In this document: in pieces, positions 1-60,409 of the stretch
Position numbering within the stretch: position 1 is the stretch's first letter
Layout of the letters: every line of letters begins with the position of its first letter
Source of the DNA: Candidatus Pacearchaeota archaeon
Lineage (GTDB): Archaea > Nanobdellota > Nanobdellia > Pacearchaeales > GW2011-AR1
Assembly: GCA_018304025.1 (NCBI GenBank)
Contig: JAGVXA010000002.1
Location: forward strand, 1 to 60,409
DNA length: 60,409 nucleotides
Direction: 5' to 3'
Program-made: the position numbers and the translations under genes
The notes under the pieces: generated by a model
What the model saw: the letters and a program-made list of their open reading frames with translations, nothing else
Told to the model about the DNA's origin: nothing
Databases searched by the model: none

Positions 1-611
1 GAACATGCGCTGGAACAAAGAGCTGTACAACGCCTTGTGTTTCAAATTGCACTTGTGCATCTAATACTTGCGCAGGTTCAACTTGCTCGAATGGATGCGC
101 GGGAACATGCGCTGGAACAAAGAGCTGTACAACTACTCCTACACCTGTAGAAACTCCAAAAGAAACTTCGGTCGAAGTTCCTGACAAAACTCCAGACGAA
201 ACTCCAGATGAAGTTCCGGTCGAAGTTCCTGACAATATCTCTCCATGCACGTCCGAGTCAGACGAAGAATTATGCAGAGGATACGACGATGGGAGCGGAT
301 ATAATTATCAAGTTTGCGGATTAAGCATTAATGCAGAAGACAGATGCGGAAATACTCATGAAATTTCTTGCGGAAAAAATGTTTGCGAATCTAACGAAAT
401 ATGCAAGAATGAAGTTTGTCAAGTTCAATGCGGCGGCAATAATCAGCCCGTTTGTTTAAGGCGTTACGATTCTGAAACTAAGAAAAGTATTGGATTCAAT
501 TGCGATAATAACTACTATAAATCTTGCACCAAAATTAAACTATATATCGGTTCTACTTATGATTGCAAATGCTACCGCAAACCATTTTGGTGCTTATGGT
601 GCCGAAGGTAA
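1..611 (+). CDS. Cys-rich surface protein, 3' part (5'-truncated by window edge)
   Basis: Open frame from nt 3 to TAA 609-611: TCAGTKSCTT repeated at a 102-nt period (nt 1-31 = 103-133), a P/E/T-rich linker, and a Cys-rich C-terminus ending PFWCLWCRR. Confidence 0.8.
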   Translation, partial: TCAGTKSCTTPCVSNCTCASNTCAGSTCSNGCAGTCAGTKSCTTTPTPVETPKETSVEVPDKTPDETPDEVPVEVPDNISPCTSESDEELCRGYDDGSGYNYQVCGLSINAEDRCGNTHEISCGKNVCESNEICKNEVCQVQCGGNNQPVCLRRYDSETKKSIGFNCDNNYYKSCTKIKLYIGSTYDCKCYRKPFWCLWCRR

Positions 612-668
612 GTAAATATTTTCTACTCTAGAAATATTTATATACTAAATTCTTTTTGATTATAGACG

Positions 669-2252
669 ATGAAAGCGGTGATGATTTTTGTTTTGGGGAT
701 TTTATTAGCGGCGAGTGTGATTGCTGCTGATACTTATGTTTCTGACGAGGGCTTCAAGACCAGCGCGGAATGCGACGCTGTTGGTTATGAAAAGATTTTT
801 TCTTTGAAGGGCGCTAATGGAGAAGATTATTCTTATTGCGTGAAGAAAGAAGCTTTTGATTCTTCCAAATCTTTTCTTATTGATTCGTATCTTGCGTTTG
901 GAGTAGAGATTTGCGATTCAGGAAGAGGATATGACCAAGAGGCAGTGCTCCCATTCAGTGTTTATAAAAATTTAGAAGATTACAACAGAAAAAGAGGCAG
1001 CACAAGCGCGAAATTGTGCATGAAAAAACAATCACGAACTGCAGAAACGATTTCGAAAATTGATTACCAGCTTTTTGGTTTGAGCGCCTGCGCCAGCGAG
1101 AATAATTTAATTGAGAGTTTTGTCGACGGCGCTGGAAAGCCAATTTATCACTGCGCTTCAATTTTGAATGGCTGTGCAGCATGGGGAGCTGCTTCGGTTT
1201 TGACAGAACATCCTGATTGTAAATATCTTATTTCAGGAAGCGAAACAATCGGCACAATTAGAATTAGAACTGCTGTTTCTTCAGGCGAAGGAGCTGATTG
1301 CCCTGAAGCGTCTTGCACTTGCACTGCAGACAAGAAGAAAGGAGCGGGAACTGGATGGGATTGTTCTAGTAAATCAAAAGGGTGCGGGGCGTGGGGAAAT
1401 TTTCAAAATTACAATGACTCTCCTAATTGCAAATATGCTATAGACGATGGTGATTTTGGCGCTGTAAAAGATTCGAGATTTTTTGAAGGAGCTAATTCAT
1501 CTGGCTGTCCTGCTCCGCCATCTTGCGCTTGCACTGGTGATTCTTCGAAAGGCGCTGGGAGTGGATGGGATTGTATAAACGGCTGCGGAGCTTTAATTGG
1601 CAGTTCTGTTTTAACAGAATATCCTAATTGCAAATACCTTGTTGCTGGTGGCAAAGCTCTTGGCGCGAAGGAAGATGCTGTGTTTAAAGAAGGAACAGGA
1701 TGCCCCGATGTTTCATGCAAATGCATTGCTGATTCTTCGAAATCATCTGGAGGAAAATGGGATTGTTCTGTTGATTCTTCTGCTTCCTGCAAAACCTGGG
1801 AAAACGCCCAAATTTTAGAAAATTATCACGGTTGCAATTATACTATTTCAAGTGTCAAGGAAATTGGCAGTGTTAAGAATGCTGTGCTCAAAGCTGGGAG
1901 CGGCTGCCCTGCGGCAACTTGCAAATGCACTGCTGATTCTTCGAAAGGCGCTGGGACTGGATGGGATTGCAGCAGGATTCCAGTAAAGTTGGATTGCAAG
2001 AAAGTAACGCTTTCCGTCGGCAAACTCTTAGGAGCTAGAGAAAGCCCAAATGACATTTGCAAGGGATTATATGGAGAAGAATATGGCTGCAGTAGTGAAG
2101 AGCTGCCTGCTTGCGAGAGAGGATTTGGTCTTAAGTCGTGGCTGAACAGAGGAAGATGCAAAAAACCTTCGTGCGATGCAAAGTATTCGGGAGTTAAGAT
2201 GAAGATTAATTGCTGTAATTCTACTGTAACTGCAAGAATAAATGTATATTAA
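669..2252 (+). CDS. Secreted Cys-rich repeat protein
   Basis: Signal peptide; four ~70-aa repeats C..W...C(K/N)Y...CP..CxCxxD..K..GxWDC; TTTATATA box ~25-30 nt upstream. Confidence 0.85.
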   Translation: MKAVMIFVLGILLAASVIAADTYVSDEGFKTSAECDAVGYEKIFSLKGANGEDYSYCVKKEAFDSSKSFLIDSYLAFGVEICDSGRGYDQEAVLPFSVYKNLEDYNRKRGSTSAKLCMKKQSRTAETISKIDYQLFGLSACASENNLIESFVDGAGKPIYHCASILNGCAAWGAASVLTEHPDCKYLISGSETIGTIRIRTAVSSGEGADCPEASCTCTADKKKGAGTGWDCSSKSKGCGAWGNFQNYNDSPNCKYAIDDGDFGAVKDSRFFEGANSSGCPAPPSCACTGDSSKGAGSGWDCINGCGALIGSSVLTEYPNCKYLVAGGKALGAKEDAVFKEGTGCPDVSCKCIADSSKSSGGKWDCSVDSSASCKTWENAQILENYHGCNYTISSVKEIGSVKNAVLKAGSGCPAATCKCTADSSKGAGTGWDCSRIPVKLDCKKVTLSVGKLLGARESPNDICKGLYGEEYGCSSEELPACERGFGLKSWLNRGRCKKPSCDAKYSGVKMKINCCNSTVTARINVY

Positions 2253-2401
2253 GTTGTAATTTTCTAGTAAATCTCTATATAAACTTTGTGAAGGTTTTAT
2301 TTTGTAACTCTAAAGTACATTCTTATATAAATTCTATTGGCTTGAAATATCGGCTTTTGAGTTGGTAGTATGTATATAAATGAAAGTATATATTGCAGGA
2401 T

Positions 2402-2626
2402 ATGACAGAGCAAATGTTCATGCTTCCGGCGCAATGCAAGAAATGCGGGGCTATATTTGACCTGCGTTACGATCTTGAGGATTACGACGGAGATTTGCAG
2501 ATATTTTCTAAAGACGTGATGGAGAGAGAATCTCTTTGCTGGCATTGCAGGAAAAATGAATTAACTGAAGAGAGCGAGGAGAATGAGAGTGATGAGATTG
2601 GGGAGTTTTTGCTGGAGTTTGAATAA
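2402..2626 (+). CDS. Small Zn-finger protein with acidic tail
   Basis: CKKC and CWHC pairs, Glu-rich C-terminus; ATG 2402 preferred over TTG 2393. Confidence 0.7.
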   Translation: MTEQMFMLPAQCKKCGAIFDLRYDLEDYDGDLQIFSKDVMERESLCWHCRKNELTEESEENESDEIGEFLLEFE

Positions 2627-2648
2627 TAACTATTAAAAAATATTTGTG

Positions 2649-2922
2649 TTCGGCACGCATTGGACTCACTAAATTAATCTTTTCGGTGCGCAAATTGGAC
2701 TTGCCCGTTCTTGCGGCTGGCAAGTCTTATTGTTAATAGCTCACTTCGTTCGCTGATGCGCACCGAATAATTGCTTCGCTGACAATCGCGAGTCTTATCT
2801 GTAAAATTCGCTGTTGATGCGTCGCAATTGGACGCACAATTGCGTTCGGCTGTGCGTCTTATCTGTAAAATTCGCTCCGCGAATTTGGCGACGCATCAAC
2901 TCCGCGAATTTGGCGTGCCGAA
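2649..2922. repeat. Compound nested REP/MITE-like element (outer element plus two inner elements)
   Basis: Outer TIR ttcggcacgc/gcgtgccgaa; inner ttcggtgcgca..tgcgcaccgaa at 2682-2767; inner gttgatgcgtcgc..gcgacgcatcaac at 2813-2900. Confidence 0.85.
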
Positions 2923-3058
2923 AGAGAGAATAATTTTAGAGAAAAGATTTAGTCGGGATTAATTAGTTTGGTAAAATCCTGAAGGGATGTGAGATAATTT
3001 ATTTGCGTATTGGAAGATTTAACGAATAATTTATTAACTAATTCTTTCAGCAGAATAG

Positions 3059-3871
3059 ATGAACGAATTGATTTCAGCGCTGATTATCGCGGTTGTGCAG
3101 GGCTTGACAGAGTGGATGCCGATTAGTTCTTCGGGGCATTTGATTTTGTTTGAGAAATTACTTGATTATTCGGGGGGACTGATGTTTGACGTCGCGCTGC
3201 ATTTTGGAACTTTAATGGCTGTGTTTGTTTATTTTGGCGGAGATATTGTTGATATTGTGAAGGATTTTACTTCTTTAAACTGGAGCTCTGAGAATGGGCG
3301 CTTGGGCTTGCTGATTTTGATAGCGACTTTACCGGCTGTTATCGTGGGTTTTTTATTTAAGAATATTTTTTTGAATGCGTTTGATTCTTTGGGAATTGTT
3401 GCATTGGGTTTTGGGATTACCGGCTTGATTCTTTTGATTGCTTCTTTTCAGCGGCGGATTAAAAGAAAGAAATTAGACGGCAGGACGCTTGAAGTTGGGG
3501 AAAAGAGATTTGGCTATTTTGATGGATTTCTCGTCGGGTGCGCGCAGATTTTGTCTTTGTTTCCAGGGATTTCGCGTTCGGGTGCGACGCTTTCTTCCGG
3601 GCTTTTGCTTGGGCTGGATGAAAAATCAGCTATGAAATTTTCTTTTTTGATGTCTATTCCAATTACATTTGGGGCGAATATTTTGGTTATTGGAAATAAT
3701 ACTCTGCCTTCTAATCTAATTTGGGCTACGCTTGTCAGTTTTGGCGTTGGCTTGCTTGCTATTCATCTGCTGTTCAAACATATTTTGACTTCCCGGCGCA
3801 ATTTGAAGTGGTTTGCGATTTACGCGCTTTTATTGGCAGGGATTTTGGGGATTTGGGTTGGGATGAGTTAG
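3059..3871 (+). CDS. uppP: Undecaprenyl-diphosphate phosphatase (BacA family)
   Basis: QGLTEWMPISSSGH and PGISRSGAT signature motifs, multi-TM. Confidence 0.95.
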   Translation: MNELISALIIAVVQGLTEWMPISSSGHLILFEKLLDYSGGLMFDVALHFGTLMAVFVYFGGDIVDIVKDFTSLNWSSENGRLGLLILIATLPAVIVGFLFKNIFLNAFDSLGIVALGFGITGLILLIASFQRRIKRKKLDGRTLEVGEKRFGYFDGFLVGCAQILSLFPGISRSGATLSSGLLLGLDEKSAMKFSFLMSIPITFGANILVIGNNTLPSNLIWATLVSFGVGLLAIHLLFKHILTSRRNLKWFAIYALLLAGILGIWVGMS

Positions 3872-3986
3872 AGGGGTTTTGGGCAGTGGAGGATTGGTTG
3901 GTTTTGGAGGGATGAATTAGTAGAGAATAATTTGATTCAATGTTTAGTTAAGTTATATTTAAATAGAATATGCAGTTTAATTAATA

Positions 3987-6900
3987 ATGAAAAAGATGCG
4001 GGTGAATCAGAAGAGATTTTTTATTATCTTGATATTTACTGCTGCAATAATTGCGGCAATTTTATTATTAATTTATTCTAAACAAAATGTTCCGTTTTCT
4101 CCTGCTGATTCTTACAGAGTTTTTGCAACAAACCAAACATTCGACGGAAAATTGGGGGGAGTTGAAGGGGCGGATGCAAAATGTCAAGAATCTGCGAATA
4201 CTGCCGGGCTTATTGGAAGTTGGAAAGCGTATATTGGAAAAACAGGAGCTGTTCCAGAATCAAGAATTTTTCAATCTTCTTTGCCTTACAAAAGATTAGA
4301 CGGAGCGTTAATAGCCAATAATTGGAATGATTTAACAGATGGAGGCATAGCAGTACAGATTGATATCGATGAATATGGACAGAAGGTAACTGCAGAACAA
4401 TATTCAACATTTCTTTTTGCTTGGACAGGAGATACTGACTCGGATGGAAAAATAAGCGCCTGCAGGGATTGGACAGCAAATAATCTTGTGTATTCCAATG
4501 GAAAATGGATTTTGCCGGCGCTGTGGAAAGAGTATGGGGGTGCGGGAATAATAAATTGGAAAGACACTAATCGAAATAATGCCCAATGGTATCATGGAGC
4601 TAGTTCTGGATGCCATGTTAAAAATAGATTGTATTGTGTTGAGCAGCCCATGTGCGGAGATGGGATGTGCGATGTTGGGGCTGGAGAGGATTGTTCAAGT
4701 TGTGAGAGTGATTGCGGGGCTTGTGCGCCTGTTTGTGGAGACGAAATATGCAGTGGAAATTTAGATGAAGATTGCGACGGTTTAATTGATTGTGCAGATA
4801 CTGATTGTTCAGAAGAATCTATTTGTATTGCTCCTTCTTTTCCAGAAGATTATGTTTCTTATTGGAGATTTCAAACTGAGACAGATGGAATAACTCCTGA
4901 TGAAACGGGAGCAAATCCTGGGACTTTTCATGGAAACGCAGCAATAATTTATGATGCAGAAAAAGGAAAGGTCCTTAGTTTAGATGGAGATGATGATTAT
5001 GTTGATTTCGGAGATCCTAATATTGGAACAGGAGGAACTGAACTTTCAGTTTGTGCATGGATAAAAGTTCCCACAAATGAAATATCAAGTATACAAACTA
5101 TAATAGGACAATCTGGCGATGGCAATGATCCTTTTTCTTTTTTTATAGACGCTAACGAAGATATTGCATTTAATGTTAATAATAATGCTCATTTAGATTT
5201 TGTTGGGAAATTTCAGGATGGCATATTAAATAAAGCAAGTATTTGGCGTTTTGTTTGCGGGGTTCTTGATGGAACGAACGTAATGGTTTATTTAAATGCT
5301 AGGAAGAGTGCAACTGTTGTGCCTTGGGGAGGGGGAGTAATTGATGATAGCAGTCAACCATATGTTCACTTAGCTATTGGATCTGTTACTGATGATGCAA
5401 ATCCTCCTTCAACTGAGTTCAGCGGAGCAATTGACGACGTAATTATTTATAACAGAGCTTTGAGCGTAGAAGAAATTCAAGCAATCTACAACACTCAAAA
5501 TCCAGGAATTCTTCTAGATTGTTCAGAGCAAGAGGGAGTTATTTGTTCAGTGCTAGAATCCTGTCCTGGAAACCATTTACTTGCTTCTGATACGACTGAA
5601 TGCTGCGATAGTGCTTGTGTCGAGATTCCAGATACATGCAATGAGTGCGGGGTTGACCCGCTTAATCCGTGTGATATAGAAGAATGCCAGTCAATAGCAG
5701 GATGCCACTATACCTTGTTTAATGGATGCAAATCATGCAAAGGCACAACTTGTATAGCCTCCTATGGCATTGATGAAGCAGCATGCGATGCAAATGTTTG
5801 TGGTATTGCGGGGGGATGCAGTTGGCAGATTGACTCAGGCAGCTGCATCATGGGCTCTCCTGAACCTGAATGTTTTACTGACGACGACTGCAATTCTGGT
5901 AGTTGGTGCGGCGGCGGAAAATGTTTGACAGACTATTGTGAATCTGAACATGGCTGTGTTTATTATGTTGATAATGACGGGGGAGACGGATTGCAGAGCG
6001 GATGCAGCGATAGCAATGATGGACGGACATTAAACACGCCATTTTGCACAATTCAAAAAGCCGCTGATATGACGGGGCCCGGAGATACTGTAATGGTAAG
6101 AGGCGGGACTTATATAGTCGAATGTCCTAAAAAGTTATGTGAGATCCTTCACATCATTAGACCTGGAACTTCAGAGAAGCCAATAACTTACACAAATTAT
6201 AATTATCCAAATGAGAAAGTAATTTTGCAAGGACATGGGTTTGAGGATAGAGACTTGAATGGAGACGGTAAAGCTGACGGTATAGCTCTTACATTGCCTG
6301 ATCAAGAGAAACTGATTTGGATACAGGCAAATCATATTCATATAAAGGGATTTGAACTAAAAGAATCCAGCGCGGGAGGAATAGTAATTTCCGGCAGTTT
6401 TAATCTTATTGAAGAATGCATTGTTCATGACAATTGGCTAACTGCGGTGGGAATTGGATATTCTACTTCGGAGACGACAATTGTTGAAAGTAACATAGTA
6501 AGGAATACAGAAACTTATGGAAATCGCCACGGTTATGGAATCACTATAGGAAGAAACTCTCCGGGCAGCAAGGATTCTTATTTGAACTACGTAAGAAATA
6601 ATAAAATAGAAAACTGTCTAAGTTATAATAATGGTTATGAATCGGGGGGATTTAATAATGTTTTGCCTATAGGAGGAGATGGGGACGGAGGAGGAAATAG
6701 CGACGGCATGGGAGCATCTAAGCTGTGCAGTTATTATCATACTCTTAATGGCGTAACATGGGATGATTTTAATTGGTGTCCTAATAATTCAATAATAAGC
6801 AATATTATTTTTGGCAATGCAGATGATGGTATGGATGTCTCCTTTTCAGATTCCCTTTTAAGCCGAAACATAATGTTTAGCAACGGACCTGACGGAGGAG

Positions 6901-7505
6901 TAGGAATTAAGGTGTTCGCTCCCGCTGAAAATTTGTTCTTTGATTCAAATGTAGCTTTTGATAATCATATCGGATATGAATTCAGGCAAGATTTAGGAAG
7001 AACTCCATTTACATTATACCACAATCTGGACTTGCGGAATGTTAAACCAACGCTAATTATCCCGCCAAATAGTGCAAACATAAACAATAAATGGGGCGGC
7101 GGTGAAGGTCTTGTCAATCCTTCTTTTGCTTTTGAAGGAGACTTTTATGTGAGCAGATTACTAAGAAATCAGGATAGCTGCTTTTGCCGCGCAGGGATTC
7201 TATTTGTACCTTGTACTTGTCCGGATTCTTATAGTTTGAACTTCCCAGAATTATATACGGTGGAGATGAAGATTGCATATATGATGGATAAATTTAGGGC
7301 CGCGTTCAGCCCTGCTTCTGACAGTTTATTAATTGATGAAGGAATGTTTGTTCAAGGACACCATTGTTCAGCTGCAGGAGAGCGCTCTGAAGAAGACTGC
7401 AGAGAATGGTATGGTTCTTATCCAGATACGGGGGCGTTTGAATTTAGCACCCCTATTAGTTCTCCTCTTAGTTTATGGCAAATAATTTTGGAGTGGTTTA
7501 AATAG
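3987..7505 (+). CDS. Large membrane-anchored surface protein: DUF1554-like domain, Cys-rich repeats, LamG domain, right-handed beta-helix (pectin lyase-like)
   Basis: N-terminal TM; RVFAT..GxLGG..GADAKC; YWRF...LDGDDDYV...FSGAIDDVIIYNRALS (LamG); YYVD...PFCTIQKAAD..GPGDTVMVRGGTY followed by beta-helix repeats. Confidence 0.8.
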   Translation: MKKMRVNQKRFFIILIFTAAIIAAILLLIYSKQNVPFSPADSYRVFATNQTFDGKLGGVEGADAKCQESANTAGLIGSWKAYIGKTGAVPESRIFQSSLPYKRLDGALIANNWNDLTDGGIAVQIDIDEYGQKVTAEQYSTFLFAWTGDTDSDGKISACRDWTANNLVYSNGKWILPALWKEYGGAGIINWKDTNRNNAQWYHGASSGCHVKNRLYCVEQPMCGDGMCDVGAGEDCSSCESDCGACAPVCGDEICSGNLDEDCDGLIDCADTDCSEESICIAPSFPEDYVSYWRFQTETDGITPDETGANPGTFHGNAAIIYDAEKGKVLSLDGDDDYVDFGDPNIGTGGTELSVCAWIKVPTNEISSIQTIIGQSGDGNDPFSFFIDANEDIAFNVNNNAHLDFVGKFQDGILNKASIWRFVCGVLDGTNVMVYLNARKSATVVPWGGGVIDDSSQPYVHLAIGSVTDDANPPSTEFSGAIDDVIIYNRALSVEEIQAIYNTQNPGILLDCSEQEGVICSVLESCPGNHLLASDTTECCDSACVEIPDTCNECGVDPLNPCDIEECQSIAGCHYTLFNGCKSCKGTTCIASYGIDEAACDANVCGIAGGCSWQIDSGSCIMGSPEPECFTDDDCNSGSWCGGGKCLTDYCESEHGCVYYVDNDGGDGLQSGCSDSNDGRTLNTPFCTIQKAADMTGPGDTVMVRGGTYIVECPKKLCEILHIIRPGTSEKPITYTNYNYPNEKVILQGHGFEDRDLNGDGKADGIALTLPDQEKLIWIQANHIHIKGFELKESSAGGIVISGSFNLIEECIVHDNWLTAVGIGYSTSETTIVESNIVRNTETYGNRHGYGITIGRNSPGSKDSYLNYVRNNKIENCLSYNNGYESGGFNNVLPIGGDGDGGGNSDGMGASKLCSYYHTLNGVTWDDFNWCPNNSIISNIIFGNADDGMDVSFSDSLLSRNIMFSNGPDGGVGIKVFAPAENLFFDSNVAFDNHIGYEFRQDLGRTPFTLYHNLDLRNVKPTLIIPPNSANINNKWGGGEGLVNPSFAFEGDFYVSRLLRNQDSCFCRAGILFVPCTCPDSYSLNFPELYTVEMKIAYMMDKFRAAFSPASDSLLIDEGMFVQGHHCSAAGERSEEDCREWYGSYPDTGAFEFSTPISSPLSLWQIILEWFK

Positions 7506-7540
7506 AATTTATTAATGCAAATACGGCAGGATATCAAAAT

Positions 7541-8953
7541 CTAAATCTTCTTAAACAAAATTTCTGATTTTTTAATTGGTTTTATTGTTAATGGCTTGTT
7601 TAATTCAGAGAGAGATAATTTGAAATTAAATGTCTTTGCGATTTTTTCTGAAGTTTCTGGGAGAAAGGGGCTTAGCAAAATTGTGAAATCTTTGATTGCT
7701 TTTACTAAATCATAGAGAACTTTTTTATCATAAGTTACCCAGGGCTTTTTGTTTTGGATGTATTCATTTGTTTTATCGACGAATGCGAAGATTTCACTTA
7801 ATGCTTTGTCTGTTTCGTAATTCTCGAAGAAGGATTCTAATTTCTTTAGCGTTGGTTTTATGTCGAGAGATTTATCTTCTGATTTTTCCAAGCCATATTT
7901 TTCTGCCAATGTTGAAACTCTTGAAATGAGATTTCCTAATTTGTTTGCCAGTTCGTTGTTGTGTCTTTCTATCAAGATTTCTTCGCTGTAATCAGAATCA
8001 TCGAAGACAGAGCATTTTAACAGCGAGTATCTTACTGAATCTATTCCGTATTTTTCTGCAAGTTCGACGGGATTGATTGTGTTGCCAAGTGATTTGGATA
8101 TTTTCTGTCCTTTGAGATTGAGATAGCCGTGGACTAATAATTTTTTTGGGAGTTTTTGTTTTGTCGAGATTAGCATTGCAGGCCAGATTACTGAATGAAA
8201 CCAGTTAATTCCTTTTCCGATTACATGAACGTCTGCAGGCCAGTTTCCCTTGGCTCCGGAAATATAATTTATTAACGCGTCGAACCAGACGTAGATTTTG
8301 AATTTTTCGTCTATTGGTGAATCTATTCCCCAGTCGAGATTTGTTCTTGAGACGCATAAATCTTTCAGTTCTTCGTCTTTTAATCTGGAGAGAATTTCGT
8401 TTTTTCTTTTATTTGGAATTATGTAATCTTGATTGAATTTGATTATTTGCGATTTGTATTTGCTTAATCTAAAGAAGTACGCTTCTTCTGAAATCCATTT
8501 TGGAGCTGTGTTGTGCTCGGGGCATTTGCCGTCGACTAAATCTCTTTCTGTTTTGTAAGCTTCGCAGCCCTCGCAGTATAATCCTTCGTATTTTCCTTTG
8601 TAGATGTCTTTGTTTTTGTAAGCTTCGAGGAAAAGTTCTTTTGATTTGTTGACGTGTTCTTTTGAAGTTGTTCTTATGAAGAAATCGTTTGAGATGGAAA
8701 GTTTTTTGCATAGTTCTTCAAATATTTTCGAGTTTTTGTCGACGAATTTTTGCGTCGGGATTCCTGCTGTTTTCGCGGCTTGCGCGTTTTTTTGGGCGTT
8801 TTCGTCTGTGCCTGTTAGGAAGAAAACTTTTTCGTTTTGGAGGCGATGCCATCTTGCGAGAGCGTCGGCTAAAACTTTCTCGAACGCGTGCCCGATGTGG
8901 GGGGATGCGTTTACGTAGTCAATTGCTGTTGTTATGTAAAATGTTTTTTTCAT
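7541..8953 (-). CDS. metG: Methionyl-tRNA synthetase (short, MetRS1-like)
   Basis: FYITTAIDYVN..PHIGH, LTGTDEN, CEGC..CPEH knuckle, YVWFDAL, KISKS. Confidence 0.95.
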   Translation of the reverse strand: MKKTFYITTAIDYVNASPHIGHAFEKVLADALARWHRLQNEKVFFLTGTDENAQKNAQAAKTAGIPTQKFVDKNSKIFEELCKKLSISNDFFIRTTSKEHVNKSKELFLEAYKNKDIYKGKYEGLYCEGCEAYKTERDLVDGKCPEHNTAPKWISEEAYFFRLSKYKSQIIKFNQDYIIPNKRKNEILSRLKDEELKDLCVSRTNLDWGIDSPIDEKFKIYVWFDALINYISGAKGNWPADVHVIGKGINWFHSVIWPAMLISTKQKLPKKLLVHGYLNLKGQKISKSLGNTINPVELAEKYGIDSVRYSLLKCSVFDDSDYSEEILIERHNNELANKLGNLISRVSTLAEKYGLEKSEDKSLDIKPTLKKLESFFENYETDKALSEIFAFVDKTNEYIQNKKPWVTYDKKVLYDLVKAIKDFTILLSPFLPETSEKIAKTFNFKLSLSELNKPLTIKPIKKSEILFKKI

Positions 8954-8992
8954 AAGGATTAGAAAGGCGGGAGGTATAAAAAACTAACTGCC

Positions 8993-9158
8993 TCGGCACG
9001 CAATTGCTGTTTGACAATTTTGTGCGGCTGTCAAACAGTTATTTATTTACAAAATTCCTTCGTTTTCGGCGCGAATTGTCGTGACAATTCGCTATCGGTT
9101 TGAAAATTTGCTTCGCAAATTTTCTGCGCGCCGAAAATAATTTTGTTGGCGTGCCGAA
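8993..9158. repeat. REP/MITE-like element carrying a nested 75-bp element (9063-9137)
   Basis: Outer tcggcacgc/gcgtgccga; inner perfect 11-bp TIR ttttcggcgcg/cgcgccgaaaa; near-identical to 13513-13676. Confidence 0.9.
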
Positions 9159-9162
9159 TTAA

Positions 9163-9531
9163 CTAAGAAAGATTTTCTGGATTGGAGAAATAAGAATCAA
9201 CGTAATTTGTTAATCCTTCTGGAGACTGCCTTTCTGTGAGATTTGGGTCTCGGGTTATTTTTCCCCGGTAAACATTTAATAAATTTGTCCTTAGAGGGTT
9301 TGGAGTGTAAGAATCAAATGAAAAAAGAGTGTATTTTATTTTTGTTCCCTTTACTGCGCCCGAAGTGCGAATTCTTACTTCGTCTACTGGGGCAAAAATT
9401 TCCTGTACTTTCTGCTCGATTTTGTCAGATTGCCTGGTTTCGTTGATGATAACAAAATTCATATGATGCACTATCGGGTCTGATTCTGAACGGAATTCGT
9501 ATCTTATTTGCCTTTGGATTTTTTTTGCCAT
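9163..9531 (-). CDS. Hypothetical protein
   Basis: 122-aa ORF with TTTATATA box ~24 nt upstream of ATG. Confidence 0.65.
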   Translation of the reverse strand: MAKKIQRQIRYEFRSESDPIVHHMNFVIINETRQSDKIEQKVQEIFAPVDEVRIRTSGAVKGTKIKYTLFSFDSYTPNPLRTNLLNVYRGKITRDPNLTERQSPEGLTNYVDSYFSNPENLS

Positions 9532-9573
9532 CGGATTTTTATTTTATTCAGATATATAAATTATATTGTTTTT

Positions 9574-9612
9574 GCCCGCCAATTGTCGTGACAGTTCGTT
9601 ATCTTTTTGAAA
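9574..9612. repeat. Truncated copy of the REP-like element
   Basis: aattgtcgtgacagttcgttatc matches the inner element at 9074-9096. Confidence 0.6.
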
Positions 9613-9623
9613 AGATTTAAAAA
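9609..9623 (+). promoter_or_regulatory. BRE + TATA box of rpl15e (example of the window-wide gaaaRnTTTAWA promoter)
   Basis: gaaaagaTTTAAAAA ending ~22 nt before ATG 9645; a similar motif precedes the genes at 16178, 18391, 56352 and 58035. Confidence 0.7.
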
Positions 9624-9644
9624 CCGAATTTTGTAAGAGTTAAG

Positions 9645-10220
9645 ATGGTTAACGGACTAAATTATTATCTAAGACAGGCGTGGAAAAAGCCGGACAAGGA
9701 AACTTTGAGAAACAGAATGGTTGAATGGAGAGCTGACGACGCTATTGTCAAAGTTGAGAAACCTTTGAGATTAGACAGGGCTCGCGCTTTGGGATATAAG
9801 GCGAAAAAAGGATTTGTTGTTTTGAGAGTCCGCCTGAACAGAGGAGGACGCAAGAGAGTCAGATTTGGCGTTAAAGGACGAAAGTCAAAAAATCAGACTA
9901 TTAGAAAAACATTAAAGATGAGCTATCAGTGGGTTGCTGAAATTCGGGCTGCGCGGAAATACAAAAATCTGGAAGTTTTGAATTCTTACCCAATTGGAAA
10001 AGACGGGAATCATTATTTCTTTGAAGTTATTATGGTTGATTCTTCGAAGCCAGAGATTCGAAATGACAGGACTTTGAAATGGCTTTCTGTCGGAACGAAT
10101 AAAAAAAGAGCTGAACGAGGATTGACCTCTGCTGGGAAAAAATCGCGAGGATTGAGAAGCAAATCGCCGAGGATGAAAGTTCGTCCTTCATTAAGAAGTT
10201 GGGACAGAAAAGGAAAATAA
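9645..10220 (+). CDS. rpl15e: 50S ribosomal protein L15e
   Basis: RLDRARALGYKAKKGFVVLRVR, NLEVLNSY..DG..FFEVIMVD, RGLTSAGKKSRGL. Confidence 0.97.
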   Translation: MVNGLNYYLRQAWKKPDKETLRNRMVEWRADDAIVKVEKPLRLDRARALGYKAKKGFVVLRVRLNRGGRKRVRFGVKGRKSKNQTIRKTLKMSYQWVAEIRAARKYKNLEVLNSYPIGKDGNHYFFEVIMVDSSKPEIRNDRTLKWLSVGTNKKRAERGLTSAGKKSRGLRSKSPRMKVRPSLRSWDRKGK

Positions 10221-10221
10221 A

Positions 10222-10422
10222 ATGAATGTTATAACTGTTCCTTTTTTTCGAGATAGAAATTTGAGGATTGAAAGTTATAATTCTGCTTATGTTTTGCAGA
10301 GCGCTGTTGATATATTTTACTCAGAAGGCAATCAAAAGGGAGATGAGGATGTTAAACCTGTTGAGAGAAAAGTTGAGATGATTGCTGAGATTAGCGACGA
10401 TAAATTAGATTTGACTGGTTGA
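10222..10422 (+). CDS. Hypothetical small protein
   Basis: ATG 1 nt after the rpl15e stop; no recognisable motif. Confidence 0.45.
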   Translation: MNVITVPFFRDRNLRIESYNSAYVLQSAVDIFYSEGNQKGDEDVKPVERKVEMIAEISDDKLDLTG

Positions 10423-10437
10423 TAAAAGGAATTCTAG

Positions 10438-10716
10438 TTAATTCTTTTTCTTTTTGGAACTTTTTCCGTATTTAATTATTAGATACAATACAGAAGATGC
10501 CAATACAAGATTTATAGAATTAATTAAAATCATCGGACCATTGACTAATACAATGCCATAAATTAACCAAAGCAAAACGCCAGTTATATAAATAATATAT
10601 CTAGAAAGAGATAAATCTTTAGCTGACTTTGTTCTCCAACTTTTAAGGATTTGTGGAATGATTGAAATTAAAATTAAGAATCCTGCTGCATAACCTATCA
10701 AGTCTATTAATGGCAT
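10438..10716 (-). CDS. SemiSWEET / PQ-loop sugar transporter
   Basis: IPQILKSWRTKSAKDLS..LWLIYG..PMILIN, 3 TM, 92 aa. Confidence 0.9.
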   Translation of the reverse strand: MPLIDLIGYAAGFLILISIIPQILKSWRTKSAKDLSLSRYIIYITGVLLWLIYGIVLVNGPMILINSINLVLASSVLYLIIKYGKSSKKKKN

Positions 10717-10762
10717 AATTATCTGGAGAGTTGATGGATATAAAATACTTTGGATTTGATTT

Positions 10763-13069
10763 TTATTTAATTTCTTCGTCGGTGTTTTGTTGAGTATCTG
10801 GAGATTTGTTTCCCCATTTTGCTTTCTTCGCTTCCCATTCTTCCCGATTTTTTTTCACAATTTCGCAGTCTTTGTTGAAGCAAAATTCCCAGGGGCGCTT
10901 GCCTTTTCTTATTGCCAGCAATTTGGGCCAGCCGCAGGATTCGCAGATTTTTTCTGATTTTTTTATCAAGGCGTTTGGCGGGAGATAGTATGTGTTTTTG
11001 CATTCAGGATAACTTGAACAGCCGATGAAAGAACGCCTGATTTTTGGAGAATACATTATCCTCAGATTTCCTTTTTTGCAGACAGGACACTGGTTGAGCG
11101 TGTTATTTTCTCTTTCTATTTCTCTTTGGGATTCAATTCCTTTCATGATGTCTTTTCCGATTTGGATTTCTTTTGCCTTGAATTCTTTTGAAATATCTGT
11201 GATTAATCTTTCTGCTTTTTGGATGACTTGTGTTTCCTGCTTCAAGAAATCTGATTTTGAAGTTTGGATTTTCTCCATTTCTTCTTCCAACTGCCTTGTC
11301 AAGTTTTCGTCTATAATTATAGGAGAGTATTTTTCCAAAGATTCGATTAACTGCATCCCTAAATGTGTTGCCTGAATTGATTTGCCGTCGAGGTATCCCC
11401 TGTCAAATAAAGTGTCAACGATTGATGAGCGGGTTGCTTTTGTTCCGAGATTTTTCTTTTCAAGAATTGTTATCAAGGATGTTGGAGTAAATCTTTTTGG
11501 CGGCTGAGTTTCTTTTTCGATTATTTTTATTTCGTCTATGTTCACATCGCCGTTTAATGTCGGACAGTCTTTTTCTTCTAATGCCGCGGGATAAACTTGA
11601 GTCCATCCTTTATCTATTACCTTTAATCCAGATGATGTGAATGTTATTTTTGGATTTTCTTTTGCAGTTATTTTTACCCTTTTATTTTGTGTGACTGCAT
11701 CCGGAGAAAAAACCGAGATGAATCTTCTTGCTATGATGTTATAGATTTTTTCTTCCTGTTCTTTTAATTCTTTTTGAGGGAGCTCTCCAGTTGGGTAAAT
11801 TGAAGGATGCGCTGGGTCTGACTTTTGACCTTCAATTGGATTTTTTCTTGTTGCTAATTTTATCAAACCGGGGAATTGTTTTTCCAAAGACTTGAGAATT
11901 TCTTTTGGAGCAATTGCCTCTGGAATTTTTTGAGAAGATGTTCTCGGATAAGAGATTAATCCGTCTAAGTATAGTTTTTGGGCTGTGGCTAATGTTTGAG
12001 AAGGGGAGATTCTGTGGAGCCGGTATGCTTCTCTCTGGAGGGAAGTAAGATCAAACGGAACAGGAGGAGAAATATTTTCTTTTGTTTCTTTTGTAACTGC
12101 TGTGCCTTTTTTGATGTTCTTGAATTTTTCTAATTCTTCTTTTTTGAAAATATCTTCGGGATGCTTGAACTCGTGTCCGTTGGCTAACGCAAAAACCTGC
12201 CAAAACGGCTCTGGCTTGAAGATTGCAATTTCGTGCTCTCTATCGACGATTATTTTAAGCGCGGGGCCCTGAACTCTTCCAATTGACAAAATTTTGAAAG
12301 AGCCGGTTGTTTTTATTGCTGACATTAGCGCTCTTGAAAGATTTATTCCATAAAGCCAATCTAGAATGTGCCTTGTTTCTCCGGCGTACGCCTGCCCCCA
12401 ATCCGGCTCTGGCATGAGATTTTCGTAGGCACTTACTAATTCTTTTTTTGTCAGCGTGGAATATTTCATTCGTTTTGCTGTTTGTTTTCCGCAGATAAAT
12501 CTTAAAACATTCCAGCCGATGACTTCTCCTTCTATATCGTAGTCTGTTGCTATGACAAATTGCTCTGATTTTCTCGCGAGTTTTTTTAACACGTCAAGAT
12601 ATTTTTTTGTGAATGTTGCTGATTTTTTGTTGTAGGATGGTTCCCATTCTATTTTGAAAATTGGCCATCCTTTCTGCCCTTTTGAATATGTCAGATTGAA
12701 AAGATGCCCTACTGCTGACGCGACTATTATTTTTTTCCCGTCGTGAACTAATTCAAAATAAGAAACTCTGTCTGGCGAGGTGATTTTTTTTGAAGAGCCG
12801 AGTGCTTCGGCAATTTTTTGGGCTGCCTGCGGTTTTTCAGTTATTATCAGAATTGAGTCTTTGATGGGTTTTGAAATTTTTATTGGCTCAATTGTTGCTT
12901 TTTTTGATTTTCTCGGACGTTTTTTTTCTGCTGGAGATTCAAGATTTATTGGGACTGGCCTGCCCGGAGATTCAATTGTTGTTAATTCCTGGGTTGTTGG
13001 TTTTGGCCTTACTAGTTTTTCAACTGTTTGTTTTGATTCTGATATGGGGATGAAATTCTCAACTGCCAT
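10763..13069 (-). CDS. topA: Type IA DNA topoisomerase with C-terminal Zn ribbons
   Basis: ITEKP, VGHL, ATDYDIEGEVIG, SIGRVQGP, ISYPRT (catalytic Tyr), GTKATR; CPVC/CESC ribbons. Confidence 0.95.
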   Translation of the reverse strand: MAVENFIPISESKQTVEKLVRPKPTTQELTTIESPGRPVPINLESPAEKKRPRKSKKATIEPIKISKPIKDSILIITEKPQAAQKIAEALGSSKKITSPDRVSYFELVHDGKKIIVASAVGHLFNLTYSKGQKGWPIFKIEWEPSYNKKSATFTKKYLDVLKKLARKSEQFVIATDYDIEGEVIGWNVLRFICGKQTAKRMKYSTLTKKELVSAYENLMPEPDWGQAYAGETRHILDWLYGINLSRALMSAIKTTGSFKILSIGRVQGPALKIIVDREHEIAIFKPEPFWQVFALANGHEFKHPEDIFKKEELEKFKNIKKGTAVTKETKENISPPVPFDLTSLQREAYRLHRISPSQTLATAQKLYLDGLISYPRTSSQKIPEAIAPKEILKSLEKQFPGLIKLATRKNPIEGQKSDPAHPSIYPTGELPQKELKEQEEKIYNIIARRFISVFSPDAVTQNKRVKITAKENPKITFTSSGLKVIDKGWTQVYPAALEEKDCPTLNGDVNIDEIKIIEKETQPPKRFTPTSLITILEKKNLGTKATRSSIVDTLFDRGYLDGKSIQATHLGMQLIESLEKYSPIIIDENLTRQLEEEMEKIQTSKSDFLKQETQVIQKAERLITDISKEFKAKEIQIGKDIMKGIESQREIERENNTLNQCPVCKKGNLRIMYSPKIRRSFIGCSSYPECKNTYYLPPNALIKKSEKICESCGWPKLLAIRKGKRPWEFCFNKDCEIVKKNREEWEAKKAKWGNKSPDTQQNTDEEIK

Positions 13070-13137
13070 TTTATCGATAGAAATGGGAGGTTTTTAAAGG
13101 TTATAGATTTTTGGGGTTTAGCGCAAGAACAAGCAAT

Positions 13138-13392
13138 TTACTTTTTGATGTGCTGTTTGAAATCATTAGCTAAACTTTTGAACTGATTAGATAAATGATT
13201 ATGTGAAGAAATTAATCTTGCCAAAGACAGCCCGATGGTAAAAACGCAGCCGAGATTAAAAATTAAAAGCGAAATAATAATGTCTTCTGTAGTCCATGAA
13301 CCGCCGAGTATTCTTTTTATTATTTGGTAGACGATGAAAAATCCGAAGAGAATTAATATTGTTATTAGGATATTTTCAACTGTCTTTTTCAT
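13138..13392 (-). CDS. Small two-TM membrane protein
   Basis: 84 aa, two hydrophobic segments and a coiled-coil tail. Confidence 0.65.
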   Translation of the reverse strand: MKKTVENILITILILFGFFIVYQIIKRILGGSWTTEDIIISLLIFNLGCVFTIGLSLARLISSHNHLSNQFKSLANDFKQHIKK

Positions 13393-13394
13393 TG

Positions 13395-13475
13395 TTATTT
13401 AACTAAGAGCCAAACTATAAGCGCGATTATAACCAAGGCAATTATCCAGAGAAGATATTTGAGATTGTTTTTCAT
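13395..13475 (-). CDS. 26-aa single-TM microprotein MKNNLKYLLWIIALVIIALIVWLLVK (not in ORF track)
   Basis: ATG 22 nt after gaaaagcTTTTATA; stop 2 nt before the next ATG. Confidence 0.55.
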   Translation of the reverse strand: MKNNLKYLLWIIALVIIALIVWLLVK

Positions 13476-13512
13476 TTATTAAATAGGAGAAGATTGTATA
13501 AAAGCTTTTCTT

Positions 13513-13676
13513 TTCGGCACGCGATTGCTGTTTGACAATTTTGTGCGGCTGTCAAACAGTTATTTATTTACAAAATTACTTCGTTTTCGGCGCGAATTGT
13601 CGTGACAATTCGTTATCGGTTTGAAAATTTGCTTCGCAAATTTTCTGCGCGCCGAAAATAATTTTGTTGGCGTGCC
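13513..13676. repeat. REP/MITE-like element carrying the nested 75-bp element (13584-13658)
   Basis: Near-identical to 8993-9158; the insert-free form is at 57842-57933. Confidence 0.9.
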
Positions 13677-13680
13677 TAAT

Positions 13681-14289
13681 TCAGATTTCAATAATTTTTC
13701 CTTTTCTGCCGACGTTAATCACTTTTGTTTCGTTGATTTTTTCTTCAATGCCTTCGCCTTCGTGGATGTGCCCGTGGATTAGAATTTCCGGCTTGAATTT
13801 TTTAATTGCTTTTCTGACTGATTCTGAACCTGGAATTCCTGAGAATTCTGAATAGCTTTCTGCTGGATGCTGGTGCGTTACCATAATTTTTTTTTCTATT
13901 CCCTTTAATCCGTCGTGCGCTTTTTTTAATGTTTCAAATAATTCTTTTTCTGTTATCCTTCCGGGGCCGGGGCCTTCTGCTCCGCCTGCTCCGAAAAATC
14001 CGACGTTTTCATAAATTGCGGAATAGCCGTGTATGTTTTTCACACCGTATAAATTTGCGAGAAAGTCGGTTGTTGCGAACGAGTCCCAGTTTCCGGGGAT
14101 TATCAAAACTCTTTTTTTCTTGTCTTTGAACGGCTTGATTATATTTTTTGTTTCTGTCCAGCCGGTGTTGTCGCCGCATAAAACTACTAAATCGACGTTT
14201 TCTTTTTCTGCTTTTTCTGCGAGTTTCTTGACTGTTTTTGAGTCGCCGTGCGTGTCTGATGCTGCGAGAATTTTCAGTTTCTTTGCCAT
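13681..14289 (-). CDS. Calcineurin-like metallophosphoesterase
   Basis: SDTH, GD, PGNWD, H, HGHIHE motifs. Confidence 0.9.
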   Translation of the reverse strand: MAKKLKILAASDTHGDSKTVKKLAEKAEKENVDLVVLCGDNTGWTETKNIIKPFKDKKKRVLIIPGNWDSFATTDFLANLYGVKNIHGYSAIYENVGFFGAGGAEGPGPGRITEKELFETLKKAHDGLKGIEKKIMVTHQHPAESYSEFSGIPGSESVRKAIKKFKPEILIHGHIHEGEGIEEKINETKVINVGRKGKIIEI

Positions 14290-14339
14290 GTTCTTTACTA
14301 GAGAATCAGATTTATAAGTGTTGGTTTTTTAATTAGAGA

Positions 14340-14921
14340 ATGAAAAAGAGAGGGATGTCAGCTTTTGGCGTTGTTTTAATTATTTTGATTTTTGTTCTTG
14401 CTGGATTAATTGTTATGGGGATAGTTTTATATTCTTCTTCTAAGGAAAAAGATTATACTGAGATTTATTCTGAAAGAAATGCTTCGGGAAATTTTGTTAA
14501 TCCTGCGGCGAGTTTGACGAATGAAGAAGCGATTGCAGCGTTTGACGAGAGTTTTGTTTATTACCTTCTTGTGAATATTAAAGCTTATAATTTGCATGAA
14601 CCTTTGGCAAGTTCGGACACGCCGAAAATTGAACTTTACATTGGAGAAGATATTTTTAATGCAGAAGTGAAAGACGGAGAAATTGATGTTAATGGCGGTG
14701 AAATTGAAGGAGAGGATATAATTATTCGAACTTCGAAGGAAGAAGCTGTTGAGATGACGAGAGAAAAAAATTATATCAAGAGTTCTTTTGAGAACGGCAA
14801 GTCCAGCATAGAACTTGTTTCTGGGAAGACCGAGCTCTTTTCAAAAGGTTATTTGAAACTTTATACTGAATTGACCGGAAAGAGTTTTACCGGGAGCGCT
14901 ATTAAAAGATTTTTTTCTTAG
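14340..14921 (+). CDS. Membrane-anchored protein, possible SCP2-like lipid-binding domain
   Basis: N-terminal TM; FNAEVKDGEIDV..EDIIIRTS pattern resembles SCP2 folds (inference). Confidence 0.6.
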   Translation: MKKRGMSAFGVVLIILIFVLAGLIVMGIVLYSSSKEKDYTEIYSERNASGNFVNPAASLTNEEAIAAFDESFVYYLLVNIKAYNLHEPLASSDTPKIELYIGEDIFNAEVKDGEIDVNGGEIEGEDIIIRTSKEEAVEMTREKNYIKSSFENGKSSIELVSGKTELFSKGYLKLYTELTGKSFTGSAIKRFFS

Positions 14922-14927
14922 TTAGGC

Positions 14928-15117
14928 TTTGTTGAAAATTTTTTGTTTGGAGTTATCTTGCCCCCACCCACTCGCGATCACGTTCGTCATTTGCTTTTTT
15001 TTACTCGAACGTGATGCGCTCGCCCCGCCCTGCTTGTCCAAATATTCTTCGTTGTCGCTCAGAATATTTGGCAATTTAGTGCAAGATAACTTATTCGTTT
15101 TTAACTTTTTCAACAAA
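14928..15117. other. Structured intergenic element (long closing stem plus two hairpins)
   Basis: Paired arms tttgttgaaaa/ttttcaacaaa, agttatcttgc/gcaagataact, atcacgttcg/cgaacgtgat, ccaaatattct/agaatatttgg. Confidence 0.7.
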
Positions 15118-15235
15118 AATTCTTAGTTGTCTCTTTGAAAGAGAGGCGGGCTTTTGCTACTTTTTTGGATGACAGGAGTGGAGAAAGATTTAAAAGTCAT
15201 GCATGAAGTGTAATATATAGGTTGGAAAATATAAC

Positions 15236-15520
15236 ATGATAGGAGAAAAAACAAAAGAAAATTTTGACATCTTTTTCAGAAGAAAGCCGGCGCTGATGCT
15301 GGTTGCTTTGAAGAAGATTGCACGCGCCCGTTATGGCTCGATTTTAGCAAAGGAAGTTGACTGCACTTATTCTCATGCTGTTAAGATTTTGCAGAGCTTG
15401 GAAAGACTGGGGCTGGTTGTTTTTGAGAAGAAAGGGAGAATTAAGCTGATTAAATTGACTAAGAAAGGACAGGAAATTGCAGAGAATATTGAGAATATTA
15501 AGAAGTTGATTGCTAGTTAA
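15236..15520 (+). CDS. Winged-helix (MarR-like) DNA-binding protein
   Basis: LAKEVDCTYSHAVKILQSLERLGLV..GRIKLIKLTKKG. Confidence 0.85.
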   Translation: MIGEKTKENFDIFFRRKPALMLVALKKIARARYGSILAKEVDCTYSHAVKILQSLERLGLVVFEKKGRIKLIKLTKKGQEIAENIENIKKLIAS

Positions 15521-15560
15521 TTCTTTTTTTGAATAATTTTTCGTATATAAAATATATTTG

Positions 15561-15645
15561 TTTTCTGGCCGAATTGGACGCCAATTGCGGAGGCTGGCGT
15601 CTTATTTGTTTGAAAATTCACTTCGTGAATTTTCCGCGCGCCGAA
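15561..15645. repeat. Single REP-like element
   Basis: aattg + gacgcca..tggcgtc + ttat + gaaaattcac-ttc-gtgaattttc + cgcgccgaa. Confidence 0.8.
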
Positions 15646-15693
15646 TTAACTTGTTAAAAAATCTCATTGACTCACTCTTGTTGCGACGAGCAA

Positions 15694-15764
15694 TGATCCC
15701 GCTAATCGAATTCTTTCTGAATTCTCAAACAAACGCTGCAATAACATCGTTCGAGGGATTTGAA
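15694..15764 (-). repeat. Duplicated 3' end of tRNA-Ile interrupted by a 51-nt insert
   Basis: Minus strand TTCAAATCCC (15764-15755) + 51 nt (15754-15704) + AGCGGGATCA (15703-15694), matching the tRNA 3' 20 nt. Confidence 0.85.
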
Positions 15765-15797
15765 GCTCACTGCGGTGCTCCTCGCTACGGCAGGCGA

Positions 15798-15892
15798 TGA
15801 TCCCGCTGGGATTTGAACCCAGGACCTCTGCCTTTCTGATAATTTTTATGTAATATCAGAGCAGCGCTCTAACCAGGCTGAGCTACGGAATC
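15798..15892 (-). tRNA. tRNA-Ile(GAT) with a 20-nt canonical 37/38 intron (15834-15853)
   Basis: Acceptor GATTCCG/CGGGATC-A; anticodon arm CTGCT-CTGATA^A-GGCAG; T-arm CTGGG-TTCAAAT-CCCAG; BHB helix CTGA/TCAG. Confidence 0.93.
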
Positions 15893-15894
15893 TT

Positions 15895-15967
15895 GAGACT
15901 CTAAGCGAAGCGTGGTTTTGAGTCCTTTCTTTCTTGGACGATTAACCAGGCTGAGCTACGGAATCTT
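15895..15967 (-). repeat. Upstream duplicate of the tRNA-Ile 5' end plus fold-back insert
   Basis: 15943-15967 identical to 15870-15894 (25 nt); spacer ATCGTCCAAGAAAGAAAGGACTCAAAACCACGCTTCGCTTAGAGTCTC. Confidence 0.88.
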
Positions 15968-15987
15968 AGAGTTCTAACAAAATCTGC

Positions 15988-15997
15988 TTTTATAAAA
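15988..15997 (-). promoter_or_regulatory. TATA box for the tRNA-Ile locus
   Basis: TTTTATAAAA ending 23 nt before G1 of the upstream duplicate fragment. Confidence 0.55.
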
Positions 15998-16040
15998 TTA
16001 TCCCAAACAATTATTAATCTTAAAATTTAACAAATAACGG

Positions 16041-16112
16041 GCGTCGTTAGTCTAGTGGTTAAGATACGAGCTTCCCAAGCTTGTGACGCGAGTTCAATTC
16101 TCGCACGGCGCA
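16041..16112 (+). tRNA. tRNA-Gly(CCC)
   Basis: GCGTCGT/ACGGCGC-A acceptor; CGAGC-TTCCCAA-GCTTG; GCGAG-TTCAATT-CTCGC. Confidence 0.95.
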
Positions 16113-16177
16113 TTTTCTTTCACCGCAGAAAATTTTCATACAGAAAAACTTTATAACCCTTTTCGCTTAATAATGTC

Positions 16178-16624
16178 ATGGAAAAAAGAGCTCTAAGTCA
16201 AGTCATCGCAACTCTCCTTCTGGTATCTGTGTCTCTTACCCTCGCTGTGATAATTATCGCTTGGGCAAGAAGTGATATTTTTTCATTAAGTCCGCAAATC
16301 GACGCGGAATGCAGCGAAATTTATTTTGAATCGGAAATCCTTAAAATAGACGGAACAGATTATCTTTTTGCCGTTAACCTCGGCAACGTCAATATAATCG
16401 GCTTCCAAATCAATGTGATAGAAACAGATATGATTGAAAATAAAGAGAGTGTAGAAACAGAACTTCCTCCCGGAAAATCTCGCGAAATAAAGCTAAATTC
16501 AGTTTATTTAGAAGACAAGGAATTTTTGGTAGTGCCAATTATCGCAGCAAAAAAAATTGACAAAGAAATTCCTCTGACTTGTCCTGAAACTTACGGCCAA
16601 ACAATTGAGACGCCACATTCCTAA
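16178..16624 (+). CDS. Archaeal type IV pilin-like protein
   Basis: Class III signal MEKRA|LSQVIATLLLV, NLGN motif, Cys pair. Confidence 0.8.
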   Translation: MEKRALSQVIATLLLVSVSLTLAVIIIAWARSDIFSLSPQIDAECSEIYFESEILKIDGTDYLFAVNLGNVNIIGFQINVIETDMIENKESVETELPPGKSREIKLNSVYLEDKEFLVVPIIAAKKIDKEIPLTCPETYGQTIETPHS

Positions 16625-16655
16625 TCTTTAAAAATGCATTTTTCCTAAAACTAAG

Positions 16656-17222
16656 ATGGACTCGCTAAAAAAATTTTGGAAATTTTTGAATGAAGACAGC
16701 TGGCAATCCTGGCTGGTTTCTTTGGTGTTAATAGTCGTAATAATAAAATTTATCTTTTTTCCGGCGCTTTCTTTCATAACGCAAACGCCGCTGCCTCTTG
16801 TCGTCGTGGAATCCTGCTCAATGTACCACGAATCAAATTTTGAAGATTGGTGGGAAAAAAATTCCGGCTGGTACGAATCTAAAGAAATTGCTTACGAAGA
16901 ATTTAAAGAATTTCCTTTTAGGTCTGGGCTGAACAAGGGAGATATAATTTTTGTCTGGGGCAGAAGCGAATATAATTTAGGAGATATAATAATTTTTGAT
17001 GCAGGGGGAGAATATGCCAAGCCGATAATTCACAGATTAATAAGCACGAATCCTTATTCAACAAAAGGAGACCACAATCCTTCTCAGGCGTCTTTTGAGA
17101 CAAATATTCCTGATGAGAATTTACTTGGAAAGTCTTTATTTAAAATTCCTTTGGCTGGATGGGTAAAACTAATTTTCTTTGAACCGTTTCAGCCGCCGCA
17201 AAATAGAGGTCTTTGCAATTAG
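16656..17222 (+). CDS. Signal peptidase I (Sec11/S26B type)
   Basis: VVESCSMYH, KGDIIF, IIHR, TKGDHN. Confidence 0.9.
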   Translation: MDSLKKFWKFLNEDSWQSWLVSLVLIVVIIKFIFFPALSFITQTPLPLVVVESCSMYHESNFEDWWEKNSGWYESKEIAYEEFKEFPFRSGLNKGDIIFVWGRSEYNLGDIIIFDAGGEYAKPIIHRLISTNPYSTKGDHNPSQASFETNIPDENLLGKSLFKIPLAGWVKLIFFEPFQPPQNRGLCN

Positions 17223-17370
17223 TCGCTAATTCATATCGCTCGATATTTTTCGAAAGAGGACGCCAGCAATTTTCTGCGCAATGAGCAATTGCCTTAACAA
17301 ACAGTTACTATTAAAAAGTGTTACAAGAATATAAATAATCTTGTTTCCATTAAGCCCTAAATAATTTAAA

Positions 17371-17679
17371 ATGGAATTTTGTGAGCGATGCGGTGGAATG
17401 ATTCTGGTAAAAAATGATAAGGCGACTTGTGTTAGTTGCGGTCATAAACAAAAAAAGAAACCGCATATTAAAGCGGCGGAAAAAATAACGCAGCAGGAAA
17501 CAGTGGCTGTTATTAAAGAAGAGCAAGGCAATACAAACCCGATAGTTGAAATGAAATGCCCTAAATGCGGGCACAAAAAAGCATATTTCTGGACGATGCA
17601 AACTCGGTCGAGCGACGAGTCGGAAACTAAGTTCTATAAGTGCACGGCGTGCAAGCATACTTGGAGAAAATACAGGTAA
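17371..17679 (+). CDS. tfs: Transcription factor S (TFS/RpoM)
   Basis: MEFCERCG, CPKCGH, QTRSSDESETKFYKC. Confidence 0.95.
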   Translation: MEFCERCGGMILVKNDKATCVSCGHKQKKKPHIKAAEKITQQETVAVIKEEQGNTNPIVEMKCPKCGHKKAYFWTMQTRSSDESETKFYKCTACKHTWRKYR

Positions 17680-17957
17680 TGAAAAGAAAGACTAAAGTTA
17701 AAGCGAAGAGATTTCTTATCAACTGGAAAGGAAAATTAATTATATTAATTTATTCTGTCTTATTTTTTGCAGGCATAATTAATTATATTCTTCTTAATCA
17801 GCCTTATTTTCCAGCAGATACACTAATAGGACTTTTGTTATTGGTTCTTCTTTTTGCTTCATTAATTTTTTGCATAATCGCGATAATCTGGCTTTGTTTA
17901 AGAAAGGGTTCTGAAAGAGCCCCAAGGTATTTTTCAGGGACAAGTGTTCCATCATAA
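17679..17957 (+). CDS. Small two-TM membrane protein
   Basis: ATG overlaps the tfs stop (TAATG); two hydrophobic segments. Confidence 0.6.
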   Translation: MKRKTKVKAKRFLINWKGKLIILIYSVLFFAGIINYILLNQPYFPADTLIGLLLLVLLFASLIFCIIAIIWLCLRKGSERAPRYFSGTSVPS

Positions 17958-17973
17958 TTTTGATTTACCAATC

Positions 17974-17981
17974 TTTAAAAA
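17974..17981 (+). promoter_or_regulatory. TATA box for the tRNA-Lys locus
   Basis: TTTAAAAA ~29 nt before G1 of the upstream duplicate fragment (18010). Confidence 0.55.
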
Positions 17982-18007
17982 CCATTTCAATCTTCTTTAC
18001 TTGTCGA

Positions 18008-18083
18008 ATGGCCTCGTAGCTCAGTCTGGTAATCGTCCAGGAAGGAAAGGACTCAAACCAGTCTTCGCTATTGTGCCGTCAAC
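18008..18083 (+). repeat. Upstream duplicate of the tRNA-Lys 5' end plus fold-back insert
   Basis: 18008-18031 identical to 18084-18107 (24 nt); spacer ATCGTCCAGGAAGGAAAGGACTCAAACCAGTCTTCGCTATTGTGCCGTCAAC is homologous to the Ile spacer. Confidence 0.88.
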
Positions 18084-18085
18084 AT

Positions 18086-18159
18086 GGCCTCGTAGCTCAG
18101 TCTGGTAGAGCACTGGACTCTTAATCCAGGTGTCGTGGGTTCAAATCCCATCGGGGTCA
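18086..18159 (+). tRNA. tRNA-Lys(CTT)
   Basis: GGCCTCG/CGGGGTC-A; CTGGA-CTCTTAA-TCCAG; GTGGG-TTCAAAT-CCCAT. Confidence 0.95.
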
Positions 18160-18204
18160 TATGATATTGAGTGAAACGAAATATTATTAATCCAAAAATG
18201 ATTT

Positions 18205-18330
18205 GTTCAAATCCCTCACTCGACCACACTTGGGCGAGTGAATGAGAATTCTGAAGGAATTCACTTATCGGGGTCACTGAACCAATGTCGCCCAAGCGTG
18301 GTCAGTCTGGTGGTCGACATATGGGTCACT
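18205..18330 (+). repeat. Duplicated 3' end of tRNA-Lys interrupted by a 51-nt insert, followed by a further hairpin ending in a third gggtca
   Basis: GTTCAAATCCC 18205-18215 + 51 nt (18216-18266) + ATCGGGGTCA 18267-18276; gggtcact again at 18323-18330. Confidence 0.85.
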
Positions 18331-18390
18331 CACTTAAAGAACATTCTGACAAAGAGAAAAGTTTAAAATGCCTTTGCAAGTAAAATTTAT

Positions 18391-18765
18391 ATGGGAGAAC
18401 CACCAAAAATAGATTGGCTCTTGGTTTTAACGAGAGTATTCATTTTTATAATAATAGCTCCACTTATTTATTTGTCTTTCGATACAATATTAGGTAAATT
18501 TTTTCTTATGCTATATATAATTTCTCTGATTTTCTTTGTTATCTTTTTAGTTTCTTCGAGATATCGAGATTGGGGGGAGAGGAATAAAAGTTCTAACTAC
18601 TTTGTTGTATACTTTGTAATAATCTCGGTAATTGCAGGAGTTATTTCATATTCCGGAAAAAATTTTAATTTTTTTAGTGTATTAGAATTTATTTTTTTTG
18701 TTCTTGTTTTTATTTTACTCCACTTTCTTTTCATTTTATTATTAAAAAACCAAATAAAAAATTAA
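18391..18765 (+). CDS. Four-TM membrane protein
   Basis: Hydrophobic 124-aa ORF with BRE/TATA upstream. Confidence 0.7.
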   Translation: MGEPPKIDWLLVLTRVFIFIIIAPLIYLSFDTILGKFFLMLYIISLIFFVIFLVSSRYRDWGERNKSSNYFVVYFVIISVIAGVISYSGKNFNFFSVLEFIFFVLVFILLHFLFILLLKNQIKN

Positions 18766-18823
18766 ATGTTCCGAAAAGATAATGGTGGCTTTTTATTACT
18801 TATCTGAGGGGTACTTTGTTGTA

Positions 18824-19504
18824 TTAGAATCCCTGCTGGAAACCAGAATTGAATTCGACGAATAATTTATTGTCTAAGACAGAATACTTTGTGATTGGGA
18901 GATTTACGGGGATTGAATTTACGTAAACTTTCTTGCTGCCAAGGGCTTTGACTTCGTAGCCTGATTCCAGCTTTGAAATAAATATATCGTCGACGGATTG
19001 GACGCCGGGGGTGTTGAGTTCATAAACAACTTTGTCGCCTAATCTTTTTACATTTGTTCTTGCCTCTGCTTTAGGCAAGGAAGATATTTTTTCTATTTGT
19101 TCTGGTGTTATTGGTTTTCTTGGCTGGACTTTCTTTTTTTGTTTTGCCTGAATTATTCTAGGGCCTGCAATTTTTATCCTGATTCCATTTGGAAATGTTT
19201 TTATTTCCGCATCTTGAAATTCTTTTTCCATTTCTTTGAATTGGTTTTGGAATTGCTTGTCGAGGTTTTTTATCAAGCTATTGAAGACAGAGCTGATTAA
19301 TCTGTCTGTTATGCCGAAACCCTGCGCTGGGGGTTCTTGAAAATTTGAATTGATTGAATCATTTCTTCCTAAGAGTCCAAAGTCTGCTTCTTCTTTTCTT
19401 GGGTCTAGGAAAGAGCTTCCGCAAGAGGGACAGAAATTAGAATTGGGATTAGATTTGTGACCGCAATTTTCGCATTTCTTTTTGTCTTTTTTATTGAAGA
19501 ACAT
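18824..19504 (-). CDS. Zinc-ribbon protein with possible HSP20-like C-terminal domain
   Basis: CENCG..FCPSCG; C-terminal VVYELNTPGV..DI..EVKA pattern similar to alpha-crystallin domains. Confidence 0.7.
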   Translation of the reverse strand: MFFNKKDKKKCENCGHKSNPNSNFCPSCGSSFLDPRKEEADFGLLGRNDSINSNFQEPPAQGFGITDRLISSVFNSLIKNLDKQFQNQFKEMEKEFQDAEIKTFPNGIRIKIAGPRIIQAKQKKKVQPRKPITPEQIEKISSLPKAEARTNVKRLGDKVVYELNTPGVQSVDDIFISKLESGYEVKALGSKKVYVNSIPVNLPITKYSVLDNKLFVEFNSGFQQGF

Positions 19505-19541
19505 TGTTATTTTAGTTTTAGGGAGGTTTTAAATCTTATTA

Positions 19542-20051
19542 TTATGGCGCGCTACCGTCGCCTACTTTGCAATTAATGGTTTCGGTTATTACAGCGCGCT
19601 CGCATAAGATTATTTTTTGTTTTGAAATTAAAGCTGGCTGGATTTCTACGGTGTAGTCTGCATCTTTTGTAACGATTGAGACGTCTTCTTCTTCATTTTT
19701 TACAGTTCTTACGCCGCCTTCCCATCTTTTTGTTCCTCCGGGAGGAATTTGCGGCAAAAGAATTTCGTCACCTTTATTTATCTGCGTTCTGGTTGTTCTG
19801 GCAGAATCTGCCATTCTTATGTAAAGCGCTGAAATGTTGAACAGCCCTTGGTTTTTTAGTTCTAAGATTAAATAGCTGTTTTTACAAGTTGCGCTTTGAA
19901 TTATCATGCTGACTTCTTCCGGGCAAGTCTGTCTTTCTGACGGGAGGTAGAGTTTTAATGCTGAGTAGACAAGAATGCTGATACCGACGGCAATTACTAT
20001 TAATATCGAGTATGAGATTATTTCTGACACCGCTTTTTTATTCATTGTCAA
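19542..20051 (-). CDS. Archaeal type IV pilin-like protein
   Basis: MNKKA|VSEIISYSILIVIAV class III signal, LKNQG motif. Confidence 0.8.
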   Translation of the reverse strand: MTMNKKAVSEIISYSILIVIAVGISILVYSALKLYLPSERQTCPEEVSMIIQSATCKNSYLILELKNQGLFNISALYIRMADSARTTRTQINKGDEILLPQIPPGGTKRWEGGVRTVKNEEEDVSIVTKDADYTVEIQPALISKQKIILCERAVITETINCKVGDGSAP

Positions 20052-20137
20052 TTATAGAAATGGAGATACTTAAATTTAACTCCTAAAAATAAATGATTAA
20101 CAAGAAAGTTTAATAATCTCTTTGGATATTGAATTAG

Positions 20138-22162
20138 ATGAAAGAGAAGGTGTTAATTATTTTTGGAATTTTTATTTTGTTAGTTGGGGGAGTTTTTGCT
20201 GCAGAGTGCAACGATGGAATTGACAACGACGGCGACGGGCTTGTGGATTCAGCAGATAGAGGCTGCAGAAGTATCGGCGATATAAATGAGGGCGATGATG
20301 TGATGATTGGAACAAATTTGAATTGGGTTAATGATTGGTCCACTGAATGGGTCTTTGTTGATGTTATGAAAACTGCGCGAATGTGGTTTACCCAGAATTT
20401 TAATTCGACAAATCCTTTTTCTACGGGTTTAATTGATAAAATTCCTTTGAGGGAGGATGGTTATCCTATAAAAATACCTGCGGAAGTCCCAGGTGTTCCT
20501 ACTCCGCAGGTTGTTGGAACATTATTACTGCGCGATAACGGAGGGCATCATCCGGACGGAAATTATACTGTTCTTTATGAGGGTGATGGAGAGTTAAGAT
20601 TCGATTATAATGCGATAGTTGTCAAGCAAGAACCCCATAAAATTATTATTTATGTTTCTAATAAATCTAGCTCAGGTATTTTTCTCAGGATAATGAGATC
20701 AAATGAGTCAGATCCTGTCAGAAATATTAGGGTAATAATGCCGGGATTTGAAGACAACTATAGTGAGCAGATTTTTCATCCTCTATTTCTTGAGAGATAC
20801 AAGCCATATAAAATCTTTAGATTTATGCAGTGGATGAATATTAATGATGGCAATGATATTTCCTCTTGGGATGAAAGAAATAAGCCGACGGATTTTTCAC
20901 AAGCGAGAGTTCATATTAAAAACGGGAATATTTCTTCAATAGTTAATACATCTATTATTCAGTATCATAGTTGTTCGTGGAATCCCTTATATAGCGTATT
21001 GGTGACAACTTCGGAACCACACGGTTTATTTACAGGACAAGAGATTACCCTTAACGTAACAAATGATACATATTTTTATAGAGATTCAAGCGGTGTAGAA
21101 AGAAGCGCTTCAATTAATGGAAGAAGATTTGTGTATGTGGCTGATGAAACTCATTTTTATATAGGATTTGGTGACTGGCGCAATTCAAATCTCACTAGTT
21201 TTCCTACGGGCAGTTTTGGGACTTGGAAAAATGTTGTTGCTCCAGGGGTATCAGTTGAATACATGGTTGAATTATCCAATAGATTAGATGTAGATCCTTG
21301 GTTTAATGTCCCTTATGCTGCTAGAGACGAATATATAAGAAATTTTGCACAATATGTTAAGGATAATTTAGATAAGAATAAAACGATTTATGTTGAGTAT
21401 GCAAATGAGGTTTGGAATTCAGCAGCACCATATTACCCGCAGTTTTCATATTCTTGCGGTTATGCAGGCATTAAGAATATTGCTCAGCCAGCTTCAACTG
21501 CAGATCTTGCAAAATTCTCGTGGGATATTTGGAGAGATGTTTTTGGAAATGAAAGTTATAGGATAAAACGAGTAGTTGCTGGACAGAGGGTGAATTCATG
21601 GGTTGTATCAACTATGACTAATAGATTAAATCAAACTAGTTCTGATGGCGGTTTTGACGTAATTTCTGTCGCCCCGTATTTCTATCCCGATAATTTATCG
21701 GCGCTTAATGAAAATTCCAGTACTGAAGATGTAAAAAATGAGACTATCGCGTATTTAAAAAAAGTTACAATGCCTAAAATCGAAGAACATCTTGCGTTGC
21801 GAGATAAATGGGAAAAAGAGCTTGGACGCGAAATTGACTTTGTAGGCTATGAAGGAGGATCTGCTTTTGTGCCTGAATTAAATACCCCTTATTATAATGC
21901 ATATCTGGAGATACAAAATAGTTCGGCTATGTATGACTTGTACAAAATTGTTTTACGTTGGGCGCGTAATAAAAGTATTGAGGGCATAGTGTTTTATAAT
22001 TCAGGAGGTCTTTGGTCCTGGGGGCATTTACATTATCAAGACCAACCAATTGAAGAAGCACCAAAATTTAGAGCATTGATGGATGGTGCATCTGGAAAGA
22101 TTTATTTGGATGAATCTTTTGGGAACTGCACGATAAAGAAAGCGTATTGGCGAATAGCATAA
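20138..22162 (+). CDS. Secreted glycoside hydrolase-like (TIM-barrel) protein with C-terminal CTIKKAYWRIA tag
   Basis: Signal peptide, CNDGIDNDGDGLVD motif, FRFMQW, PWFNVP, YVEYANEVWN, YEGG (clan GH-A-like acid/base and nucleophile spacing; inference). Confidence 0.7.
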   Translation: MKEKVLIIFGIFILLVGGVFAAECNDGIDNDGDGLVDSADRGCRSIGDINEGDDVMIGTNLNWVNDWSTEWVFVDVMKTARMWFTQNFNSTNPFSTGLIDKIPLREDGYPIKIPAEVPGVPTPQVVGTLLLRDNGGHHPDGNYTVLYEGDGELRFDYNAIVVKQEPHKIIIYVSNKSSSGIFLRIMRSNESDPVRNIRVIMPGFEDNYSEQIFHPLFLERYKPYKIFRFMQWMNINDGNDISSWDERNKPTDFSQARVHIKNGNISSIVNTSIIQYHSCSWNPLYSVLVTTSEPHGLFTGQEITLNVTNDTYFYRDSSGVERSASINGRRFVYVADETHFYIGFGDWRNSNLTSFPTGSFGTWKNVVAPGVSVEYMVELSNRLDVDPWFNVPYAARDEYIRNFAQYVKDNLDKNKTIYVEYANEVWNSAAPYYPQFSYSCGYAGIKNIAQPASTADLAKFSWDIWRDVFGNESYRIKRVVAGQRVNSWVVSTMTNRLNQTSSDGGFDVISVAPYFYPDNLSALNENSSTEDVKNETIAYLKKVTMPKIEEHLALRDKWEKELGREIDFVGYEGGSAFVPELNTPYYNAYLEIQNSSAMYDLYKIVLRWARNKSIEGIVFYNSGGLWSWGHLHYQDQPIEEAPKFRALMDGASGKIYLDESFGNCTIKKAYWRIA

Positions 22163-22172
22163 AGATAATTTG

Positions 22173-22217
22173 TTTCTGGCCGCAATTGCTGTTTGACAAT
22201 TTGTGTGGCTGTCAAAC
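22173..22217. repeat. Left half of a REP-like element
   Basis: tctggccgc-aattg-ctgtttgaca..tgtcaaac, truncated at the MFS stop codon. Confidence 0.7.
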
Positions 22218-23606
22218 TTAACCAAGAAGCGTTTTTAACAAATTAATTTCAGAATGAACTGATTTTATGGGATGAAGCAAACTGACTTTCAAATCAGGAA
22301 GGGGGCGGACTTTTCTTTTGTCTTTTAAGCGGGGGAGGAAGATTATTCCGACGAGAAGCCTTGCGGCTGCCGCGAGCGCGAAGACAAATAAAAATTTGTT
22401 TGTGAACGCCAAATATTTTAGAAGTATTCCGCCGATAATTGAGCCGATGAAAACTCCTATTCCGGTGAATAGATTATTATAGGCGACGCAGATTCCCCGA
22501 CGCTGCTGGGAGACTGAAGCGTATGTAAAATTAGTTGATGAAATTAAAAGAGCTGCATTGCCGATGCCTGGAATTATCTGGGCGAAGACTAATGCAATAG
22601 GATTTTTTATGAAGAGCCACGGAATCGGGGAGAGAAAGAAAAATAAATTCGCGATGTAAAAAAGCCTGACGTTGCCGTATTTGTCTGAGAATTTTCCGGC
22701 GAGCGGAGCGAAAATAAGATAGAAGACTGTTCCGCTTATTGACACTATGATGAAAGTTGTATAGGAGAATTCTAATTCCTGAAGCATGTAGACTGCGAAG
22801 AACGGGCTTGCTATCATGACAGCTATGTTGAAAAATAAATTGTAGGTTGCGAACTTGCCGTAGTTGTCAAATGTTTTTATGAAATTCCAGAGCGTGAAGT
22901 AGGATTTTTTGTTTACTTTGAATTTTGGAGAATATTCTTTTTTGAATATCTTGTAAGAAACGAATCTAAATGTGAACGCAAGAGCGAATAGGATTGCGAA
23001 TCCCAAGAAAACGAATCCTTTTGTTTTGAATGTGTCGAGGAGAAATGCGCCGAAAAGCATTGCTGCGAGGCCTAAAAGAGTTATTATTCTGTCTCTTATT
23101 CCGAGATATTTTCCCCTGTCTTTTTCAGGTATCAAGTCGCCGAGCCAGGAAAACCAGGCAGGGTATGCGCAGCTGCCGAGCGCGAGAAGAATTGTGTAGA
23201 GAATTATCAGGATGTAAGGGGCGAAATTTTGAAAATAGCCTTTCCAAAATAAAATTCCGAGGAGCGCGATTGGAAACCAGACCAACGCTTCTAAAAGAAC
23301 AAATTCCACGACTATTCTTTTTCTTGATTCGTGAGACATGAGCTTGCTGCCGAAGAGCTGGGAAATTGGAGAAGCGAGCCCGGATAATGAACTGAGAATT
23401 CCGATTTGGAAAGGAGTTGATTTCAGAGCGAGAGCAAAGGGAGTTATAAATTGGGAGCCTAAGTTAGTGGAGATGCTTGAAGCTATCCCTTCATTGATAC
23501 TTTGCTTGAGGGCTTTTTGCTTTGAACGGATGATTCTATCTGTCGGGCCGTCAACATCTTTCTGCACTCTTTTTATATTTGTGAGTTTATTGTAAGTTAA
23601 TTCCAC
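22218..23606 (-). CDS. MFS transporter
   Basis: About 12 TMs; WLGDLIPEKDRGKY, GKFSDKYG motifs. Confidence 0.9.
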   Translation of the reverse strand: MELTYNKLTNIKRVQKDVDGPTDRIIRSKQKALKQSINEGIASSISTNLGSQFITPFALALKSTPFQIGILSSLSGLASPISQLFGSKLMSHESRKRIVVEFVLLEALVWFPIALLGILFWKGYFQNFAPYILIILYTILLALGSCAYPAWFSWLGDLIPEKDRGKYLGIRDRIITLLGLAAMLFGAFLLDTFKTKGFVFLGFAILFALAFTFRFVSYKIFKKEYSPKFKVNKKSYFTLWNFIKTFDNYGKFATYNLFFNIAVMIASPFFAVYMLQELEFSYTTFIIVSISGTVFYLIFAPLAGKFSDKYGNVRLFYIANLFFFLSPIPWLFIKNPIALVFAQIIPGIGNAALLISSTNFTYASVSQQRRGICVAYNNLFTGIGVFIGSIIGGILLKYLAFTNKFLFVFALAAAARLLVGIIFLPRLKDKRKVRPLPDLKVSLLHPIKSVHSEINLLKTLLG

Positions 23607-23649
23607 ATGATAAGAAATTAATTTTGATTAATAAATGTTTTCGTGGGGT

Positions 23650-24549
23650 TTAAGCAGGACGAAATGAATTTTTGCAACCTTTCCAAATTTTTCCCATTAT
23701 TTTTAGCGCTTGTTCTTCTGCTTTTCCTATTACCTTATACGTTCTTCCTTCTTCTTGGGCTGCCAGCGAGAGAGAAACTGAAATCGCTGTTTGTTTATCG
23801 TCGTGGCTGTAGCTTCTAAATCTCGCTGTGAGTTTTCCGCATTTTTCGATTATTTCTTCCTGCTGGTAAAGTTGTTCTCTGAATTCCGGGGAGATTAGCG
23901 CGTTGTCAATTGCAAATTTTTCATTGGGCGCGTATTTTTTGAGAAGGAGCTCGAATGTTCTTGATTGATAAACTGATTCGCCCTGCGCTGAGTAGATAGC
24001 TACCGGAGCTTTTTTTGTTTTTCTTGAAGTTTGAGAATAAAGAGTTATGACGTCTGCAAACGCGTTTGCCTGCAGCTCTAAAACTTTTGCTTCGAGTCTT
24101 GAAATATCCTGCTGCATTTCTTCCAGATTAGCTGCGTGAAATTTTTTTTCTTCTTTAAGCGAGCGGCATTCTTTTATAATATTTTTTGCTGCTTCAAATT
24201 CATTAAATTTAGAAAACTCTTCCAAGTCAAATAATCTAGTGGATTGCTTGGAAGCAACAAGAGCAGCCATAACTCTTCTACTCGCGAGCTCGTTTGCTTC
24301 TTGGATATTTTGCATCGCTCTTTCAAGAATTTCTTTTTTTTCTTTTTGTGTTTTTAGAATTTGCTGTTCGTATGCTTGCATTTGTCCCTGGCTAATTTGT
24401 TTTTCTTGGTTGCGGGAGGTTTTTTCTGATTCCAGAATTTGTTCCATCTGGCTTTTTTGCAGACGCAGCTCTTCGTTTTCGGTTTGGACTTTTTTATAAC
24501 TCGAACTGCGAGAGGCGAGATAATTTAAGATTCTTTTTAGCATTTCCAC
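23650..24549 (-). CDS. Coiled-coil hypothetical protein
   Basis: E/Q/K-rich heptads in the N-terminal half. Confidence 0.65.
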   Translation of the reverse strand: MEMLKRILNYLASRSSSYKKVQTENEELRLQKSQMEQILESEKTSRNQEKQISQGQMQAYEQQILKTQKEKKEILERAMQNIQEANELASRRVMAALVASKQSTRLFDLEEFSKFNEFEAAKNIIKECRSLKEEKKFHAANLEEMQQDISRLEAKVLELQANAFADVITLYSQTSRKTKKAPVAIYSAQGESVYQSRTFELLLKKYAPNEKFAIDNALISPEFREQLYQQEEIIEKCGKLTARFRSYSHDDKQTAISVSLSLAAQEEGRTYKVIGKAEEQALKIMGKIWKGCKNSFRPA

Positions 24550-24618
24550 GTATATATTTCAGAAGAGAAAAATTTAAATAGATGTGTATACGTATTGTGT
24601 ATACGATGAGGAGATACA

Positions 24619-24987
24619 ATGGACATATTTGATGCTGCGATTATTTGCAAGGAATGCAATAAAGAAATGAAACCGATAGTTGTTGAAAAATTAGGATTTC
24701 ATCTTCGGGCTGTTAAATGCGAGAAATGCGGCGAGAAAATAATTCATCCTGCTGATTTGGAAAGATTTAAACATTACGATAATATGAGGGGAAAGACTTA
24801 TAATGTCAAGCTTCGAGTTGTCGGGAACAGCCATGCGGTAAGTATCCCGAAAGAAATTTTTGATTTTATGAACGAGATGCACGGAAAAATGAATAAAGAC
24901 ATGAATGACATGGTCAGATTATGCTTTGAAGATTTTGGAAAGCTCAGCATGAATTTTATGGGGGAGAATGAATATGGCAAAGAATAA
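24619..24987 (+). CDS. Zn-ribbon + AbrB/MazE-like DNA-binding protein
   Basis: CKEC..CEKC; [16 protein letters not shown]. Confidence 0.75.
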
Positions 24988-27900
24988 CGAATTAAAATTA
25001 AAAGTTGTTGAATCGCTGCAGGATGATTTGTATAAAGGAATTGCCAGAATTGATCCTGGACTGATGAGAAATCTTGGCTTGCTCAGAGGAGATATTATTC
25101 TGATTAAAGGAGGCAAGGAAACTTTTGCAATTGTTGACAGGGCTTATCCAGCAGATGTCGGGGAAAATATAATTAGAATTGACGGCTTGATTAGAAAGAA
25201 TGCAAGAACAGGCGTCGGAGAACACATTGTCGTCGGAAAAGCAAATATCAGGCCTGCTACTAGAATTACAATCGCGCCGGTTCAGCAGGGGATAACTGTT
25301 CACGGCGATCCAGAAGGATTGAAAAACGGATTGCTTGGAAGACCGGTTGTCAAGGGAGATATTATTTCTTTAGGCGGAGTGCACAGAAGAAGAGACATGA
25401 TGGGCGAGGGAATGCCGGATATTTTTGGAGATTTGCAGGATTTATTTGGCGGCGGGGGTTTCGCTGGTTTTCAGCAAATAAGATTTATGATTGTTTCTAC
25501 TTCGCCTGCACAGGGCGGTTTTATCAACGAGAGCACTGAAATTGTTTTGAGCCCAAAATCTGTTGATATTTCTGAAGAGGCGCTGCCGGAAGTTGCTTAC
25601 GAAGATATTGGGGGATTGAAAGAAGAGATTAAAAAAATAAGAGAGATGGTTGAACTGCCGTTGAAGCATCCGGAAATTTTTGAGAAATTGGGGATTGACC
25701 CGCCGAAGGGAGTCTTGCTTCATGGAACTCCTGGAACAGGAAAAACTTTGCTGGCGAAAGCTGTCGCGAACGAAACAGAAGCGAATTTTATTTTATTGAA
25801 TGGCCCTGAAGTAATGTCTAAATTTTATGGAGAATCAGAGAAAAAAATCCGGGATATTTTTGAAGACGCTGAGAAAAACGCGCCGACAATTATTTTCTTC
25901 GACGAGATTGACGCGATTGCTCCAAAGAGGGAAGAAGTTCAGGGAGAAGTTGAGAGAAGAGTTGTTTCGCAGTTATTGACGATGATGGACGGCTTGAAAT
26001 CAAGAGGGAAAGTTATTGTTATCGGCGCTACAAATAGAATTAATTCTGTTGATCCTGCTCTTAGAAGACCTGGAAGATTTGACAGGGAGATTGAACTCAG
26101 TGTTCCTGGAAAGGAAGCGAGACTGGATATTTTGAAAATTCATACGAGAAATATGCCCTTGAGCAAGAATGTTGATTTGCTTGAATTAGCCGGGAAGACG
26201 CACGGTTTTGTCGGTGCTGATTTGTCTGCCTTGGCGAAGGAAGCTGCGATGAGTGTTCTTCGGAAAATGTTGCCTGCTTTGAAAATGGAAGAGGACGAGC
26301 CGATTCCTCCGGAAGTTTTGGACAAGGCGATTATTAAGATGAGTGACTTTGAAGATTCCTTGAAAGTTGTCCGTCCGTCGGCAATGCGGGAAGTTTTTAT
26401 CGAGACGCCGAATATCGGGTGGAAAGATATTGGGGGCTTGGAAAAAACAAAACAAGAATTGAAGGAAGCTGTTGAGTGGCCGATTAGCAATCCTGAAGCG
26501 TTTACGCGGCTGGGAATAAAAGCTCCGAAGGGAATTTTATTGTACGGGCCTCCGGGAACAGGAAAAACTTTGCTGGCGAAAGCTGTCGCGAAAGAATCAG
26601 AGGCGAATTTTATTCAGGTTAAGGGGCCGTCGCTGCTGAGCATGTGGGTCGGAAAATCATTGCCTTATGATGAAGAATTGATTGTGAAAGACAAAGGAAT
26701 TGTTAAGAGAATGAAAATTGGGGAGATTGTTGAGAAGAGAGAAAATGTCAAGGTTCTCGCATTCGATAAAGACAAAAGAATTAGATTTACAAAAATCGGG
26801 GATTATATAAAACATAAGCTTGATACTAAATTAATGGAAGTTACAACAAGAACAGGCAGAAAAATAAAAGTAACAGATTATCATTCTTTGTTTTCTTTTG
26901 TGAATGGCGAGTTTGTAGATGTTCCGACTAATCATCTTATTCCGAACGAAAGCTATATTGCAATTCCAAAGAATCTAAATCTTCCTAGGGAGGAAATGGA
27001 ACAAATTAATCTTTATGAATATTTTAAAGAAGACGAGGAAATATTTGCTGGAAATGTCAAGCCTTATCTGGAGAGAGCAAAGAAAATTTTGGGCTTAGAA
27101 AAGACTGCTGAAATTTTAAAGATTTCTAAAAAATATCTTGCTGATATAATTTTAAAAAATCTTCCGGTTAGTATTTCAAGATTTGACGAAATAATAAAGG
27201 AAGCAAAGTTAAGCATTGACTTTAACGAAATTAATCTTAAGTTCAAAGGCAGCAAGCATAATTATCCTGCTGTGTTAAAAATTAATGCTAATCTTTGGAG
27301 ATTAATTGGGCTGTGGATTGCAGAAGGAGATTTCAACAGTGATACGGTAAGAATTCATAATCAGAATCCTGAAATCAGAGAAGATATAAGAAAAATCTGC
27401 CGGGAATATGGATTTAAACTTTCTGAAATGGAAAGCTGTGCGACAATAAATAGTTATTTTCTGCAGAAAGTGTTTAAAGAAGTGTTTGGGCTTGAGGGAG
27501 GAGCTGACAAAAAAAGACTGCCCGCATTATTGTTTGGTTTAGACAAGGAAAGCAAAGCTAATCTGCTTAAAGGATATTTCAGCGGAGATGGTTCTATATA
27601 CGCTCATGAAAGAGGAAAGTTCGTGATAGAGGCTTCAACAATCAGCAAGGAACTGGCGAATGATCTTCTTTATTTATTTTTAGATTTTGGAATTGTAGCA
27701 ACATGCTATGCAAAGAAAAATGAATTTGGCGATGTTTACAGAATAAGCATCCTGGGAGTTAAAAACTTTGAGAGGTTTAAAGAAATTGGATTTATTGACG
27801 AGATTAGGAATGGACGGATAATCAATTATATAGAATCGAGAAAATGGGCGAGATCTGATTTAATTCCTTTGTCTGGAGAATTATATGAATTAGCATCAAA

Positions 27901-28741
27901 CTCGAATAAAGTTTATAGTACAAATAATTCAATTGGAAAAGAAGCGCTCAAGAGCATGCTTGTCTTGATTGATAAGGATAAATCAAAATATAAAGAATAC
28001 TGGGATTTGGTTGAAGGAGATATATATCTTGATTTAGTTAAAGAAATTAAAGTTATAGAAAGCGAGGAATATGTATATGATATTTCTGTTCCCGGAGAGC
28101 AGAATTTTATTGGAGGATTTGGAGGAGTAATTGCGCATAACAGCGAAGAAGGAGTCAGGAAAGTTTTTGAGAGAGCAAGGCAAGTTGCTCCTTGTGTTAT
28201 TTTCTTCGACGAGGTTGACGCTTTGGCTGGGAAGAGGGGAATTGAAACAGGCACGAAAGTTACAGAAAGAGTTTTGAATCAGCTATTGGCTGAGATGGAC
28301 GGCTTGGAGGATTTGAATGACGTTACTGTTATTGCCGCGACTAACCGTCCTGACATGATTGATCCTGCTTTACTTCGTCCGGGGAGATTTGACAGAATTA
28401 TTTTAGTTGACGTGCCTGACGAGGAATCCCGGAAAAATATTTTTGAAGTGCACACGCGAAATGTTCCTTTAACTAAAGATTTTAATTTGACTCATTTGGT
28501 TAAAATGACAGAAGGTTTTGTCGGCGCTGATATTGAGTCTGTTGTGAGAGAAGCTGCTTTGAATGCTTTACGGAAAGATATGAATGTTCAAGAAGTTGGG
28601 ATGGAAGATTTTGAAGAGGTTGTGAAAAGAATGACTCCTTCTGTTTCTAAAGATTCTGCGGATAGGTATAAGAAAATTGAAGAATATTATTTGAAGAAAG
28701 CGAAGGCGGGCTTGGAGACGGGGCCTGTTTATGCGGGATAG
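24968..28741 (+). CDS. cdc48: CDC48/VCP (VAT) AAA+ ATPase precursor containing an intein
   Basis: N-domain, Walker A GTPGTGKT and GPPGTGKT, Walker B FFDEID/FFDEVD, RPGRFDR twice; 762 aa after intein removal. Confidence 0.97.
26657..28141 (+). mobile_element. 495-aa intein with LAGLIDADG homing endonuclease in the CDC48 D2 domain
   Basis: WVGK|SLPYDE...VTDYHSLF...[10 protein letters not shown]...[10 protein letters not shown]...YVYDISV..NF..IAHN|SEE. Confidence 0.95.
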
Positions 28742-28785
28742 AAAATAACAATAAGATTTAATAATGTCTTTTGATATTGGATTGG

Positions 28786-31002
28786 ATGAAGAAAAAGGGG
28801 ATAGTTCTTTTTGCGATTTTTATTTTATTTAGTTTGAACTTTGTTTTTGCTGCGCCAATTATTATTGACCATAATGCTGTCGACGATTTTGAAAATATTC
28901 CTGATGAATATATTATTCAAGCAAAAAAAATGTGGCTGAATTTTCCAGGAGAGTCGCATTCGAGCGGCTATAGGATTGGAGTGCAGCTGCTTGCGCAGCA
29001 AAACCCAGAATATGCTGCTGTGATTTCGACGAGTTCGCCTACTCCGTATCGGGAAGATGCGCTGCGTGTCAGCGGATTAGTTAGAACGCAGTATAGTTCG
29101 TGGGGCAGCGGGGCTGGCGAGGCGATATGGTATGCTAATGGAAGCTTGAGAAGCCGTATAAAAAATCATATTGATTACTGCAACAACAACAACTTAATTA
29201 TTTCTGCGATAGGATTCGGCTGGTGCTGGGATATGACTTGGCAGAATGCTCCTGGCGGCGGGTTGGATACAATTTTTGATGTTCATTGGGCTGGTTCGTC
29301 TGACGGAGGACCTCAAGGCAATCTGCGCTGGGGACTTGATGCAGAGGATACAGCGCTTACGGGAAATACAGTAAACATGGACACGTATCTTGGCGCAACA
29401 GAAGAATATTCTAACCACGCAGAATCGCAAGGATATGGAACGAAAGTAATGTTTACAACTGGGCCTGTCGACGGTTATACTGGCGAGAATGGATACCAGA
29501 GGGAGATAAAGCACGAGTACATCAGAAATTTTGTCGAAAATTCCGAAGACAGAATTCTTTTTGATTATGCAGATATTCTTTCGTATAATGATTCTGGAAA
29601 TGAAAATAGATTGGTTTGGAATGGAAATAATTATCAGCAGATACATCCAGATAACATGAAAGATTTGAATGGCGGATATGTTGAAGATGGAGACCATATT
29701 GGACAGATTGGGGCTGTTCGGCTGGCGAAAGCAGAATGGTATTTGGCGGCGCGGTTGGCGGGGTGGGATGGAGGGATTGCTGCAGAGGAAAATTGCTCGG
29801 ACGGGATTCAAAACGGGGATGAAGTGGGGGTTGATTGCGGGGGGAGCTGTCTGGATGCATGCTTTTCTAATATATCTAATAATATCTTGCTCAGTGTTTG
29901 GTGGCAAAGTGCAGATACAGAAACAATTATAAAATGGAAAAATAGGGGAGTAGACTATTATGTCGGACCGCCTTCAATAAATGGCGTATGGAATATATCG
30001 AGATTCACATCTAATTTGAATGCTCAAGGAATGAGGACATTTACTCATGCATCTGATTTTAGTGCTGCATGGACTGCAGAAGGGAATGATGTTTACAAAA
30101 CAAAAAGGCCTGATTATCCCGGATATCCTACAGCAAAAGATGATCCTGACTATGAAGGTTTTTCAGGATGGTTAGTAGAACCAGATGAACCGGATCTTGA
30201 TACGCACATGATTGGTTATACAGACAGTGCTCATCCTGAAACAATTGATGAAAAAGCGACAGTAGATGAATATGTAAGAAGAGTTGAATATCTGGAAAAT
30301 TTGAGTCATGCTACATTAAAAGTAGGCGGATTTGCAGGGAATGACCTTAGTTACTGTTATAATAATGGTTCTAAGAACAGAAGGACATTCACAAACTTAA
30401 GTTGGAACGACTTTGAGAACATGGCTGCACAATTAGATGTTGTTTATTCTGATTATTACCCAGTTAACATTGGCCAGAATCTTGATAGTTTGATTTCAAG
30501 AATTGTTGCTACTTCTGCAGTTGCCAATGGAAAACCATTTGTAATTGCCATTGAAACTAGCGACCAGCATATTAATATTAATGGCAGAGCGCCAACTCCT
30601 GGAGAGGTTCGGGCTGAGACCTGGTTAGCTTTGATTTATGGAGCTAAAGCAATTTTGTATTTTCCTCAAGCGCCTGGAGGGCAGAGATTGCCGATTGAAA
30701 TAATCAGAGATGATAATACACCCGCTGATGTTTCTGCTGAGTTAGCCATACAAAATGAGTTAATCAAAGAACATGAATTAGATTTATCCCTGTCGGGAAT
30801 AGTTGAAAATTATGGGAAATTCCATTGCAGGAAAATTCCTCTTTTAGATGGAACTGGAGATGTAAAAAAAATTTGCCTTAATCTAGATAATTCAACTAAT
30901 ATTTTAGATGGAAAATCTTATGACGCTTATGAAGTGAAAATTTTTATGGAAAGTCCGACGATGCCTTGTGTGATAACGAAAGCGTATTGGAGAGTGTTGT
31001 AA
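28786..31002 (+). CDS. Secreted two-domain enzyme (SGNH-like + glycoside hydrolase-like) with C-terminal CVITKAYWRVL tag
   Basis: Signal peptide; GESHS..FDYADI..DGDH; CSDGIQNGDEVGVDCGGSC linker; DEPD, DYYP, IET, RAETWLALIYGAKAILYF. Confidence 0.7.
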   Translation: MKKKGIVLFAIFILFSLNFVFAAPIIIDHNAVDDFENIPDEYIIQAKKMWLNFPGESHSSGYRIGVQLLAQQNPEYAAVISTSSPTPYREDALRVSGLVRTQYSSWGSGAGEAIWYANGSLRSRIKNHIDYCNNNNLIISAIGFGWCWDMTWQNAPGGGLDTIFDVHWAGSSDGGPQGNLRWGLDAEDTALTGNTVNMDTYLGATEEYSNHAESQGYGTKVMFTTGPVDGYTGENGYQREIKHEYIRNFVENSEDRILFDYADILSYNDSGNENRLVWNGNNYQQIHPDNMKDLNGGYVEDGDHIGQIGAVRLAKAEWYLAARLAGWDGGIAAEENCSDGIQNGDEVGVDCGGSCLDACFSNISNNILLSVWWQSADTETIIKWKNRGVDYYVGPPSINGVWNISRFTSNLNAQGMRTFTHASDFSAAWTAEGNDVYKTKRPDYPGYPTAKDDPDYEGFSGWLVEPDEPDLDTHMIGYTDSAHPETIDEKATVDEYVRRVEYLENLSHATLKVGGFAGNDLSYCYNNGSKNRRTFTNLSWNDFENMAAQLDVVYSDYYPVNIGQNLDSLISRIVATSAVANGKPFVIAIETSDQHININGRAPTPGEVRAETWLALIYGAKAILYFPQAPGGQRLPIEIIRDDNTPADVSAELAIQNELIKEHELDLSLSGIVENYGKFHCRKIPLLDGTGDVKKICLNLDNSTNILDGKSYDAYEVKIFMESPTMPCVITKAYWRVL

Positions 31003-31010
31003 ATATCGGA

Positions 31011-31613
31011 TTAGGGGGAGTTATATTTAGGATAAGACGGCTGGAAATTCTGCTTATCTCTTTTTATTTTTATTGCCAAGAAAATAATTGCTGTTAACAA
31101 CAAGAAGGATGCGATTCCCGCTGTAATCAAGACGGTGATTGTTGTTTTAGATAATTTTCCTTTTGTTGGCATTCTTTCTAGGGCTTTTCTTTCAGGAGGG
31201 CTTTCGATTATTTTTAGCGGGAAAGAAACAGTCATCGCGGGGGAGAATTGAACCATTCCTTCTTCTGCCGCGAGCTGCTTGAATTTCACGCTTATAGTCT
31301 GCTCGCTGGTTTTCGCGTTTTTTGGAATTTGTATTTTGACTGGAATTTTGACTGATTTTTCTCCCTGCGGAATTGTAAACTCTGTTTTTCCGACGATTTC
31401 GGCGAGATTTTCTGGGTTGTCGGTTATACTTGCTGTTATTATTGTATCAGATTCTTTTGCAGGCGCCTGGACTGTGAAGTTTATTATTTGGTTTTCATTT
31501 GGCCTGAGAACTAAAGGATTGTCTTTGTAGTAGGGGAATGAGACGCCTATTGCCGTCGCTATCGGAGTTATTAATAAGAAGATTAGAGAGAGGAGAAGAA
31601 TATTCTTTTTCAT
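31011..31613 (-). CDS. Ig-like (DUF916/PapD-like) protein with C-terminal TM anchor
   Basis: True start MKKNILL (TATA 24 nt upstream; the longer ORF runs into a repeat); LRPNE..IPVKIQIPKNAK; paralog of 31916-32518. Confidence 0.7.
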   Translation of the reverse strand: MKKNILLLSLIFLLITPIATAIGVSFPYYKDNPLVLRPNENQIINFTVQAPAKESDTIITASITDNPENLAEIVGKTEFTIPQGEKSVKIPVKIQIPKNAKTSEQTISVKFKQLAAEEGMVQFSPAMTVSFPLKIIESPPERKALERMPTKGKLSKTTITVLITAGIASFLLLTAIIFLAIKIKRDKQNFQPSYPKYNSP

Positions 31614-31651
31614 TATTCTTAATAATTCTTTTAGTATATAAATTATATTAC

Positions 31652-31814
31652 TTTTCTGGCCGCAATTGGATTTTGCTTCGCAAATTCTTATCGGTAAAAA
31701 TTGCTTTTGATGCGTCGCAATTGGACTCGCTGACAATCGCGAGTCTTATCGGTAAAATTCGCTCCGCGAATTTGGCGACGCATCAACTCCTCTCCGTGAA
31801 TTTAGCGTGCCGAA
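31652..31814. repeat. REP-like element with nested 80-bp element (31707-31786)
   Basis: Inner TIR ttgatgcgtcgc/gcgacgcatcaa sits in hairpin 2 of the outer element. Confidence 0.85.
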
Positions 31815-31915
31815 TTAATTTTATACTTGGCGGTTTGTTAGTTTAGATTCGCAGGTAAATATTAATTGGATAGGTTGTTGTTTACAAGTTAGCAGGGTTT
31901 GTTCAGACAAAAGAA

Positions 31916-32518
31916 TTATCTCTTTTTATTTTGGGCTGGCTGTTGTTTCTTGCTTTTTATGACGAGCCAGAGGATTATTATTATTACTGCTATTATTGCT
32001 AAGGACAAGATAACTGCTATTGCTGAGATTCCTGGCTTGGTTTTTTCTGTCTCTTCTGGCTGGGCTTTTACAACATTTAGATTAATCTCTCTCCTGTAAC
32101 TAAACGCAAAAGCTACACTAGTTCCTCCGGATTCAACCTCGTTTCCGCCGACGTTTCCAGAGACAACTTTAAACAATATTTTTACAGGATAACTATCTCC
32201 TACTTTTGCGTTTGTAGGAATTTTAATTTGAATAGGAACAGCAGCATTACTGTTTGCAGAGACGTCAAATCGGTTTCCTTCTGGGAAAGTTACATATTCT
32301 CCTCCTTCTTCAAGAGTTGCTTCGACAGTTATATCAGTACAACCGCTTCCATAATTTTGCAAGGAAAACGCACTATCATAAACTTCTCCTGGGAGTAACT
32401 GCAAATTATCGCTTTGAAACCCAACAGCGAATGCACTAACTGCCGCGCTCAAAAAAATAAATACTATTCCGCTTAGTAAAAATTGCAAGTTGTTGATTTT
32501 TATTGTTTTAAATTTCAT
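31916..32518 (-). CDS. Ig-like (DUF916/PapD-like) protein with C-terminal TM anchor
   Basis: Signal; LLPGE..LQN..VPIQIKIPTNAKVG; C-terminal TM and basic tail. Confidence 0.75.
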   Translation of the reverse strand: MKFKTIKINNLQFLLSGIVFIFLSAAVSAFAVGFQSDNLQLLPGEVYDSAFSLQNYGSGCTDITVEATLEEGGEYVTFPEGNRFDVSANSNAAVPIQIKIPTNAKVGDSYPVKILFKVVSGNVGGNEVESGGTSVAFAFSYRREINLNVVKAQPEETEKTKPGISAIAVILSLAIIAVIIIILWLVIKSKKQQPAQNKKR

Positions 32519-32519
32519 T

Positions 32520-33914
32520 TTAACCTATTGTTAACTCCCATTGTTCACCGTCAGCATCGCAAGTTGCACCGCACGCGTTATTCGCGCTGTACGCAGAGTC
32601 AGTTGTGCCTCCGCTTAAGCAAGGTCCAGCTGCGCAACCAGTTAATGAATCTAAACGCTGCCAAATGCAGAAGTATAATTCGTCTTGATTAGTTCCTGAA
32701 ACATAAGTGTTATCAGCATTAAAGTTTATTGTGAAACCTAAAGCATCGACGTCAGTTACAGTATTTCCAGCTAGTGTAGCAGCAAAAGGCGCGCTTCCTC
32801 CACCAGCAGCTGCATTGCAAGCTCCTGTGTTTCCAAGTCCAACAACATCGTCAGCGCTCATTGATTCTACTTCTAAATTTGCTGCTGAAAGTACGTCACC
32901 TGTTAAATCTTGCGGCTTAAGACTAAATTGTGTTAATGCTTGATTTCCTCTATTTCTAAAACTTAAACCTGTATCTGTTTCAGTAAGATCATTATCGTTA
33001 CCAGGTGTATCGGTTGCTGTGACAGATACTCCAGTCCATACAAGTCTTTCAGAGGGTCTAATATCTATTCCTTGCACAGTCAAATAATCCATAAAATATG
33101 CTTCGTCAGCTGCATCCCAAGGTGCTGTAACAAAACTCGCACTAGTTCTAGATGCAGAATTTCCAGTACTATCTTCTATATATAGACTGAAACTCCAAAA
33201 ATCACCTTGAAGTGTTTTTGTTCCTGCGGATGGCTCGTCATAAAATTGCATTTGCACATAGCATCTGTATTTTCTTTGTCTTTCAGAAATTAATCCTCCG
33301 TAAGGAGAAACTCCAGCACCATTATTGCATCCTGCAACAACAGGTCCGGCTGCTCCGCCACAGTCGATTGCATAACAAGCTGCAGTAGCTCCTGTTGGCA
33401 TAGTGCCTGTAACAGCATCTCTTGTTCTGCAAGTGCTAGCACACCTAACACCATTTGCAGGTGAAGTGGATCTAACGGCAATTTGAAAGTTAGATGCGGT
33501 TGGGCTTCCAAAAGGAATAATAGCAGGACAACTGCTTGCAGCACCACAAGTGCCTGGCAAGCCAGGTAATTCGTTTGGTGTACCAGGACTTAGATTAGGG
33601 TCTTCTACTATAAATTCAATAACAGAATAAACAAGACCGGCAGCGCCGTCAGCAGCAGAAAGAGGCTGAACGTCACGCACAGGGCTCGATACTATCGGAG
33701 CGTTTGATGGATCAACGTCAGTTACTTCAAGCAGACCGACAATAGTCGGCGGAGTGTTTGCCAATTGAACGCTGGCATCGAAAGGACTCAAGTCAGGCTC
33801 TTCTCCTGTAACTGCGCTTTTGATTTTATCAACAATTCCCGCAGATGCAAATGAAACTGACAATAGAAATAAAACTGCAAGAATTGACGCCGCAAAAATA
33901 AATCGTGTTTTCAT
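32520..33914 (-). CDS. Secreted A/G/T-rich putative structural (fibre/S-layer) subunit
   Basis: Signal peptide, no anchor, ends WELTIG; homologous to the distal extracellular domain of 33953-41794. Confidence 0.75.
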   Translation of the reverse strand: MKTRFIFAASILAVLFLLSVSFASAGIVDKIKSAVTGEEPDLSPFDASVQLANTPPTIVGLLEVTDVDPSNAPIVSSPVRDVQPLSAADGAAGLVYSVIEFIVEDPNLSPGTPNELPGLPGTCGAASSCPAIIPFGSPTASNFQIAVRSTSPANGVRCASTCRTRDAVTGTMPTGATAACYAIDCGGAAGPVVAGCNNGAGVSPYGGLISERQRKYRCYVQMQFYDEPSAGTKTLQGDFWSFSLYIEDSTGNSASRTSASFVTAPWDAADEAYFMDYLTVQGIDIRPSERLVWTGVSVTATDTPGNDNDLTETDTGLSFRNRGNQALTQFSLKPQDLTGDVLSAANLEVESMSADDVVGLGNTGACNAAAGGGSAPFAATLAGNTVTDVDALGFTINFNADNTYVSGTNQDELYFCIWQRLDSLTGCAAGPCLSGGTTDSAYSANNACGATCDADGEQWELTIG

Positions 33915-33952
33915 TTTCCCCTTTTGATTTTAATAAGTAAATGTTTAACTAT

Positions 33953-36900
33953 TTAAATATTTCTTTTTTGGAGTGCTCTCTTGAAAATTGTATAAATGTT
34001 TCTTGAGTCTTTGTTCAAGAGATTTGCGACTGCTGAATTTGTCATGCCGGAGTTTCTTAAATTAGCGACGAGAGATTCTGAAATACTGAGATTTCTATTT
34101 GAGAAGATTTTTATTGAAATGAATATTGCTTTTGCGGATATTTGGAATTTGGATTGTTTTTTGATGGAAGCGTTTCTGTAATTTATCCAAATTGTTCTTT
34201 GGTTTCTGTTCAGCAGTTGGGCGATTTGGCTATATGAAAGGTTTTGGTTTTCTTTCAAATATTTTGTCAGGGCTTCTGCAGGACTTATTCCTTGCGCGAA
34301 AATTTCTGCAGGTATTTTGATTTCTTCTCTTGCTGCCTGGTATTCTTCTTTTAATCTTTCTTCGACTAATTCAAGAATTTCTTCTTTTTGCTTCTTCAAT
34401 TTTTCTTCGACTAATTCAAGAATTTCTTTCTTTGATTTTTTCTTTTTACGCCGCGGAATTACGACAAGCGCGAGCGCGAAGTAAATGTCGATTTCCCACG
34501 CAGTGCCTCCAACTGACGGCGAGGTGGAGAAACTTTCAGCTGGAAGTCCGGATGGAACTTGGTTCAAGCAAAAATAAATATCCTTTTCTGTTATCGTTGG
34601 GGATGGGGGGCCTGTTGGAAGCAATTGGAATGATTGTACTGATTGCACACTACTGTGTGCTAATACTGTGTCGTCTTCTACATCGCATGCTGTTGTTTCT
34701 GATTTGGCTGAAAAACTATCTGCCGGAATATTTTCTGATTGAGCTAAGTCGTAGCGAAGATTAAATGCTTCTATCGATAAACTGTTCAGTTCTATGTTTC
34801 CGGTATTTCTTACTTGAAGAGGAGATTCAGAAGGAACTGGCGTTGTTTGCCCGGAAACTACGTTTTGCCAGTTTAATGATTGCGGAGGAAGAATTTCAAA
34901 ACTATAGAAAGGAAGCACTTCGAATTGTTCAAAGTATTCATCGCTTACGGAATTTTCTGAGAGCATAAGATGTACATTCCAGTCTATTGCAGGCTCGTCC
35001 CAGTATTTCATAAATACTGTGCAGGTGTATACTAAGTAATCTGTCATATCAGTTTCAAAATTGCATGAACCTGCTCTTACGGTTTGTTCTGTTCTATCCA
35101 GTGTGAAGCCGGCGAAAAGAACTGCTGAGGGGGAAGCAACGACGTCAACTTGGAAATTTACTTCAACGTCTTCTTCGGCAATATTTTTTTCTGCAAAATC
35201 CACTGGGTTGAGATTTCTGACGCGAAGTATGAACGGGTCGGTTTCTTTTCCTATTTTATATACAGAGTATCCTGGAGATGCAGGTATAGTGAAATTTATA
35301 TTTTCTGTAGTTTCGTTAAAAGTTTCTGGCTGGATGTTTGTGCAGTCTGTGCAGTTCCTTCCGTTTCTTAAGATTTGAAAAGGAGATGTTAGATTTACAG
35401 CAGGATAATTGTAGAGAGAAATTCTTGCTGATTTGCCTAAGCCGGAGTTGGCTTCTGCGTCGATTGAAATTCTGTTGTGCCTAATATTAACTTCTCTGCT
35501 TAGTTCGTTTCCTTCTCCAGAGATTCCTTCTAAGAATCGGATTTTTCCTTCGTTTGTATCTTCAAATATAACTTTGTTTCCTGCGAAACTGTATTTTTTC
35601 AGAATCATGTCGATTAATGTTGTGTTTTCAAGGGCTGATGACGAGGACAAAACAATATCTTTAGAGAAAGCGCCCGTTACACTAATGTTTTTGAATACAT
35701 TCTTGCTTGAGTCATCTTCAGTTGAACTTCCACTCATATAAATTGCATTTAGTGAAGAACTTTCGATTCTTCCCTGCGAGAAAAGATTGTTTGCACTATG
35801 GTCAACATTTATTCCATCGTAATTATTATTTGCTGTGATATTTGTGAACGTGTTATTTGGACTAAAATAAATATACATTCCGAAAAGGGAGTTGTCATTT
35901 GCCGTGATGTCTGCGAGGAAATTATTAGAACTGCCGACAAAATAAATTCCATCGTAATTATTATTTGCTGTGATATTTGAAAGAGTATTGTTCGAGCTAG
36001 AATGAAAGTACAGACCGAAAAAATAATTATCGTTCGCTGTGACGTCTATAAGCGTGTTGTTGCTAGAACTGCTTGAAAGGTAAATTCCGTCGAGATTATT
36101 AGAAACATTGACAGATTGTATGGCGGAATTGTTCACGCTTTCAAAATAAATTCCTGCGCTATTGTAGATGCTTCCAAAATCAGATATTGTTGTGTTTAGG
36201 ATAATTATATTTACGCGTCCTGTTGCATATATTCCGTAATCTGTTCCGGAACTATCGCCTTTAATTGCGTATTTGTTTCCGTTTAATGTAATATTGTCTG
36301 CTTCAATAGTCAAACATGTTCCTGTTGTTTGAATGTCATTGGCTAAGTAATAGCATCTGTTTGGCAGAGTTATTTGTGATGCGCCTTGGTCGCATTGAGT
36401 TATTGGGATGCAAGGAGGTAAAATTGTTACTGTTCTTTGTTCTGTTGAATTTAGATTTCCTATTGCGTCAACTGCGTATGCTTTGAATGTGTGCGCTCTC
36501 TCTGGTAATTCTGTGAATTCATTATAATATTGGTATTTTGTCGCGTTGTAGAGAGATTGGATTTCTGGTCCTGAGAGAGAACGATTGAATACCATTAATT
36601 CATCAAGGATGCCGTTGAATTCATGCTGATGATCGCTTCCTCCGCATCTGCCTATTAAAAAGCCATAACCTTCAGTGATTAGATTATTTGAAGTTCCATC
36701 TTCTATACCGTCTAGATATAATGTTTGTCTGGAATTTTCATAAGTAAAAGTAGCGTGGTACCATACTCCGGGCTGCAGAGTTGTGGCGCCAGCAAGGTAA
36801 TTACCGCTCATCTGAGCAACTAATCTTCGGTTCAAAACATAAAACTGTCTGCCGCCGCTATTAAAAATTTGGTCTTCGGTTGTGTCGTCAACTGCTCTTT

Positions 36901-39900
36901 TTATCCACGCAGAATATGTAAATTGCGGAGAACTAGTCAGGCTTTGTTTAGGATTCCCAATTCGAATAACATTATTCATTCCTAAAAATTCAAAACCACC
37001 TCCGAATTTTCCTTCTTTTACAGGTCCGATTTTAGAAGAATCTACGATAACAACTGTTCCGTTATTTTCATTTCCGCTCCAGTCATATACAAATGTGTCA
37101 TTTTCTTTGACAGAAGAATCGTTGTCGAGTCTCCACCAGCCGACTAATGACTTATCAAAATCATTCAAGACGTAATGCTCTCCGTTGTTGTCTGCTGAAG
37201 AAACATTTATGATAATGGAGTTTGTGTTTCGCGCTGAAGCGTTTGCAGGAGTATCTCCGACGAAAGAGATATTTGGAGCAGTTACATCGGGTGTTGTTAC
37301 TGTTCTTTGTTCTGTTGAATTTAGATTTCCTGCCAAATCAACAGCATAAGACTTGAATGTGTGCGCTCCCTCTGGCAAGTTTGTGAAGGTATTGTAATAC
37401 TGGTGTGCCGAAGCGCTATATAATGTTGCAATCTCATCTGCTGATAATATTCTGTTGAAAATTAGGACTTCGTCAATTGAGCCATTGAAGTAATATCTAC
37501 TTCCGTCGTCTTCGCTTCCTATTGAATTGCTTGTTGATGTTGTTGCAGGTGTTCTTTGCTGACCGAACTCTACAATGCTACTTCCGATTATTTGACCGTC
37601 TAAGTATATGCTTATGTTTCCTGTAGCATAATTTATTGTTCCGACGATGTGTTGCCATTTGTTTTCAACTGCGCCGTTTGTTTGAAAGCTAAGCAGGCCG
37701 CCACCATCTATTGCTCGTGCGGCAACTTTTATATCATCTGTATTTCCTACTTCTATTGATGCTCTTGTGGATTTTGTCGGTAAAACAGAATTAATCGAAA
37801 TTGCTACAATGACATTACCCTCTGTTGAATGGATTTTTTTAGGATATACCCATGCAGATAATGTTGCACTACTGACATTAGATAGTATGTCGAGTCCTGT
37901 TCCAAGCCCGACATAGTCTCCATTTCCGTAGAATTCAAATGCTTTGCCGAACTTTCCGTTAGGAGTTTGCGCAGAGTTGCCCATTGCTGTTCCATTGTTG
38001 CTCTTGTTGCTTAGGTCTATTATTTTGGTTCCATCAATGTCATCCATTCTCCACCAGCCGACTAATGATTTATCAAAATCATTCAAGACATAATGCTCTC
38101 CGTTGTCGTCGGCTGAAGAAACATTTACGACGAAAGAATTTGTTGATAATAAGGAGTTGTTTGCAGGAGTATCTCCGACGAAAGAGATATTTGGAGCTAT
38201 AGGGTCTTCTCCGATGCTATAATTGCTCCAGCTCGTTACATTGAATATAACTGTATCTGCGTTTAATGGCGTGAAAGCGTAACAGTCTGTGCAGGGCATT
38301 CCATCTCTTAATATTGTCGGTCCTTTGAAATTTGCTCCGGGAGAATTGTAGAGAGTTATGTTTGCTGTTCTGTTTAAGCCAGGCGTAATTAAAGATTCAA
38401 CTGTGACTGAATTATTTTCGATTCTTATATCGTTGCTTAAATTTGAATTACTGCCTGTTACGTCCTGATAAAAATAAACTTCTCCATATTCAGATTTCTT
38501 GACACTTATAGTGCCTGTTAAATAATATCCTGCTATTGAACTGTCTATTACATTCGTTCCATTTACATAACTCCAAATACCGCCAGGGCTAATTCCAGTG
38601 ACATTTTTTAGAGTGATGTTGTTTGAATATATGTAAATACGATTATTTGTTATAGTATTTTCTATTAAATTATTTGGAGAACCAGAAAGCCAAAATGCTC
38701 CGTACGCATCATTCATAATAATATTGCCGGAAAAATTATTATTTTGCGAGTTGTCTGTCCAGATTGCTTTGTGTACGTTGCTGTACATGCGATTGTTTTT
38801 TACAACAGTATAATCTACACCGTTAAAATACATGCCAGTGTACTGCCTGCTAATTGAATTATTAAATATAAAAGAATAGTCAGCTCCTTGGAGATAAATT
38901 CCTCTGCCGCTGGATGCGATGCCCATAGTAATGTTGCAATTCTTTACTGTAGTATTCGGCTGGTTTGAATAAACTCCTGCAACCGGGTTCGTGCTTTTGA
39001 TTGAATATCCTTTGCAATCCAATGTAATATTTTGCGCGGAAATAGTAATACAAGGAGCGGTTAAACCGTTGTTTATAATATTCGCATTCATCTCGTATGT
39101 GGTGTTTGATTCAGAGAGCGTGTCGCATTCGAATACAGATGATTTGTTTATTGTGACAAATCTCTGCTCTGTTGAATTTAGATTTCCTGCTGTGTCAACG
39201 GCGTATGCTTTGAATGTATGGTTTCTTCCTTGTAAACTTGTAAATTCATTGTAATACTTATTTGTAGACGCTTCATACAACGCCGAGATTTCACTGACAG
39301 ATAATGTTCTATTAAATAACGAAACATCGTCAATTATGCCGTTGAAGTATGCTGTGGACCAAGAGGAATCGTAAATGCCTGCTTCACCAATATAAAAGTT
39401 TCCTGTTTCTGTTGCTCCGCAAGAAGCAACCATATCAAATAGAGGTTCTGTTTTATCAAATACTCCATTTATATAAAGCGACATAGCTTCAGAACTAGGT
39501 ACGTAAACAAAAGTAATAAGTGTCCATTCGTTTAGAGGAATATTTTGGGTGCTTGTAATTCTGCTTGTGCCATCATACTGAGGTTCGCCGAGTCCGCTAA
39601 GAAAATTCAGTTTATTGTTGCCGTCTAAGTAAATTGAATGCATTCCGCAATCGTAGCTGTCTAATTCTGAATAATAATTAATTATTCCGCCCTCACTTTC
39701 AGGATAAATCCACATTGCCCATGTAAAAGCAGAAATACTAAACGGATAAGGCGCATTTTCTGTTGTTATATAATCTCCACTGCCATCAAAACTAAATCCT
39801 TTTCCGAACTTACCTTCGTTAGTCTGCGCAGCATCACCGCCTTTAGTTCCGTTATTGCTCCAGATACTTAGGTCAACAATGTCCCCAAAACTATTGAGGT

Positions 39901-41794
39901 CGTCCATTCTCCACCACCCCGCTAATGATTTATCAAAATCATTCAAGACGTAATGCTCTCCGTTGTCATCTGCAGAGGAAACATTAACTATAATTGAACC
40001 TGTTCTTTGTGTTGAATTATTAACTGGCGTATCTCCTACGAAAGAAATATTTGGAGAAGTTGTATCAGAAGTATTAACAGGGTCCACAATATAATCGATT
40101 TGAATTTCTCCGTCGAGGATTTTCAAATCAAATGTGTCCTGCTGGTTTTGAAGAGAGGTTAGCAGGACTTTGTTGTATTCGTCGCTGTTTATCGAGGCAA
40201 ATTCAGCGATTAGTTCATTGCTGTTTATTTCATAGATTTCGATTCTTGGGCTGCCGGAAATTATTCTTGGGAAAATTGTTATATCTTTTGTGCTGTCTAA
40301 TTTTTGCTCGAATGTGACTCTGACGTAGTGAGCTGAAGGGATGGCGCTTGTCCAGTTGTTGTCCTGTGATTTTACCTGCTCGTAAATGTCCTCGATAAAA
40401 GTCCGGTTAGAATCAAGATGCTCTGCTTTTGTTATGAAGATTATTTCGTAGATTTGCTCGCTTAGATATGGGACTGTCCACTCTATGTAATCTATGAATT
40501 TGTCTTCGTCTAAATCGTAGGCGGTAAATTGGACTTGCTCTCTTCCTTCTGTTGTTCTGTAAAGCCGCATTTTATTTTGCTGAGTTACTGGAATGATGTT
40601 TGGCAGTTCTGTGTACGCTAAAACATCCTGATAATGAATTTCATCAGGGCCTGTAATTGTAATTTTTTTTCCGTTCGGAATTTCCTGCTCAACTGCCTGC
40701 GGAGCTTCGGTTGTGTATTCAACTGCAATTTCTTTTTCTCCGGACTCTACTAGATTTTTCAAATCTATTACTTTCTCGGTTTCTGTTTGGATTGTATTAT
40801 TTTGGATTTCGTCTTCGTAAATAGCTGAGCCGGTTACCGAAGATTTTGTGAAGACACTAAAGATTTTTGCTAAGATGAGTAGAATTTTTTTCAAGAAGGA
40901 TTGTTTTTCTGCTTGGGGAGAAAACTGGATTTGCGGTTCGAGAAATTCTTTTCTGTCTGCTTGAGTTATTGATTTTTCGTATTGCTCTTTTTGGGCGAAG
41001 GCTTGATTGACTTCTTCGCCTGTTTTTATTGAGATGTCCTGAGATTGCAGAGGAATTTCTACTGTTAGATTTTGGGAAGGGTCTTTCACGTCGATAGTTT
41101 TTATCCATTTTACCGGGCGGTTGATTACTGCCTTGTATTGGATTGCTGTTGTGTTTGGCTGGATTTTTTGTTCTGGGATTGATTCGGGGAGGGAAATATT
41201 TTCTTCTGGCTGTTTTTCGGTTGTTTGATTTGGAATTGCTTCTGGGATTGTGATGTTTATTTCAGTAATGTTTTTTTCTGGAATTGTGATATTTTCTTCT
41301 AGAGAGGGTTCTGGGGCAGTGGCATTTTCTTCTACTGTTGGTTCTGGAACTGTGATGTTTTCTTCTAGACTTGGAATTTGTTCTTCAATTGTTTGATTTG
41401 GAATTGTCTCATTTTCTTCTGGGCTGAAAAATAATTTTGTTTGAGGAGAACTAAGAAATATTGCGGATAGGATAATGACGGCGAGAATAGGAAGGAATAT
41501 CAGCGCGATTTTTTTGACTGCTCGTTTTTTTGACTGCTCGTTCAATTTTTCAAGGAGAGTTTGACTTTGCTGAATATATTTGTCGTAATAATTAACCCAT
41601 TGTTCAGGAGTTTTTGTTTGAAATACTTTTTTTATTTCTTCGTTGTATTGACTGTAGGAAAGTTCGCCGATTTGATATTTGACGACGAGCTTTTGAACTA
41701 TGCTTTCTGTTTTTTTCTTGTTTTGTTCTGCTGTCTGAATTCTTCTTAGAAGCTCTTCTTTTTTCGCCTTTGATTCGTTTATTTTTTTTACCAT
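33953..41794 (-). CDS. 2613-aa surface adhesin: SHOCT-like N-terminus, TM, three LamG-in-Ig modules, beta-helices, fibre-like domain, C-terminal tandem HTH
   Basis: GWWRxD...F(N)G.IDE..FNR.LS three times; NosD-like NNT repeats; LSYSQIAQLLNRNQRTIW and MTNSAVANLLNKDSRNIY. Confidence 0.85.
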   Translation of the reverse strand: MVKKINESKAKKEELLRRIQTAEQNKKKTESIVQKLVVKYQIGELSYSQYNEEIKKVFQTKTPEQWVNYYDKYIQQSQTLLEKLNEQSKKRAVKKIALIFLPILAVIILSAIFLSSPQTKLFFSPEENETIPNQTIEEQIPSLEENITVPEPTVEENATAPEPSLEENITIPEKNITEINITIPEAIPNQTTEKQPEENISLPESIPEQKIQPNTTAIQYKAVINRPVKWIKTIDVKDPSQNLTVEIPLQSQDISIKTGEEVNQAFAQKEQYEKSITQADRKEFLEPQIQFSPQAEKQSFLKKILLILAKIFSVFTKSSVTGSAIYEDEIQNNTIQTETEKVIDLKNLVESGEKEIAVEYTTEAPQAVEQEIPNGKKITITGPDEIHYQDVLAYTELPNIIPVTQQNKMRLYRTTEGREQVQFTAYDLDEDKFIDYIEWTVPYLSEQIYEIIFITKAEHLDSNRTFIEDIYEQVKSQDNNWTSAIPSAHYVRVTFEQKLDSTKDITIFPRIISGSPRIEIYEINSNELIAEFASINSDEYNKVLLTSLQNQQDTFDLKILDGEIQIDYIVDPVNTSDTTSPNISFVGDTPVNNSTQRTGSIIVNVSSADDNGEHYVLNDFDKSLAGWWRMDDLNSFGDIVDLSIWSNNGTKGGDAAQTNEGKFGKGFSFDGSGDYITTENAPYPFSISAFTWAMWIYPESEGGIINYYSELDSYDCGMHSIYLDGNNKLNFLSGLGEPQYDGTSRITSTQNIPLNEWTLITFVYVPSSEAMSLYINGVFDKTEPLFDMVASCGATETGNFYIGEAGIYDSSWSTAYFNGIIDDVSLFNRTLSVSEISALYEASTNKYYNEFTSLQGRNHTFKAYAVDTAGNLNSTEQRFVTINKSSVFECDTLSESNTTYEMNANIINNGLTAPCITISAQNITLDCKGYSIKSTNPVAGVYSNQPNTTVKNCNITMGIASSGRGIYLQGADYSFIFNNSISRQYTGMYFNGVDYTVVKNNRMYSNVHKAIWTDNSQNNNFSGNIIMNDAYGAFWLSGSPNNLIENTITNNRIYIYSNNITLKNVTGISPGGIWSYVNGTNVIDSSIAGYYLTGTISVKKSEYGEVYFYQDVTGSNSNLSNDIRIENNSVTVESLITPGLNRTANITLYNSPGANFKGPTILRDGMPCTDCYAFTPLNADTVIFNVTSWSNYSIGEDPIAPNISFVGDTPANNSLLSTNSFVVNVSSADDNGEHYVLNDFDKSLVGWWRMDDIDGTKIIDLSNKSNNGTAMGNSAQTPNGKFGKAFEFYGNGDYVGLGTGLDILSNVSSATLSAWVYPKKIHSTEGNVIVAISINSVLPTKSTRASIEVGNTDDIKVAARAIDGGGLLSFQTNGAVENKWQHIVGTINYATGNISIYLDGQIIGSSIVEFGQQRTPATTSTSNSIGSEDDGSRYYFNGSIDEVLIFNRILSADEIATLYSASAHQYYNTFTNLPEGAHTFKSYAVDLAGNLNSTEQRTVTTPDVTAPNISFVGDTPANASARNTNSIIINVSSADNNGEHYVLNDFDKSLVGWWRLDNDSSVKENDTFVYDWSGNENNGTVVIVDSSKIGPVKEGKFGGGFEFLGMNNVIRIGNPKQSLTSSPQFTYSAWIKRAVDDTTEDQIFNSGGRQFYVLNRRLVAQMSGNYLAGATTLQPGVWYHATFTYENSRQTLYLDGIEDGTSNNLITEGYGFLIGRCGGSDHQHEFNGILDELMVFNRSLSGPEIQSLYNATKYQYYNEFTELPERAHTFKAYAVDAIGNLNSTEQRTVTILPPCIPITQCDQGASQITLPNRCYYLANDIQTTGTCLTIEADNITLNGNKYAIKGDSSGTDYGIYATGRVNIIILNTTISDFGSIYNSAGIYFESVNNSAIQSVNVSNNLDGIYLSSSSSNNTLIDVTANDNYFFGLYFHSSSNNTLSNITANNNYDGIYFVGSSNNFLADITANDNSLFGMYIYFSPNNTFTNITANNNYDGINVDHSANNLFSQGRIESSSLNAIYMSGSSTEDDSSKNVFKNISVTGAFSKDIVLSSSSALENTTLIDMILKKYSFAGNKVIFEDTNEGKIRFLEGISGEGNELSREVNIRHNRISIDAEANSGLGKSARISLYNYPAVNLTSPFQILRNGRNCTDCTNIQPETFNETTENINFTIPASPGYSVYKIGKETDPFILRVRNLNPVDFAEKNIAEEDVEVNFQVDVVASPSAVLFAGFTLDRTEQTVRAGSCNFETDMTDYLVYTCTVFMKYWDEPAIDWNVHLMLSENSVSDEYFEQFEVLPFYSFEILPPQSLNWQNVVSGQTTPVPSESPLQVRNTGNIELNSLSIEAFNLRYDLAQSENIPADSFSAKSETTACDVEDDTVLAHSSVQSVQSFQLLPTGPPSPTITEKDIYFCLNQVPSGLPAESFSTSPSVGGTAWEIDIYFALALVVIPRRKKKKSKKEILELVEEKLKKQKEEILELVEERLKEEYQAAREEIKIPAEIFAQGISPAEALTKYLKENQNLSYSQIAQLLNRNQRTIWINYRNASIKKQSKFQISAKAIFISIKIFSNRNLSISESLVANLRNSGMTNSAVANLLNKDSRNIYTIFKRALQKRNI

Positions 41795-41943
41795 TTCATT
41801 TCATAAAATAAAGAAAAGGGTTGTCTCGGGAGAAAGATTCTCCAGGGTGTGTTGAGACAACCCTTTTCTTTGAAAATTAATTGCGAGAATGATACATGCG
41901 GAGCTATGGAGATGACTACTAACAGAAGAATTATTTCGTTCAT
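41788..41943 (-). CDS. Possible 51-aa upstream ORF overlapping the adhesin start
   Basis: GGGAG precedes ATG 41943; MNEIILLLVVISIA...; stop overlaps the adhesin ATG (ATGGTAA). Confidence 0.3.
   Translation of the reverse strand: MNEIILLLVVISIAPHVSFSQLIFKEKGCLNTPWRIFLPRQPFSLFYEMKW
41810..41871. promoter_or_regulatory. 18-bp perfect inverted repeat in the adhesin leader
   Basis: aaagaaaagggttgtctc 41810-41827 / gagacaacccttttcttt 41854-41871, with inner ggagaa/ttctcc hairpin. Confidence 0.7.
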
Positions 41944-42101
41944 TTTCTTTCTCCCTTACACACCCTGTAAGTTACTTAATATGTGTGAGATATTGTTTAT
42001 AAATGTTGGTATTTTTAGTATTTTTAATACTTAATATGTATGATTGGTTTAAACGCGATTGGACTAGAAAATTTTATTAATTCGGTTTGTTTCAGGAAAA
42101 G

Positions 42102-42497
42102 ATGGATGACTGGACAATTGTCGGAATAATCTTGATTGTTTTGGTTGTGACAGCTGGCGGACTGATGATTCTTAGATGGGATGAAGATGGTTGGATTCAG
42201 GATTCGCGAGGAGTTTGGATTAAACACGGACAGCCTTCTAAAATTCCAGAATATGTTTTGGAGCAACGGGAATTAATTGATTCTGCTTTGCGATTGTATT
42301 CGGATTTGATACTGGCTGGAACTGAAATTAACAGCCAATGCCTCGGAGTTATTGGAGATTACGCTGTTGATATTGTGCATGTTCCGCGTTCAGAGGGAGA
42401 TGATTTAGTTGAGAACCAGTGTTCTGCTTTTAGAAATGGAGAGGTTTCGCATTTTATTGAGATGGATAAAAAAGGGAATATTGTCAGGGTTGTTTAA
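42102..42497 (+). CDS. Membrane-anchored hypothetical protein
   Basis: N-terminal TM then EDGWIQDSRGVWIKHGQP; Cys pair. Confidence 0.75.
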   Translation: MDDWTIVGIILIVLVVTAGGLMILRWDEDGWIQDSRGVWIKHGQPSKIPEYVLEQRELIDSALRLYSDLILAGTEINSQCLGVIGDYAVDIVHVPRSEGDDLVENQCSAFRNGEVSHFIEMDKKGNIVRVV

Positions 42498-42509
42498 AAT
42501 TTGATTTTT

Positions 42510-42870
42510 ATGCGTCGCAATTGGACTCGCTAAATTAATCTTCTCGGTGCGCAAATTGGACTTGCCTGTTCTTGCGGCTGGCAAGTCTTATCGTTAACAG
42601 CTCACTCCGTTCGCTGGTGCGCACCGAGTAATTGCTTCGCTGACAATTGCGAGTCTTATCTGTAAAATTTGCTCTTGATGCGTCGCAATTGGACTCGCTG
42701 ACAATTGCGAGTCTTATCTGTAAAATTTGCTCTTGATGCGTCGCAATTGGACTCGCTGACAATTGCGAGTCTTATCTGTAAAATTCGCTCCGCGAATTTA
42801 GCGACGCATCAATTTAGCGACGCATCAATTTAGCGACGCACAGAATCTATTTCGCAAATTTTCCGCGTCG
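42510..42870. repeat. Triply nested REP-like element stack
   Basis: Left arms tgcgtcgc at 42511, 42679, 42737; right arms gcgacgca at 42801, 42817, 42833; extra inner element 42543-42628. Confidence 0.88.
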
Positions 42871-42876
42871 TTGAAC

Positions 42877-44469
42877 TTAACGAATATACTTCTTAAACCT
42901 TTTAGATTTTTTTATCCTTTTGGCGATTAAGATAATTATGGCTAGGATTATTACAAACAAGATTATCTTGATTATGCTGTATTCCTTGTCTTCTTCGTCG
43001 AAGACATCCATGCCGGTCAGTATTGAATTCAAGGATTCTTCATCTTCTGGATTTACTTTTGATACGTTTAAGCCGAAGGAATTTAGAAAAGCGGTGGTGT
43101 CTTCTCCCGACGAGAGAGTAAGAACATAATTCATTTGGTTGTTTAATATCTCGTGGTTTGAACTCATCGTTATATTTTCTTCTTTGATTTTTTCGTATGT
43201 TTTCTTGAATATATCCTCGCTGTATTTTTTCGATAAGGAATCTACAATGTTATAGCTTTGCGCGTATCCTATTGAAATAGGGCTCATGTTTTTTCCGCTG
43301 CAATCAATTTCTTTAAACTCTTCTTCGGAAAGAAAAATATTTGGGCTCCAGCCAGACATAAATGAAAAATCTGTATTTTTACATTCGTTTAAGACAGAGA
43401 ATGTTTCTGTTTTTAGTTCCGAGGAATCATATTCCAAAGATTCCAGGACTTTGTAGGAGAGATACTGGGCTGTGCCTTCTTCCCACCAGAAGTTAGGAAC
43501 ATTATCTTTGAAATAAACTGAATTGAATCCGTGAACTGTTTCGTGAAGCAAAATATACAATATTTCTTTTTCTGTTTTTTGAAGATTTGTCGACTTGATT
43601 TTTATTTTTCCCTCGCCTAAATAAATTCCGTTTGTCTGCTCTTCAAAGCCAATGTCGTCTTGCGTTACGAGCTCTATTTTCCATTTTTTTGGGGACTTGA
43701 ATCCGTAGATTTGTTCGATAACAGAAATTCCTTGGTCTGCTTTAGAAAGAATTTTTGAAAATTCTTCTGCGTATCTTTGAGGGATTTCGGCTGTGTAATA
43801 GTTCGAATTAACCTCGGTTAAGTCCGGCGAGAGCAGAATGTTTTTTTCAGACAGGACAAAATCTATTTCAATGTTTACTGTTTCTGATTCTTTTAAATCG
43901 TAATTTAGAATTATTGGATTTTGATATTCATTTGACGCCGGTTTTTTTGGCAAGGAAGTTATACTTGCGTCTTTTGGGAGGCGTATTGAAATATTAAAAG
44001 AAGTGTCGGGCGGATTTTTTGTGAATGTTCTCCTGTAATAATAGTTCGGCTCGATTACCAGAGGATTTTTTTCTACGACGTAAGAAATGTTAAAAAAATA
44101 ATCGGTTATGTAATAAATATTTTTTGTGTTCTTAAAAGTTAAGAGAGAATATTTGTCGTTGATTTCCCGGATTTCAAATTCTACATTTCCCTCTGAATCA
44201 CGCACTTTAATTTCCCTGCTTTCTTTTGGAATGTAAATGCCCCAGTTTTCTTTGGCGAGATAGTCAGAGAATTTTGACAGTTTTATTTTCCAGAAAATAA
44301 ATTCGCTGGATGTTCCGTCTTGATTTATAACTACTCTTATTTCTTTTTCCTGGATTATTTTATCTGTTTGCTCGGGGCTGAGAAAGGGTTTATTTGAGAA
44401 AAGAAAATAAGACAGTGCTAATATAACTATTAGGACGAGGGCAATTAATATCCAGTACCTCTTTTTCAT
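42877..44469 (-). CDS. Membrane-anchored gluzincin metallopeptidase
   Basis: LLHETVH...WWEEGTAQY; N- and C-terminal TMs. Confidence 0.85.
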   Translation of the reverse strand: MKKRYWILIALVLIVILALSYFLFSNKPFLSPEQTDKIIQEKEIRVVINQDGTSSEFIFWKIKLSKFSDYLAKENWGIYIPKESREIKVRDSEGNVEFEIREINDKYSLLTFKNTKNIYYITDYFFNISYVVEKNPLVIEPNYYYRRTFTKNPPDTSFNISIRLPKDASITSLPKKPASNEYQNPIILNYDLKESETVNIEIDFVLSEKNILLSPDLTEVNSNYYTAEIPQRYAEEFSKILSKADQGISVIEQIYGFKSPKKWKIELVTQDDIGFEEQTNGIYLGEGKIKIKSTNLQKTEKEILYILLHETVHGFNSVYFKDNVPNFWWEEGTAQYLSYKVLESLEYDSSELKTETFSVLNECKNTDFSFMSGWSPNIFLSEEEFKEIDCSGKNMSPISIGYAQSYNIVDSLSKKYSEDIFKKTYEKIKEENITMSSNHEILNNQMNYVLTLSSGEDTTAFLNSFGLNVSKVNPEDEESLNSILTGMDVFDEEDKEYSIIKIILFVIILAIIILIAKRIKKSKRFKKYIR

Positions 44470-44556
44470 AAAAAGATTTATGCTTGGAATTATATAAATT
44501 TATGTTCGCTGTCTTTTGTATAAAGATTTAAATATATTAAAATATTAGACTCTTGC

Positions 44557-46587
44557 ATGAGAAAAGAGGATAAGAAAAGTTCTAAGGGATTATATTTAAT
44601 TTTGATTTTAGTGGGAATACTAATTATTGGGCTGTTTTTCGTCGGTATTTCTATAAATGGGAATGTTATAAATGGTTTTGGAAGCAAGATAGTTGGTTTT
44701 ACATTGTTTGATTTAATTCGAGATTTTATATTCGGGGGCAAGGTGATGCTGGGGCCTACGACAGGAGATACTGTTGAGCTTGTTGTTGAGGGAATTAACT
44801 GCACTGGAAAAATTGTTTCATTTGAATATTATGAAGTTGATTCTGACGGGAATGATTTGATTACTGGATTGTATGGTTTGCCGACGAGCGGGACTGTTCT
44901 TGGAAGCAACGTGACTGCGACTTGGCTTGTCCAGTGGTTTGATGATGCAGATGGCGACGATGGAGATAATAATCCTGAAATTATTTTTGTTGCTAGTTGC
45001 GACGGAAGCAGTGCTACTTCTGATATTTTAGAACTTTCTCCTGCCCCAATTCAAATTACAGCGGGAAATAATATCAACCTCGTTGTCGAGGGAATTAACT
45101 GCACTGGAAAAACTATTTCATTTGAATATTATGAATTAGATGACAATGGAAATGATACTATCACCGGATTGTATGGTTTGCCGACGAGCGGGACTGTTCT
45201 TGGAAGCAATGTGACTGCGACTTGGCTTGTTCAGTGGTTTGCTGACGACGAGATTGACAACGGAAACGATGATCCTGAAATTGTTTTTGTAGCTAGCTGC
45301 GACGGAAGCAGTGCTGTTTCTGATATTCTGGAAATTTTACCTGCTTCAGTTTTAACATGCGCTTTGAATTCCGAGTGCAATGATTTCAATCTTTGCACAA
45401 CTGATAGTTGCAATCCTTCTAATCCTTTGGCTAATGGATTTGGCTGTGTTTTTGCAAATAATGCTTTGTCTTGTGATGACGGCGTATTTTGCAATGGTGC
45501 TGATATTTGCAATAGCGGAGTGTGCGGGCATGCCGGAGATCCGTGCGTTGCTGGAGAAACGTGCTTCGAACCTAATATTTGCGCGCCTTTAACATGCAAG
45601 GATATCGACGGAGATGGAATTCCTGATTACAATGCTACTTATTGTCCTCCTTCTTCTGGCGGCGGCGGTGGAGGCGGCGGAAGGGATTATTGTGCATGGA
45701 CTAACAAGAGTTATTTAATTGGAAATAATACGGCGATAAATAGTTACCTTCCAGATACAAACGCGGGCGGATTGAATATTTCGCAAATTGACAGCTCTAA
45801 TTTGGTCGAGCATTCGAATTTCATGATTGAGAAAGCAAATCTTGCGCGAATCAGGTTTAGAGAAAATTTGATGCTGGTGAGAGTGAATGAAACAGGATGC
45901 TTTGAGAAGATTAATTTCTCTGAGAAGCTGATAAAAATAGAAGACAAGAAAGTGTTTGTGAATTCAAGTTATTTTGTTGAAATGAAAAAGCCAGCTGTGA
46001 TTGAGTTTTACGGCGTTAATTTTGTTACTCCGAAGGTTTTGAAAGACGGTTCTGACTGCGGAGTTGATTGCTCCTTGAATTCTTATATTTCTGGAGTAAG
46101 TTATTCTGTGAATGTAAGCGGGTTCTCGACGTATGAAGTTGTTGAAGGTTACGTTGCTCCTGGCACGACTCCTTCTGGAGGCAGTGGCGGGGGTGGAGGC
46201 GGAGGCGGCGGAGGTGGAACAACTCCAAAGTTGTGCACTCAATCAATAAAATGCGACGCGTGGAGCAGCGAGTGCGTTGATGGAAGCCAGAAAAGATATT
46301 GCTACGATGCAAATGCCTGCAACAAGACGAAGAGTTATTACGAATATAAAGATTGCAGAGCAAGTGTTGAAGGAACTGAAACTGGCGAGGGAGGAATTTT
46401 AGGAGGAATAACAAATCCAACAACTAGAGCAATTTGGAAGATAGTTATTTTTGTTTTTGTTGGGGTTATGATTGCGGGATTAGTTGTCTTCATTGTGCTA
46501 TATCTTGCTAGGAGAGCGAAATCTGGCAACAAGGAAGTTAAAATGGGAAAGGTTTTGGAAGATTCGAAGAAGTTTTTAGGAAAGTAA
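44557..46587 (+). CDS. Doubly anchored surface scaffold protein with two 100-aa Ig-like repeats, Cys-rich and poly-Gly segments
   Basis: 300-nt tandem repeat LVVEGINCTGK..SFEYYE.D..TATWLVQWF..PEI.FVASCDG; N- and C-terminal TMs. Confidence 0.8.
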   Translation: MRKEDKKSSKGLYLILILVGILIIGLFFVGISINGNVINGFGSKIVGFTLFDLIRDFIFGGKVMLGPTTGDTVELVVEGINCTGKIVSFEYYEVDSDGNDLITGLYGLPTSGTVLGSNVTATWLVQWFDDADGDDGDNNPEIIFVASCDGSSATSDILELSPAPIQITAGNNINLVVEGINCTGKTISFEYYELDDNGNDTITGLYGLPTSGTVLGSNVTATWLVQWFADDEIDNGNDDPEIVFVASCDGSSAVSDILEILPASVLTCALNSECNDFNLCTTDSCNPSNPLANGFGCVFANNALSCDDGVFCNGADICNSGVCGHAGDPCVAGETCFEPNICAPLTCKDIDGDGIPDYNATYCPPSSGGGGGGGGRDYCAWTNKSYLIGNNTAINSYLPDTNAGGLNISQIDSSNLVEHSNFMIEKANLARIRFRENLMLVRVNETGCFEKINFSEKLIKIEDKKVFVNSSYFVEMKKPAVIEFYGVNFVTPKVLKDGSDCGVDCSLNSYISGVSYSVNVSGFSTYEVVEGYVAPGTTPSGGSGGGGGGGGGGGTTPKLCTQSIKCDAWSSECVDGSQKRYCYDANACNKTKSYYEYKDCRASVEGTETGEGGILGGITNPTTRAIWKIVIFVFVGVMIAGLVVFIVLYLARRAKSGNKEVKMGKVLEDSKKFLGK

Positions 46588-46593
46588 ATTAAA

Positions 46594-47484
46594 TTAAGTT
46601 GTAATAATTTTTTCTTTTTTTGTAATAAGGATTGTATCTTCGGCTTGCGCGACTTTTCCTGAATTTTTTTCTATCAACTGCGGATACTGGTGAATTATGC
46701 TGGCTTCTTCAATGCGCTTTAATGCTATCAGCGCTCTTGTGCCGAATTTTTTTACCAACCATCTTGAACAGAACGGAAGAGTTTGATATTCTTTTTTTAT
46801 GAACTGGAGGACTTCTCTTGCGAAGTGGTCTCTTACCTGGTTTTCGTTTTCTAATTTGTAAATTCCTGACGGTTTTCCGTCCCTGACTGCGCCGTGCCCT
46901 GATGTTGCAAATGGCTCTATTGCGTATGCTCCTTCTTCTATTTCTATTTCCTGACTGTTGTTGTAATTTGGAATCGTTACACCTGCGTGAAGATTGTATT
47001 CGTCTAAAAGGTGCCCTGACAAGTTTCTGATTGGCTCTGCGTTTTTTTCAGTAATTGCTTTTTCTATTTCTTCTCCTACTTCGCTTATTGAAGTTTTTAG
47101 AGAGATTTTTTCCAAGGCTTTTTTTAATGCTGTTTCTGCTGCTTCGATTAGATTTTTGTTTTCTTCTGAGTTTTCCAAGTCTAGTGAGAAAGCTGTGTCT
47201 GCAATGTATCCGTCTATCTGCACTCCGATGTCGACTTTTAGGAGCCCTTGCGCTTCTTCGTCGTCATTGTAGGCTGGAGTTACGTGGGCTGCCTGCTCGT
47301 TGATTGAGAGATTTGTCGGGAATGCCGGCTTTCCTCCGAGTTCTGCGATTTTATTTTCTATTTTTTCCGCGATTTCTAATAAAGGCATTTGAGGTTTTAT
47401 TATTGTTCTTGCATAGGACTTTACTTGCTTGGCTATTTCTCCGGCTTGCTTGTATTTTTCTATTTGTTCTGATTCCATTTGCAT
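46594..47484 (-). CDS. map: Methionine aminopeptidase type II
   Basis: AFPTNLSINEQAAH, KVDIG..DGYIADTA, NLSGH, AIEPFAT, YPQL.E. Confidence 0.95.
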   Translation of the reverse strand: MQMESEQIEKYKQAGEIAKQVKSYARTIIKPQMPLLEIAEKIENKIAELGGKPAFPTNLSINEQAAHVTPAYNDDEEAQGLLKVDIGVQIDGYIADTAFSLDLENSEENKNLIEAAETALKKALEKISLKTSISEVGEEIEKAITEKNAEPIRNLSGHLLDEYNLHAGVTIPNYNNSQEIEIEEGAYAIEPFATSGHGAVRDGKPSGIYKLENENQVRDHFAREVLQFIKKEYQTLPFCSRWLVKKFGTRALIALKRIEEASIIHQYPQLIEKNSGKVAQAEDTILITKKEKIITT

Positions 47485-47519
47485 TCGAGAAAATTAGAGT
47501 TATTAAAGTTTTGTTATCT

Positions 47520-47835
47520 TTGCGGAGAGAGTTAGTTTTAGGAGATAGAAAATTTGGTAAGAGGAGAGAGTTAGTGTGATAATATCGAGAAATTAGGAGA
47601 GAGATAATTATCCGAGTAGGATTTTGGGAAAGAGATAGTTAGTGCGATAGAATCGAGAAATTAGCCTTCGGCTAATTTCCGAGAATTTTGTGATAACAAG
47701 AGAGATTTTTATAGGAGAATAATTAGTGTGATAATATCGAGAAATTAGCCTTCGGCTAATTTCCGAGAATTTTGAATATTTAATTGAATTGATTAAATTA
47801 TACCATATCATTATACATAGAAATTTCCGAGAATT
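47520..47835. repeat. Second repeat family: purine-rich degenerate ~84-bp units with a gaaattagcc-ttc-ggctaatttc hairpin
   Basis: Hairpin at 47657-47679 and 47741-47763; ttagtgtgataatatcgagaaattag recurs; a second cluster lies at 56010-56290. Confidence 0.75.
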
Positions 47836-47899
47836 CAGATTTTCCTTTAACAAAGTTTAAAAACGAATTTTTTCTAGATAGATTCTTCTTGGTGAAATT

Positions 47900-48166
47900 A
47901 TGGCGGAGGAATATAGTCTTGATAAATGCTGGAAAATTGACGGGCATCGCTTAGTGGAACGACTGATTTCTGTGGACATGAAAAAAGCAAGATTTCCAGA
48001 GATTTGTGAAACTGGGCTCGCGTATTCTCATGTTCTTGGATGCGAGGATTGTTTTGACAGGTTTGCAGACGCTTATGAAGAATACGGATGTGGAAACACT
48101 TCTTTTAGCTATAGAGATTTTCATGCGAATTTAACCTTGCTAGAAGTTCTTCTCAAGAAATTTTAG
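47900..48166 (+). CDS. Small protein with HxxxCxxC (zf-HC2-like) motif
   Basis: SHVLGCEDC; GGTGA RBS-like motif upstream. Confidence 0.6.
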   Translation: MAEEYSLDKCWKIDGHRLVERLISVDMKKARFPEICETGLAYSHVLGCEDCFDRFADAYEEYGCGNTSFSYRDFHANLTLLEVLLKKF

Positions 48167-48614
48167 TTTTTAACTTTCTTTCTTTCGGGACGTAATTGAA
48201 TATTTTTTCTGTGTTTGATTTGCCTATTCCTACGAAGTCTTCTTGGTGTTTTAGGATTATGATTCCGCGCGGCGCCCTAATTTCTAGATCATATCCTCTC
48301 AGCCAAAGCTGCAACTGCTGGTTATTTATTTCAATAATATTTTTTGTTATTTTCTCTTTGAATAATTGGATTGCGTCGAATGAGATTCTCGCTTCTTCGT
48401 CTTTTTTGTTTATCAAATAAGCGCCGATTATTTCGACGTTTGTTAATCTTGTCAGCTGGACGATTTCTTCCTTGCTTAGGTGTCCTGAGAATCCTCTTAT
48501 TTTTTGTTTTCCGGTTTCTAGAAGAAGGTAAGGAAGTTCTGTGATTCCGTAGATTTTTTCTAGTTCTTCTATTAGATTTCGTTTTTCTTTGGATTTTAGG
48601 AAATGGAGTTTCAT
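48153..48614 (-). CDS. NIP7/RsmF C-terminal PUA-like partner of the m5C methyltransferase
   Basis: QLWLRGYDL..VGIGK..IFNYVPKERK; translationally coupled to the methyltransferase. Confidence 0.75.
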   Translation of the reverse strand: MKLHFLKSKEKRNLIEELEKIYGITELPYLLLETGKQKIRGFSGHLSKEEIVQLTRLTNVEIIGAYLINKKDEEARISFDAIQLFKEKITKNIIEINNQQLQLWLRGYDLEIRAPRGIIILKHQEDFVGIGKSNTEKIFNYVPKERKLKTKIS

Positions 48615-49573
48615 TTCACTTCCTCCAATAAAGTCATTTTTGCGACGAAGAAACCTTCGGAATTGTTGTCTTGGGGATAGATTCTGCAGGAATGTTTAAC
48701 ATCATTGTGATAACTTTTATTGTTCCAAGATGTTATCCCCTGTCTTGTTTTAAGAGGAAGGGAGATTTTTTCGATTTTAACTGGGAAATTTTTTAATGCA
48801 AAATCAACGACTTCTTCGTTTTCTTCGGGGGCGTGGGTGCAGGTGCTGTAGACTAATGTTCCGCCTTTTTTTAGGCATTTTAATGCGAAAGCCACGAAAG
48901 TTTTTTGCTGTCTTGAGAATTTTTTTATTAGTTTTGGATTCCACATCAAAAAAGTTTTTGGAGATGAGCGGAGAGTTCCTTCGCCAGAACAGGGGGCGTC
49001 GACGAGAATTTTGTCGAATTTTGGAAATGTTGATTTTGACAGAGATGCGCAGAGCCCGATTGCGTCTTTTCTTGTTATTATTGCATTTGTAACACCGCAT
49101 TTTTCCAGATTTGTTGAAAGAATTTTTATTCTTCCGATGTTCAAGTCGTTGGCTATAATTGTTCCCTGATTTTGCATGTACATTGCTATTTGCGATGTTT
49201 TGCTTCCGGGAGAGGCGCACAAGTCTAGGATTAACTCATTTGGTTTTGGATCGAGAGCTAGCGGCGGGAGCATTGAAGAAATTTCCTGAATGTAATAATA
49301 GCCGAGAGTGTGCTCTAAGGAGTTGCCTAATTCTCCAGGTTCGAGGTTTTGATTTACGAGCATTATTTCCGGATAATTTGAGAATGGCTGGACGACATTC
49401 CATTTCTTTTTTAATTTCGAAAGGAGTTTTTCTATGGGAATTTTTATGGTGTTGCATCTTATGAAACTTTCCGGGCCGATGTGAATTATTTTATTGTATT
49501 TTTCAAAGTCTTCTTTATCCGGCAGAAGGGTTTCCATTCGCTGTTTGAAGAGGGGTTTCATTTCGTATCTCAT
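48611..49573 (-). CDS. RsmB/NOP2/Sun family RNA m5C methyltransferase
   Basis: YYIQEISS, LDLCASPGSKT, LVDAPCSGEG, LVYSTCT..PEENE, EGFFVA. Confidence 0.95.
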   Translation of the reverse strand: MRYEMKPLFKQRMETLLPDKEDFEKYNKIIHIGPESFIRCNTIKIPIEKLLSKLKKKWNVVQPFSNYPEIMLVNQNLEPGELGNSLEHTLGYYYIQEISSMLPPLALDPKPNELILDLCASPGSKTSQIAMYMQNQGTIIANDLNIGRIKILSTNLEKCGVTNAIITRKDAIGLCASLSKSTFPKFDKILVDAPCSGEGTLRSSPKTFLMWNPKLIKKFSRQQKTFVAFALKCLKKGGTLVYSTCTHAPEENEEVVDFALKNFPVKIEKISLPLKTRQGITSWNNKSYHNDVKHSCRIYPQDNNSEGFFVAKMTLLEEVK

Positions 49574-49722
49574 GGGATTATTTGGGAAGAAGAGGTTAAA
49601 AGAGTTGCGGAGTAATGAAAAATAAAGAGTATTCAAAATTTTTTTAAAGACATATTAAATCACGACTAATTGATAACGATAATCCTTAAATAACTACGTC
49701 TTAATTTTTGGAAGATAATAAA

Positions 49723-50679
49723 ATGGAAACAAAGATAGTACTATTGTTCTTGCTTACAGCAGTTTTATTTTTAGTAATTGTTGATGCTGACAATTCAATA
49801 ACGACCCAGGAAGCGGTAATTAAATTTGATTCTAACACTAATGATTTAGTAGTTTTCGGGATAAATGAAAATATCCAAGTTAGTTATACTGAAGAATGCG
49901 CGGGGAGAACTAAAGAATGTTTGAGAAAAACAAGAACATATACTTTAACTGAAGATGTAAATACTTTAGTTTTAAAATTAGACTATCGGAAGTCTGCAAA
50001 TAAAATTTCTGTGAAAATCTTAGGATTGAAATATAATGATAAACCTGAAATTAAACCTCAAGATAATCAATTCGCCATAAAGATTTTCGAAAAGTCTGGA
50101 AACTTAAATCAAAATCTTTATGTAAAAAAACAGTTTAATGTAGATGCTAGTTATAACAAAAAGAAAGATGAGACGAAAATTTTGATTACGGAAAATAGAA
50201 AGAGAAATAAGTATGCAGAAGAAGGATTGGTTTTTGTTAAGATGATGACAGATAATGGGATCTTGAAATATGGAATTGATGAAAAACTTTCTAACAAAAT
50301 TAATGAAAAACCAGACAATAAAATTGATGAAATTCCGTCTACAGAATCTGAAATTTCTTATCTTCTTTCTGTAAAAAAATCTGATTCTGAAACTCAAGAA
50401 AAGTCTGAGATAACAGTTAATGAAAACAAAGTTACTATTGATTATATTTTTGAAAAGCCTACTCCCTGTACGTCTCTAAATTACACTATTCTCAAAAATG
50501 GCAATACAATAAAGATAATTCCTAAAGTTATTTATGGAAAGGGCATTTGTATAGAGGTAATTGCCTACGATGAGGCAATAATAGAATTTACATTAGATGA
50601 GGGAACATATACAATTAATATTTATTCTGTATGGGACAAAAGCAATCCTCTTTTGTCTAAAGAGATTATAATAAAATAG
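49723..50679 (+). CDS. Secreted/membrane hypothetical protein
   Basis: Signal peptide; C-terminal PTPC...CIEVI Ig-like domain; very AT-rich. Confidence 0.7.
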   Translation: METKIVLLFLLTAVLFLVIVDADNSITTQEAVIKFDSNTNDLVVFGINENIQVSYTEECAGRTKECLRKTRTYTLTEDVNTLVLKLDYRKSANKISVKILGLKYNDKPEIKPQDNQFAIKIFEKSGNLNQNLYVKKQFNVDASYNKKKDETKILITENRKRNKYAEEGLVFVKMMTDNGILKYGIDEKLSNKINEKPDNKIDEIPSTESEISYLLSVKKSDSETQEKSEITVNENKVTIDYIFEKPTPCTSLNYTILKNGNTIKIIPKVIYGKGICIEVIAYDEAIIEFTLDEGTYTINIYSVWDKSNPLLSKEIIIK

Positions 50680-50683
50680 TTGA

Positions 50684-51682
50684 TTAGAATTCCATTTCAA
50701 TTCTTAGCTCCATGAGGCAGAAAATGAATTTGCTGATTTGCATCAAATGGCGGCTGATGCTTTGCCCGTCTTTATTCGAGGATTCTTTCCATTTGAAGTG
50801 GTCGTTGTATATCCTGAAATCGTTTTCTCCGAATTCTATTGCTGTTTTTCTGTCGAATTTGTAAAACAAACGGTAATACATTTCAAAATGTTCTTTTACA
50901 CGTTCTGCGAATGGAAGGATTTCATTTACATTTTTCTTTGATTTTGCCAGATGCGCTCCGATGTATTTGAATTCGTCTCCAAGGAGTTCAAGAAGAAAAA
51001 GAGTTGCGAACATTGAGGGCTTATTTTTCTGGAATGTTGAATCGTTTATTCTGTTGTTTATCCTGCAGCAATAGTCGATAAATCTATCAACGTTTATATC
51101 CATTTGGTGAATTGTTTTGCAAATCTTTATGTCTCCGACTTCGTTGTTTTTTATTAATCCATTTATTTTTTCAAATAGCTCAAGAAGTAGGAGAAAAATT
51201 CTTCTTAGTGAATTATCGAATTCTTTGCTGGAAACTTCACCCATTTCCCTTACGATGCAATAGTTTTCTTTGCTGTCGATAATTTCTATTCCAATAAATC
51301 TGTTCACGAGCTCCTGGAACATTTCGAGCGCTGCTCTTTTCGGGGGTTTTTCTCCCATTCTTCTGTATTCAAACTGAGAAGTGTAATATGCATAAACTCC
51401 CTCGTAATCTTTTTGGTTTTTATCGTATACTAATTTTATTTCATCATATCCTTCCCTGTATGCTGACTGAAAAAAACGCCAAATCATCGGCACGCTGAAT
51501 CCTGTGATGTCAATTACTGCTGATTTGTGCTCTCCATTTTGTTTTCCGTTTATTATCAAAGAGCCCTGATTTTCAACAACGTCTACTTCGTCGCCCTGCT
51601 TAAGATTTAGTTTCTGAACCCATTCGCTTGGGAGAGTCATTGTAAGGGTTTTATGCCCCTGCTTGATTATTCTTCGTTTCAT
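50684..51682 (-). CDS. AbrB-PhoU phosphate uptake regulator
   Basis: RRIIKQG..LTMTLPSEWV..LKQGDEV; AYREGYDEI; D..VDRF..C.R; LE.LGDE. Confidence 0.85.
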   Translation of the reverse strand: MKRRIIKQGHKTLTMTLPSEWVQKLNLKQGDEVDVVENQGSLIINGKQNGEHKSAVIDITGFSVPMIWRFFQSAYREGYDEIKLVYDKNQKDYEGVYAYYTSQFEYRRMGEKPPKRAALEMFQELVNRFIGIEIIDSKENYCIVREMGEVSSKEFDNSLRRIFLLLLELFEKINGLIKNNEVGDIKICKTIHQMDINVDRFIDYCCRINNRINDSTFQKNKPSMFATLFLLELLGDEFKYIGAHLAKSKKNVNEILPFAERVKEHFEMYYRLFYKFDRKTAIEFGENDFRIYNDHFKWKESSNKDGQSISRHLMQISKFIFCLMELRIEMEF

Positions 51683-51894
51683 ATATTCTTTATTGGAATT
51701 ATATATTTAAATCCTTTTAGTATATCTAGAATATATTCTATACTGATAAATATATTCCTAAGTGAAGTATATAGGTTCATGCCAGAAATTGAAAGAATGA
51801 GAAGGTATATTTTAATTTATGACGGCGAGAAATATATTGACAAGATGTAAATTCTTTCTGCTTTTTTTCCATATAACTAAATTTTGGAGACAAA

Positions 51895-52092
51895 ATGGAA
51901 ACAAGAAAAACCAATCGATTGAGAAAGTCTTTAGTTGGCTTGCTTCTTGCTGGAACAATTGGCGCTGCTTACTGCAATCCCGGATGTTCTATTCTTCCTT
52001 ACTCTGCTCCCTCTGCAAGTTCTGCTGAAGGAAGAGAAATGGATTTGGAAAGAAGCTATTCTGACAGCAAAACTCTGGAGTCAAAAGCATAA
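51895..52092 (+). CDS. 65-aa peptide upstream of radical SAM gene
   Basis: Basic N-terminus, hydrophobic core, YCNPGC; stop overlaps the rSAM ATG (TAATG). Confidence 0.55.
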   Translation: METRKTNRLRKSLVGLLLAGTIGAAYCNPGCSILPYSAPSASSAEGREMDLERSYSDSKTLESKA

Positions 52093-53279
52093 TGATTCAA
52101 GTTTTGCCGGGCGGAGATGTTTCGAATGAAACGAAATTTGTTGATTTTTTAACGAGAGGTTCTCCGCCTGAAGATTATGAGGCGCAGCTTTTGAGAGAGC
52201 ATTCTTCCAGAGTGAAGGCGATTTTTGAAGGAAAGATTGTTCCTCCCTACGAATTGGAAATTCAGCCGACGGCAAAATGCAATTTAAAATGCAGACATTG
52301 TTTTGGGAGAGATTATTGCAAGTTGGGAGATAAAATTGGATTGGAGGAGATGAAAGTTATTGCTGAAAGAGTTGATGAATTCAGGGAGAATGGATTTTCG
52401 ATTGACGTTGTCAAGTTTTGCGGCGCGACAGGAGAGCCTTTGTTAAATCCAGTGACTGCGGTTTCTGTGCCGATGTTTAAGGAAATGGGGAAGAAAGTTA
52501 TTGTTTTTTCAAATGGTGTGAATTTGGATAGAAGAGATGATGTGGGGAGGAGTTATTATGAAGATGTTGCTTTAGCTGACAAGTTTAATTTAAGTCTTGA
52601 CGCTGGCTCGAGAAAAACTTTTTTTAAACTGAAGGGAAGAGATGAGTTTAAGAGAATTATTTCTAACTTGGAAAAACTTGTCGGCGCGCGAGGAAAAAAC
52701 GGAGACGCGGTGAATGTTGTTGTAAGTTATGTTATTGGGCGGGAAAATTATGGAGAAACAGCTGGAACTGCAAAACTGGTTAAGGAAATCGGCGCTGATG
52801 AAATAAGATACAGAGTTGATTTTACCGACGCTGATGGAATTGCGGCGATTGCTCCTGAAATAATTGAACAACTTGGGAAGGCTGATGGATTGAAGGATGA
52901 AAAATTTAGAGTTGTTTCTGTTTATTCTGATGGGGAAATTAGCGAGGGGAAAGGAGTTTTTGAATCAGACGGGAGAAAATGTTTTAATCATCATTTTTGG
53001 GCGAGCATAGGACCTGACTGCGAGCTTTACGCCTGCGGGCACAGGACTCACGGAGGAGTAAAATCTTACGGAAATGTTTTGGAAAAACCCTTGAAAGAGT
53101 TGTGGGCGTCTGAAGAAAGAATTAATTCAGTTAAATGCCTGCCGGACAAGCACTGCGAACATTGCTCTCCTTCTTCCACGAGGAGAAATGAGTTCATGAC
53201 ATTTCTTGAGGGTTTAGGCAGGGAAAATACATACGAGCTTCTGGAAAAATATGGGCGGCGAGATTATTGCAAGAGATAG
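52092..53279 (+). CDS. Radical SAM protein with SPASM/twitch domain
   Basis: CNLKCRHC, GEP, C..ASIGPDCELYAC..YGNV..LW..C..CEHC. Confidence 0.92.
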   Translation: MIQVLPGGDVSNETKFVDFLTRGSPPEDYEAQLLREHSSRVKAIFEGKIVPPYELEIQPTAKCNLKCRHCFGRDYCKLGDKIGLEEMKVIAERVDEFRENGFSIDVVKFCGATGEPLLNPVTAVSVPMFKEMGKKVIVFSNGVNLDRRDDVGRSYYEDVALADKFNLSLDAGSRKTFFKLKGRDEFKRIISNLEKLVGARGKNGDAVNVVVSYVIGRENYGETAGTAKLVKEIGADEIRYRVDFTDADGIAAIAPEIIEQLGKADGLKDEKFRVVSVYSDGEISEGKGVFESDGRKCFNHHFWASIGPDCELYACGHRTHGGVKSYGNVLEKPLKELWASEERINSVKCLPDKHCEHCSPSSTRRNEFMTFLEGLGRENTYELLEKYGRRDYCKR

Positions 53280-53353
53280 ATTCAATATTGAAATCAGTGA
53301 GATATATATTCCCAATTGGCAAATAATATAATTGATTAATTCTTTTTTAGATA

Positions 53354-53623
53354 ATGCCTGAGTTAGAATCAATTGAAGAAACTGAACGAAATTGCCCGCG
53401 TTGTTTAGGCGGAAAATTGCTTGCGGTTGTTGAAAGCTGGCAGGACGATGATTCTAGAATTGAGATAACTGAATCTGACTGGTGCAGGGAATGCGGGTAT
53501 GATTTTGTCAAGAGGGATGACGGCAATCGCGGGGATGTGCCATATGAAAGAGTTGTTCTTGAAAGAAGCTACAGAAATTTGCCTGAGGTGTTGAGAGCAA
53601 AGAATTGCATTGTGCTGGTTTAG
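53354..53623 (+). CDS. Small Zn-ribbon protein
   Basis: CPRC...CRECGY. Confidence 0.7.
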   Translation: MPELESIEETERNCPRCLGGKLLAVVESWQDDDSRIEITESDWCRECGYDFVKRDDGNRGDVPYERVVLERSYRNLPEVLRAKNCIVLV

Positions 53624-55944
53624 AATAATTTCGTCTGCTTGGAAGTTTGTATTATCTCGTCGAAATCTTTGTCGAATAACAAGAGAATTTGATTTGCAAT
53701 CGGCTTGATTTGTTTTTCTATGTAATGCTCGTAGTCAATTTTGTTTTTTTGGAGCTGAATTGGCTGGGGGCCCTTTACAGTAACTACATATTCAATTATG
53801 CTGGATTCTAAATTCGGAAGAAGTCTTGCGGCTTTGACGTGCGGCGGAGTTGTTTTTGTATACTGCTCCAGCGATTTTCTTATTGACTTCCTGTAAACTA
53901 ATTTGTCGTCGAGCTTTCCTTCTTTTATTCTTGTTACGTAGGATTTAATATATGGTTCAATCGGCTGGTCGTGGAAAATTTTGTTCAGCAATTCTTTTTG
54001 AAATTCCTGCGCTGCGTCTGTCCAGTCTCCCCTGATTGCTTCCAAGCCGACTATTTCCAATTCTTCTTTTCCGTTTACCTCTTTCAAGCCAGCGTATCTT
54101 TTTTTTGCAGCTGCTGTTTCTTTTCCGCGCAGTTTTGGAATCATTAATGCTAGGTATTGCTTTTCAAATTCTAGTTCCAGATAAGAATGACGAGCATAAT
54201 TTTTCTTGACGTAATTTTGGTAGAATTGATTTATGTATTCCTGAATTTCTTTTCCGAGGAAATTTGCTTTTGTTTTTTCCAGAGAGGTGTTGACAAATAC
54301 AGAGTCTGTGTCGGAGTAAATTACTTTTGTCTTGAATTTTTTTTCAATTTCTTCGGCGGTCAGCTTGATGATTTGCTGGCCGAAATGTGTTATCGCGTTT
54401 GCAATGTCCAAGTTGAAATAACGACAATTTGGACTCGCCAGAACACCGAAGAAAGAGTTCATTATTATTTTAATCGCGTAGCTTGATAGCTCTCTTTTTT
54501 CTTTTTTGGCTTTTTCTCGGGCTTGATGCAATGTGTGAATTATTTCCGGGAGGATTCCTTCGCGGTTTTTGAAGCAGGCATTGTTTGGAGCTTTGACTGA
54601 ATCTTTTTCGCAGTGCTCTTGAAATGACGCTGGATCGATGTTGAATGTTTTTATTATCGACGGATACAGAGATTTGAAATCTAATATTAATACATTTTTG
54701 TAAATGCCGGGCTTTAGAGAAGAGACATATCCTCCCTTTATTCTCTCTTCTTTTTTTTGGTAGACTAATGTCGGCGAGGCGAATCCTTTTTTGTGGGCTT
54801 CGCGAATGTACAAAGAGTCAAATGCCGAGATTGAGCCGCTGATTCTGTCTAAAGGCAGGCCTGTTAATTGCGAGCGTTCTATCGCCAAGTCGATTATTTT
54901 ATTTTTTTCCAGAATTTCGTAGGGGAGTTCGCAGTCTAATAAATTATAATCTGCCAGCTTTTGCTGATTTGTTTTGTAGAGATTTTCTATTTCTTTGTGT
55001 CTCCCGGGGCCTTTGAGAATTTTTCCTCTTTTCAGAATTGCCTGGGCGACGTCTTCGAGAGTGTAAGTTTCAAACTTTATGTTTTTCATCTGCGGAGAAT
55101 TTGCCACGAAGGGATCTCTTATGAGATTTAGCGCGTCGAGAACTTGTCTTCCCGGAACGCTTACGGATGAAGAACGGAAGAAGCTGGATTCTAATCTTAA
55201 TCTTGGCTCTTGGTTTGTTCTGCCGATGTCGAACGATAGATTGTTTTTTTCGAAGAGAGATTTTAGATATGCGAAGTCAAAATCGATTACGTTCCAGCCG
55301 GTGATTATGTCGGGGTCTAATTTTATTATTTGGGCTTTGAATTTTTCTAGGGCTTCTGCTTCGGTTTTGCAGGGGATGACGTCTTTTAGATTTTGATTTG
55401 TAGTTACCATAAATGTTTTGTTGAAGTTATCTGAATGAATTCCAATGCAAAATAAAGTATTGAGAGTTTTGTCTGATTCTATGTCTATCGACGCTATTTT
55501 TAGATTTGGCTTGTAATCTGCCGGCGTTAATTTTGGGTTGCTGTAAACTCTGTCGATTTTTTCTGCTGTTTCGTATTCTCCCTCAATATCGACTGTTCCG
55601 AGGATATTTTTTTCTATCAGGAATTGCTGGTGCGGTTTTAGGTCTGCTTCAAAAGTTGGGAGAGTTTTTCTTATTGCCTTGTAGAGCTTGTTTAATTCTG
55701 TTGAATTTTCTGCGGAGATTTTTAGCAGGGGTTCGTCTTGGAATGTTTTTAATTTTGTTTCTTCGACGGTGTAATTTTTCAGGTATTTATTTATGATTTT
55801 TTTATCTTTGGTTTTTATGAAAAAATATGGGGAGAATTTATTTAAGGATACGAATGACTGGTTGTTTTCGAGCCGTCCGAATAGTTGGATGTAGGTTTGG
55901 TTTTCGATTGTTGTGTGGGTTGGATAAACGATGTATGCTTTCAT
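53620..55944 (-). CDS. polB: Family B DNA polymerase (Pol II-like)
   Basis: Exonuclease DIE, GWNVIDFD; polymerase DFKSLYPSII, KIIMNSFFG, YSDTDS, KKRY; C-terminal QTKLF. Confidence 0.95.
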   Translation of the reverse strand: MKAYIVYPTHTTIENQTYIQLFGRLENNQSFVSLNKFSPYFFIKTKDKKIINKYLKNYTVEETKLKTFQDEPLLKISAENSTELNKLYKAIRKTLPTFEADLKPHQQFLIEKNILGTVDIEGEYETAEKIDRVYSNPKLTPADYKPNLKIASIDIESDKTLNTLFCIGIHSDNFNKTFMVTTNQNLKDVIPCKTEAEALEKFKAQIIKLDPDIITGWNVIDFDFAYLKSLFEKNNLSFDIGRTNQEPRLRLESSFFRSSSVSVPGRQVLDALNLIRDPFVANSPQMKNIKFETYTLEDVAQAILKRGKILKGPGRHKEIENLYKTNQQKLADYNLLDCELPYEILEKNKIIDLAIERSQLTGLPLDRISGSISAFDSLYIREAHKKGFASPTLVYQKKEERIKGGYVSSLKPGIYKNVLILDFKSLYPSIIKTFNIDPASFQEHCEKDSVKAPNNACFKNREGILPEIIHTLHQAREKAKKEKRELSSYAIKIIMNSFFGVLASPNCRYFNLDIANAITHFGQQIIKLTAEEIEKKFKTKVIYSDTDSVFVNTSLEKTKANFLGKEIQEYINQFYQNYVKKNYARHSYLELEFEKQYLALMIPKLRGKETAAAKKRYAGLKEVNGKEELEIVGLEAIRGDWTDAAQEFQKELLNKIFHDQPIEPYIKSYVTRIKEGKLDDKLVYRKSIRKSLEQYTKTTPPHVKAARLLPNLESSIIEYVVTVKGPQPIQLQKNKIDYEHYIEKQIKPIANQILLLFDKDFDEIIQTSKQTKLF

Positions 55945-56009
55945 GATTATTTGAGGAGTTGGAGGATTATAAGTTTGGCGGTTTGTTAATTGATTTAATT
56001 TTTAGACGG

Positions 56010-56290
56010 GCAAGATAATTAGTGTGATAGAATTTTTAGGTGGGAGATAATTAATGTGATAATATCGAGAAATTAGCCTTCGGCTAATTTCCGAATATTT
56101 ATTGATAACGAGAGAGATTTGGGGGAATAATTATCTGGATAGAATTGAGAAATTAGCCTTTTTCGGCGCGCATTTGGACGCACAATTGCGTTCGGCTGTG
56201 CGTCTTATCATTAACCAAATTCACTTCGTGAATTTGGAGAGCGCGCCGAGCAATTTCCGAGAATTTTGTGATAATGAGAGAGATTTTGAG
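56010..56290. repeat. Second cluster of the purine-rich hairpin repeat family
   Basis: gaaattagccttcggctaatttc at 56069-56091; the next unit (56149) is interrupted in its loop by a REP-like element. Confidence 0.75.
56163..56249. repeat. REP-like element inserted in a family-2 hairpin loop
   Basis: tcggcgcgc/gcgcgccga TIR; hairpin 1 identical to 2831-2858; ccaaattcac-ttc-gtgaatttgg. Confidence 0.85.
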
Positions 56291-56351
56291 TGTTATCTTC
56301 GGAAGTAGTGATAATGGGAAAGTTTAAATATCTGAGATTTGGGAGAGATTT

Positions 56352-56771
56352 ATGGCTACTAAAAGAAAGTCACTCAAGAAAGCGAAAAAACAATTGTATT
56401 TTGTTAGGCTTCCTAATGATAACTTGGGTGTTGCTGGTTATAACGGGGCGGGAAGAGAAGGCGTGACAGAAGCTTCAAATGAGATTGACGCTGTTGGGCA
56501 TGTTGTTGCAAGATTCACTAGGGGCGGGCGAGTAGGGCTTGTTTCGTATGCTTTGGATAAAGCTAGCAAAAATGGCAGAGCTGAATACGCCTGCATGATT
56601 CCTGAAGTTGATGATAGAGATTCTGAGGGAATTAGATTTCATCCTGCGGATTTGAGGATGTTGAGGGAAATGGCATTTGCAGAGTCGCTTGCTACGCTTG
56701 CTGGAAATGGAGAGCATCCGATTAATTATGTTAAGGAAGCAAGAAGGATTTTTAGTGACTTTGGGATTTGA
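56352..56771 (+). CDS. Hypothetical protein
   Basis: 139-aa ORF with gaaagTTTAAATA ~22 nt upstream. Confidence 0.7.
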   Translation: MATKRKSLKKAKKQLYFVRLPNDNLGVAGYNGAGREGVTEASNEIDAVGHVVARFTRGGRVGLVSYALDKASKNGRAEYACMIPEVDDRDSEGIRFHPADLRMLREMAFAESLATLAGNGEHPINYVKEARRIFSDFGI

Positions 56772-56805
56772 TTAGATTTATTAATTTGATATTCTTAGAA
56801 AATTC

Positions 56806-57816
56806 ATGGGATTGCAGATAGGAGAGATTGTTCCGAGGAAGGCGATTTCGTTTTCGGAGTTGAAGGGGAAGATTGTAGCTGTGGACGCATACAACGCGAT
56901 TTATCAGTTTCTTAGTTCAGTGAGACAGCCGGACGGGATGCCTTTAATGGACGACAAGAAAAGAGTGACGTCGCATTTAAGCGGATTATTTTACAGGAAT
57001 ATTTCTTTGATGGCGGAGGGAATAAAATTAGTCTATGTTTTTGACGGCGAGTATCATGAGTTGAAGGGGAGGACGCATTCTATTCGGGGAGAGGCGAAAG
57101 AACTCGCGCGGGAAAAATACGAGAAGGCGCGCGATGAAGAAGATATCGAGGGGATGGGGAAATATGCGCGGGGAAATATTCGGCTGACAAAAGAAATGGC
57201 TGAAGAGTCAAAGGAATTATTAGAGGCGATGGGAATTGGAATTGTGCAGGCGCCGGGCGAGGGAGAAATGCAGTGCGCTCAGTTGGTTAAAGACGGCGCT
57301 GCTTTTGCAGTCGGCTCGCAGGATTACGATGCTCTTGTTGTCGGCGGGACTCGATTGATTCAAAATTTAACTTTAGCGCGAAAGAGGAAATTAGCGACGG
57401 GTTATGTTTATATTTCTCCGGAAATTCTTGAATATTCGCGCGTACTTGGCGATTTGGGGATTGACCCTGACCAGTTTATCAGCTTGGCTATTTTAGTAGG
57501 GACTGATTTTAATCCTGGTGGGGTTCATGGAATTGGGCCGAAAAAAGCATTGGCTTTAGTCAAGCAAAAGAAATATCCTGTTGAGATTTTTAGAGAAGTT
57601 GAACATTTATTGGAATTTAATTGGCAGGAAGTTTTTGAAATTTTTAAGAAGCCGAATGTTCATGCTGGTTTGAAGGTTAGTTTTCCTAAACGAGATAGTT
57701 TGAGGATTAAGAAGATTCTTGTTGACGAGCATGATTTTAACTTGGAGAGAGTTGAGAGGCAATTGGAGAAACTTGAAGAGGGGAAAAGAAAATCTTCCCA
57801 GCAAACTTTATTCTAA
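56806..57816 (+). CDS. fen: Flap endonuclease 1
   Basis: VDAYNAIYQFL..RQPDG, TSHLSGLFYR, VFDG, APGEGE, SQDYD, GTDFN; PIP-like QQTLF. Confidence 0.97.
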   Translation: MGLQIGEIVPRKAISFSELKGKIVAVDAYNAIYQFLSSVRQPDGMPLMDDKKRVTSHLSGLFYRNISLMAEGIKLVYVFDGEYHELKGRTHSIRGEAKELAREKYEKARDEEDIEGMGKYARGNIRLTKEMAEESKELLEAMGIGIVQAPGEGEMQCAQLVKDGAAFAVGSQDYDALVVGGTRLIQNLTLARKRKLATGYVYISPEILEYSRVLGDLGIDPDQFISLAILVGTDFNPGGVHGIGPKKALALVKQKKYPVEIFREVEHLLEFNWQEVFEIFKKPNVHAGLKVSFPKRDSLRIKKILVDEHDFNLERVERQLEKLEEGKRKSSQQTLF

Positions 57817-57841
57817 TCTAGACATATAAAATAAGGCTTGT

Positions 57842-57933
57842 TTCGGCACGCATTTGCTGTTTGACAATTTTGTGCGGCTGTCAAACAGTTATTTATTTAC
57901 AAAATTACTTCGTAATTTTGTTGGCGTGCCGAA
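57842..57933. repeat. REP-like element, empty (insert-free) allele
   Basis: Same as 13513-13676 but with intact caaaattac-ttc-gtaattttg hairpin. Confidence 0.9.
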
Positions 57934-58034
57934 TTAATTTTCTGCGTCGCTGAAAAATAAAAAGAAGAAAGCGAGCCAGCAGACGCTGTTTTAATTATAG
58001 AAAAGGATTTATAGTTTGATTTATTTGAAGAAGA

Positions 58035-58604
58035 ATGGAAAGAAAAATCAGCGATAGGACTATAATAGATAAATTTGCAGAGGACTTTTGCGAGGTTGTA
58101 GAGAAGCATGTCAAATATATTGTAGTCTCGGGTTATGTTGCTATTGCGCATGGAATTGGACGAGGAACAATTGATATTGATATGATTATTGAAAGAATGC
58201 CTGTTGAAAATTTTAGGAAAATGCATGAGGAATTAGTTAGCAACAGGTTCGAGTGCCTGCAATCTTCAAAAGCCGAGGATGTTTACGAGTATTTAGATTC
58301 TGGAGTTAGTGTAAGATATATAAGAATTGGCGAAGATTTGCCTGAAATGGAAATTAAATTTGCTAAAGATGAAATTGATGATATGCAATTATCAACACGA
58401 CAAAAGTTTCCATTTACTGGTTTAGACATCTGGTTTTCTTCGATTGAAATAAATATCGCGTTTAAGGAAGAATTTTTAAAAACACCTAAAGACATGGAGG
58501 ATGCCAGACATTTGAGAATAATTTATAGAGATACAATTAATGAGACTTTTATTAATGATGTTAAGAAAATGATAAGAAAATTGAGGATGAAAAATGAGAG
58601 ATAA
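58035..58604 (+). CDS. Pol-beta-like nucleotidyltransferase (DUF6036/AbiEii-like), putative toxin
   Basis: VVSGYVAIAHG..RGTIDIDMII and PKDMEDARHL. Confidence 0.75.
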   Translation: MERKISDRTIIDKFAEDFCEVVEKHVKYIVVSGYVAIAHGIGRGTIDIDMIIERMPVENFRKMHEELVSNRFECLQSSKAEDVYEYLDSGVSVRYIRIGEDLPEMEIKFAKDEIDDMQLSTRQKFPFTGLDIWFSSIEINIAFKEEFLKTPKDMEDARHLRIIYRDTINETFINDVKKMIRKLRMKNER

Positions 58605-58797
58605 AAGTCATATGGAGCAAGTTGAGAGATGGGCAGAGTATGTAAGAATTGTTCCTCGGGAGGAATGGAAGGCAAAACTGAAAGAGTTTATTGACGCGCA
58701 GATAATTATTGGATTAAGATTTAGGGAACGGCTGTCTGGGACTGAAGAGGGGCGGGAAATTTTGAAGAGATTGAGAGAGGAGAGAATTAAGAGATAG
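58594..58797 (+). CDS. Small helical protein, putative partner/antitoxin
   Basis: 67 aa, overlaps the NTase stop. Confidence 0.65.
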   Translation: MRDKSHMEQVERWAEYVRIVPREEWKAKLKEFIDAQIIIGLRFRERLSGTEEGREILKRLREERIKR

Positions 58798-58824
58798 GTT
58801 GAAGGCGAGTCAGCAGACGCTGTT

Positions 58825-59505
58825 TTAAATTCCTGCCCCCCGTTCATAAGATTCTAATTCTTTTTGCGAGACTTTTCCATGAGTTTGAATTATTTTTTGG
58901 GAGCGCGCGGTTTTTTCTTTTTCGCTTTCTTCTTTTTGTTTTTGTATTTTTTTCTTTAGTTTCATGCCGAGTCGTTCTATAACTAATCCAAGAATAATTG
59001 TAATTACTAATGCAAGCACTGCTATCCATTTATTTTGAAGGACAAAGGAAAGCATGTCTGTTGCTTTTCTAATTAATCCAGAGGTGCCGCAGATAGAAGC
59101 GATTATAAAAGCAACTATTACTGCTAATGGCGTGCTGTTAAAAATTGCTTTTGCTGGATGAATTAGAAATAAGAAGAGAGTGAGCCAAATAGCTAATGCA
59201 AAGAAGAAAGCCCAAGAGATTACGTCAACTCCTAAAATTACTTTGAAAACAGGACTTAGTATGTCGAATATTTTGAAGAAAACTTTTCCGATTGTGTTTT
59301 TTTCGAGGAGCGCGCGCCATTCTTTTTGGAGGTATTCGCTTCGATTTTCATCTGTGAATTGCTGGTATTTTTCCTGCCCTTCGACGATTTCATTAACGAG
59401 CGGGGCTTCGTCCATTCCAGGGACGTCTGAATTTTGCGCTGAGATTATTGCGAGATTTAGAATAGATAGAAACAGCAAGAGGATAATTAATGTCTCTTTT
59501 TTCAT
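58825..59505 (-). CDS. Multi-TM membrane protein
   Basis: Signal plus three TMs and a charged tail; similar layout to 59547-60260. Confidence 0.75.
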   Translation of the reverse strand: MKKETLIILLLFLSILNLAIISAQNSDVPGMDEAPLVNEIVEGQEKYQQFTDENRSEYLQKEWRALLEKNTIGKVFFKIFDILSPVFKVILGVDVISWAFFFALAIWLTLFLFLIHPAKAIFNSTPLAVIVAFIIASICGTSGLIRKATDMLSFVLQNKWIAVLALVITIILGLVIERLGMKLKKKIQKQKEESEKEKTARSQKIIQTHGKVSQKELESYERGAGI

Positions 59506-59546
59506 GGAATATAAAGGATTATCTGTTTTTTAAAATTAGTGTTTAA

Positions 59547-60260
59547 CTATCCATAGCCTTTTTGTAATTCTTCAGACTGCAGCCTGTGTAATAAATTTGC
59601 TTTATCTGCAGTTTTAATTCCTTTTTCTTCTATGTCTTTTAATTTTCCTTTAAACCAAAATCTTCGTATGTCTTTAAGAGTAATTATAATTATAATTCCT
59701 CCGAGAATAGATATTCCGTAAGGTATGTATTCAAACCATTTTGCGGCTGCTGCTTGGAGTGTTCCTATTTTATACGCAAATATTCCAAGGTAATAAAGTA
59801 CATAAAATACCCAAATAAGCCGCGCTATAAGCAAACTGTTAGTTACAGCGATGGAAAAATAAAGAAGAATTATAAATGGAATTGTCACGAGAATCGCTGC
59901 GCCCATCGCGCCATATTGGAGGACAATTGCTTCGACAAATCCTTGCGGGAGAGAAATAAAAGTAAGGATTACTACAATTACTGAAACTGCAAAGGCAAAG
60001 AGAGTTCCTGTTTTTGTTGTGCTCTTAAATAATTGCACGACGATAGAATAAACTATAATCCAGAGAAGGATTCCAAGCAATATAACAGACATATTTGTAG
60101 GATTTAATCTTAGCTGTTCCATAAATGCAGATAAACCACGAGCAGCTTCTCTGCCAAAATCTTCTGCTAGTGTCTGCGCTGAAACCAAATGAACAGAAAA
60201 AAGGAATAGACTAGTTACTAATCCAGCAAAAATAACTGATTGCGCCAACCCTTTTTTCAT
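59547..60260 (-). CDS. Multi-TM membrane protein
   Basis: Signal plus about five TMs; TTTATAAA ~21 nt upstream. Confidence 0.75.
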   Translation of the reverse strand: MKKGLAQSVIFAGLVTSLFLFSVHLVSAQTLAEDFGREAARGLSAFMEQLRLNPTNMSVILLGILLWIIVYSIVVQLFKSTTKTGTLFAFAVSVIVVILTFISLPQGFVEAIVLQYGAMGAAILVTIPFIILLYFSIAVTNSLLIARLIWVFYVLYYLGIFAYKIGTLQAAAAKWFEYIPYGISILGGIIIIITLKDIRRFWFKGKLKDIEEKGIKTADKANLLHRLQSEELQKGYG

Positions 60261-60409
60261 TTTCAATTAAACATAAAACAGTTTATAAATATTTCTATGA
60301 ATTGGCTCTATTGTCTTATCCAGAAATAATGTCCTCTCGGTAAATAAGATAAGACCTGCTGTAAAGCAGGTTCTTATGAAAAAACTAAACACCAAGAAAA
60401 TAAAATGGA

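Follow-up and report, generated by a model that had tools for sequence, protein, structure and literature searches.

Three-stem units in the window

The window (the whole stretch of DNA that was analysed, 60,409 nucleotides) belongs to the assembly of Candidatus Pacearchaeota archaeon, a small groundwater archaeon (GCA_018304025.1; 29 contigs, 88% complete, 1.1% contamination). Ten loci in it contain complete or partial copies of a short repeat (Table 1), which is organized as a left arm, A(A/T)TTG, hairpin 1, TTAT, hairpin 2 and a right arm. The original prediction had named these ten loci and this grammar, and both were borne out by our analysis; the stem variants it had listed were all found as well. 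A unit is a three-way junction of 80–90 nt, with a closing stem of 8–13 bp and two hairpins. At five loci (2649, 8993, 13514, 31652 and 42510), copies are nested in one another's hairpin loops, forming Russian-doll composites. The simple unit at 57843..57932 is the uninterrupted form of the host unit in the 8993 and 13514 composites. The closing stem of the unit at 56163..56249 becomes longer when the flanks are included (about 56140–56275), and this extended form is also found at C13:26128 and C21:56036. Many copies are truncated or chimeric, and the unit at 15561..15650 probably arose as a chimera or by decay of a copy.

Table 1. Three-stem units, TATA-like boxes and the insertion sequence (IS) terminus in the window (CM, covariance model)
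Feature	Position	Strand	Details
Composite	2649..2923	+	Outer CGGCACGC unit, left arm 2649-2658, right arm 2913-2923; nested minimum-energy fold -116.6 kcal/mol; CM matches 47.4 and 96.9 bits
CGGTGCGCA unit	2683-2766	+	Within hairpin 1 of the 2649..2923 outer unit
GATGCGTCGC unit	2817-2896	+	Within the hairpin-2 loop of the 2649..2923 outer unit
TATA-like box	8975-8982		Leftward gene 7541..8953 has its ATG (8953) 22 nt away
Composite	8993..9158	+	Outer CGGCACGC / CTGTTTGACA unit
CGGCGCG unit	9066-9134	+	Inserted past the CTTCG loop of hairpin 2 in the 8993..9158 composite
TATATAAA	9553-9560		Near the fragment 9574..9613
Fragment	9574..9613	+	GCCCGCC-AATTG-TCGTGACAGTTCGTTATC; left part, CGGCGCG/TCGTGA subfamily
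Composite	13514..13679	+	Second copy of the 8993 composite; inner unit 13587-13655
TATATAAA	15544-15551		Near the unit 15561..15650
Single unit	15561..15650	+	Left arm CTGGCCG and right arm CGCGCGCCG unpaired; CM 32.6 bits
Left-half fragment	22173..22217	+	CTGGCCGC-AATTG-CTGTTTGACA hairpin, ends before TTAT; nhmmer 22168-22220; flanked by two convergent genes
TATATAAA	31635-31642		23-24 nt from a leftward ATG; near the composite 31652..31814
Composite	31652..31814	+	Outer CTGGCCGC...GCGTGCCGAA unit; hairpin 1 GATTTTGC-TTC-GCAAATTC
GATGCGTCGC unit	31710-31783	+	In the hairpin-2 loop of the 31652..31814 composite; CM 89.3 bits
Array	42510..~42850	+	Stacked GATGCGTCGC units, each inside the next: three left halves, then three right arms; predicted fold -151.1 kcal/mol
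CGGTGCGCA unit	42544-42627	+	In the first hairpin 1 of the 42510 array
Inner unit	42736-42809	+	Sole complete inner unit of the 42510 array
Simple unit	56163..56249	+	CGGCGCGC / GACGCACA / CCAAATTCAC; CM 63.6 bits
Simple unit	57843..57932	+	CGGCACGC / CTGTTTGACA / CAAAATTAC; CM 39.0 bits
IS terminus	60311-60409		Right end of the window; terminus of a DDE (rve-type) IS

Copy number and detection

A covariance model (CM R1) was built from 10 seeds of equal architecture, because MAFFT alignments of all seeds misplaced the right arm; RNAalifold recovered two hairpins only from those alignments. Across the whole study genome, the model returned 61 matches at E ≤ 0.01, and nhmmer found 76 matches to three-stem pieces, amounting to 5,731 bases. 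The unit is small, non-coding and multi-copy (70–100 nt, 61 to 76 copies). The original prediction had proposed such a scan of the genome and its relatives, and the latter yielded 8 further copies in four congeners. The window contains the motif CGCAATTG 15 times, where 2.79 ± 1.67 occurrences would be expected, and 0 of 100 shuffles reached this count. A scan for the bare grammar (TTG, a perfect hairpin and TTAT) gave 126 matches in the genome and 52–67 in three shuffles. A loose arm-pair regular expression gave 2,632 candidates, mostly spurious, and was dropped.

Copies are nearly all intergenic, with only 4 out of 52 loci falling within a greedy ORF call. They are confined to 13 of the 29 contigs, the remaining 16 (547 kb) being free of nhmmer matches. 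A mixed bin does not explain the copy-free contigs: contamination is just 1.1%, identical IS ends connect contigs with and without copies, and copies of relatives occur in regions orthologous to the copy-free contigs. In a principal component analysis of tetranucleotide composition, contigs with and without copies were separated in part only.

Structure and covariation

We analyzed covariation in an alignment of 72 CM-fitted rows, including 6 antisense re-hits and 8 rows from relatives. In this alignment 95.1% of cells are paired (72.9 ± 0.7 after shuffling), 23 of the 24 modelled pairs show compensatory change on both sides, and double-changed cells number 333 (91.6 ± 7.7 in shuffles, with 0 of 500 reaching 333; 17–40 when the partner is slid by 1–3 columns), figures that lean towards structure because the alignment is structure-fitted and its rows are related. 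The stems vary as a few discrete cassettes, G-U intermediates are rare, and one-sided changes amount to 0–3 per pair. The compensatory changes found in all three helices, the closing stem included, support selection on structure, as the original prediction had proposed. Its wording that the fold and not the sequence is conserved holds for the stems, which covary, but goes too far for the junctions, which are nearly invariant: the single-stranded linkers (AATTG, TTAT) hardly change, the least variable parts being CGC-AATTG-GAC, GTC-TTAT and the hairpin-2 loop, and mean column identity of the alignments is 66–80%.

With RNA parameters the sense strand is the more stable one in 40 out of 47 units, and with DNA parameters in 31 out of 47. 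The d(GCGAAGC) hairpin is hyperstable; in the three-stem units this GNA-triloop type arises on the antisense strand only, the conserved sense-strand loop being C-TYC-G (33/47 units). We also looked for membership in a known Rfam family, an outcome that the original prediction had set against itself, and found none. Rfam (15) at gathering scores detected only three tRNAs in the window and no match to the three-stem unit, and a search of nine loci, in a short as well as a long form and up to E ≤ 1, returned nothing beyond tRNAs and two hits at chance level. Inspection by eye gave no case for hammerhead or other ribozyme cores, C/D boxes or integron attC boxes, as the motifs vary from copy to copy and Rfam has no match.

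Strand rule and genomic context

The sense strand lies on the G-rich strand of the contig in all 61 CM matches and in 75 of the 76 nhmmer matches, the single exception reading + by BLAST. The 8 copies in four other species all obey the local skew. This sets the elements apart from tRNA genes, of which 13 out of 31 are on the G-rich strand, and from ORFs of at least 200 aa (300/588). ORFs have a coding-strand skew of +0.263 when they lie on the G-rich strand and of −0.052 when they lie on the other; the skew includes a strand component independent of transcription. By the usual reading of GC skew, the G-rich strand is the leading strand, that is, it has the sequence of the lagging-strand template. 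From the ORF comparison and this usual reading, we infer that the skew marks the direction of replication.

The elements also hold a characteristic position relative to genes. Of 48 loci, 33 lie directly 3′ of a co-oriented gene, compared with 48% of 532 baseline spacers. At 24 of 43 primary loci a TATA-like box starts 16–22 nt before the left arm, within a conserved segment TTTTTAG-TATATAAA-TTATAT, and by eye a box precedes the left arm at all five loci displayed from relatives. Right flanks are A/T-rich, with frequent but irregular T runs. In three leaderless genes of the window the ATG is 22–24 nt past the TATA box. With this spacing, transcription from the TATA box of an element would begin at AATT^GG, past the left arm, and the closing stem could therefore not form in such an RNA.

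Nesting and distribution

The composites at 8993 and 13514 are 98% identical over 168 nt and have unrelated flanks, and diverged flanks are likewise found around further near-identical pairs and trios of copies. In at least 8 different hosts, the hairpin-2 loop contains a unit of the GATGCGTCGC type at an identical point. A 2–3-nt CT(Y) is repeated on either side of the GATGCGTCGC insertions, some of the repeats being perfect and others having one mismatch, whereas no duplication is seen where the CGGCGCG unit is inserted at 8993 and 13514. No common target of 4–5 nt is present in front of primary copies. Stacked and truncated copies look like the product of parasitic growth. When Logan contigs from 4 DNA runs were compared with window positions 1–20000, none bridged an empty site: the pieces end at element borders (e.g. 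2722, 9022 and 13553, with coverage starting again at 9126 and 13647), and apparent joints at elements are cross-matches among paralogous copies.

Within the genus, 4 out of 20 other genomes have the element, with 1–6 copies each, and 40 genomes outside the genus have none. Copy number differs about tenfold between species, and the junction nucleotides are conserved across them. Only one of the 8 copies in relatives is syntenic with the study genome; the other seven occupy sites that are empty there. In congener G007, for example, an element-bearing spacer of 348 nt corresponds to a 33-nt spacer in the study genome.

Candidate enzymes and resident IS elements

According to the accessible text of PMC6006769, the substrate of IS200/IS605 transposases is single-stranded DNA at the lagging-strand template, where the enzymes recognize subterminal hairpins. 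A Y1 transposase gene (PF01797), RAYT-like genes included, had no match in the 88%-complete assembly, from which the interiors of IS200-like elements have been collapsed out. Y1_Tnp is present in 14 out of 20 congeners, including all four that have the three-stem element; in G007 an intact 165-aa ORF for such a transposase lies at C17:109667-110023. Two groups of contig ends in the study genome, E and F, correspond to right and left ends of the IS200-like elements of congeners. In two species a three-stem copy is followed, 22–45 nt downstream and on the same strand, by the left end of an IS200-like element, and the IS200-like right end has GCGAAGC-type hairpins resembling the complement of hairpin 2. 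The Y1 genes examined in relatives seem to belong to IS200-type elements that have ends of their own. Their strand bias is weak, with 9 of 13 IS200-like elements in relatives and 3 of 5 IS200-like right ends in the study genome on the G-rich strand. We compared 8 representative units of the 61 by blastn-short with 20 IS200-like end sequences (ends from 9 IS loci of relatives and two contig-end repeats of the study genome) and obtained matches of only 8–18 nt (best E 0.003). The best matches span 11–13 nt, and it is these and proximity that suggest the putative link between the three-stem unit and IS200-like elements; similarity to the IS200-like ends is not extended.

The original prediction had noted no mobilizing enzyme in the window. 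This is correct for plausible movers but incomplete, since a DDE IS terminus forms the right end of the window and IS200-like termini are found at other contig ends. Multi-copy DDE IS elements reside in the genome, one of them about 980 bp long with a 287-aa rve/rve_3 protein. The DDE IS termini at contig ends (TGTCTTATCC.. and TGTAGTGTCC..) have no resemblance to the unit arms, and none of the IS termini TGTCTTATCCAG.., TGTAGTGTCCGC.. and TGTCGTATCCGA.. at contig ends resembles any arm subfamily. The rve-type IS at the window end was rejected as a mobilizer, its ends being unrelated to the three-stem element. A reverse transcriptase of a diversity-generating retroelement (DGR) and two tyrosine recombinases were likewise set aside: they are on element-free contigs and nothing ties them to the family.

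Interpretation

Of the options offered by the original prediction, a non-autonomous mobile element and a structured RNA remain the two leading readings. We lean towards the former because of the replication-strand polarity, the self-nesting, the near-identical copies with unrelated flanks and the non-syntenic copies in relatives. Specifically, we tentatively favour, at slightly less than even confidence, a non-autonomous, structure-recognized element spreading at the replication fork in the form of single-stranded DNA. Such an element would be defined by its shape, a closing stem and two hairpins meeting at a three-way junction with near-invariant linkers. If the folded single strand were recognized and moved at the fork, it would become fixed in one orientation only. 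Hairpin loops of older copies may serve as favoured landing sites, giving rise to the composites, and the most plausible enzyme would be a Y1 HUH transposase that IS200-like elements of the genus provide in trans. HUH transposition makes no target duplication, and the CT(Y) repeats, which look like one, count against an HUH enzyme. Terminal inverted repeats are not known from IS200/IS605 elements or their derivatives, whereas the ends of the three-stem unit do pair. The TATA-like box before the left arm also fits an RNA gene and to that extent counts against a mobile element, and the clustering of copies on part of the contigs is not accounted for by single-stranded transposition.

The main rival, which we regard as rather unlikely, is a family of small structured RNA genes or modules, each consisting of a TATA box, an RNA of about 90 nt folded into a three-way junction and a T-rich tail, with nested copies representing insertions. 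The regularly placed TATA-like boxes, here and in relatives, and the A/T-rich right flanks with their T runs fit such genes, as does the pattern of best-conserved junction and loop nucleotides with covarying stems, typical of functional RNAs. Furthermore, RNA parameters favour the sense-strand fold in most units (40/47), one copy in relatives is syntenic, and with 33 of 48 loci just 3′ of a co-oriented gene, read-through would transcribe the whole unit. However, the copies share one replication strand (61/61) and tRNA genes do not (13/31), the TATA spacing predicts a start that excludes the closing stem, and G-U intermediates are few. The seven non-syntenic copies, the lack of an Rfam match and the many truncated or chimeric copies also speak against this reading. 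The strand rule also fits a polar cis-acting signal that the host has kept after an earlier phase of spread, acting either in DNA (a polar site linked to replication or repair, or one upstream of promoters) or at mRNA 3′ ends (a stabilizer or terminator like bacterial REPs). The enrichment after co-oriented gene ends (33/48 versus 48% of baseline spacers), the fixed distance to the TATA-like box and the junction nucleotides kept across species agree with this. Nevertheless, 547 kb of the genome and 16 of the 20 congeners lack the signal, so that a core function is unlikely; given also the roughly tenfold differences in copy number and the stacked, truncated copies resembling parasitic growth, we consider a host-kept signal quite improbable.

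An ordinary double-stranded, cut-and-paste MITE, with a DDE transposase binding its terminal inverted repeats, would explain the inverted repeats of 8–13 bp at the ends and the 2–3-nt CT(Y) repeat around the GATGCGTCGC insertions, and multi-copy DDE IS elements do reside in the genome. Yet the inverted repeats differ by subfamily and covary instead of staying conserved, the arms are unlike the DDE IS ends at contig termini, and the CGGCGCG insertion at 8993 and 13514 lacks a duplication. Moreover, a symmetric element of this kind should insert both ways, whereas all 61 copies share one orientation, and we hold this explanation to be very improbable.

Comparison with known systems

In several respects the three-stem units resemble the REP/BIME/REPIN-RAYT systems, being short, GC-rich, hairpin-forming, high-copy and extragenic, with several subfamilies per genome and a frequent position at gene 3′ ends. 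A single-domain Y1 protein acting in trans is believed to process the REP-type repeats as single-stranded DNA, with shape mattering over sequence, as we propose for the three-stem units. RAYT genes are usually present in single copy with REPs on their flanks. REPs are described as single palindromes of 20–40 nt with a conserved 5′ GTAG or CGTC tag (PMC3733652); they typically form inverted doublets. By contrast, the three-stem unit is an 80–90-nt three-way junction without a tetranucleotide tag, and all its copies have one orientation. For Archaea, the accessible text of PMC6006769 reports only the IS200-type subclass of Y1 proteins. IS200/IS605 elements and their gene-less derivatives (PATEs) share with our units the strand behaviour tied to the lagging-strand template and the recognition of hairpins; they differ in that there is no extended similarity of ends, the ends of the unit pair together, and the unit has no conserved target tetranucleotide.

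The Correia elements of Neisseria, BOX and RUP of Streptococcus, and ERIC are folding, MITE-like intergenic repeats of about 100 nt from bacteria that have no known cognate enzyme in the genome, features shared by the three-stem unit. Modularity is a further point in common with BOX, and promoter-like ends with Correia elements, which duplicate TA. We know of neither a replication-strand lock nor three-way junctions nesting in their own loops in any of these families. A census of archaeal MITEs found them in 20% of archaeal genomes, with the highest densities in DPANN (146 per Mb in Ca. Altiarchaeum hamiconexum and 105 per Mb in a Woesearchaea genome) (PMC11602168). That census relies on terminal inverted repeats and target site duplications and names no such family in its accessible text; its supplementary sequence sets could include members. 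Likewise, the accessible literature on DPANN MITEs, archaeal REP/RAYT, archaeal PATEs and intergenic stem-loop repeats of Pacearchaeota yielded no description of the three-stem family.

At its most specific, the favoured reading would be a three-way-junction element handled as single-stranded DNA by an IS200-type Y1 in trans, locked to the lagging-strand template, landing in its own hairpin loops and in melted DNA about 10 nt from TATA boxes, and carrying promoter-like sequence next to genes. It would be the first REP/RAYT-like system in Archaea; as a whole, this scenario is doubtful. If the link to an IS200-like Y1 is true, the REP-like biology of a 'domesticated or parasitic hairpin' reaches a second domain of life. 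DPANN genomes are tiny and streamlined, and the study genome devotes about 0.6% of its DNA to this structured repeat. A repeat that is 100% replication-polar is a natural marker of replication direction in unculturable organisms and a handle, in archaea, on single-stranded DNA transposition, known from bacteria. On the practical side, three-stem units break short-read assemblies and can pass for small-RNA genes in annotation.

Architecture and covariation of the three-stem repeat

The order of parts originally proposed, left arm, AATTG, hairpin 1, TTAT, hairpin 2 and right arm, can be read in the sequence at each of the ten reported loci. The three-way junction recurs in single-sequence folds of 26 units, 21 of which have a perfect closing stem of 7–13 bp. 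About nine copies are 'long forms', carrying at the hairpin-1 position an extra covarying hairpin (GTAAG...CTTAC) and ~35 conserved bases, of which the common short forms resemble internal deletion products. In a tRNA-Val/tRNA-Ala spacer of the same genome (G000), the long-form module (GTAAG hairpin CTTAC, then CAACTTTCCCCTTGAGATACTGCTCATGGCTG) occurs with neither arms nor AATTG junction, and it may have an independent existence.

Features of the repeat, IS termini and tRNA-associated sequences
Feature	Location	Sequence or layout
Clean example unit	window 57843-57932	TTT, then left arm CGGCACGC
Junction after left arm, clean unit		A(A/T)TTG
Hairpin 1, clean unit		7-10 bp, loop ~12 nt
Linker between hairpins, clean unit		TTAT + few bases
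Hairpin 2, clean unit		8-9 A/T-rich bp, C-G closing pair around T-Y-C triloop
Unit end		right arm, then AAA or AATTAA
Long-form module copy	G000 C3:157-330	
~980-bp rve-type IS, left terminus	window 60311-60409, right end	TGTCTTATCCAG...
~980-bp rve-type IS, whole	metagenome contig L078:2-981	
IS200-like right end	G000 contig ends C7_R, C17_L, C27_L, C21_L, C20_L	
IS200-like left end	G000 contig ends C1_L, C14_L, C4_R	
IS terminus with 291-aa ORF	metagenome contig L084:9362-10237	
Leader of tRNA-Lys	window ~18010-18084	
95-nt tRNA	window 15798-15892 (-)	

In the window, CGCAATTG occurs 15 times against 2.8 expected. An nhmmer profile from 25 seeds recovered 76 pieces in the G000 assembly (992 kb in 29 contigs, with the window as contig C6; rated 88% complete), amounting to 5,731 bases or ~0.6% of the genome, and a covariance model from 10 seeds of equal architecture (81 positions, 24 pairs) recovered 61 copies at E <= 0.01. 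The pieces make up 52 loci, only four of which lie inside a crude ORF call. Covariation was assessed in a model-fitted alignment of 72 rows, namely 66 sense matches (8 from relatives) and 6 antisense re-hits. Paired cells amount to 95.1%, and double-changed cells number 333, compared with 92 +/- 8 after shuffling and 17–40 with the partner slid; these figures are biased toward structure, as the alignment is model-fitted and its rows are related, although the margin is nonetheless large. The claim that the family is conserved in fold is borne out, with compensatory changes in 23 of the 24 pairs, whereas its second half, that sequence is not conserved, is overstated: mean column identity is 66–80%, with hardly any variation in the junction letters. 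Stems are exchanged as complete cassettes, few in number and freely recombining, one arm occurring with several hairpin-1 types, and one-sided (G-U) intermediates are few.

Five loci in the window are of the Russian-doll kind, with units nested in the hairpin loops of others. GATGCGTCGC-type units lie within the hairpin-2 loop of at least eight different hosts, at the same point each time and with a CT(Y) repeat on both sides. At 8993 and 13514, where the host is of the CTGTTTGACA kind, a CGGCGCG unit directly follows its CTTCG loop, without a repeat, and CGGTGCGCA units are nested in hairpin 1. The order at locus 42510 is three left halves, then three right arms.

Distribution in the genome and in relatives

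Copies are found on 13 contigs (445 kb) and on none of the other 16 (547 kb). A mixed bin was considered as the cause of the copy-free contigs, but the bin does not look mixed (contamination 1.1%). In a tetranucleotide PCA the separation of the two sets is incomplete. GC content and skew are slightly higher in the repeat-bearing contigs. Within the genus, four of 20 other genomes have 1–6 weaker matches each, with different stems and the same junction letters; no match was found in 40 genomes from other genera of the family and order. Of eight copies in relatives, one shares both neighbouring genes with a G000 copy, and seven lie where G000 has none. A spacer that carries the element in the congeneric genome G007 measures 348 nt and its G000 counterpart 33 nt; exact empty sites are unreadable because coding DNA is only ~67–75% identical among the compared genomes.

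Strand polarity

GC skew is unusually strong and uniform per contig (|skew| 0.07–0.28). The sense strand of the repeat is the G-rich strand in all 61 model matches and in 75 of 76 profile matches, the exception being read as + by BLAST, and the same rule holds, relative to local skew, in the eight matches examined from four other species. In ORFs of at least 200 aa, coding-strand skew is +0.263 on the G-rich strand and -0.052 on the other, so that the skew exceeds an effect of transcription; its strand component is ~+/-0.16, atop a coding-strand purine bias. Neither tRNA genes (13/31 on the G-rich strand) nor long ORFs (300/588) are polarised. In other prokaryotes, the G-rich strand is the leading strand. 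By analogy, we take the G-rich strand of G000 as leading, in which case the sense strand of the element would have the sequence of the lagging-strand template.

IS elements and candidate enzymes

The statement that the window has no mobilising enzyme stands, and neither a Y1 HUH transposase nor TnpB above the cut-off was found in the assembled G000 contigs; the window does, however, end in the terminus of an rve-type IS, unrelated to the repeat. Two tyrosine recombinases and a DGR reverse transcriptase are present, all on element-free contigs. Nearly all 29 contigs end in 97–106-nt overlaps common to other contigs. The overlaps come from the ends of a small number of multi-copy IS families, and IS interiors are therefore missing from the assembly. 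Two overlap groups represent the ends of a ~980-bp IS with a 287-aa rve/rve_3 DDE transposase, recovered whole from a metagenome contig. Another metagenome contig has the same first 48 nt as the IS terminus, followed by a 291-aa ORF in place of the transposase; judged by eye, this ORF has a Cas4/RecB-like C-terminal cysteine cluster. Two further groups correspond to the two ends, left and right, of IS200-like elements that have an intact Y1 gene in congeners. Y1_Tnp occurs in 14 of 20 congeners, among them all four repeat-bearing ones. In the congener G019, a three-stem copy lies ~45 nt upstream of a decayed IS200-like left end on the same strand, and on G000 contig C4 a composite is followed, 22 nt on, by the start of an IS200-like left end. 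The IS200-like right end has a branched fold with GCGAAGC and GCCGAAGGC hairpins. In 33 of 47 units, the complement of hairpin 2 shares the loop type of the GCGAAGC hairpins, C-GRA-G; the repeat and the IS200-like ends are directly similar over only 8–18 nt.

Nature of the repeat

The repeat has no Rfam match, as the original prediction implied, and our literature searches found no description of such a family. We class it with REP/MITE-like structured repeats, from which it stands apart by its three-way junction, self-nesting and absolute strand polarity in an archaeon. According to a census, MITE densities are high in some DPANN genomes (PMC11602168).

Our preferred reading, held tentatively and at somewhat less than even confidence, is that the repeat is a non-autonomous element mobilised as folded single-stranded DNA, the probable enzyme being an IS200-type Y1 acting in trans. 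It would move in this form at the replication fork and land in hairpin loops. Single-strand transposition at the fork, as described in one source (PMC6006769), would give polarity, loop landing and ends defined by shape rather than sequence, and we favour the folded-DNA element because the replication polarity is strict, landing is in hairpin loops and the ends are of this kind. The same three properties fit poorly with a symmetric DDE-type MITE, which we regard as improbable. The weak points of movement as single-stranded DNA are that the ends pair, that there is a possible 2-3-nt duplication and no conserved target word, that the IS ends are without homology to the repeat, that the active strand is ambiguous and that a TATA-like box is conserved.

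In 24 of 43 primary loci, the start of this box precedes the left arm by 16–22 nt, and by eye the arrangement is the same in all five displayed loci of relatives. The left extension TTTTTAG-TATATAAA-TTATAT-(G)CGTT is common to primary copies of the main subfamily. At four of the 24 TATA loci, the start codon of a leftward gene lies 42–45 nt from the arm and 22–24 nt past the box, the distance that leaderless mRNAs would predict; applied rightward, this spacing would put the transcription start downstream of the left arm, at AATT^GG. At 33 of 48 loci, the left neighbour in the sense direction is a co-oriented gene end, compared with 48% of 532 baseline spacers. That the copies are independent small RNA genes is nevertheless unlikely, being hard to reconcile with the strict replication polarity, hairpin-loop landing and shape-defined ends, and a polar signal kept by the host seems slightly more doubtful still.

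Structured sequences at tRNA genes

A structured leader of 60–80 nt precedes the tRNA-Lys gene of the window and at least eight other tRNA genes in G000, with the layout stem, (A)AATCG, short hairpin, CTCAA(A), stem'. In the tRNA-Lys and tRNA-Val leaders, the stem's 5' strand repeats the sequence at the 5' end of the tRNA itself; at the leaders, Rfam and ARAGORN call the downstream tRNA alone. A 95-nt tRNA in the window, identified by Rfam and missed by ARAGORN, probably contains an intron.

Follow-up and report, generated by a model that had tools for sequence, protein, structure and literature searches.

Stranded fragments of tRNA genes, i.e., attL/attR duplications, are found at the integration sites of integrase-bearing elements, as set out in the available part of one published account (PMC9897764). 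In Thermoproteales, near-identical short sequences occur as transposed introns at the same position of unrelated tRNA genes (Fujishima et al. 2010, via PMC4090602), a pattern which, in the excerpts of the latter source, implies spread at the DNA level by an unknown mechanism (PMC4090602). Split and permuted tRNA genes have also been described in Archaea; their pieces, in the sections available of that work, have ends at mature tRNA ends (PMC3218864). It is an open question by what route introns are acquired at so many positions of archaeal tRNA genes, and the DNA module described below may bear on it.

Sublocations within tRNA genes were reportedly described by Williams in 2002. IS200/IS605-type elements and their miniature palindrome-bearing derivatives insert without target duplication beside a short adjoining target, carry a hairpin near each end and have one strand that folds. 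Integron attC sites, which are conserved in fold and not in sequence, are recognised as a folded single strand and are also inserted without target duplication. Both hairpin-recognising transposases and integron-type recombinases handle their substrates as single-stranded hairpins.

The window, i.e., the whole stretch of DNA analysed, comprises positions 1 to 60,409 (60,409 nucleotides) of the forward strand of contig JAGVXA010000002.1 in assembly GCA_018304025.1 of a Candidatus Pacearchaeota archaeon, a tiny groundwater archaeon whose genome is 88% complete.

Two tRNA 3′-end copies are split at the same position

By reading the sequence directly, we confirmed what an earlier note on this DNA had claimed, i.e., that copies of the 3′ ends of two tRNAs are split at an identical position by 51 nt. 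In both copies the split lies between tRNA positions 63 and 64, and the copied part comprises positions 54-73; at the Lys locus, the left half (54-63) corresponds to the T-loop and the first three bases of the 3′ T-stem strand. The features of the two loci are as follows.

18009-18084, + strand: spare 5′ end of tRNA-Lys (positions 1-23 = 18009-18031) with a 53-nt fold-back spacer
18086-18159, + strand: intact tRNA-Lys(CUU), a functional gene (Rfam RF00005, 69.4 bits; ARAGORN)
18161-18205, + strand: AT-rich spacer from the tRNA to the spare 3′ end (read directly)
18206-18215, + strand: left half, exact copy of tRNA-Lys positions 54-63
18216-18266, + strand: 51-nt two-hairpin module (model R1, 82.7 bits), consisting of hairpin 1 (18216-18241), a 4-nt linker, hairpin 2 (18246-18262) and a 4-nt tail
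18267-18276, + strand: right half, exact copy of tRNA-Lys positions 64-73
18288-18303, + strand: inverted partial copy of hairpin 1, inside a feature at 18288-18328
18323-18328, + strand: third, decayed partial copy of the tRNA end
15893-15965, − strand: spare 5′ end of tRNA-Ile (positions 1-23 = 15965-15943) with a 50-nt fold-back spacer
15798-15892, − strand: intact tRNA-Ile(GAU) with a 21-nt anticodon-loop intron (Rfam, 57.3 bits)
15765-15797, − strand: 33-nt spacer
15764-15755, − strand: left half, exact copy of tRNA-Ile positions 54-63
15754-15704, − strand: 51-nt two-hairpin module (model R1, 74.6 bits), consisting of hairpin 1 (15754-15725), hairpin 2 (15724-15708) and a 4-nt tail
15703-15694, − strand: right half, exact copy of tRNA-Ile positions 64-73

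The modules were said to share their start, their second hairpin and a TT end, with differing first hairpins, and this was borne out; the second hairpin common to both is a six-base EcoRI-type palindrome around a five-base loop. The same holds for the claimed complementarity of 18222-18237 to 18288-18303 (15/16, counted by hand) and for the third copy of the tRNA end, and positions 18289-18316 proved identical to 17402-17429 of contig C10. The Lys spacer (18161-18205) matches nothing else in the source genome; 24 nt of the Ile spacer recur behind tRNA-Glu on contig C19 with 96% identity. On the 5′ side, the fold-back spacers of Ile (50 nt) and Lys (53 nt) are homologous, and the outer 5′ copy of tRNA-Lys is preceded by a promoter-like TATA box. 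As a fixed pattern, this 5′-spacer motif was found in the source genome only (1/61 genomes), related species having analogous yet different 5′ spacers. An Rfam scan of window positions 15000-19000 (E<=1) returned three tRNAs and one chance-level match, and the module matched no family. ARAGORN wrongly calls the tRNA-Ile(GAU) a tRNA-Ser.

Given the base composition of the window, ~1e-9 arrangements of left half, 40-60 nt and right half are expected by chance in the 260 nt downstream of either tRNA. None of the runs in which the stretch is listed, 15 in number, is recorded as RNA. As an artefact check, the stretch was compared with Logan contigs of four sequencing runs, each from a different sample and study. 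The Ile locus was spanned (15604/5-15826) by a 222/223-nt contig in three of the four runs and the Lys locus (18131-18500) by a 2046-nt contig in all four, with zero differences in each case, and no insert-free variant or empty site, i.e., the same spare end without the module, was listed for either window locus in the four runs. The assembly artefact that the earlier note had allowed for was thus not seen in contigs from other runs; an artefact of this genome bin is excluded, but the four runs may sample one population and do not count as independent organisms. A conventional archaeal bulge-helix-bulge tRNA intron was also rejected, as the only working tRNA copy is uninterrupted at each locus, with complete tRNAs 45 and 33 nt upstream.

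The module recurs at position 63/64 of several tRNA kinds

With a covariance model, R1, 24 matches at E<=0.001 were obtained in six of the 21 genomes of the genus and none in the other 15, and the earlier note's proviso that no further tRNA loci might carry the insert therefore did not come true. Family-wide, R1 matches at E<=0.01 were present in 15 of 121 genomes. Judged by their flanks, 16 of the 24 genus matches split a spare tRNA 3′ end, five split a spare 5′ end in the opposite direction, and three lie elsewhere. The split 3′ ends belong to nine tRNA kinds, i.e., Ile, Lys, Gly, Phe, Thr, Leu, Ala, Asp and Met; 15 of the 16 were measured, the Met copy with its offset junction being left out, and 13 of these 15 have their junction exactly at 63/64 of the cognate tRNA. 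This recurrence, in several tRNA kinds and six genomes, supports the site-specific mechanism that had been claimed. The split copies are 45-55 nt long, agree in their first two bases (15/15) and last three (13/15), and share the last five bases of the left flank in 11 of 15 cases, with other words in this place in 5′-end and non-tRNA contexts. Their junctions are unambiguous against the cognate tRNA, no target duplication is present there, and the two ends of the module belong to different hairpins. A classical MITE was rejected on these grounds, i.e., for want of terminal inverted repeats and target duplication. An intact cognate tRNA was found upstream of all 15 measured copies, within ~300 nt in 13 and at 1.1 kb and 8.3 kb in one each.

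The module is not restricted to spare ends. In two other genera, complete tRNA genes carry it within an intron of the anticodon loop, and further copies separate the genes for aIF5A and L40e, separate those for L2 and S19, or follow 23S rRNA; the tRNA introns of the source genome yielded zero R1 matches at E<=5. Same-tRNA copies in different species are often not mutual closest relatives: Ile copies from four genomes show 58-69% similarity to one another, yet an Ile copy and a Thr copy from two different genomes are 86% identical, and Ile and Lys copies of a single genome reach 84% similarity. In some cases the nearest relative does sit at the same tRNA across species (Phe, 84%; Gly, 78%), so that vertical descent alone accounts for part of the pattern.

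Flank conservation was dropped as a sign of function, as the flanks, still intact in the window, show decay in two to three sister genomes; in two genomes the left half of the Ile copy has two changes, and one copy is without its right half. The idea that only spare ends without the 5′ T-stem strand are targets was also set aside as not general, since the Ile copy of genome G006 keeps that strand.

Set against the Thermoproteales introns as excerpted in PMC4090602, the module is likewise a short near-identical insert at one position of unrelated tRNAs, and it too occurs in tRNA introns (two genera); however, its copies at 63/64 lie in dead spare ends rather than working genes, its junctions have no predicted bulge-helix-bulge motif, and it is also found outside tRNA genes in either direction. 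As in the split and permuted tRNA genes covered by the available sections of PMC3218864, pieces of tRNA genes here end at mature tRNA ends, but each piece is adjoined by an intact gene for the same tRNA, so that joining is not needed to make that tRNA. No published description of the module was found in the literature searched.

Conserved fold and strand bias

The Lys module has a predicted fold of -18.8 kcal/mol (z -4.5; 0/200 shuffles as good) and the Ile module one of -12.8 kcal/mol (z -2.0; 9/200 shuffles as good), and all 15 split copies are predicted to adopt the same order of hairpin, short linker, hairpin and tail. Across six aligned copies, 90% of cells pair, compared with 72% in shuffles and 30-46% in slid controls, and 0/500 shuffles reached the observed value. 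Ten of the 17 pairs in this alignment differ on both sides, i.e., they show compensatory change. Of the two strands, the module's own was the more stable in 15/15 split copies (28 vs 4 G.U pairs) and, outside these, in 13/14 contexts, among them those lying antisense to a host gene (16 vs 1 G.U pairs). The bias is inflated for the other contexts and for nine of the 15 split copies, because it was a model derived from the folding strand that set their orientation. In every one of the 15 split copies, the folding strand is the tRNA-sense strand. Minimum-energy folds of the split ends and of a hypothetical precursor contained no bulge-helix-bulge or relaxed motif at the junctions, and the 5′ junction sits inside a continuous helix in these folds.

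With IS200/IS605-type elements the module has in common the lack of target duplication, a hairpin near each end, one folding strand and, it seems, a place beside a short target, and Y1 transposase genes are carried by 14 of the 21 genus genomes. Unlike in those elements, however, hairpin 1 begins at the very first base of the insert. A link was rejected, as Y1 transposase shows no correlation with the module across the genus (4/6 genomes with it, 10/15 without it) and was not found in the source genome (88% complete), in which there was only a sub-threshold TnpB-type match (21.1 bits). Five transposase loci in four sister genomes had no module-like ends either, the best match (14.7 bits) being a tRNA T-loop. 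Integron attC sites resemble the module in their conserved fold, in insertion without target duplication and, on the reading favoured below, in being recognised as a folded single strand, but the module carries no cassette. Searches of the source genome and the genus tied no transposase or recombinase to it. The source genome does encode a splicing endonuclease (PF01974, 94.1 bits; a 175-aa frame on contig C7), RNase P RNA and two tyrosine recombinases.

Spare tRNA ends are common in the source genome

A spare end was found at 24 of the 42 tRNAs of the source genome, as a 3′ copy at 17 and a 5′ copy at 15, whereas the controls gave 0-2 of 42 (wrong side or wrong strand) and 1.6-3.5% (non-cognate pairs). 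The module is present at only two of the 42 tRNAs, i.e., in two of the 17 spare 3′ ends, the other 15 being without it, and many unsplit spare ends begin at tRNA positions 60-65. How spare tRNA ends arise is shown by an 11.6-kb integrase-bearing element at tRNA-Asp on contig C12, which is flanked on both sides by a 12-nt repeat whose first base is tRNA position 63. Sister genome G010 has a split Asp end at a distance of 8.3 kb downstream of tRNA-Asp, in the company of two other stranded Asp ends; this stretch was not shown to be an integrase element, the first frame behind tRNA-Asp having no Pfam match.

At the window loci, the two halves together repeat tRNA positions 54-73 exactly, as in att-type features, and there is no integrase between the repeats, only 33 and 45 nt without a gene separating tRNA and spare end. 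In line with the duplications described in the available part of PMC9897764, a direct repeat of the 3′ part of the tRNA follows the intact tRNA. The window loci differ from that description in the short, gene-free distance between tRNA and spare end (33 and 45 nt) and in that a structured insert interrupts the spare end, and the source genome differs from it in that spare 5′ ends are as common as spare 3′ ones. The suggestion of att-like scars in the earlier note was partly borne out: the split pieces resemble att-type stranded ends, given how common spare ends are and the element at tRNA-Asp, but the insert itself is not the scar of an integrase element, since it also occupies tRNA introns, spare 5′ ends (there in the opposite direction), spaces between protein genes and a site following 23S rRNA. 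No larger element with the module at its end came to light. The minimal tRNA-targeting element of which the note spoke is supported, in that the insert behaves as a minimal element aimed at tRNA sequence.

Discussion

We favour, with modest confidence, the reading that the module is a miniature non-autonomous element, recognised as a hairpin, which has landed in stranded att-like tRNA ends. On this view, a small non-coding module of 45-55 nt with two hairpins would move within this archaeal lineage, and the two 51-nt inserts would be copies of it. Integrating DNA would rebuild the end of a tRNA gene and leave the redundant 3′ end stranded beside it, which would make the spare ends att-type duplications; the module would subsequently enter such an end at a fixed place, 63/64, without target duplication. 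As its own strand folds and its complement does not, the module may well be recognised and moved as a single-stranded hairpin substrate. Landing at 63/64 in a working tRNA would probably be lethal, because no splicing motif forms there, and this would explain why landings are seen only in spare ends.

Other histories could produce the same anatomy. The module may once have stood at 63/64 in working tRNAs as a non-canonical intron, until DNA recombining at the T-loop supplied an intron-free 3′ end and stranded the old one downstream. A crossover of this kind would leave a left half starting at the first T-loop base or one before, as is read from the flanks of ~10 of the 15 copies, and its exact product is the order of tRNA, spacer, 54-63, module and 64-73; the module's presence within introns in the anticodon loop of complete tRNA genes from two other genera is also in keeping with it. 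We nevertheless find such healing quite unlikely, as none of the 15 measured split copies is the sole copy of its tRNA end, independent healing would be needed at nine or more tRNA kinds, module-free spare ends are far commoner (15/17 in the source genome), and the junctions form no bulge-helix-bulge motif, the 5′ one being buried in a continuous helix of the minimum-energy fold. The patchy occurrence of the module, unmatched in 15 of 21 genus genomes and at only two of 42 tRNAs in the source genome, also makes it unlikely that split end and hairpins together are a pre-tRNA 3′ trailer for processing, stability or termination, conserved as a working RNA. Such a trailer would fit the tRNA-sense orientation of the folding strand in all 15 split copies, the compensatory changes that keep the fold, the presence of RNase P RNA and splicing endonuclease, and the promoter-like boxes upstream of outer 5′ copies and T-runs after some outer 3′ copies, on the strength of which the outer copies are probably transcribed with the tRNA. 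It would not fit a strand bias that is equally present where the module is antisense to a host gene, different module variants at the same tRNA locus in different species, or the decay of tRNA-derived flanks in some species.

It is improbable that the module is the remnant of a nested integration, in which an element with an att core from position 63/64 entered a spare end and was then deleted except for the arm next to the core. The deletion would have to end at the identical base in 13 of 15 copies, the module is found at many places with no adjoining tRNA end, and the search for a larger element ending in it found none; these points stand against the start of the tRNA-Asp integrase repeat at position 63, the many unsplit spare ends that begin at 60-65, and the split Asp end of the sister genome, 8.3 kb from tRNA-Asp among two other stranded ends. 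A decoy would be kept to lure nucleases directed at tRNA or elements that integrate into tRNA genes; in the window neither half has diverged from the tRNA, and the tRNA genes of this lineage are evidently often targeted, but flanks decay in sister species and a bait interrupted by ~50 nt at its core would escape recognition as duplex DNA, and we consider a decoy role very improbable.

A wider form of the miniature-element reading, which is possible but which we hold only tentatively, is that in DPANN-like archaea the module represents a tiny mobile element of a new kind, which is transferred as a folded single strand, homes to exposed tRNA T-arm and D-loop sequence and becomes a tRNA intron where a splicing motif can form. 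For annotation, partial tRNA copies abound in these genomes, and tRNA finders can miscall them. A fixed landing site, a conserved fold, a strand bias and enough copies for both trees and biochemical assays are at hand for testing. If the reading is true, the mobile module would be the missing vehicle for the transposition of archaeal tRNA introns, and the split spare ends would be a graveyard of unspliceable landings. A module of 50 nt that can be traced from dead spare ends to working tRNA introns would make the question of intron gain testable.

The two split tRNA ends of the window

The genome (992 kb in 29 contigs, 38% G+C, the window being contig C6) has an RNase P RNA of archaeal type and encodes the tRNA splicing endonuclease, so the organism is archaeal; its small size and its habitat (groundwater and soil metagenomes) suggest the DPANN type. 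Two tRNA genes of the window are followed by split copies of their own 3' ends:

18086-18159, + strand, tRNA-Lys(CUU)
15798-15892, - strand, tRNA-Ile(GAU), with a 21-nt anticodon-loop intron

Read directly, the order 3' of each gene is a spacer (45 nt for Lys, 33 nt for Ile), an exact copy of tRNA positions 54-63, a 51-nt insert and an exact copy of positions 64-73, with about 1e-9 such split arrangements expected per locus by chance. Each insert, or module (Lys, 18216-18266, + strand; Ile, 15754-15704, - strand), folds into two hairpins and a 4-nt tail. As the earlier note had described, the two inserts share their first two bases and their second hairpin and differ in the first, 18222-18237 is complementary at 15 of 16 positions to 18288-18303, and the Lys locus contains a third partial tRNA end.

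An identical 28-nt stretch occurs at window 18289-18316 and at 17402-17429 of contig C10; it contains the apical portion of hairpin 1 in inverted form and could represent a solo hairpin element. ARAGORN labels both the window tRNA-Ile(GAU) and the intron-bearing tRNA-Ile(UAU) at C19 19464-19588 as Ser; Rfam and the anticodon loops identify them as Ile.

The split ends are not an assembly artefact, a possibility that the earlier note had raised, as both insert loci recur in contigs from separate runs. At least half of the sampled words of the stretch were present in 15 DNA runs from eight studies, i.e., groundwater and soil metagenomes. When contigs of four runs (four samples and four studies, possibly one population) were compared with the stretch, 18131-18500 was found without any difference in all four and 15604/5-15826 in three, and no insert-free form was seen among their listed contigs.

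The module is a structured family

In G007, a sister genome of the same genus in which the flanks of 30 tRNA loci were read, the same split ends lie 3' of Ile(GAU), Lys(UUU), Phe and Gly(GCC), with the junction once more at 63/64. Six copies were aligned on the two-hairpin structure. Pairing was observed in 90% of the pairing cells, compared with 72% in shuffles and 30-46% with the partners slid; both sides had changed in 10 of the 17 pairs, and none of 500 shuffles reached the observed values. A covariance model (R1) yielded 24 matches (E<=0.001) in 6 of 21 genus genomes; of 121 genomes sampled from the family, 15 had matches at E<=0.01. In the present genome only the two window copies scored highly; weaker relatives lie 3' of tRNA-Thr(GGU) and tRNA-Leu(UAG) and in two to three intergenic places.

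Contexts of the 24 genus matches were assigned by eye from the flanks. Sixteen split a spare tRNA 3' end, i.e., a redundant partial copy beside the intact gene, and the insert is thus not confined to the two loci known to the earlier note. Five others (three Leu, one Ser and one unassigned) run the opposite way and split a spare 5' end within the D-loop. One match has protein genes nearby, another is found about 60 nt 3' of 23S rRNA (G007 contig C16, about 38780-38829), and a third was rejected, being a tRNA's own T-arm and trailer.

Fifteen of the 16 split 3' ends were measured, the omitted one being a Met copy in which the two halves share a two-base overlap. Their modules are 45-55 nt long, with the first two bases identical in all 15 and the last three in 13. 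The junction falls exactly at 63/64 in 13; in the exceptions, one right half begins one base late and one is decayed. An intact cognate tRNA lies upstream within about 300 nt in 13 cases; in the remaining two the distance is 1.1 kb and 8.3 kb. In two other genera the module sits within the anticodon-loop intron of a complete tRNA gene, once sense and once antisense, and in the family sample antisense copies occupy the gaps aIF5A-L40e and L2-S19 (gene names assigned from translations).

Spare tRNA ends and integration

Exact 5'-end copies of at least 10 nt were found within 150 nt upstream of 15 of the 42 tRNAs, and 3'-end copies within 260 nt downstream of 17, one of which (Val, on C3) is probably the T-loop of a neighbouring tRNA. 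Spare ends of either sort accompany 24 of the 42 and both sorts eight. In the controls, 0-2 of 42 had such a copy when the wrong side or strand was scanned, and non-cognate pairs gave 1.6-3.5%. Many spare ends form tandem arrays of copy plus spacer.

Stranded tRNA fragments left by integration are well known, as passages of PMC9897764 describe. How such ends arise is shown by an 11.6-kb integrated element (C12 9470-21193), which has a gene for a 401-aa Phage_integrase protein directly behind tRNA-Asp; a 12-nt direct repeat, beginning at position 63 of the tRNA, marks both ends of the element. In the sister genome G010, three stranded Asp ends, one of them module-split, lie 8.3 kb downstream of tRNA-Asp, at which locus no integrase was confirmed.

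Spare 5' ends (positions 1-23) with a homologous spacer of about 50 nt occur at window 18009-18084 (+) and 15893-15965 (-) and at C11 65747-65822 (-). Read in reverse complement, the 3' part of the spacer imperfectly matches the spare 5' copy, and the outer copy is preceded by promoter-like boxes. Spare 5' copies co-vary with their own tRNA, matching three differences between two Lys tRNAs. At the G007 tRNA-Arg(UCG) locus, the outer spare 3' ends represent another allele than the adjoining intact gene, which would fit replacement of the entire gene. At C21 25896-26091, 51 nt of the 73-nt tRNA-Gly(GCC) intron are repeated directly behind the tRNA 3' end.

A conserved imperfect hairpin element has about 25 good copies genome-wide, nearly all of them at most 100 nt behind a tRNA gene, in either orientation and often between a tRNA and its spare 3' end, e.g.:

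C19 19589-19647
C10 about 600-680
C7 8380-8438

A dispersed repeat with a GC-rich clamp and a hairpin has at least 15 genome copies, including:

window 15560-15650, - strand
C7 about 13075-13145
C1 about 18520-18640
C7 about 4810-4925

In the copies on C1 and C7 there is an additional insert of about 55 nt; over 22 nt, its second hairpin matches hairpin 2 of the Lys module at 95% identity.

Origin of the split ends

Stranded att-type tRNA ends would have been present first, and a tiny structured element would then have inserted into the spare end at one fixed place without target duplication. Module-free spare ends are common and the module also occurs away from any spare end, so the two processes can be separated, and the simplest sequence is that the module inserted into a spare end already in place. 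The geometry would also fit the reverse order, in which a working tRNA was hit and a surrogate end later healed it, but no unhealed gene was found and folding predicted no splicing motif. No support emerged for a link to IS200/IS605 transposases.

The tRNA-sense strand was more stable than its complement in all 15 split copies, by 0.6 to 11.5 kcal/mol, with 28 G.U pairs versus 4. The copy's own strand was also the more stable in 13 of 14 copies from other contexts (G.U pairs 16 versus 1), a count to be read with the fact that their orientation was assigned by a model built on the folding strand; copies antisense to the host gene are included. As the bias holds in split copies and other contexts alike, these predicted folds indicate that the folding species is a single strand of fixed polarity belonging to the element, not simply a host transcript. 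A functional trailer RNA is hard to square with this persistence in antisense contexts, with the absence of the module from 15 of the 21 genus genomes, and with the turnover of variants at one locus.

Similar introns have spread among tRNAs in Thermoproteales by an unknown mechanism, according to parts of PMC4090602. Among the papers listed by full-text searches, none describes in its title or abstract opening a two-hairpin element that splits spare tRNA ends.

Across species, some module copies at one tRNA are most closely related to each other (Phe 84%, Gly 78%). The four to five Ile copies are just 57-71% alike. One genome's Ile copy is 86% identical to another's Thr copy, the G007 Ile and Lys copies are 84% alike, and the window copies have the second hairpin in common. 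Judged from sequence comparison, this vertical descent together with cross-locus similarity is the pattern that would be expected from a mobile or converting element.

Follow-up and report, generated by a model that had tools for sequence, protein, structure and literature searches.

The origin of interrupted, split, permuted and fragment-flanked tRNA genes in archaea is a long-standing question, and to our knowledge the only documented route to such genes is the integration of large mobile elements. Short, non-coding, hairpin-forming intergenic sequences present in multiple copies are represented by REP/BIME and Correia elements and by archaeal MITEs. Fold-back template switching of the DUP-TRP/INV-DUP type leaves direct, inverted and direct copies with short junction sequences. 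Integrases of the Cas1 family duplicate a flank of 14-37 bp upon insertion of a spacer or casposon, and casposons target tRNA 3' ends. An arrangement of tRNA 5' fragment, 1.8-kb recombinase element and tRNA has been described (PMC3293823), and the D-loop is a known site of non-canonical introns (PMC4033280). In the literature searched, which included the review PMC4033280, no description of a fold-back layout at tRNA ends was found.

The window considered here is the whole stretch of 60,409 nt analysed from a Candidatus Pacearchaeota archaeon (contig JAGVXA010000002.1 of assembly GCA_018304025.1). Compared in full with Rfam at gathering thresholds, it displayed three tRNA matches only and no other catalogued RNA (C/D-box, H/ACA). 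The intact tRNA-Ile(GAT) was located on the minus strand (15798..15892; RF00005, 57.3 bits, model positions 1-71) and carried a canonical 20-nt intron (15834-15853), which was recovered by the bulge-helix-bulge (BHB) scan and because of which ARAGORN called the gene a Ser; orthologues without intron read CTGATAAGGCAG. Upstream, on the same strand, a TATA-like box TTTTATAAAA (15988..15997, about 23-32 nt 5' of the outer copy according to sequence and motif scan, with the motif starting 29-31 nt 5' of it) preceded an outer copy, S1, of tRNA-Ile nt -2 to 23, up to the D-loop (15943..15967). It was followed by a polar core consisting of ATC, the hairpin GTCC-AAGAAAGAAA-GGAC and TCAA (15918..15942; pattern match at 15922-15939, fold and strict motif scan), by an imperfect antisense segment, AS, of tRNA-Ile nt 1-21 (AACCACGCTTCGCTTAGAGTC, 15897..15917, supported by its MFE pairing with S1) and by a linker TCAA (15893..15896), predicted to be single-stranded, before G1 of the tRNA. 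The RNase P site would lie at the 3' side of this linker. The direct repeat was exact over 25 nt (15870-15894 and 15943-15967, period 73; local alignment score of S1, 23), and the tRNA segment matched the reverse complement of AS at 11 of 14 aligned positions. The folded leader (dG -21.1, z -3.3) had its distal insert paired with the 5' copy. Downstream, mapping of tRNA 8-mers to the flanking sequence uncovered a split pseudo-3' half (15694..15764, minus strand) made of TTCAAATCCC (15755-15764), a 51-nt insert and AGCGGGATCA (15694-15703). This half contained a further polar core, ATC-GAATTC-TTTCT-GAATTC-TCAA (15705..15728), found by sequence and strict motif scan on the plus strand, opposite to tRNA-Ile, with its TCAA side pointing to the tRNA.

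The tRNA-Lys(CTT) unit, on the plus strand, displayed the same order. Its TATA-like box TTTAAAAA (17974..17981, motif scan) was homologous to the promoter abutting tRNA-Lys in module-less relatives (L008 and L015). S1 (18008..18031) copied tRNA-Lys nt -2 to 22 and was followed by the core of ATC, hairpin GTCC-AGGAAGGAAA-GGAC and TCAA (18032..18056; pattern match, fold and strict scan), by AS ACCAGTCTTCGCTATTGTGCC, an imperfect antisense of nt 1-21 (18057..18077; fold and alignment), by the linker GTCAACAT (18078..18085), predicted to be single-stranded before G1, and by the intact tRNA (18086..18159; Rfam 69.4 bits, model positions 1-71). The repeat was exact over 24 nt (18008-18031 and 18084-18107, period 76). 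The D-arm part of AS displayed 11/14 matches and its GCC paired with GGC; in the folded leader (dG -24.1, z -2.3) the distal insert again paired with the 5' copy. A mosaic of tRNA-Lys fragments was encountered downstream on the same strand (18187..18311; 8-mer mapping and sequence), in the order nt 36-43 (18187-18194), nt 54-64 (18205-18215), a 51-nt insert, nt 65-74 (18267-18276) and nt 12-21 (18302-18311). The GAATTC hairpin of this insert was homologous to that at Ile.

A TATA-like motif thus preceded both outer copies, beginning 29-35 nt 5' of them, while the motif scan returned none before either inner tRNA. The inserts (48 and 54 nt) contained no ORF. A reading made earlier from the sequence alone had described these two genes as a duplicated 5' end, an insert complementary to it and a complete tRNA, which agrees with the exact repeats, the predicted folds and the full-length Infernal matches of the inner tRNAs; the tandem G.A pairs that it had placed on the antisense strand correspond to T.C/C.T mismatches in both stems. 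The tRNA-Gly(CCC) situated between them (16041..16112, plus strand), which that reading had found to lack the feature, served as internal control and displayed no end duplication (best 5' self-match score, 6). The GTCC-R10-GGAC core that it had named does not, however, define the feature. GTCC-N10-GGAC did occur twice in the window (0.11 expected; 0 of 100 shuffles reached two), but the genome held only three copies, the third one at tRNA-Lys(TTT) on contig C11, and public collections gave chance matches only. Searched with the key GTCC-N2-GAA-N-GAAAGGACTCAA, genome_contigs returned one match (a rumen Oscillospiraceae contig) and metagenome_contigs another; both were attributed to chance since no tRNA was nearby and the examined one resembled coding sequence.

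The genome is a fragmented metagenome-assembled one (29 contigs), so that the layout might be an artefact or chimera of assembly. The probability of this is practically nil: contigs of four runs from four studies, two of these runs possibly being those from which the genome was assembled, extended across the Ile duplication without a single difference, the word length of the assembler exceeds that of the repeats, and the layout was found again, with diverged sequence, in other genomes. The junction between insert and inner tRNA-Lys was bridged by contigs of two runs, equally with 0 differences, and one contig covered the entire paralogous Lys(TTT) layout. Among the contigs of independent assemblies listed, none contained a joint skipping 73 or 76 nt. 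The duplications are thus real, as had been supposed.

The module is commoner than the two tRNAs originally noticed and far more widely spread. The 5' architecture was counted by one criterion, a local match of 12 or more that begins at tRNA nt 1-4 and lies no more than 220 nt upstream. It was found in 13 out of 43 ARAGORN tRNAs of this genome (G000, a small groundwater archaeon) and in 12 out of 32 and 6 out of 30 tRNAs of the congeners G007 and G010, respectively. Incidences were 1/34 tRNAs in another genus, 0/32 in another family and 2/36 among 30 genomes sampled across the class. More than a dozen tRNA species were affected. Tandem arrays of two to three units occurred; multi-unit arrays excepted, homology did not continue upstream of S1, the repeat ending 0-4 nt from tRNA nt 1. 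Among the roughly 14 orthologues of tRNA-Ile(GAT) recovered in the genus, a leader was present in G000 and G007 only, with unrelated cores. A few distant tRNA-end fragments were also seen, for instance on contigs C11 and C21. A 45-nt element next to 3' copies was present in 15 copies in the genome.

All modules shared one order toward the tRNA: an exact copy of the terminal segment (10-25 nt, from the gene end inward), a short hairpin between (A)ATC and TCAA(A) as polar core, the inverted and imperfect copy of that segment, a linker of 3-15 nt and the intact tRNA. Common to them were S1, the ATC-hairpin-TCAA core and the antisense segment, while the sequences of the hairpin stems were unrelated. 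The 14 leaders of G000 all folded alike: S1 and AS formed a stem, an internal loop (4x4 or 5x5) separated it from a hairpin, and the linker stayed free (z between -2.0 and -6.7). Modules shared the strand of the tRNA when 5' of it and occupied the other strand when 3' of it, as in the 3' module of tRNA-Arg(CCT), whose bottom strand reads GATGCGCCCGAG-ATC-hairpin-TCAAA-CGGGCGCAC-AGA-tRNA end. The D-loop, earlier proposed as target, is thus accompanied by tRNA 3' ends. Cores were scanned with the strict motif, a loose regular expression being far too unspecific. G000 contained 54 strict matches (32-53 in shuffles), nine of which lay at most 200 nt from a tRNA; such positions make up only 2.3 % of the genome, and the motif is enriched there about eight-fold. 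All nine (six upstream and on the strand of the tRNA, three downstream and on the other one) had their TCAA side toward the tRNA, as had the five out of five in G007 and G010 (14/14 for the genus). Such mirror symmetry is indicative of a product of DNA-level insertion or duplication, and of neither an intron nor a motif of the sense RNA.

Leaders could also be conceived as decayed tandem tRNA copies. A comparison of each insert with the remainder of its tRNA, made for 25 leaders, gave a shuffle p of at most 0.02 in five; two were artefacts of S1 delimitation, and the remaining three (Val 0.003, Thr of G007 0.013, Met of G007 0.017) were unconvincing over 25 tests. For trailers, the mosaic downstream of tRNA-Lys may keep this idea alive.

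In every leader-bearing tRNA the inner copy displayed a full-length Infernal match, and several outer copies, those of Ser(GGA), Gln(TTG), the third Glu copy and Cys and Ile of G007, were degenerate and misfitted the acceptor 3' strand; the functional tRNA would thus be the inner copy. Of 27 leaders, as judged by sequence, 15 had a TATA-like motif 22-40 nt before S1 and one had it before the inner tRNA, and the genome encodes an RNase P RNA (RNaseP_arch, 130.5 bits, model positions 1-288). In the predicted folds a linker of 4-15 nt stays free before tRNA nt 1. The module is placed between promoter and tRNA nt 1, like an ordinary 5' leader processed by RNase P. Promoter position and RNase P RNA together suggest that it is transcribed as a leader and then cut off from the inner tRNA. 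This is consistent with two earlier proposals, that of a structured pre-tRNA leader, given that the insert lies within the predicted transcription unit and folds on the 5' copy, and that of an intact tRNA depending on 5' processing.

Equilibrium folding is less favorable to such a leader. In six of seven intron-less precursors the outer copy took part in the acceptor stem (P 0.75-0.98), AS being paired with the inner copy, a result that lends no support to a thermodynamic self-sequestration; shuffling of AS changed the equilibrium fold little. The leader model therefore needs kinetic, co-transcriptional folding. The same ensemble, with AS and inner copy forming a compact D-loop hairpin, speaks for a D-loop intron with duplicated exon, in which the outer copy is the true, leaderless 5' exon and endonuclease and ligase remove the insert together with the inner 5' copy. 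Promoter spacing is compatible with a start at the outer copy, and S1 equals S2 at most loci. However, an in-register BHB was found at none of the three Ile, Lys and Lys loci by the scan that recovers the real Ile intron, and the nine of 25 leaders that scored did so under a lenient definition (2-bp flanks, with a false control hit) and mostly through palindromic 4-mers. This explanation appears very improbable, given that pairing to the acceptor 3' strand is impossible for several outer copies, that every locus has a complete tRNA in one piece and that the 3' modules cannot be read as introns.

Alternatively, the modules could be functional, structured leaders and trailers, that is, selected RNA or ssDNA hairpins whose ATC/TCAA internal loop is recognised by a factor. 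They could act as a processing or stability signal, regulate tRNA maturation or release a small RNA or decoy, the tRNA-end copy being part of the function. The orthologous Cys leader of three species keeps its flanks ATC...TCAA-TC(A/G)CC around wholly different stems (GGGC/GCCC, GAATGC/GCATTC and GAAAC/GTTTC), unrelated yet paired, and its S1 and AS co-vary; it looks as if under selection rather than junk, and possibly functional. S1 moreover follows tRNA substitutions with AS changing alongside, and one fold is common to all leaders. Exact direct repeats of 16-25 nt at 50-80 nt from each other are deletion-prone, so that the persistence of the modules needs either selection or frequent re-creation. 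On the other hand, the motif of 3' modules is reverse-complemented in RNA, and one RNA-binding factor cannot read both ends. A wobble-pair asymmetry, sought as proof of structure at the RNA level, was absent from the stems: mismatches (G.T 9, A.C 13, other 76) displayed no excess of G.U over A.C and hence no signature of a sense RNA. The sense strand was not the better folder either, the antisense strand giving the more stable fold in 18 out of 25 modules. Together with the sporadic occurrence among orthologues and the lack of any match to an Rfam family other than tRNA, this renders a functional leader unlikely as the main explanation.

At either end of the gene, the repeats reach from a point inside the tRNA precisely to its terminus, as do archaeal integration borders, and a tRNA-end direct repeat flanks an insert with the intact tRNA on one side, as for attL/attR. 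Outer copies might accordingly be footprints of integrase-driven elements carrying a tRNA-end copy, either reduced to, or always having been, a miniature cassette mobilised in trans. Two tyrosine recombinase genes exist in the genome, one of them about 470 nt from tRNA-Asp, and the few distant tRNA-end fragments would fit as well. Yet the inserts are non-coding and 28-60 nt long throughout, with the recombinase genes located elsewhere, and they always include an inverted repeat copy, which is not a product of integration. More than a dozen tRNA species would demand many specificities or a recombinase reading structure. The 19-mer of the 45-nt 3' element had four matches in IMG/VR, all within a single conserved coding region where no tRNA occurs, so that a viral origin of this element was dismissed and its matches in viral contigs were taken as chance. 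Site-specific integration is in our opinion distinctly unlikely. An origin of the IS200/IS605 type, considered for the TCAA end and hairpin, was rejected: the 88 %-complete genome displayed no match to a Y1 transposase, and the single hairpin is too small.

The reading that we prefer, at a probability of roughly 0.55, is that of tRNA-end fold-back modules which arise by DNA-level insertion or duplication at tRNA gene termini and of which the 5' modules are leaders cut by RNase P. For the generation of the modules, their transcription, kinetic folding and cleavage by RNase P, we infer the following course. A process aimed at tRNA gene termini would produce a direct-inverted-direct triplication of the gene end, and modules would afterwards be amplified in tandem, homogenised and easily lost. 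The 5' modules would be transcribed as a leader from the tRNA's own promoter; outer copy and antisense segment would pair while emerging from the polymerase, the complete inner tRNA would fold normally and RNase P would cut after the single-stranded linker. The earlier suggestion of a tiny element that regenerates the gene fits the sporadic, fast-changing distribution in close relatives and the mirror-image 3' modules. A further-reaching reading, a previously undescribed polar hairpin element of about 30-60 bp, or a templated DNA process, that colonises both tRNA termini, writing a direct and an inverted copy of the end, and that is strongly amplified in one Pacearchaeota genus and rare class-wide, is advanced tentatively, as possible rather than probable.

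If this is true, tRNA genes would be subject to a new mobile or duplicative mechanism directed at them, from which tRNA fragments, split or permuted genes and non-canonical introns could plausibly derive. Tiny self-pairing insertions duplicating both tRNA ends would form a second, much more frequent route to such genes, and their turnover between congeners and their arrays might provide natural intermediates for models of tRNA gene disruption. They hint at an enzyme or replication pathway recognising tRNA gene termini, and predict that RNase P is retained in a lineage whose tRNA genes are otherwise nearly leaderless. In practice, the modules confuse tRNA finders, and introns, pseudogenes or assembly errors may be called in their place.

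Like MITEs and palindromic repeats, the modules are small intergenic hairpins that do not code and occur more than once, and copies in one genome resemble each other (Ile and Lys cores, 45-nt element by the 3' copies), but their arms copy 10-25 nt of the adjoining tRNA end instead of element-specific terminal repeats, and a fixed short target duplication is lacking. The direct-inverted-direct order is that of DUP-TRP/INV-DUP rearrangements, whereas the junction is a conserved polar motif, the segment begins at a gene terminus in every case and the event recurs at many tRNA genes. As in Cas1-type integration, short DNA is inserted, the flank is duplicated and units form array-like tandems; in contrast, the length of the duplication varies (10-25 nt) and the inserted DNA holds an inverted copy of the target. 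Non-canonical BHB introns and split or permuted tRNA genes, as presented in PMC4033280, likewise involve a short structured sequence pairing with an exon, in small archaea; unlike these, modules accompany a contiguous tRNA, display no in-register BHB at the Ile and Lys loci of the window and have the exon duplicated, not separated. The borders of archaeal integration (SSV1- and pNOB8-type, and the tRNA-Thr fragment of Caldiarchaeum as described in PMC3293823) similarly display an intact, reconstituted tRNA next to a direct repeat of its terminal segment, which stops at the tRNA terminus, with 5' or 3' targets and variation between close relatives. Modules differ from them in an intervening DNA that is 28-60 nt long and non-coding and always includes an inverted copy and a polar hairpin core, in hitting a third of the tRNA genes and in forming tandem arrays.

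Two tRNA genes of the window annotated from Rfam, tRNA-Ile(GAT) (15798-15892, minus strand) and tRNA-Lys(CTT) (18086-18159), were each preceded by a second copy of their own 5' end. This outer copy (S1) exactly repeated tRNA nt 1-23 plus the two preceding nt for Ile (25 nt, period 73) and nt 1-22 plus the two preceding nt for Lys (24 nt, period 76). Between S1 and the gene, both loci displayed in order ATC, a hairpin with a 4-bp stem and a 10-nt purine loop, TCAA, a 21-nt imperfect reverse complement of tRNA nt 1-21 (AS) and a linker of 4 or 8 nt. The GTCC/GGAC hairpin core occurred twice in the window (0.11 expected) and a third time, in an identical layout, before tRNA-Lys(TTT) on another contig. 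The Ile duplication was encountered without differences in contigs of four public runs from four studies, two of these runs possibly being the source of the assembly itself; the junction between the insert and the inner tRNA-Lys was bridged by contigs from two runs, and one public-run contig spanned the complete Lys(TTT) layout. No joint skipping a repeat unit was seen among the contigs listed from these runs. Repeats, core and spanning contigs therefore confirmed the duplicated 5' ends and fold-back inserts described in the sequence-only reading, which had also considered tRNA-Gly(CCC) (16041-16112) free of the feature; indeed no 5' copy or similar arrangement was found there.

Because it carries a canonically placed intron of 20 nt, the window tRNA-Ile was missed or mislabelled by ARAGORN. 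The program called it Ser(GGA), and tRNA-Ile(TAT) of contig C19 became Ser(TGA), because the intron was misplaced; tRNA tables produced automatically for this lineage are therefore probably wrong where genes carry introns.

A scan for close direct repeats across the 992-kb genome uncovered many further tRNA ends. Under a fixed criterion (local match of at least 12, starting at tRNA nt 1-4, no more than 220 nt upstream), 13 of the 43 ARAGORN tRNAs displayed a 5' copy, and decayed copies at Ser(GGA) and Gln(TTG) were recognised through their hairpin and antisense. Downstream copies of the 3' end accompanied 10 of the 43, only some being inspected individually. All 14 leaders, as the 5' modules are called here, were predicted to adopt one fold, in which S1 and AS pair in a stem that is followed by an internal loop (4x4 or 5x5) and a short hairpin, while the purine-rich linker stays free (z between -2.0 and -6.7, n=14). 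The hairpin flanks (A)ATC and TCAA(A) were common to 11 of the 14 and enclosed unrelated stems (GTCC/GGAC, GGAAT/ATTCC, GGATT/AATCC, GGC/GCC, GGGC/GCCC, GCAAT/ATTGC). The Ile and Lys loci are thus one case of a genome-wide layout of tRNA ends, and the GTCC core, which had drawn attention in the sequence-only reading, is a single private variant of the module hairpin; it had no real match in public genome or metagenome collections.

When the tRNAs were mapped onto their flanking sequence, split 3'-end copies carrying a homologous 51-nt insert appeared downstream of both Ile and Lys. A strict ATC-hairpin-TCAA scan gave 54 matches genome-wide, which was no excess over shuffled sequences (32-53); nine lay within 200 nt of a tRNA, although just 2.3 % of the genome is that close. 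The TCAA side faced the tRNA in all nine: six matches preceded the gene on its own strand, and the three that followed a gene lay on the other strand. The same rule was obeyed by five out of five near-tRNA matches in two congeners (G007 and G010), and was not followed by three matches lying 160-183 nt from a tRNA in two out-groups. Trailers (3' modules) of Arg(CCT) and Thr(CGT) were complete modules read on the bottom strand, in the order 3'-end copy, ATC, hairpin, TCAA(A), inverted copy, linker and tRNA terminus, with two modules in tandem at Thr(CGT). Trailer RNA would carry the motif as its reverse complement. Stem mismatches displayed no excess of G.U (9) over A.C (13), the majority (76) being of transversion type, and the antisense strand had a slightly better predicted fold in 18 of 25 modules. 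Mirror symmetry, mismatch counts and antisense folding therefore point to a DNA-level, strand-symmetric process at tRNA gene termini rather than to a sense-RNA motif.

Other small repeats were also gathered. A conserved hairpin element of ~45 nt (TTCGATTCGCTCTTGCTCG...GGCGAACGAAG) displayed 15 copies in the window's genome (G000), e.g. L076:156-202 (G000:C10:605-651, minus strand), 13 of them no more than ~120 nt away from a tRNA. On its right the element adjoins a tRNA 3'-end copy, the reverse complement of one, or the tRNA-Lys(TTT) 5' copy. A different conserved element occupied the equivalent position in G007. At L077 (G000:C13:57883-58360), an ARAGORN tRNA-Asn with a 258-nt intron, not among the Infernal matches over the cut-off, was followed by two extra copies of its terminal 24-28 nt at periods of 59 and 86; one of these copies lay behind the 45-nt element. 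At L005 (G000:C27:1662-2155), tRNA-Phe lay 62 nt downstream of the gene for RNase P RNA; behind this tRNA, the left arm of the 45-nt element recurred twice in reverse complement, with a period of 110. A short tandem or dispersed repeat (GAGTCTTATCTGTAAAATTCGCTC..., periods 58-65), unrelated to tRNAs, was found in the window (42510-42727, 2792-2812) and on two other contigs (C4:8662, C21:52858). The palindromic repeat ATCGAGAAATTAGCCTTCGGCTAATTTCCGAGAA (window 47571-47690; C10:44399; C12:38235; C13:70213) is a further family of small hairpin elements.

Distribution among relatives was assessed on a sample of each genome's 36-41 Infernal matches, restricted to the 30 best tRNA loci. Among sampled loci, 5' and 3' copies amounted to 12/32 and 8/32 in G007, 6/30 and 2/30 in G010, 1/34 and 0/34 in a genome of another genus, and 0/32 for both in one of another family; across the class, 30 sampled genomes yielded 2/36 and 1/36. 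Three tRNA-Lys loci across 29 relatives displayed a 5' copy. Two loci from other families of the class, L212 (G061; tRNA-Thr(TGT), also with a 3' copy) and L221 (G109; tRNA-Lys(CTT)), likewise showed a 5' copy, hairpin and antisense. Among ~14 genus orthologues, the Ile(GAT) leader was restricted to G000 and G007, with unrelated cores, and was absent from the nearest sampled relative of G007. Within genomes, cores resembled each other between tRNAs (Ile/Lys in G000; Ile/Lys/Met in G007), and arrays of two to three units occurred. This pattern is one of gain, loss, amplification and homogenisation. Together with the mirror-image 3' modules it partly bears out the earlier suggestion of a tiny element inserting in tRNA D-loops; the private core and the involvement of 3' ends do not fit it. 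The Cys leader, common to three species, kept its flanks while the hairpin stem was replaced, and its S1 and AS followed tRNA substitutions; this hints at selection on the modules and sustains the rival explanation that they are functional RNA.

A TATA-like motif lay 22-40 nt upstream of S1 in 15 of 27 leaders and upstream of the inner tRNA in one; leaders without it before S1 were mostly inner array units. The S1(Lys) promoter was homologous to that directly adjoining tRNA-Lys in module-less relatives. Judging from this promoter position, the module would lie within the tRNA transcription unit. Infernal returned a full-model match at the inner copy for all leader-bearing tRNAs, and several outer copies had decayed with loss of acceptor 3' strand pairing (Ser GGA, Gln TTG, outermost Glu, and Cys and Ile of G007). 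Archaeal RNase P RNA was present. An in-register bulge-helix-bulge scan recovered the true Ile intron and nothing at the Ile leader or two Lys leaders; overall 9 of 25 leaders scored, only under a lenient definition. From these results we infer that the inner tRNA would be the functional gene and the module a leader removed by RNase P. Equilibrium folding, however, predicted that the outer copy closes the acceptor stem (P 0.75-0.98) and AS pairs with the inner copy in six of seven intron-less precursors, a preference for which multiloop terms of the energy model may partly account; only Ser(CGA), with a decayed S1, used the inner copy. Shuffling AS hardly affected the predicted preference, and sequestration of a decoy S1 by AS was not supported by equilibrium folding. 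The leader proposed in the sequence-only reading agrees with the promoter and the RNase P RNA, and would require kinetic folding, S1 and AS pairing during synthesis before the inner copy exists. These folding predictions suggest that the modules are burdensome rather than helpful.

As to origin, mobile-element integration is the sole documented source of tRNA-end repeats (PMC3293823). It fits in part: the repeat boundary at the tRNA terminus agrees with it, but the inserts are too small and uniform, they contain an inverted copy, and too many tRNA species are involved. No Y1 transposase was found in the 88 %-complete genome, which encodes two tyrosine recombinases, one beside tRNA-Asp. There, an open frame of 418 codons with a match to the phage-integrase family (L198:958-1986; G000:C12:9470-10498) starts ~470 nt after the tRNA, an arrangement typical of elements integrated at tRNA genes. 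Fold-back template switching also fits in part, as it would yield the direct-inverted-direct order without accounting for the conserved polar junction. The repeats in front of the genes broke off 0-4 nt from tRNA nt 1.

The feature is real and recurrent, and no description of its layout was found in the literature searched, which included a review on the diversity of tRNA genes. Integration borders, non-canonical introns, small palindromic repeats, inverted triplications and Cas1-type repeat duplication each have single features in common with the modules and differ from them in defining features.

Follow-up and report, generated by a model that had tools for sequence, protein, structure and literature searches.

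How does a cell hold at its surface secreted proteins that have no anchor of their own? The question is raised by a 60,409-nt stretch of DNA (the window) from a groundwater archaeon of Candidatus Pacearchaeota, in which two secreted proteins end in similar 11-residue peptides (the tag) and a third protein, with a membrane segment near each end, carries two Ig-like repeats that begin abruptly. The best reading, to which we assign a probability of roughly 45%, is that the tag docks secreted proteins in trans onto strandless Ig-like domains at the cell surface.

A C-terminal tag on unrelated secreted proteins

The first tagged protein (20138..22162, forward strand; 674 aa) consists of a signal peptide, an acidic double-disulfide repeat, an unnamed catalytic-type domain and the 11-residue tag, CTIKKAYWRIA plus stop (22127..22162, forward strand; PSSM score 15.0). 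Its sole hydrophobic segment spans residues 1-19, and an NF033662 match covers residues 22-45. It is a member of an unnamed family, called cellulose-binding protein by some sources, and neither the tag nor the Ig-like domain was found in its homologues from other organisms. The second protein (28786..31002, forward strand; 738 aa from the ATG) has a signal peptide, a weak GH42-like region (PF02449, E 1.7e-6) and the tag CVITKAYWRVL plus stop (30967..31002, forward strand; PSSM score 18.7). No sequence relatives of these two proteins were found in the PDB. An earlier note on this DNA had placed the tags at these positions, as translation confirms, and had pointed to a likeness at the DNA level, which is visible in the sequence. 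It had described their bearers as non-homologous secreted enzymes without transmembrane anchors. BLASTP finds nothing common to the two but the signal peptide and the tag, which gives the best local alignment (E 0.006), and in each protein the N-terminal hydrophobic segment is the only one. The word enzyme holds only in part: of the two, one has the weak GH42 match and one falls in an unnamed family, and beta-helix/PKD proteins make up most of the remaining tagged set.

The 992 kb genome holds 25 copies of the tag, all C-terminal, with the consensus (N/Q)-C-x-(I/L)-x-(K/R)-A-Y-W-x-x-x-stop; they lie on 21 complete proteins, one gene cut by a contig end and three orphan fragments. Tagged genes number 22 among ~1,021 crude genes, about 2% of proteins, and the tag is spread over at least five unrelated architectures. 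The number of tags at C-termini is far beyond chance. The regular expression C.[ILVM]..A[YFNWH]W gave 23 matches in six-frame ORFs of at least 60 aa, all 2-3 residues from a stop; a DNA pattern of the tag gave 25 matches against none with a reversed control. The Trp is followed by only 2-3 residues, at a fixed three-residue distance from the C-terminus in 24 of the 25 copies, and C, A, Y and W are invariant (25/25) despite synonymous codon variants. Every complete tagged protein (21/21) has a signal peptide and no further hydrophobic segment. A near-identical motif, CVITKARW, occurs in two proteins just after the signal peptide, not at the C-terminus.

Nei-Gojobori estimates of pN and pS are 0.19 and 0.51 for the tag, 0.11 and 0.46 for its core, and 0.60 and 0.63 for the adjacent linker; judged by these rates, the tag is under selection at the amino-acid level and the linker evolves neutrally. 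The rates bear on an explanation that we consider highly improbable, in which the tag is a leftover: a C-terminal cis domain would have been truncated once, after which recombination carried its 3' module, devoid of any present function, from paralogue to paralogue, or the module would act at the DNA level. The three orphan fragments, which hold only the last 15-50 codons, do indicate that the 3' end recombines, and codon use in the tag is oddly uniform (ATA for all 22 Ile codons against 30% genome-wide, GCG for 18 of the 24 Ala codons against 24% genome-wide). However, synonymous sites are about half diverged (pS 0.46-0.51) while four residues stay invariant (pN 0.11-0.19) beside a neutral linker, and the tag is always in frame, always ends at the stop and sits on unrelated architectures. 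A DNA-level element or readthrough was rejected separately, given convergent genes 9-56 nt past both window tags, the constant frame and the high pS.

The tag lies after a choice-of-anchor Q domain, a slot in which homologues from other organisms have T9SS sorting domains, dockerin-like tails or just the protein end. This position, like the peptide-level selection, would also suit a signal for anchoring or sorting that is recognised not by the strandless repeats but by another component, whether a processing enzyme, the S-layer or a host-cell surface component of this presumably episymbiotic archaeon; any likeness to a domain strand would then reflect evolutionary origin only. We think this unlikely. 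The motif near the N-terminus of two mature proteins suggests that such a signal may work independently of position. Against it, neither a hydrophobic segment nor a basic tail follows the motif, unlike in sortase, archaeosortase and exosortase signals; the genome, 88% complete, has no match to PF09721 (exosortase/archaeosortase); and no candidate reader protein was identified.

Strandless members of an Ig-like domain family

The candidate scaffold (44557..46587, forward strand; 676 aa) comprises an N-terminal membrane segment, two strandless Ig-like repeats, Cys-rich modules, a C-terminal membrane segment and a basic tail. Its hydrophobic segments, at residues 8-26 and 622-640, fit the double anchoring that had been claimed for it. 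The two repeats, candidate acceptor sites at 44746..45039 and 45046..45339 (both forward strand), are about 98 aa each and 72% identical to one another, and both have the abrupt start at G-x-T-V-E-L-V-V-E-G-I-N-C that had been remarked upon for repeats of some 100 aa. They carry the core motifs of the family for strands B to G (G-x-N-C, two Trp and P-E-x-x-F-x-A). A one-repeat homologue of the protein, 70-74% identical, occurs elsewhere (P0006). A second candidate acceptor, a membrane protein with a single repeat on contig C25, is encoded on the same strand as a tagged gene and begins 10 nt past its stop; in this pair, tag and acceptor are each the most divergent of their kind. One such adjacency would be expected by chance, among about 1,021 crude genes, with a probability of roughly 9%. 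Neither acceptor protein has a C-terminal tag, and the full-domain HMM found no copy of the Ig-like domain in the tagged proteins.

Pfam has no model for the family of the repeats, a profile of which retrieves 147 proteins at E<=1e-3. The cis form of this unnamed domain reads C-x-L-T-x-A-x-W ... V-x-L-x-V-x-G-x-N-C ... W-x-A-x-W ... P-E-x-x-F. The earlier note had placed a strand C-x-(I/L)-x-x-A-x-W in front of the domain in related proteins, and this holds: 140 of 206 instances from other organisms are directly preceded in cis by C-x-L-x-x-A-x-W under the strict regular expression C.[ILVM]..A.W. With a looser expression the strand was matched in 88 of 106 well-covered instances, one match (P0010) being due to chance. 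Conversely, a PSSM built from 24 foreign cis strands alone gives its 23 highest scores, among 383,866 positions of the genome of the window, to tags. On sequence grounds, the tag is the first strand (A) of the domain family to which the scaffold repeats belong.

The full-domain HMM recovers three strandless copies in this genome (iE 8e-18, 1e-17 and 2e-13) and one weak, divergent cis copy (iE 0.012). Strand A is missing before all three confident copies, two in the scaffold and one in the C25 membrane protein. Among same-genus matches, by contrast, the strand is clearly present in cis in eight of ten, with one cut at the ORF start and one partial match without it, and a class-wide sample of relatives has it in 13 of 13 domain matches. 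Why the only confident copies of this genome should be exactly the strandless ones is left unexplained if the tag is a sorting signal read elsewhere. A strandless domain is also found at the C-terminus of DUF362 membrane proteins in other organisms.

The predicted structure of a cis domain (pLDDT 94; strand A at residues 7-13) spans whole solved Ig-like domains, namely 9jdh_A (chain residues 245-385, Z 12.5), 6tqd_A (555-655, Z 10.6) and 1f02_I (658-754, Z 9.9). The strandless model starts 11-32 residues later on the same chains (277-383, Z 7.9; 567-653, Z 5.7; 669-751, Z 5.9), so that, on these models, the confident copies of this genome are without a canonical A strand. Repeat 1 of the scaffold matches solved Ig-like domains except for their first 11-15 residues. 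At the same time, AlphaFold2 folds the first repeat alone at pLDDT 83, and an Atlas model of the strandless repeat matches complete SpaA/prealbumin-like sandwiches (TM 0.75). Foldseek against the PDB, used for naming the fold, returned generic V-set matches only (TM up to 0.53).

The cysteines follow the same division. Cis-strand members have the strand Cys and the NC Cys only (87 instances) or lack both (5 instances); a third Cys (F-x-A-x-C) occurs in nine of ten members of the strandless subfamily and in no cis-strand member. The extra Cys probably replaces the lost strand-A disulfide. Its restriction to the strandless subfamily suggests that the NC Cys of the acceptor is already paired internally and that the domain has become autonomous; the acceptor may be self-sufficient, which would again be compatible with a sorting signal read by another component. 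Of the earlier description of the Ig domains as incomplete, the absence of strand A stands in comparison with homologues and solved folds, while the lone fold at pLDDT 83 and the subfamily-specific Cys speak against a domain that is structurally deficient.

Cysteine chemistry is also central to a further alternative, that the partner of a tag is another tag, the same or a different one, in a two-stranded ribbon with a Cys-Cys disulfide, giving covalent dimers or networks of secreted proteins with no docking onto a scaffold. The composition of the tag would allow this, with its one invariant and often otherwise unpaired Cys, aromatic core and hydrophobic end, and the NC Cys of the acceptor probably has its own partner. 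We found no known precedent, however; the strand-A homology and the strandless domains are left unexplained, and such a zipper has no need of the three-residue distance to the C-terminus kept in 24 of 25 copies. We judge it improbable.

Proposed docking in trans and related systems

Under the docking explanation, the tag would be the detached A strand of an Ig-like beta-sandwich, to which we give slightly less than an even chance. Tagged proteins, which have signal peptides and no anchor of their own, would be exported by Sec, and their C-terminal peptide would slot into a strandless Ig-like domain as its missing first strand, beside strand B. Three repeats are candidate acceptors, two in tandem on the scaffold and one on the C25 protein; up to three enzymes would be held per scaffold pair at the cell surface, as in donor-strand complementation. 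In cis domains the residue at the place of the tag Cys is paired with the Cys of G-x-N-C, which the acceptor has retained; a disulfide lock, perhaps formed by exchange with the third Cys peculiar to the strandless subfamily, is therefore a speculative possibility.

Several observations argue for docking: the match of the tag to strand A, both in the cis instances and in the foreign PSSM; the lack of the strand in the confident domains of this genome, set against its presence in cis in relatives; the alignments of cis and strandless models to the same solved chains; peptide-level selection on the tag; its place after the choice-of-anchor Q domain; the C25 acceptor gene 10 nt after a tagged gene; and the need for an anchor in all 21 complete tagged proteins. 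Others count against it, namely the third Cys, the lone AlphaFold2 fold and the TM 0.75 match to complete sandwiches; the strandless domains that end DUF362 proteins of other organisms; the CVITKARW motif after the signal peptide; the roughly 9% chance of the adjacency; and the ratio of 25 tags to only three acceptor sites, which would also favour a sorting signal. The divergent tag has Glu in place of the usual Lys/Arg, and the neighbouring C25 acceptor has Lys at a site that is Glu in the window repeats. This charge swap was dropped as evidence of contact after a covariation analysis of 202 cis instances, in which A10-B29 same-charge pairs numbered 12 against 7.2 expected.

Donor-strand complementation is known as a route to filaments from one kind of subunit. 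The type V pili of Bacteroidia (FimA/Mfa1) offer a parallel: one protein donates a C-terminal strand, which takes over the place of an N-terminal strand in the Ig-like/transthyretin-like acceptor of a second protein (PMC13655056). Donor and acceptor are there the same pilin and form a filament, gingipain cleavage makes the vacancy and lipidation anchors the pilus in the outer membrane. Here, at least 20 unrelated donors would meet separate membrane acceptors that are encoded without the strand, with no protease step implied and in an archaeal host. Completion of an Ig-like or jelly-roll fold by a strand of another polypeptide is likewise known from chaperone-usher pili and, on archaeal surfaces too, from threads, cannulae and bundling/Tat pili (10.1101/2024.12.30.630787, PMC9715654, PMC12337348). 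In these systems the donor strand is N-terminal, the strand filled is a missing C-terminal or G strand, and the products are homopolymers. A C-terminal donor would here fill a missing N-terminal A strand, in a heterotypic assembly of enzymes on a scaffold. Tagged proteins are without the domain and acceptors without the tag, so donor and acceptor lie on separate proteins, unlike in a filament.

In the cohesin-dockerin cellulosome, unrelated secreted enzymes share one C-terminal module and a cell-anchored scaffold carries tandem receptors, and the proposed arrangement resembles it in both respects. Dockerin (PF00404), however, folds as a domain of about 70 aa, binds Ca and attaches to a face of the complete cohesin, whereas the 11-residue module would join the receptor's own fold; no PF00404 match was found in 23 tagged proteins (21 searched at E<=1e-3, the two window proteins at E<=0.1), and a family search of the tagged proteins found no cohesin. 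SpyTag/SpyCatcher is an engineered split of the CnaB2 Ig-like domain, in which a short strand peptide docks and is locked by an isopeptide bond. The docking proposed here likewise has a short peptide acting as one Ig-like strand on the rest of the domain, but the split would be natural and the lock, if any, a candidate disulfide. In homologous proteins, LPXTG, PGF-CTERM, PEP-CTERM and T9SS C-terminal signals stand where the tag does, for example behind a choice-of-anchor domain. The first three are a motif with a membrane helix and basic tail, the T9SS signal is an 80-aa domain, and all depend on a transpeptidase or translocon of their own; the tagged proteins show none of these features.

We tentatively propose, at a confidence slightly below that given to the detached strand itself, a natural split-Ig plug-and-socket display. 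One DPANN lineage would have cut an Ig-like domain in two. The first strand, 11 residues long, would have gone to over 20 secreted enzymes acquired by horizontal transfer, and the remainder would have stayed in tandem on membrane scaffolds, so that the enzymes are clipped, possibly with a disulfide lock, to the surface. If true, donor-strand complementation would serve as a general docking code for many unrelated enzymes on a scaffold, a new principle of surface display that combines a cellulosome-like organisation by heterotypic complementation with a natural counterpart of SpyTag/SpyCatcher. It would account for how some 2% of the proteins of a 1-Mb archaeon, probably dependent on a host, stay at the surface without anchors, and would show a domain family caught in the act of splitting, with correlated rewiring of disulfides. 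The 11-residue tag and 98-residue receptor would form a compact protein-engineering tool, and the idea lends itself to a direct test with peptides and a small recombinant domain.

Occurrence in other genomes

The tag and the strandless domain co-occur, as the earlier note had expected, in the genome of the window and in none of the relatives searched, a co-occurrence that rests on one population (n = 1). The DNA pattern of the tag had no matches in 20 same-genus genomes and a single, chance-like match in 20 further relatives. No strandless acceptors were found in 20 same-genus, 400 class and 400 phylum genomes. In a collection of genomes from 185,579 species, a stricter pattern, which demands Ile, Lys and Tyr and so misses diverged tags, gave 22 single matches scattered among unrelated bacteria, with ~26 expected by chance. 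Metagenome contigs yielded 65 loci, of which 33 are 100% identical to the genome of the window and 32 are short-ORF chance matches. No tag was found outside this population in the genome and metagenome collections searched. Searches of the open-access literature found no account of such a display system in DPANN or Pacearchaeota, nor of archaeal donor-strand complementation used in this way; the papers listed on the latter at the cell surface appear to concern filaments or to be reviews. Among the homologues listed for three tagged families (119, 120 and 120 matches), the tag occurs only in proteins of this population, and one unrelated match carries the cis form of the domain (P0420).

Occurrence of the tag and selection on it

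Translation places the two tags of the window where the earlier note had put them, CTIKKAYWRIA-stop at 22127-22162 (gene 20138-22162) and CVITKAYWRVL-stop at 30967-31002 (gene 28786-31002). BLASTP similarity between the two proteins is limited to the tail and the signal peptides, in agreement with their description as non-homologous in the earlier note. A motif search was run on the whole genome (29 contigs totalling 992,424 bases, of which C6 is the window) using the regular expression C.[ILVM]..A[YFNWH]W and ORFs of at least 60 aa in six frames. The tag proved to be confined to C-termini: all 23 matches lie at the extreme end, with three residues following the tag Trp in 22 and two in one. 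A DNA-level pattern recovered 25 copies, and a reversed-pattern control recovered none. In each of the complete tagged genes (21/25), the only hydrophobic segment encoded is that of a typical Sec signal peptide. One further copy belongs to a gene interrupted by the end of contig C10. The remaining three, at C1:6438-6473 (-), C24:15881-15916 (+) and C19:24900-25253 (+), are orphan 3' fragments, in which nothing but the final 15-50 codons of a tagged gene remains; two of them lie in short ORFs (20 and 26 codons), whereas the third is joined behind half of a HEPN gene, in frame after the N-terminal half of the HEPN domain.

The linker preceding the tag is variable and Pro/Thr-rich. Over 24 tag copies of equal length, pN was 0.19 and pS 0.51 for the tag and 0.11 and 0.46 for its core from Cys to Trp, as against 0.60 and 0.63 for seven linker codons. 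Cys, Ala, Tyr and Trp of the tag are invariant and their codons vary. Conservation acts on the tag peptide and not on the DNA, and the copies are not recent; these are the observations against which a reading of the tag as a functionless remnant has to be weighed. Codon use is unusually uniform at two positions, the tag Ile being ATA in 22/22 (30% genome-wide) and the tag Ala GCG in 18/24 copies (24% genome-wide), in contrast to the other synonymous sites, which vary.

Strand A of an Ig-like domain

The Ig-like domain, for which there is no Pfam model, was profiled using the two repeats of the doubly membrane-anchored candidate scaffold (44557-46587 (+)) and a third copy in a membrane protein on contig C25, a candidate acceptor and hereafter called the C25 acceptor. 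The profile yielded 147 matches among 1.84 billion representative proteins. C.[ILVM]..A.W stands directly before the domain in 140/206 instances, with near variants in many more; the statement in the earlier note that a C-x-(I/L)-x-x-A-x-W strand precedes this domain in related proteins was correct. As an independent check, a position matrix built only from 24 foreign cis strands (strand A in the same chain as the domain) was slid along every ORF of at least 100 aa in the genome, and the C-terminal tags took ranks 1-23 of 383,866 positions. That the tag is a portable C-terminal module under selection, with its origin in strand A of this Ig-like family, we regard as nearly certain (roughly 95%). 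A strand-A-like GNCVITKARW or GDCVITKARW also occurs just past the signal peptide, at the mature N-terminus, of two secreted proteins, C21:53094-55820 (+) and C21:49635-51683 (+); in the former, a strand-B-like stretch with Cys as its last residue comes next.

Strand A is missing from the ten best of the 147 profile matches, namely the two proteins of this genome, P0006 (a 70-74% identical one-repeat homologue of the scaffold), several DUF362 membrane proteins, whose C-terminal end is the strandless domain, and two large proteins. Within the genome, a full-domain HMM matched only the three strandless copies and one weak, divergent cis copy, the only cis-type copy present (C8:36640-39066 (+); strand CDILELRW, iE 0.012); the protein that bears it has a signal peptide and is anchored in the membrane at its C-terminus. 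Among ten matches from the same genus, the strand is clearly in cis in eight, is cut off by the ORF start in one and is lacking from a partial match in one. A class-wide sample had the cis strand in 13/13 instances, and a phylum-wide sample added nothing further. The strict tag pattern was found across 185,579 species genomes in this genome and otherwise as single chance matches; in a metagenome collection, chance matches in short ORFs aside, it was restricted to contigs with 100% identity to this genome. As far as can be seen from these searches, the system appears to belong to one population.

Structural models were obtained for the cis domain (24-sequence alignment; pLDDT 94, residues 7-13 forming strand A) and the strandless repeat (12 sequences; pLDDT 83), and both were compared with ~48,000 solved chains. 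Each aligned the same chains, but across different ranges: 9jdh_A over 245-385 for the cis model (Z 12.5) and 277-383 for the strandless model (Z 7.9), intimin 6tqd_A over 555-655 (Z 10.6) and 567-653 (Z 5.7), and 1f02_I over 658-754 (Z 9.9) and 669-751 (Z 5.9). The strandless model starts later in each chain; on the models, these repeats therefore lack the first of the canonical strands in an Ig-like sandwich of the intimin/macroglobulin type.

Proposed docking in trans and its alternatives

Docking of the tag in trans onto the strandless repeats is the most economical account of this complementarity; we hold it tentatively, at slightly less than an even chance. Among known mechanisms, the nearest is the exchange of strands in type V pili, in which the acceptor's N-terminal strand is replaced by a C-terminal donor strand (PMC13655056). 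The proposed use, in which a scaffold would display many enzymes heterotypically, is like cellulosomes in logic only. The literature searches made turned up no account of such a system.

The C25 acceptor gene shares its strand with a tagged gene and starts 10 nt past the stop of the latter. In the window, the scaffold is at a distance of 7 crude genes from the nearer tagged gene, and contigs C19 and C24 carry clusters of tagged genes. An acidic double-disulfide repeat (NF033662, slightly under the cut-off) is common to a tagged enzyme (window 20201-20272) and the C25 acceptor (L001; residues 217-244 of P0005). Window 24968-28741 (+) encodes a CDC48/VCP-type AAA ATPase with a large insert beginning past the second Walker region; because the insert terminates in ...VIAHN-S, it resembles an intein, one whose middle part is similar to a homing endonuclease.

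In a survey of 106 well-covered domain instances, the Cys of strand A and that of G-x-N-C occur without other conserved Cys in 87 and are jointly lost in five, and this joint loss argues that the two form a disulfide. In nine strandless instances the G-x-N-C Cys is retained and a new Cys follows strand F; P0010, which is among these nine, was marked strand-bearing through a chance regex match. P0014 is a strandless member without the new Cys. A simple docking reading meets its most serious objection in this pattern: the acceptor Cys may have been re-paired internally and the domain made autonomous, in which case the invariant Cys of the tag would have no evident partner, barring thiol-disulfide exchange. 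Here the alternative that tag pairs with tag has to be set beside docking, which has the complementarity of tag and strandless repeat on its side.

Tagged proteins and the tails of their homologues

A right-handed beta-helix is the architecture of most tagged proteins, in some cases with PKD domains, and a 'choice-of-anchor Q' domain stands immediately N-terminal to the linker. We take the 'choice-of-anchor' name to denote, in NCBIfam usage, domains that are then followed by varying anchor signals. This position bears on the alternative that the tag is recognised by another reader or anchor, to be weighed against the strandless repeats as partners. The folds of the two tagged window proteins differ from the beta-helix majority. 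Their designation as enzymes holds in part: one has a weak GH42-like match, and the other falls in an unnamed family with a cellulose-binding label in some sources. Window 33953-41794 (-) encodes a tagless protein of 2,613 aa that combines three Laminin_G_3 domains with beta-helix/NosD regions.

In a collection of 5.8 billion proteins, the tag is absent from the listed homologues of three tagged families except for proteins of this population; at the tag position, the tagless homologues end or have T9SS sorting domains or dockerin-like tails. In this genome, the beta-helix family to which tagged protein C24:23265-25085 belongs has 5 paralogues (7 matched stretches). The genus has no match to it at E<=1e-20 in its 20 other genomes, and the closest relatives of the family are for the most part bacterial, which suggests that it was acquired and expanded in this lineage. 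P0393 and P0395, homologues of a tagged family (~55% and 38% identical) from other organisms, share similar amphipathic C-termini, ...SWI-x-(D/E)-FLR-x-I-x-N-(V/I)-(L/F), which may be the C-terminal tag of another lineage in the same slot.
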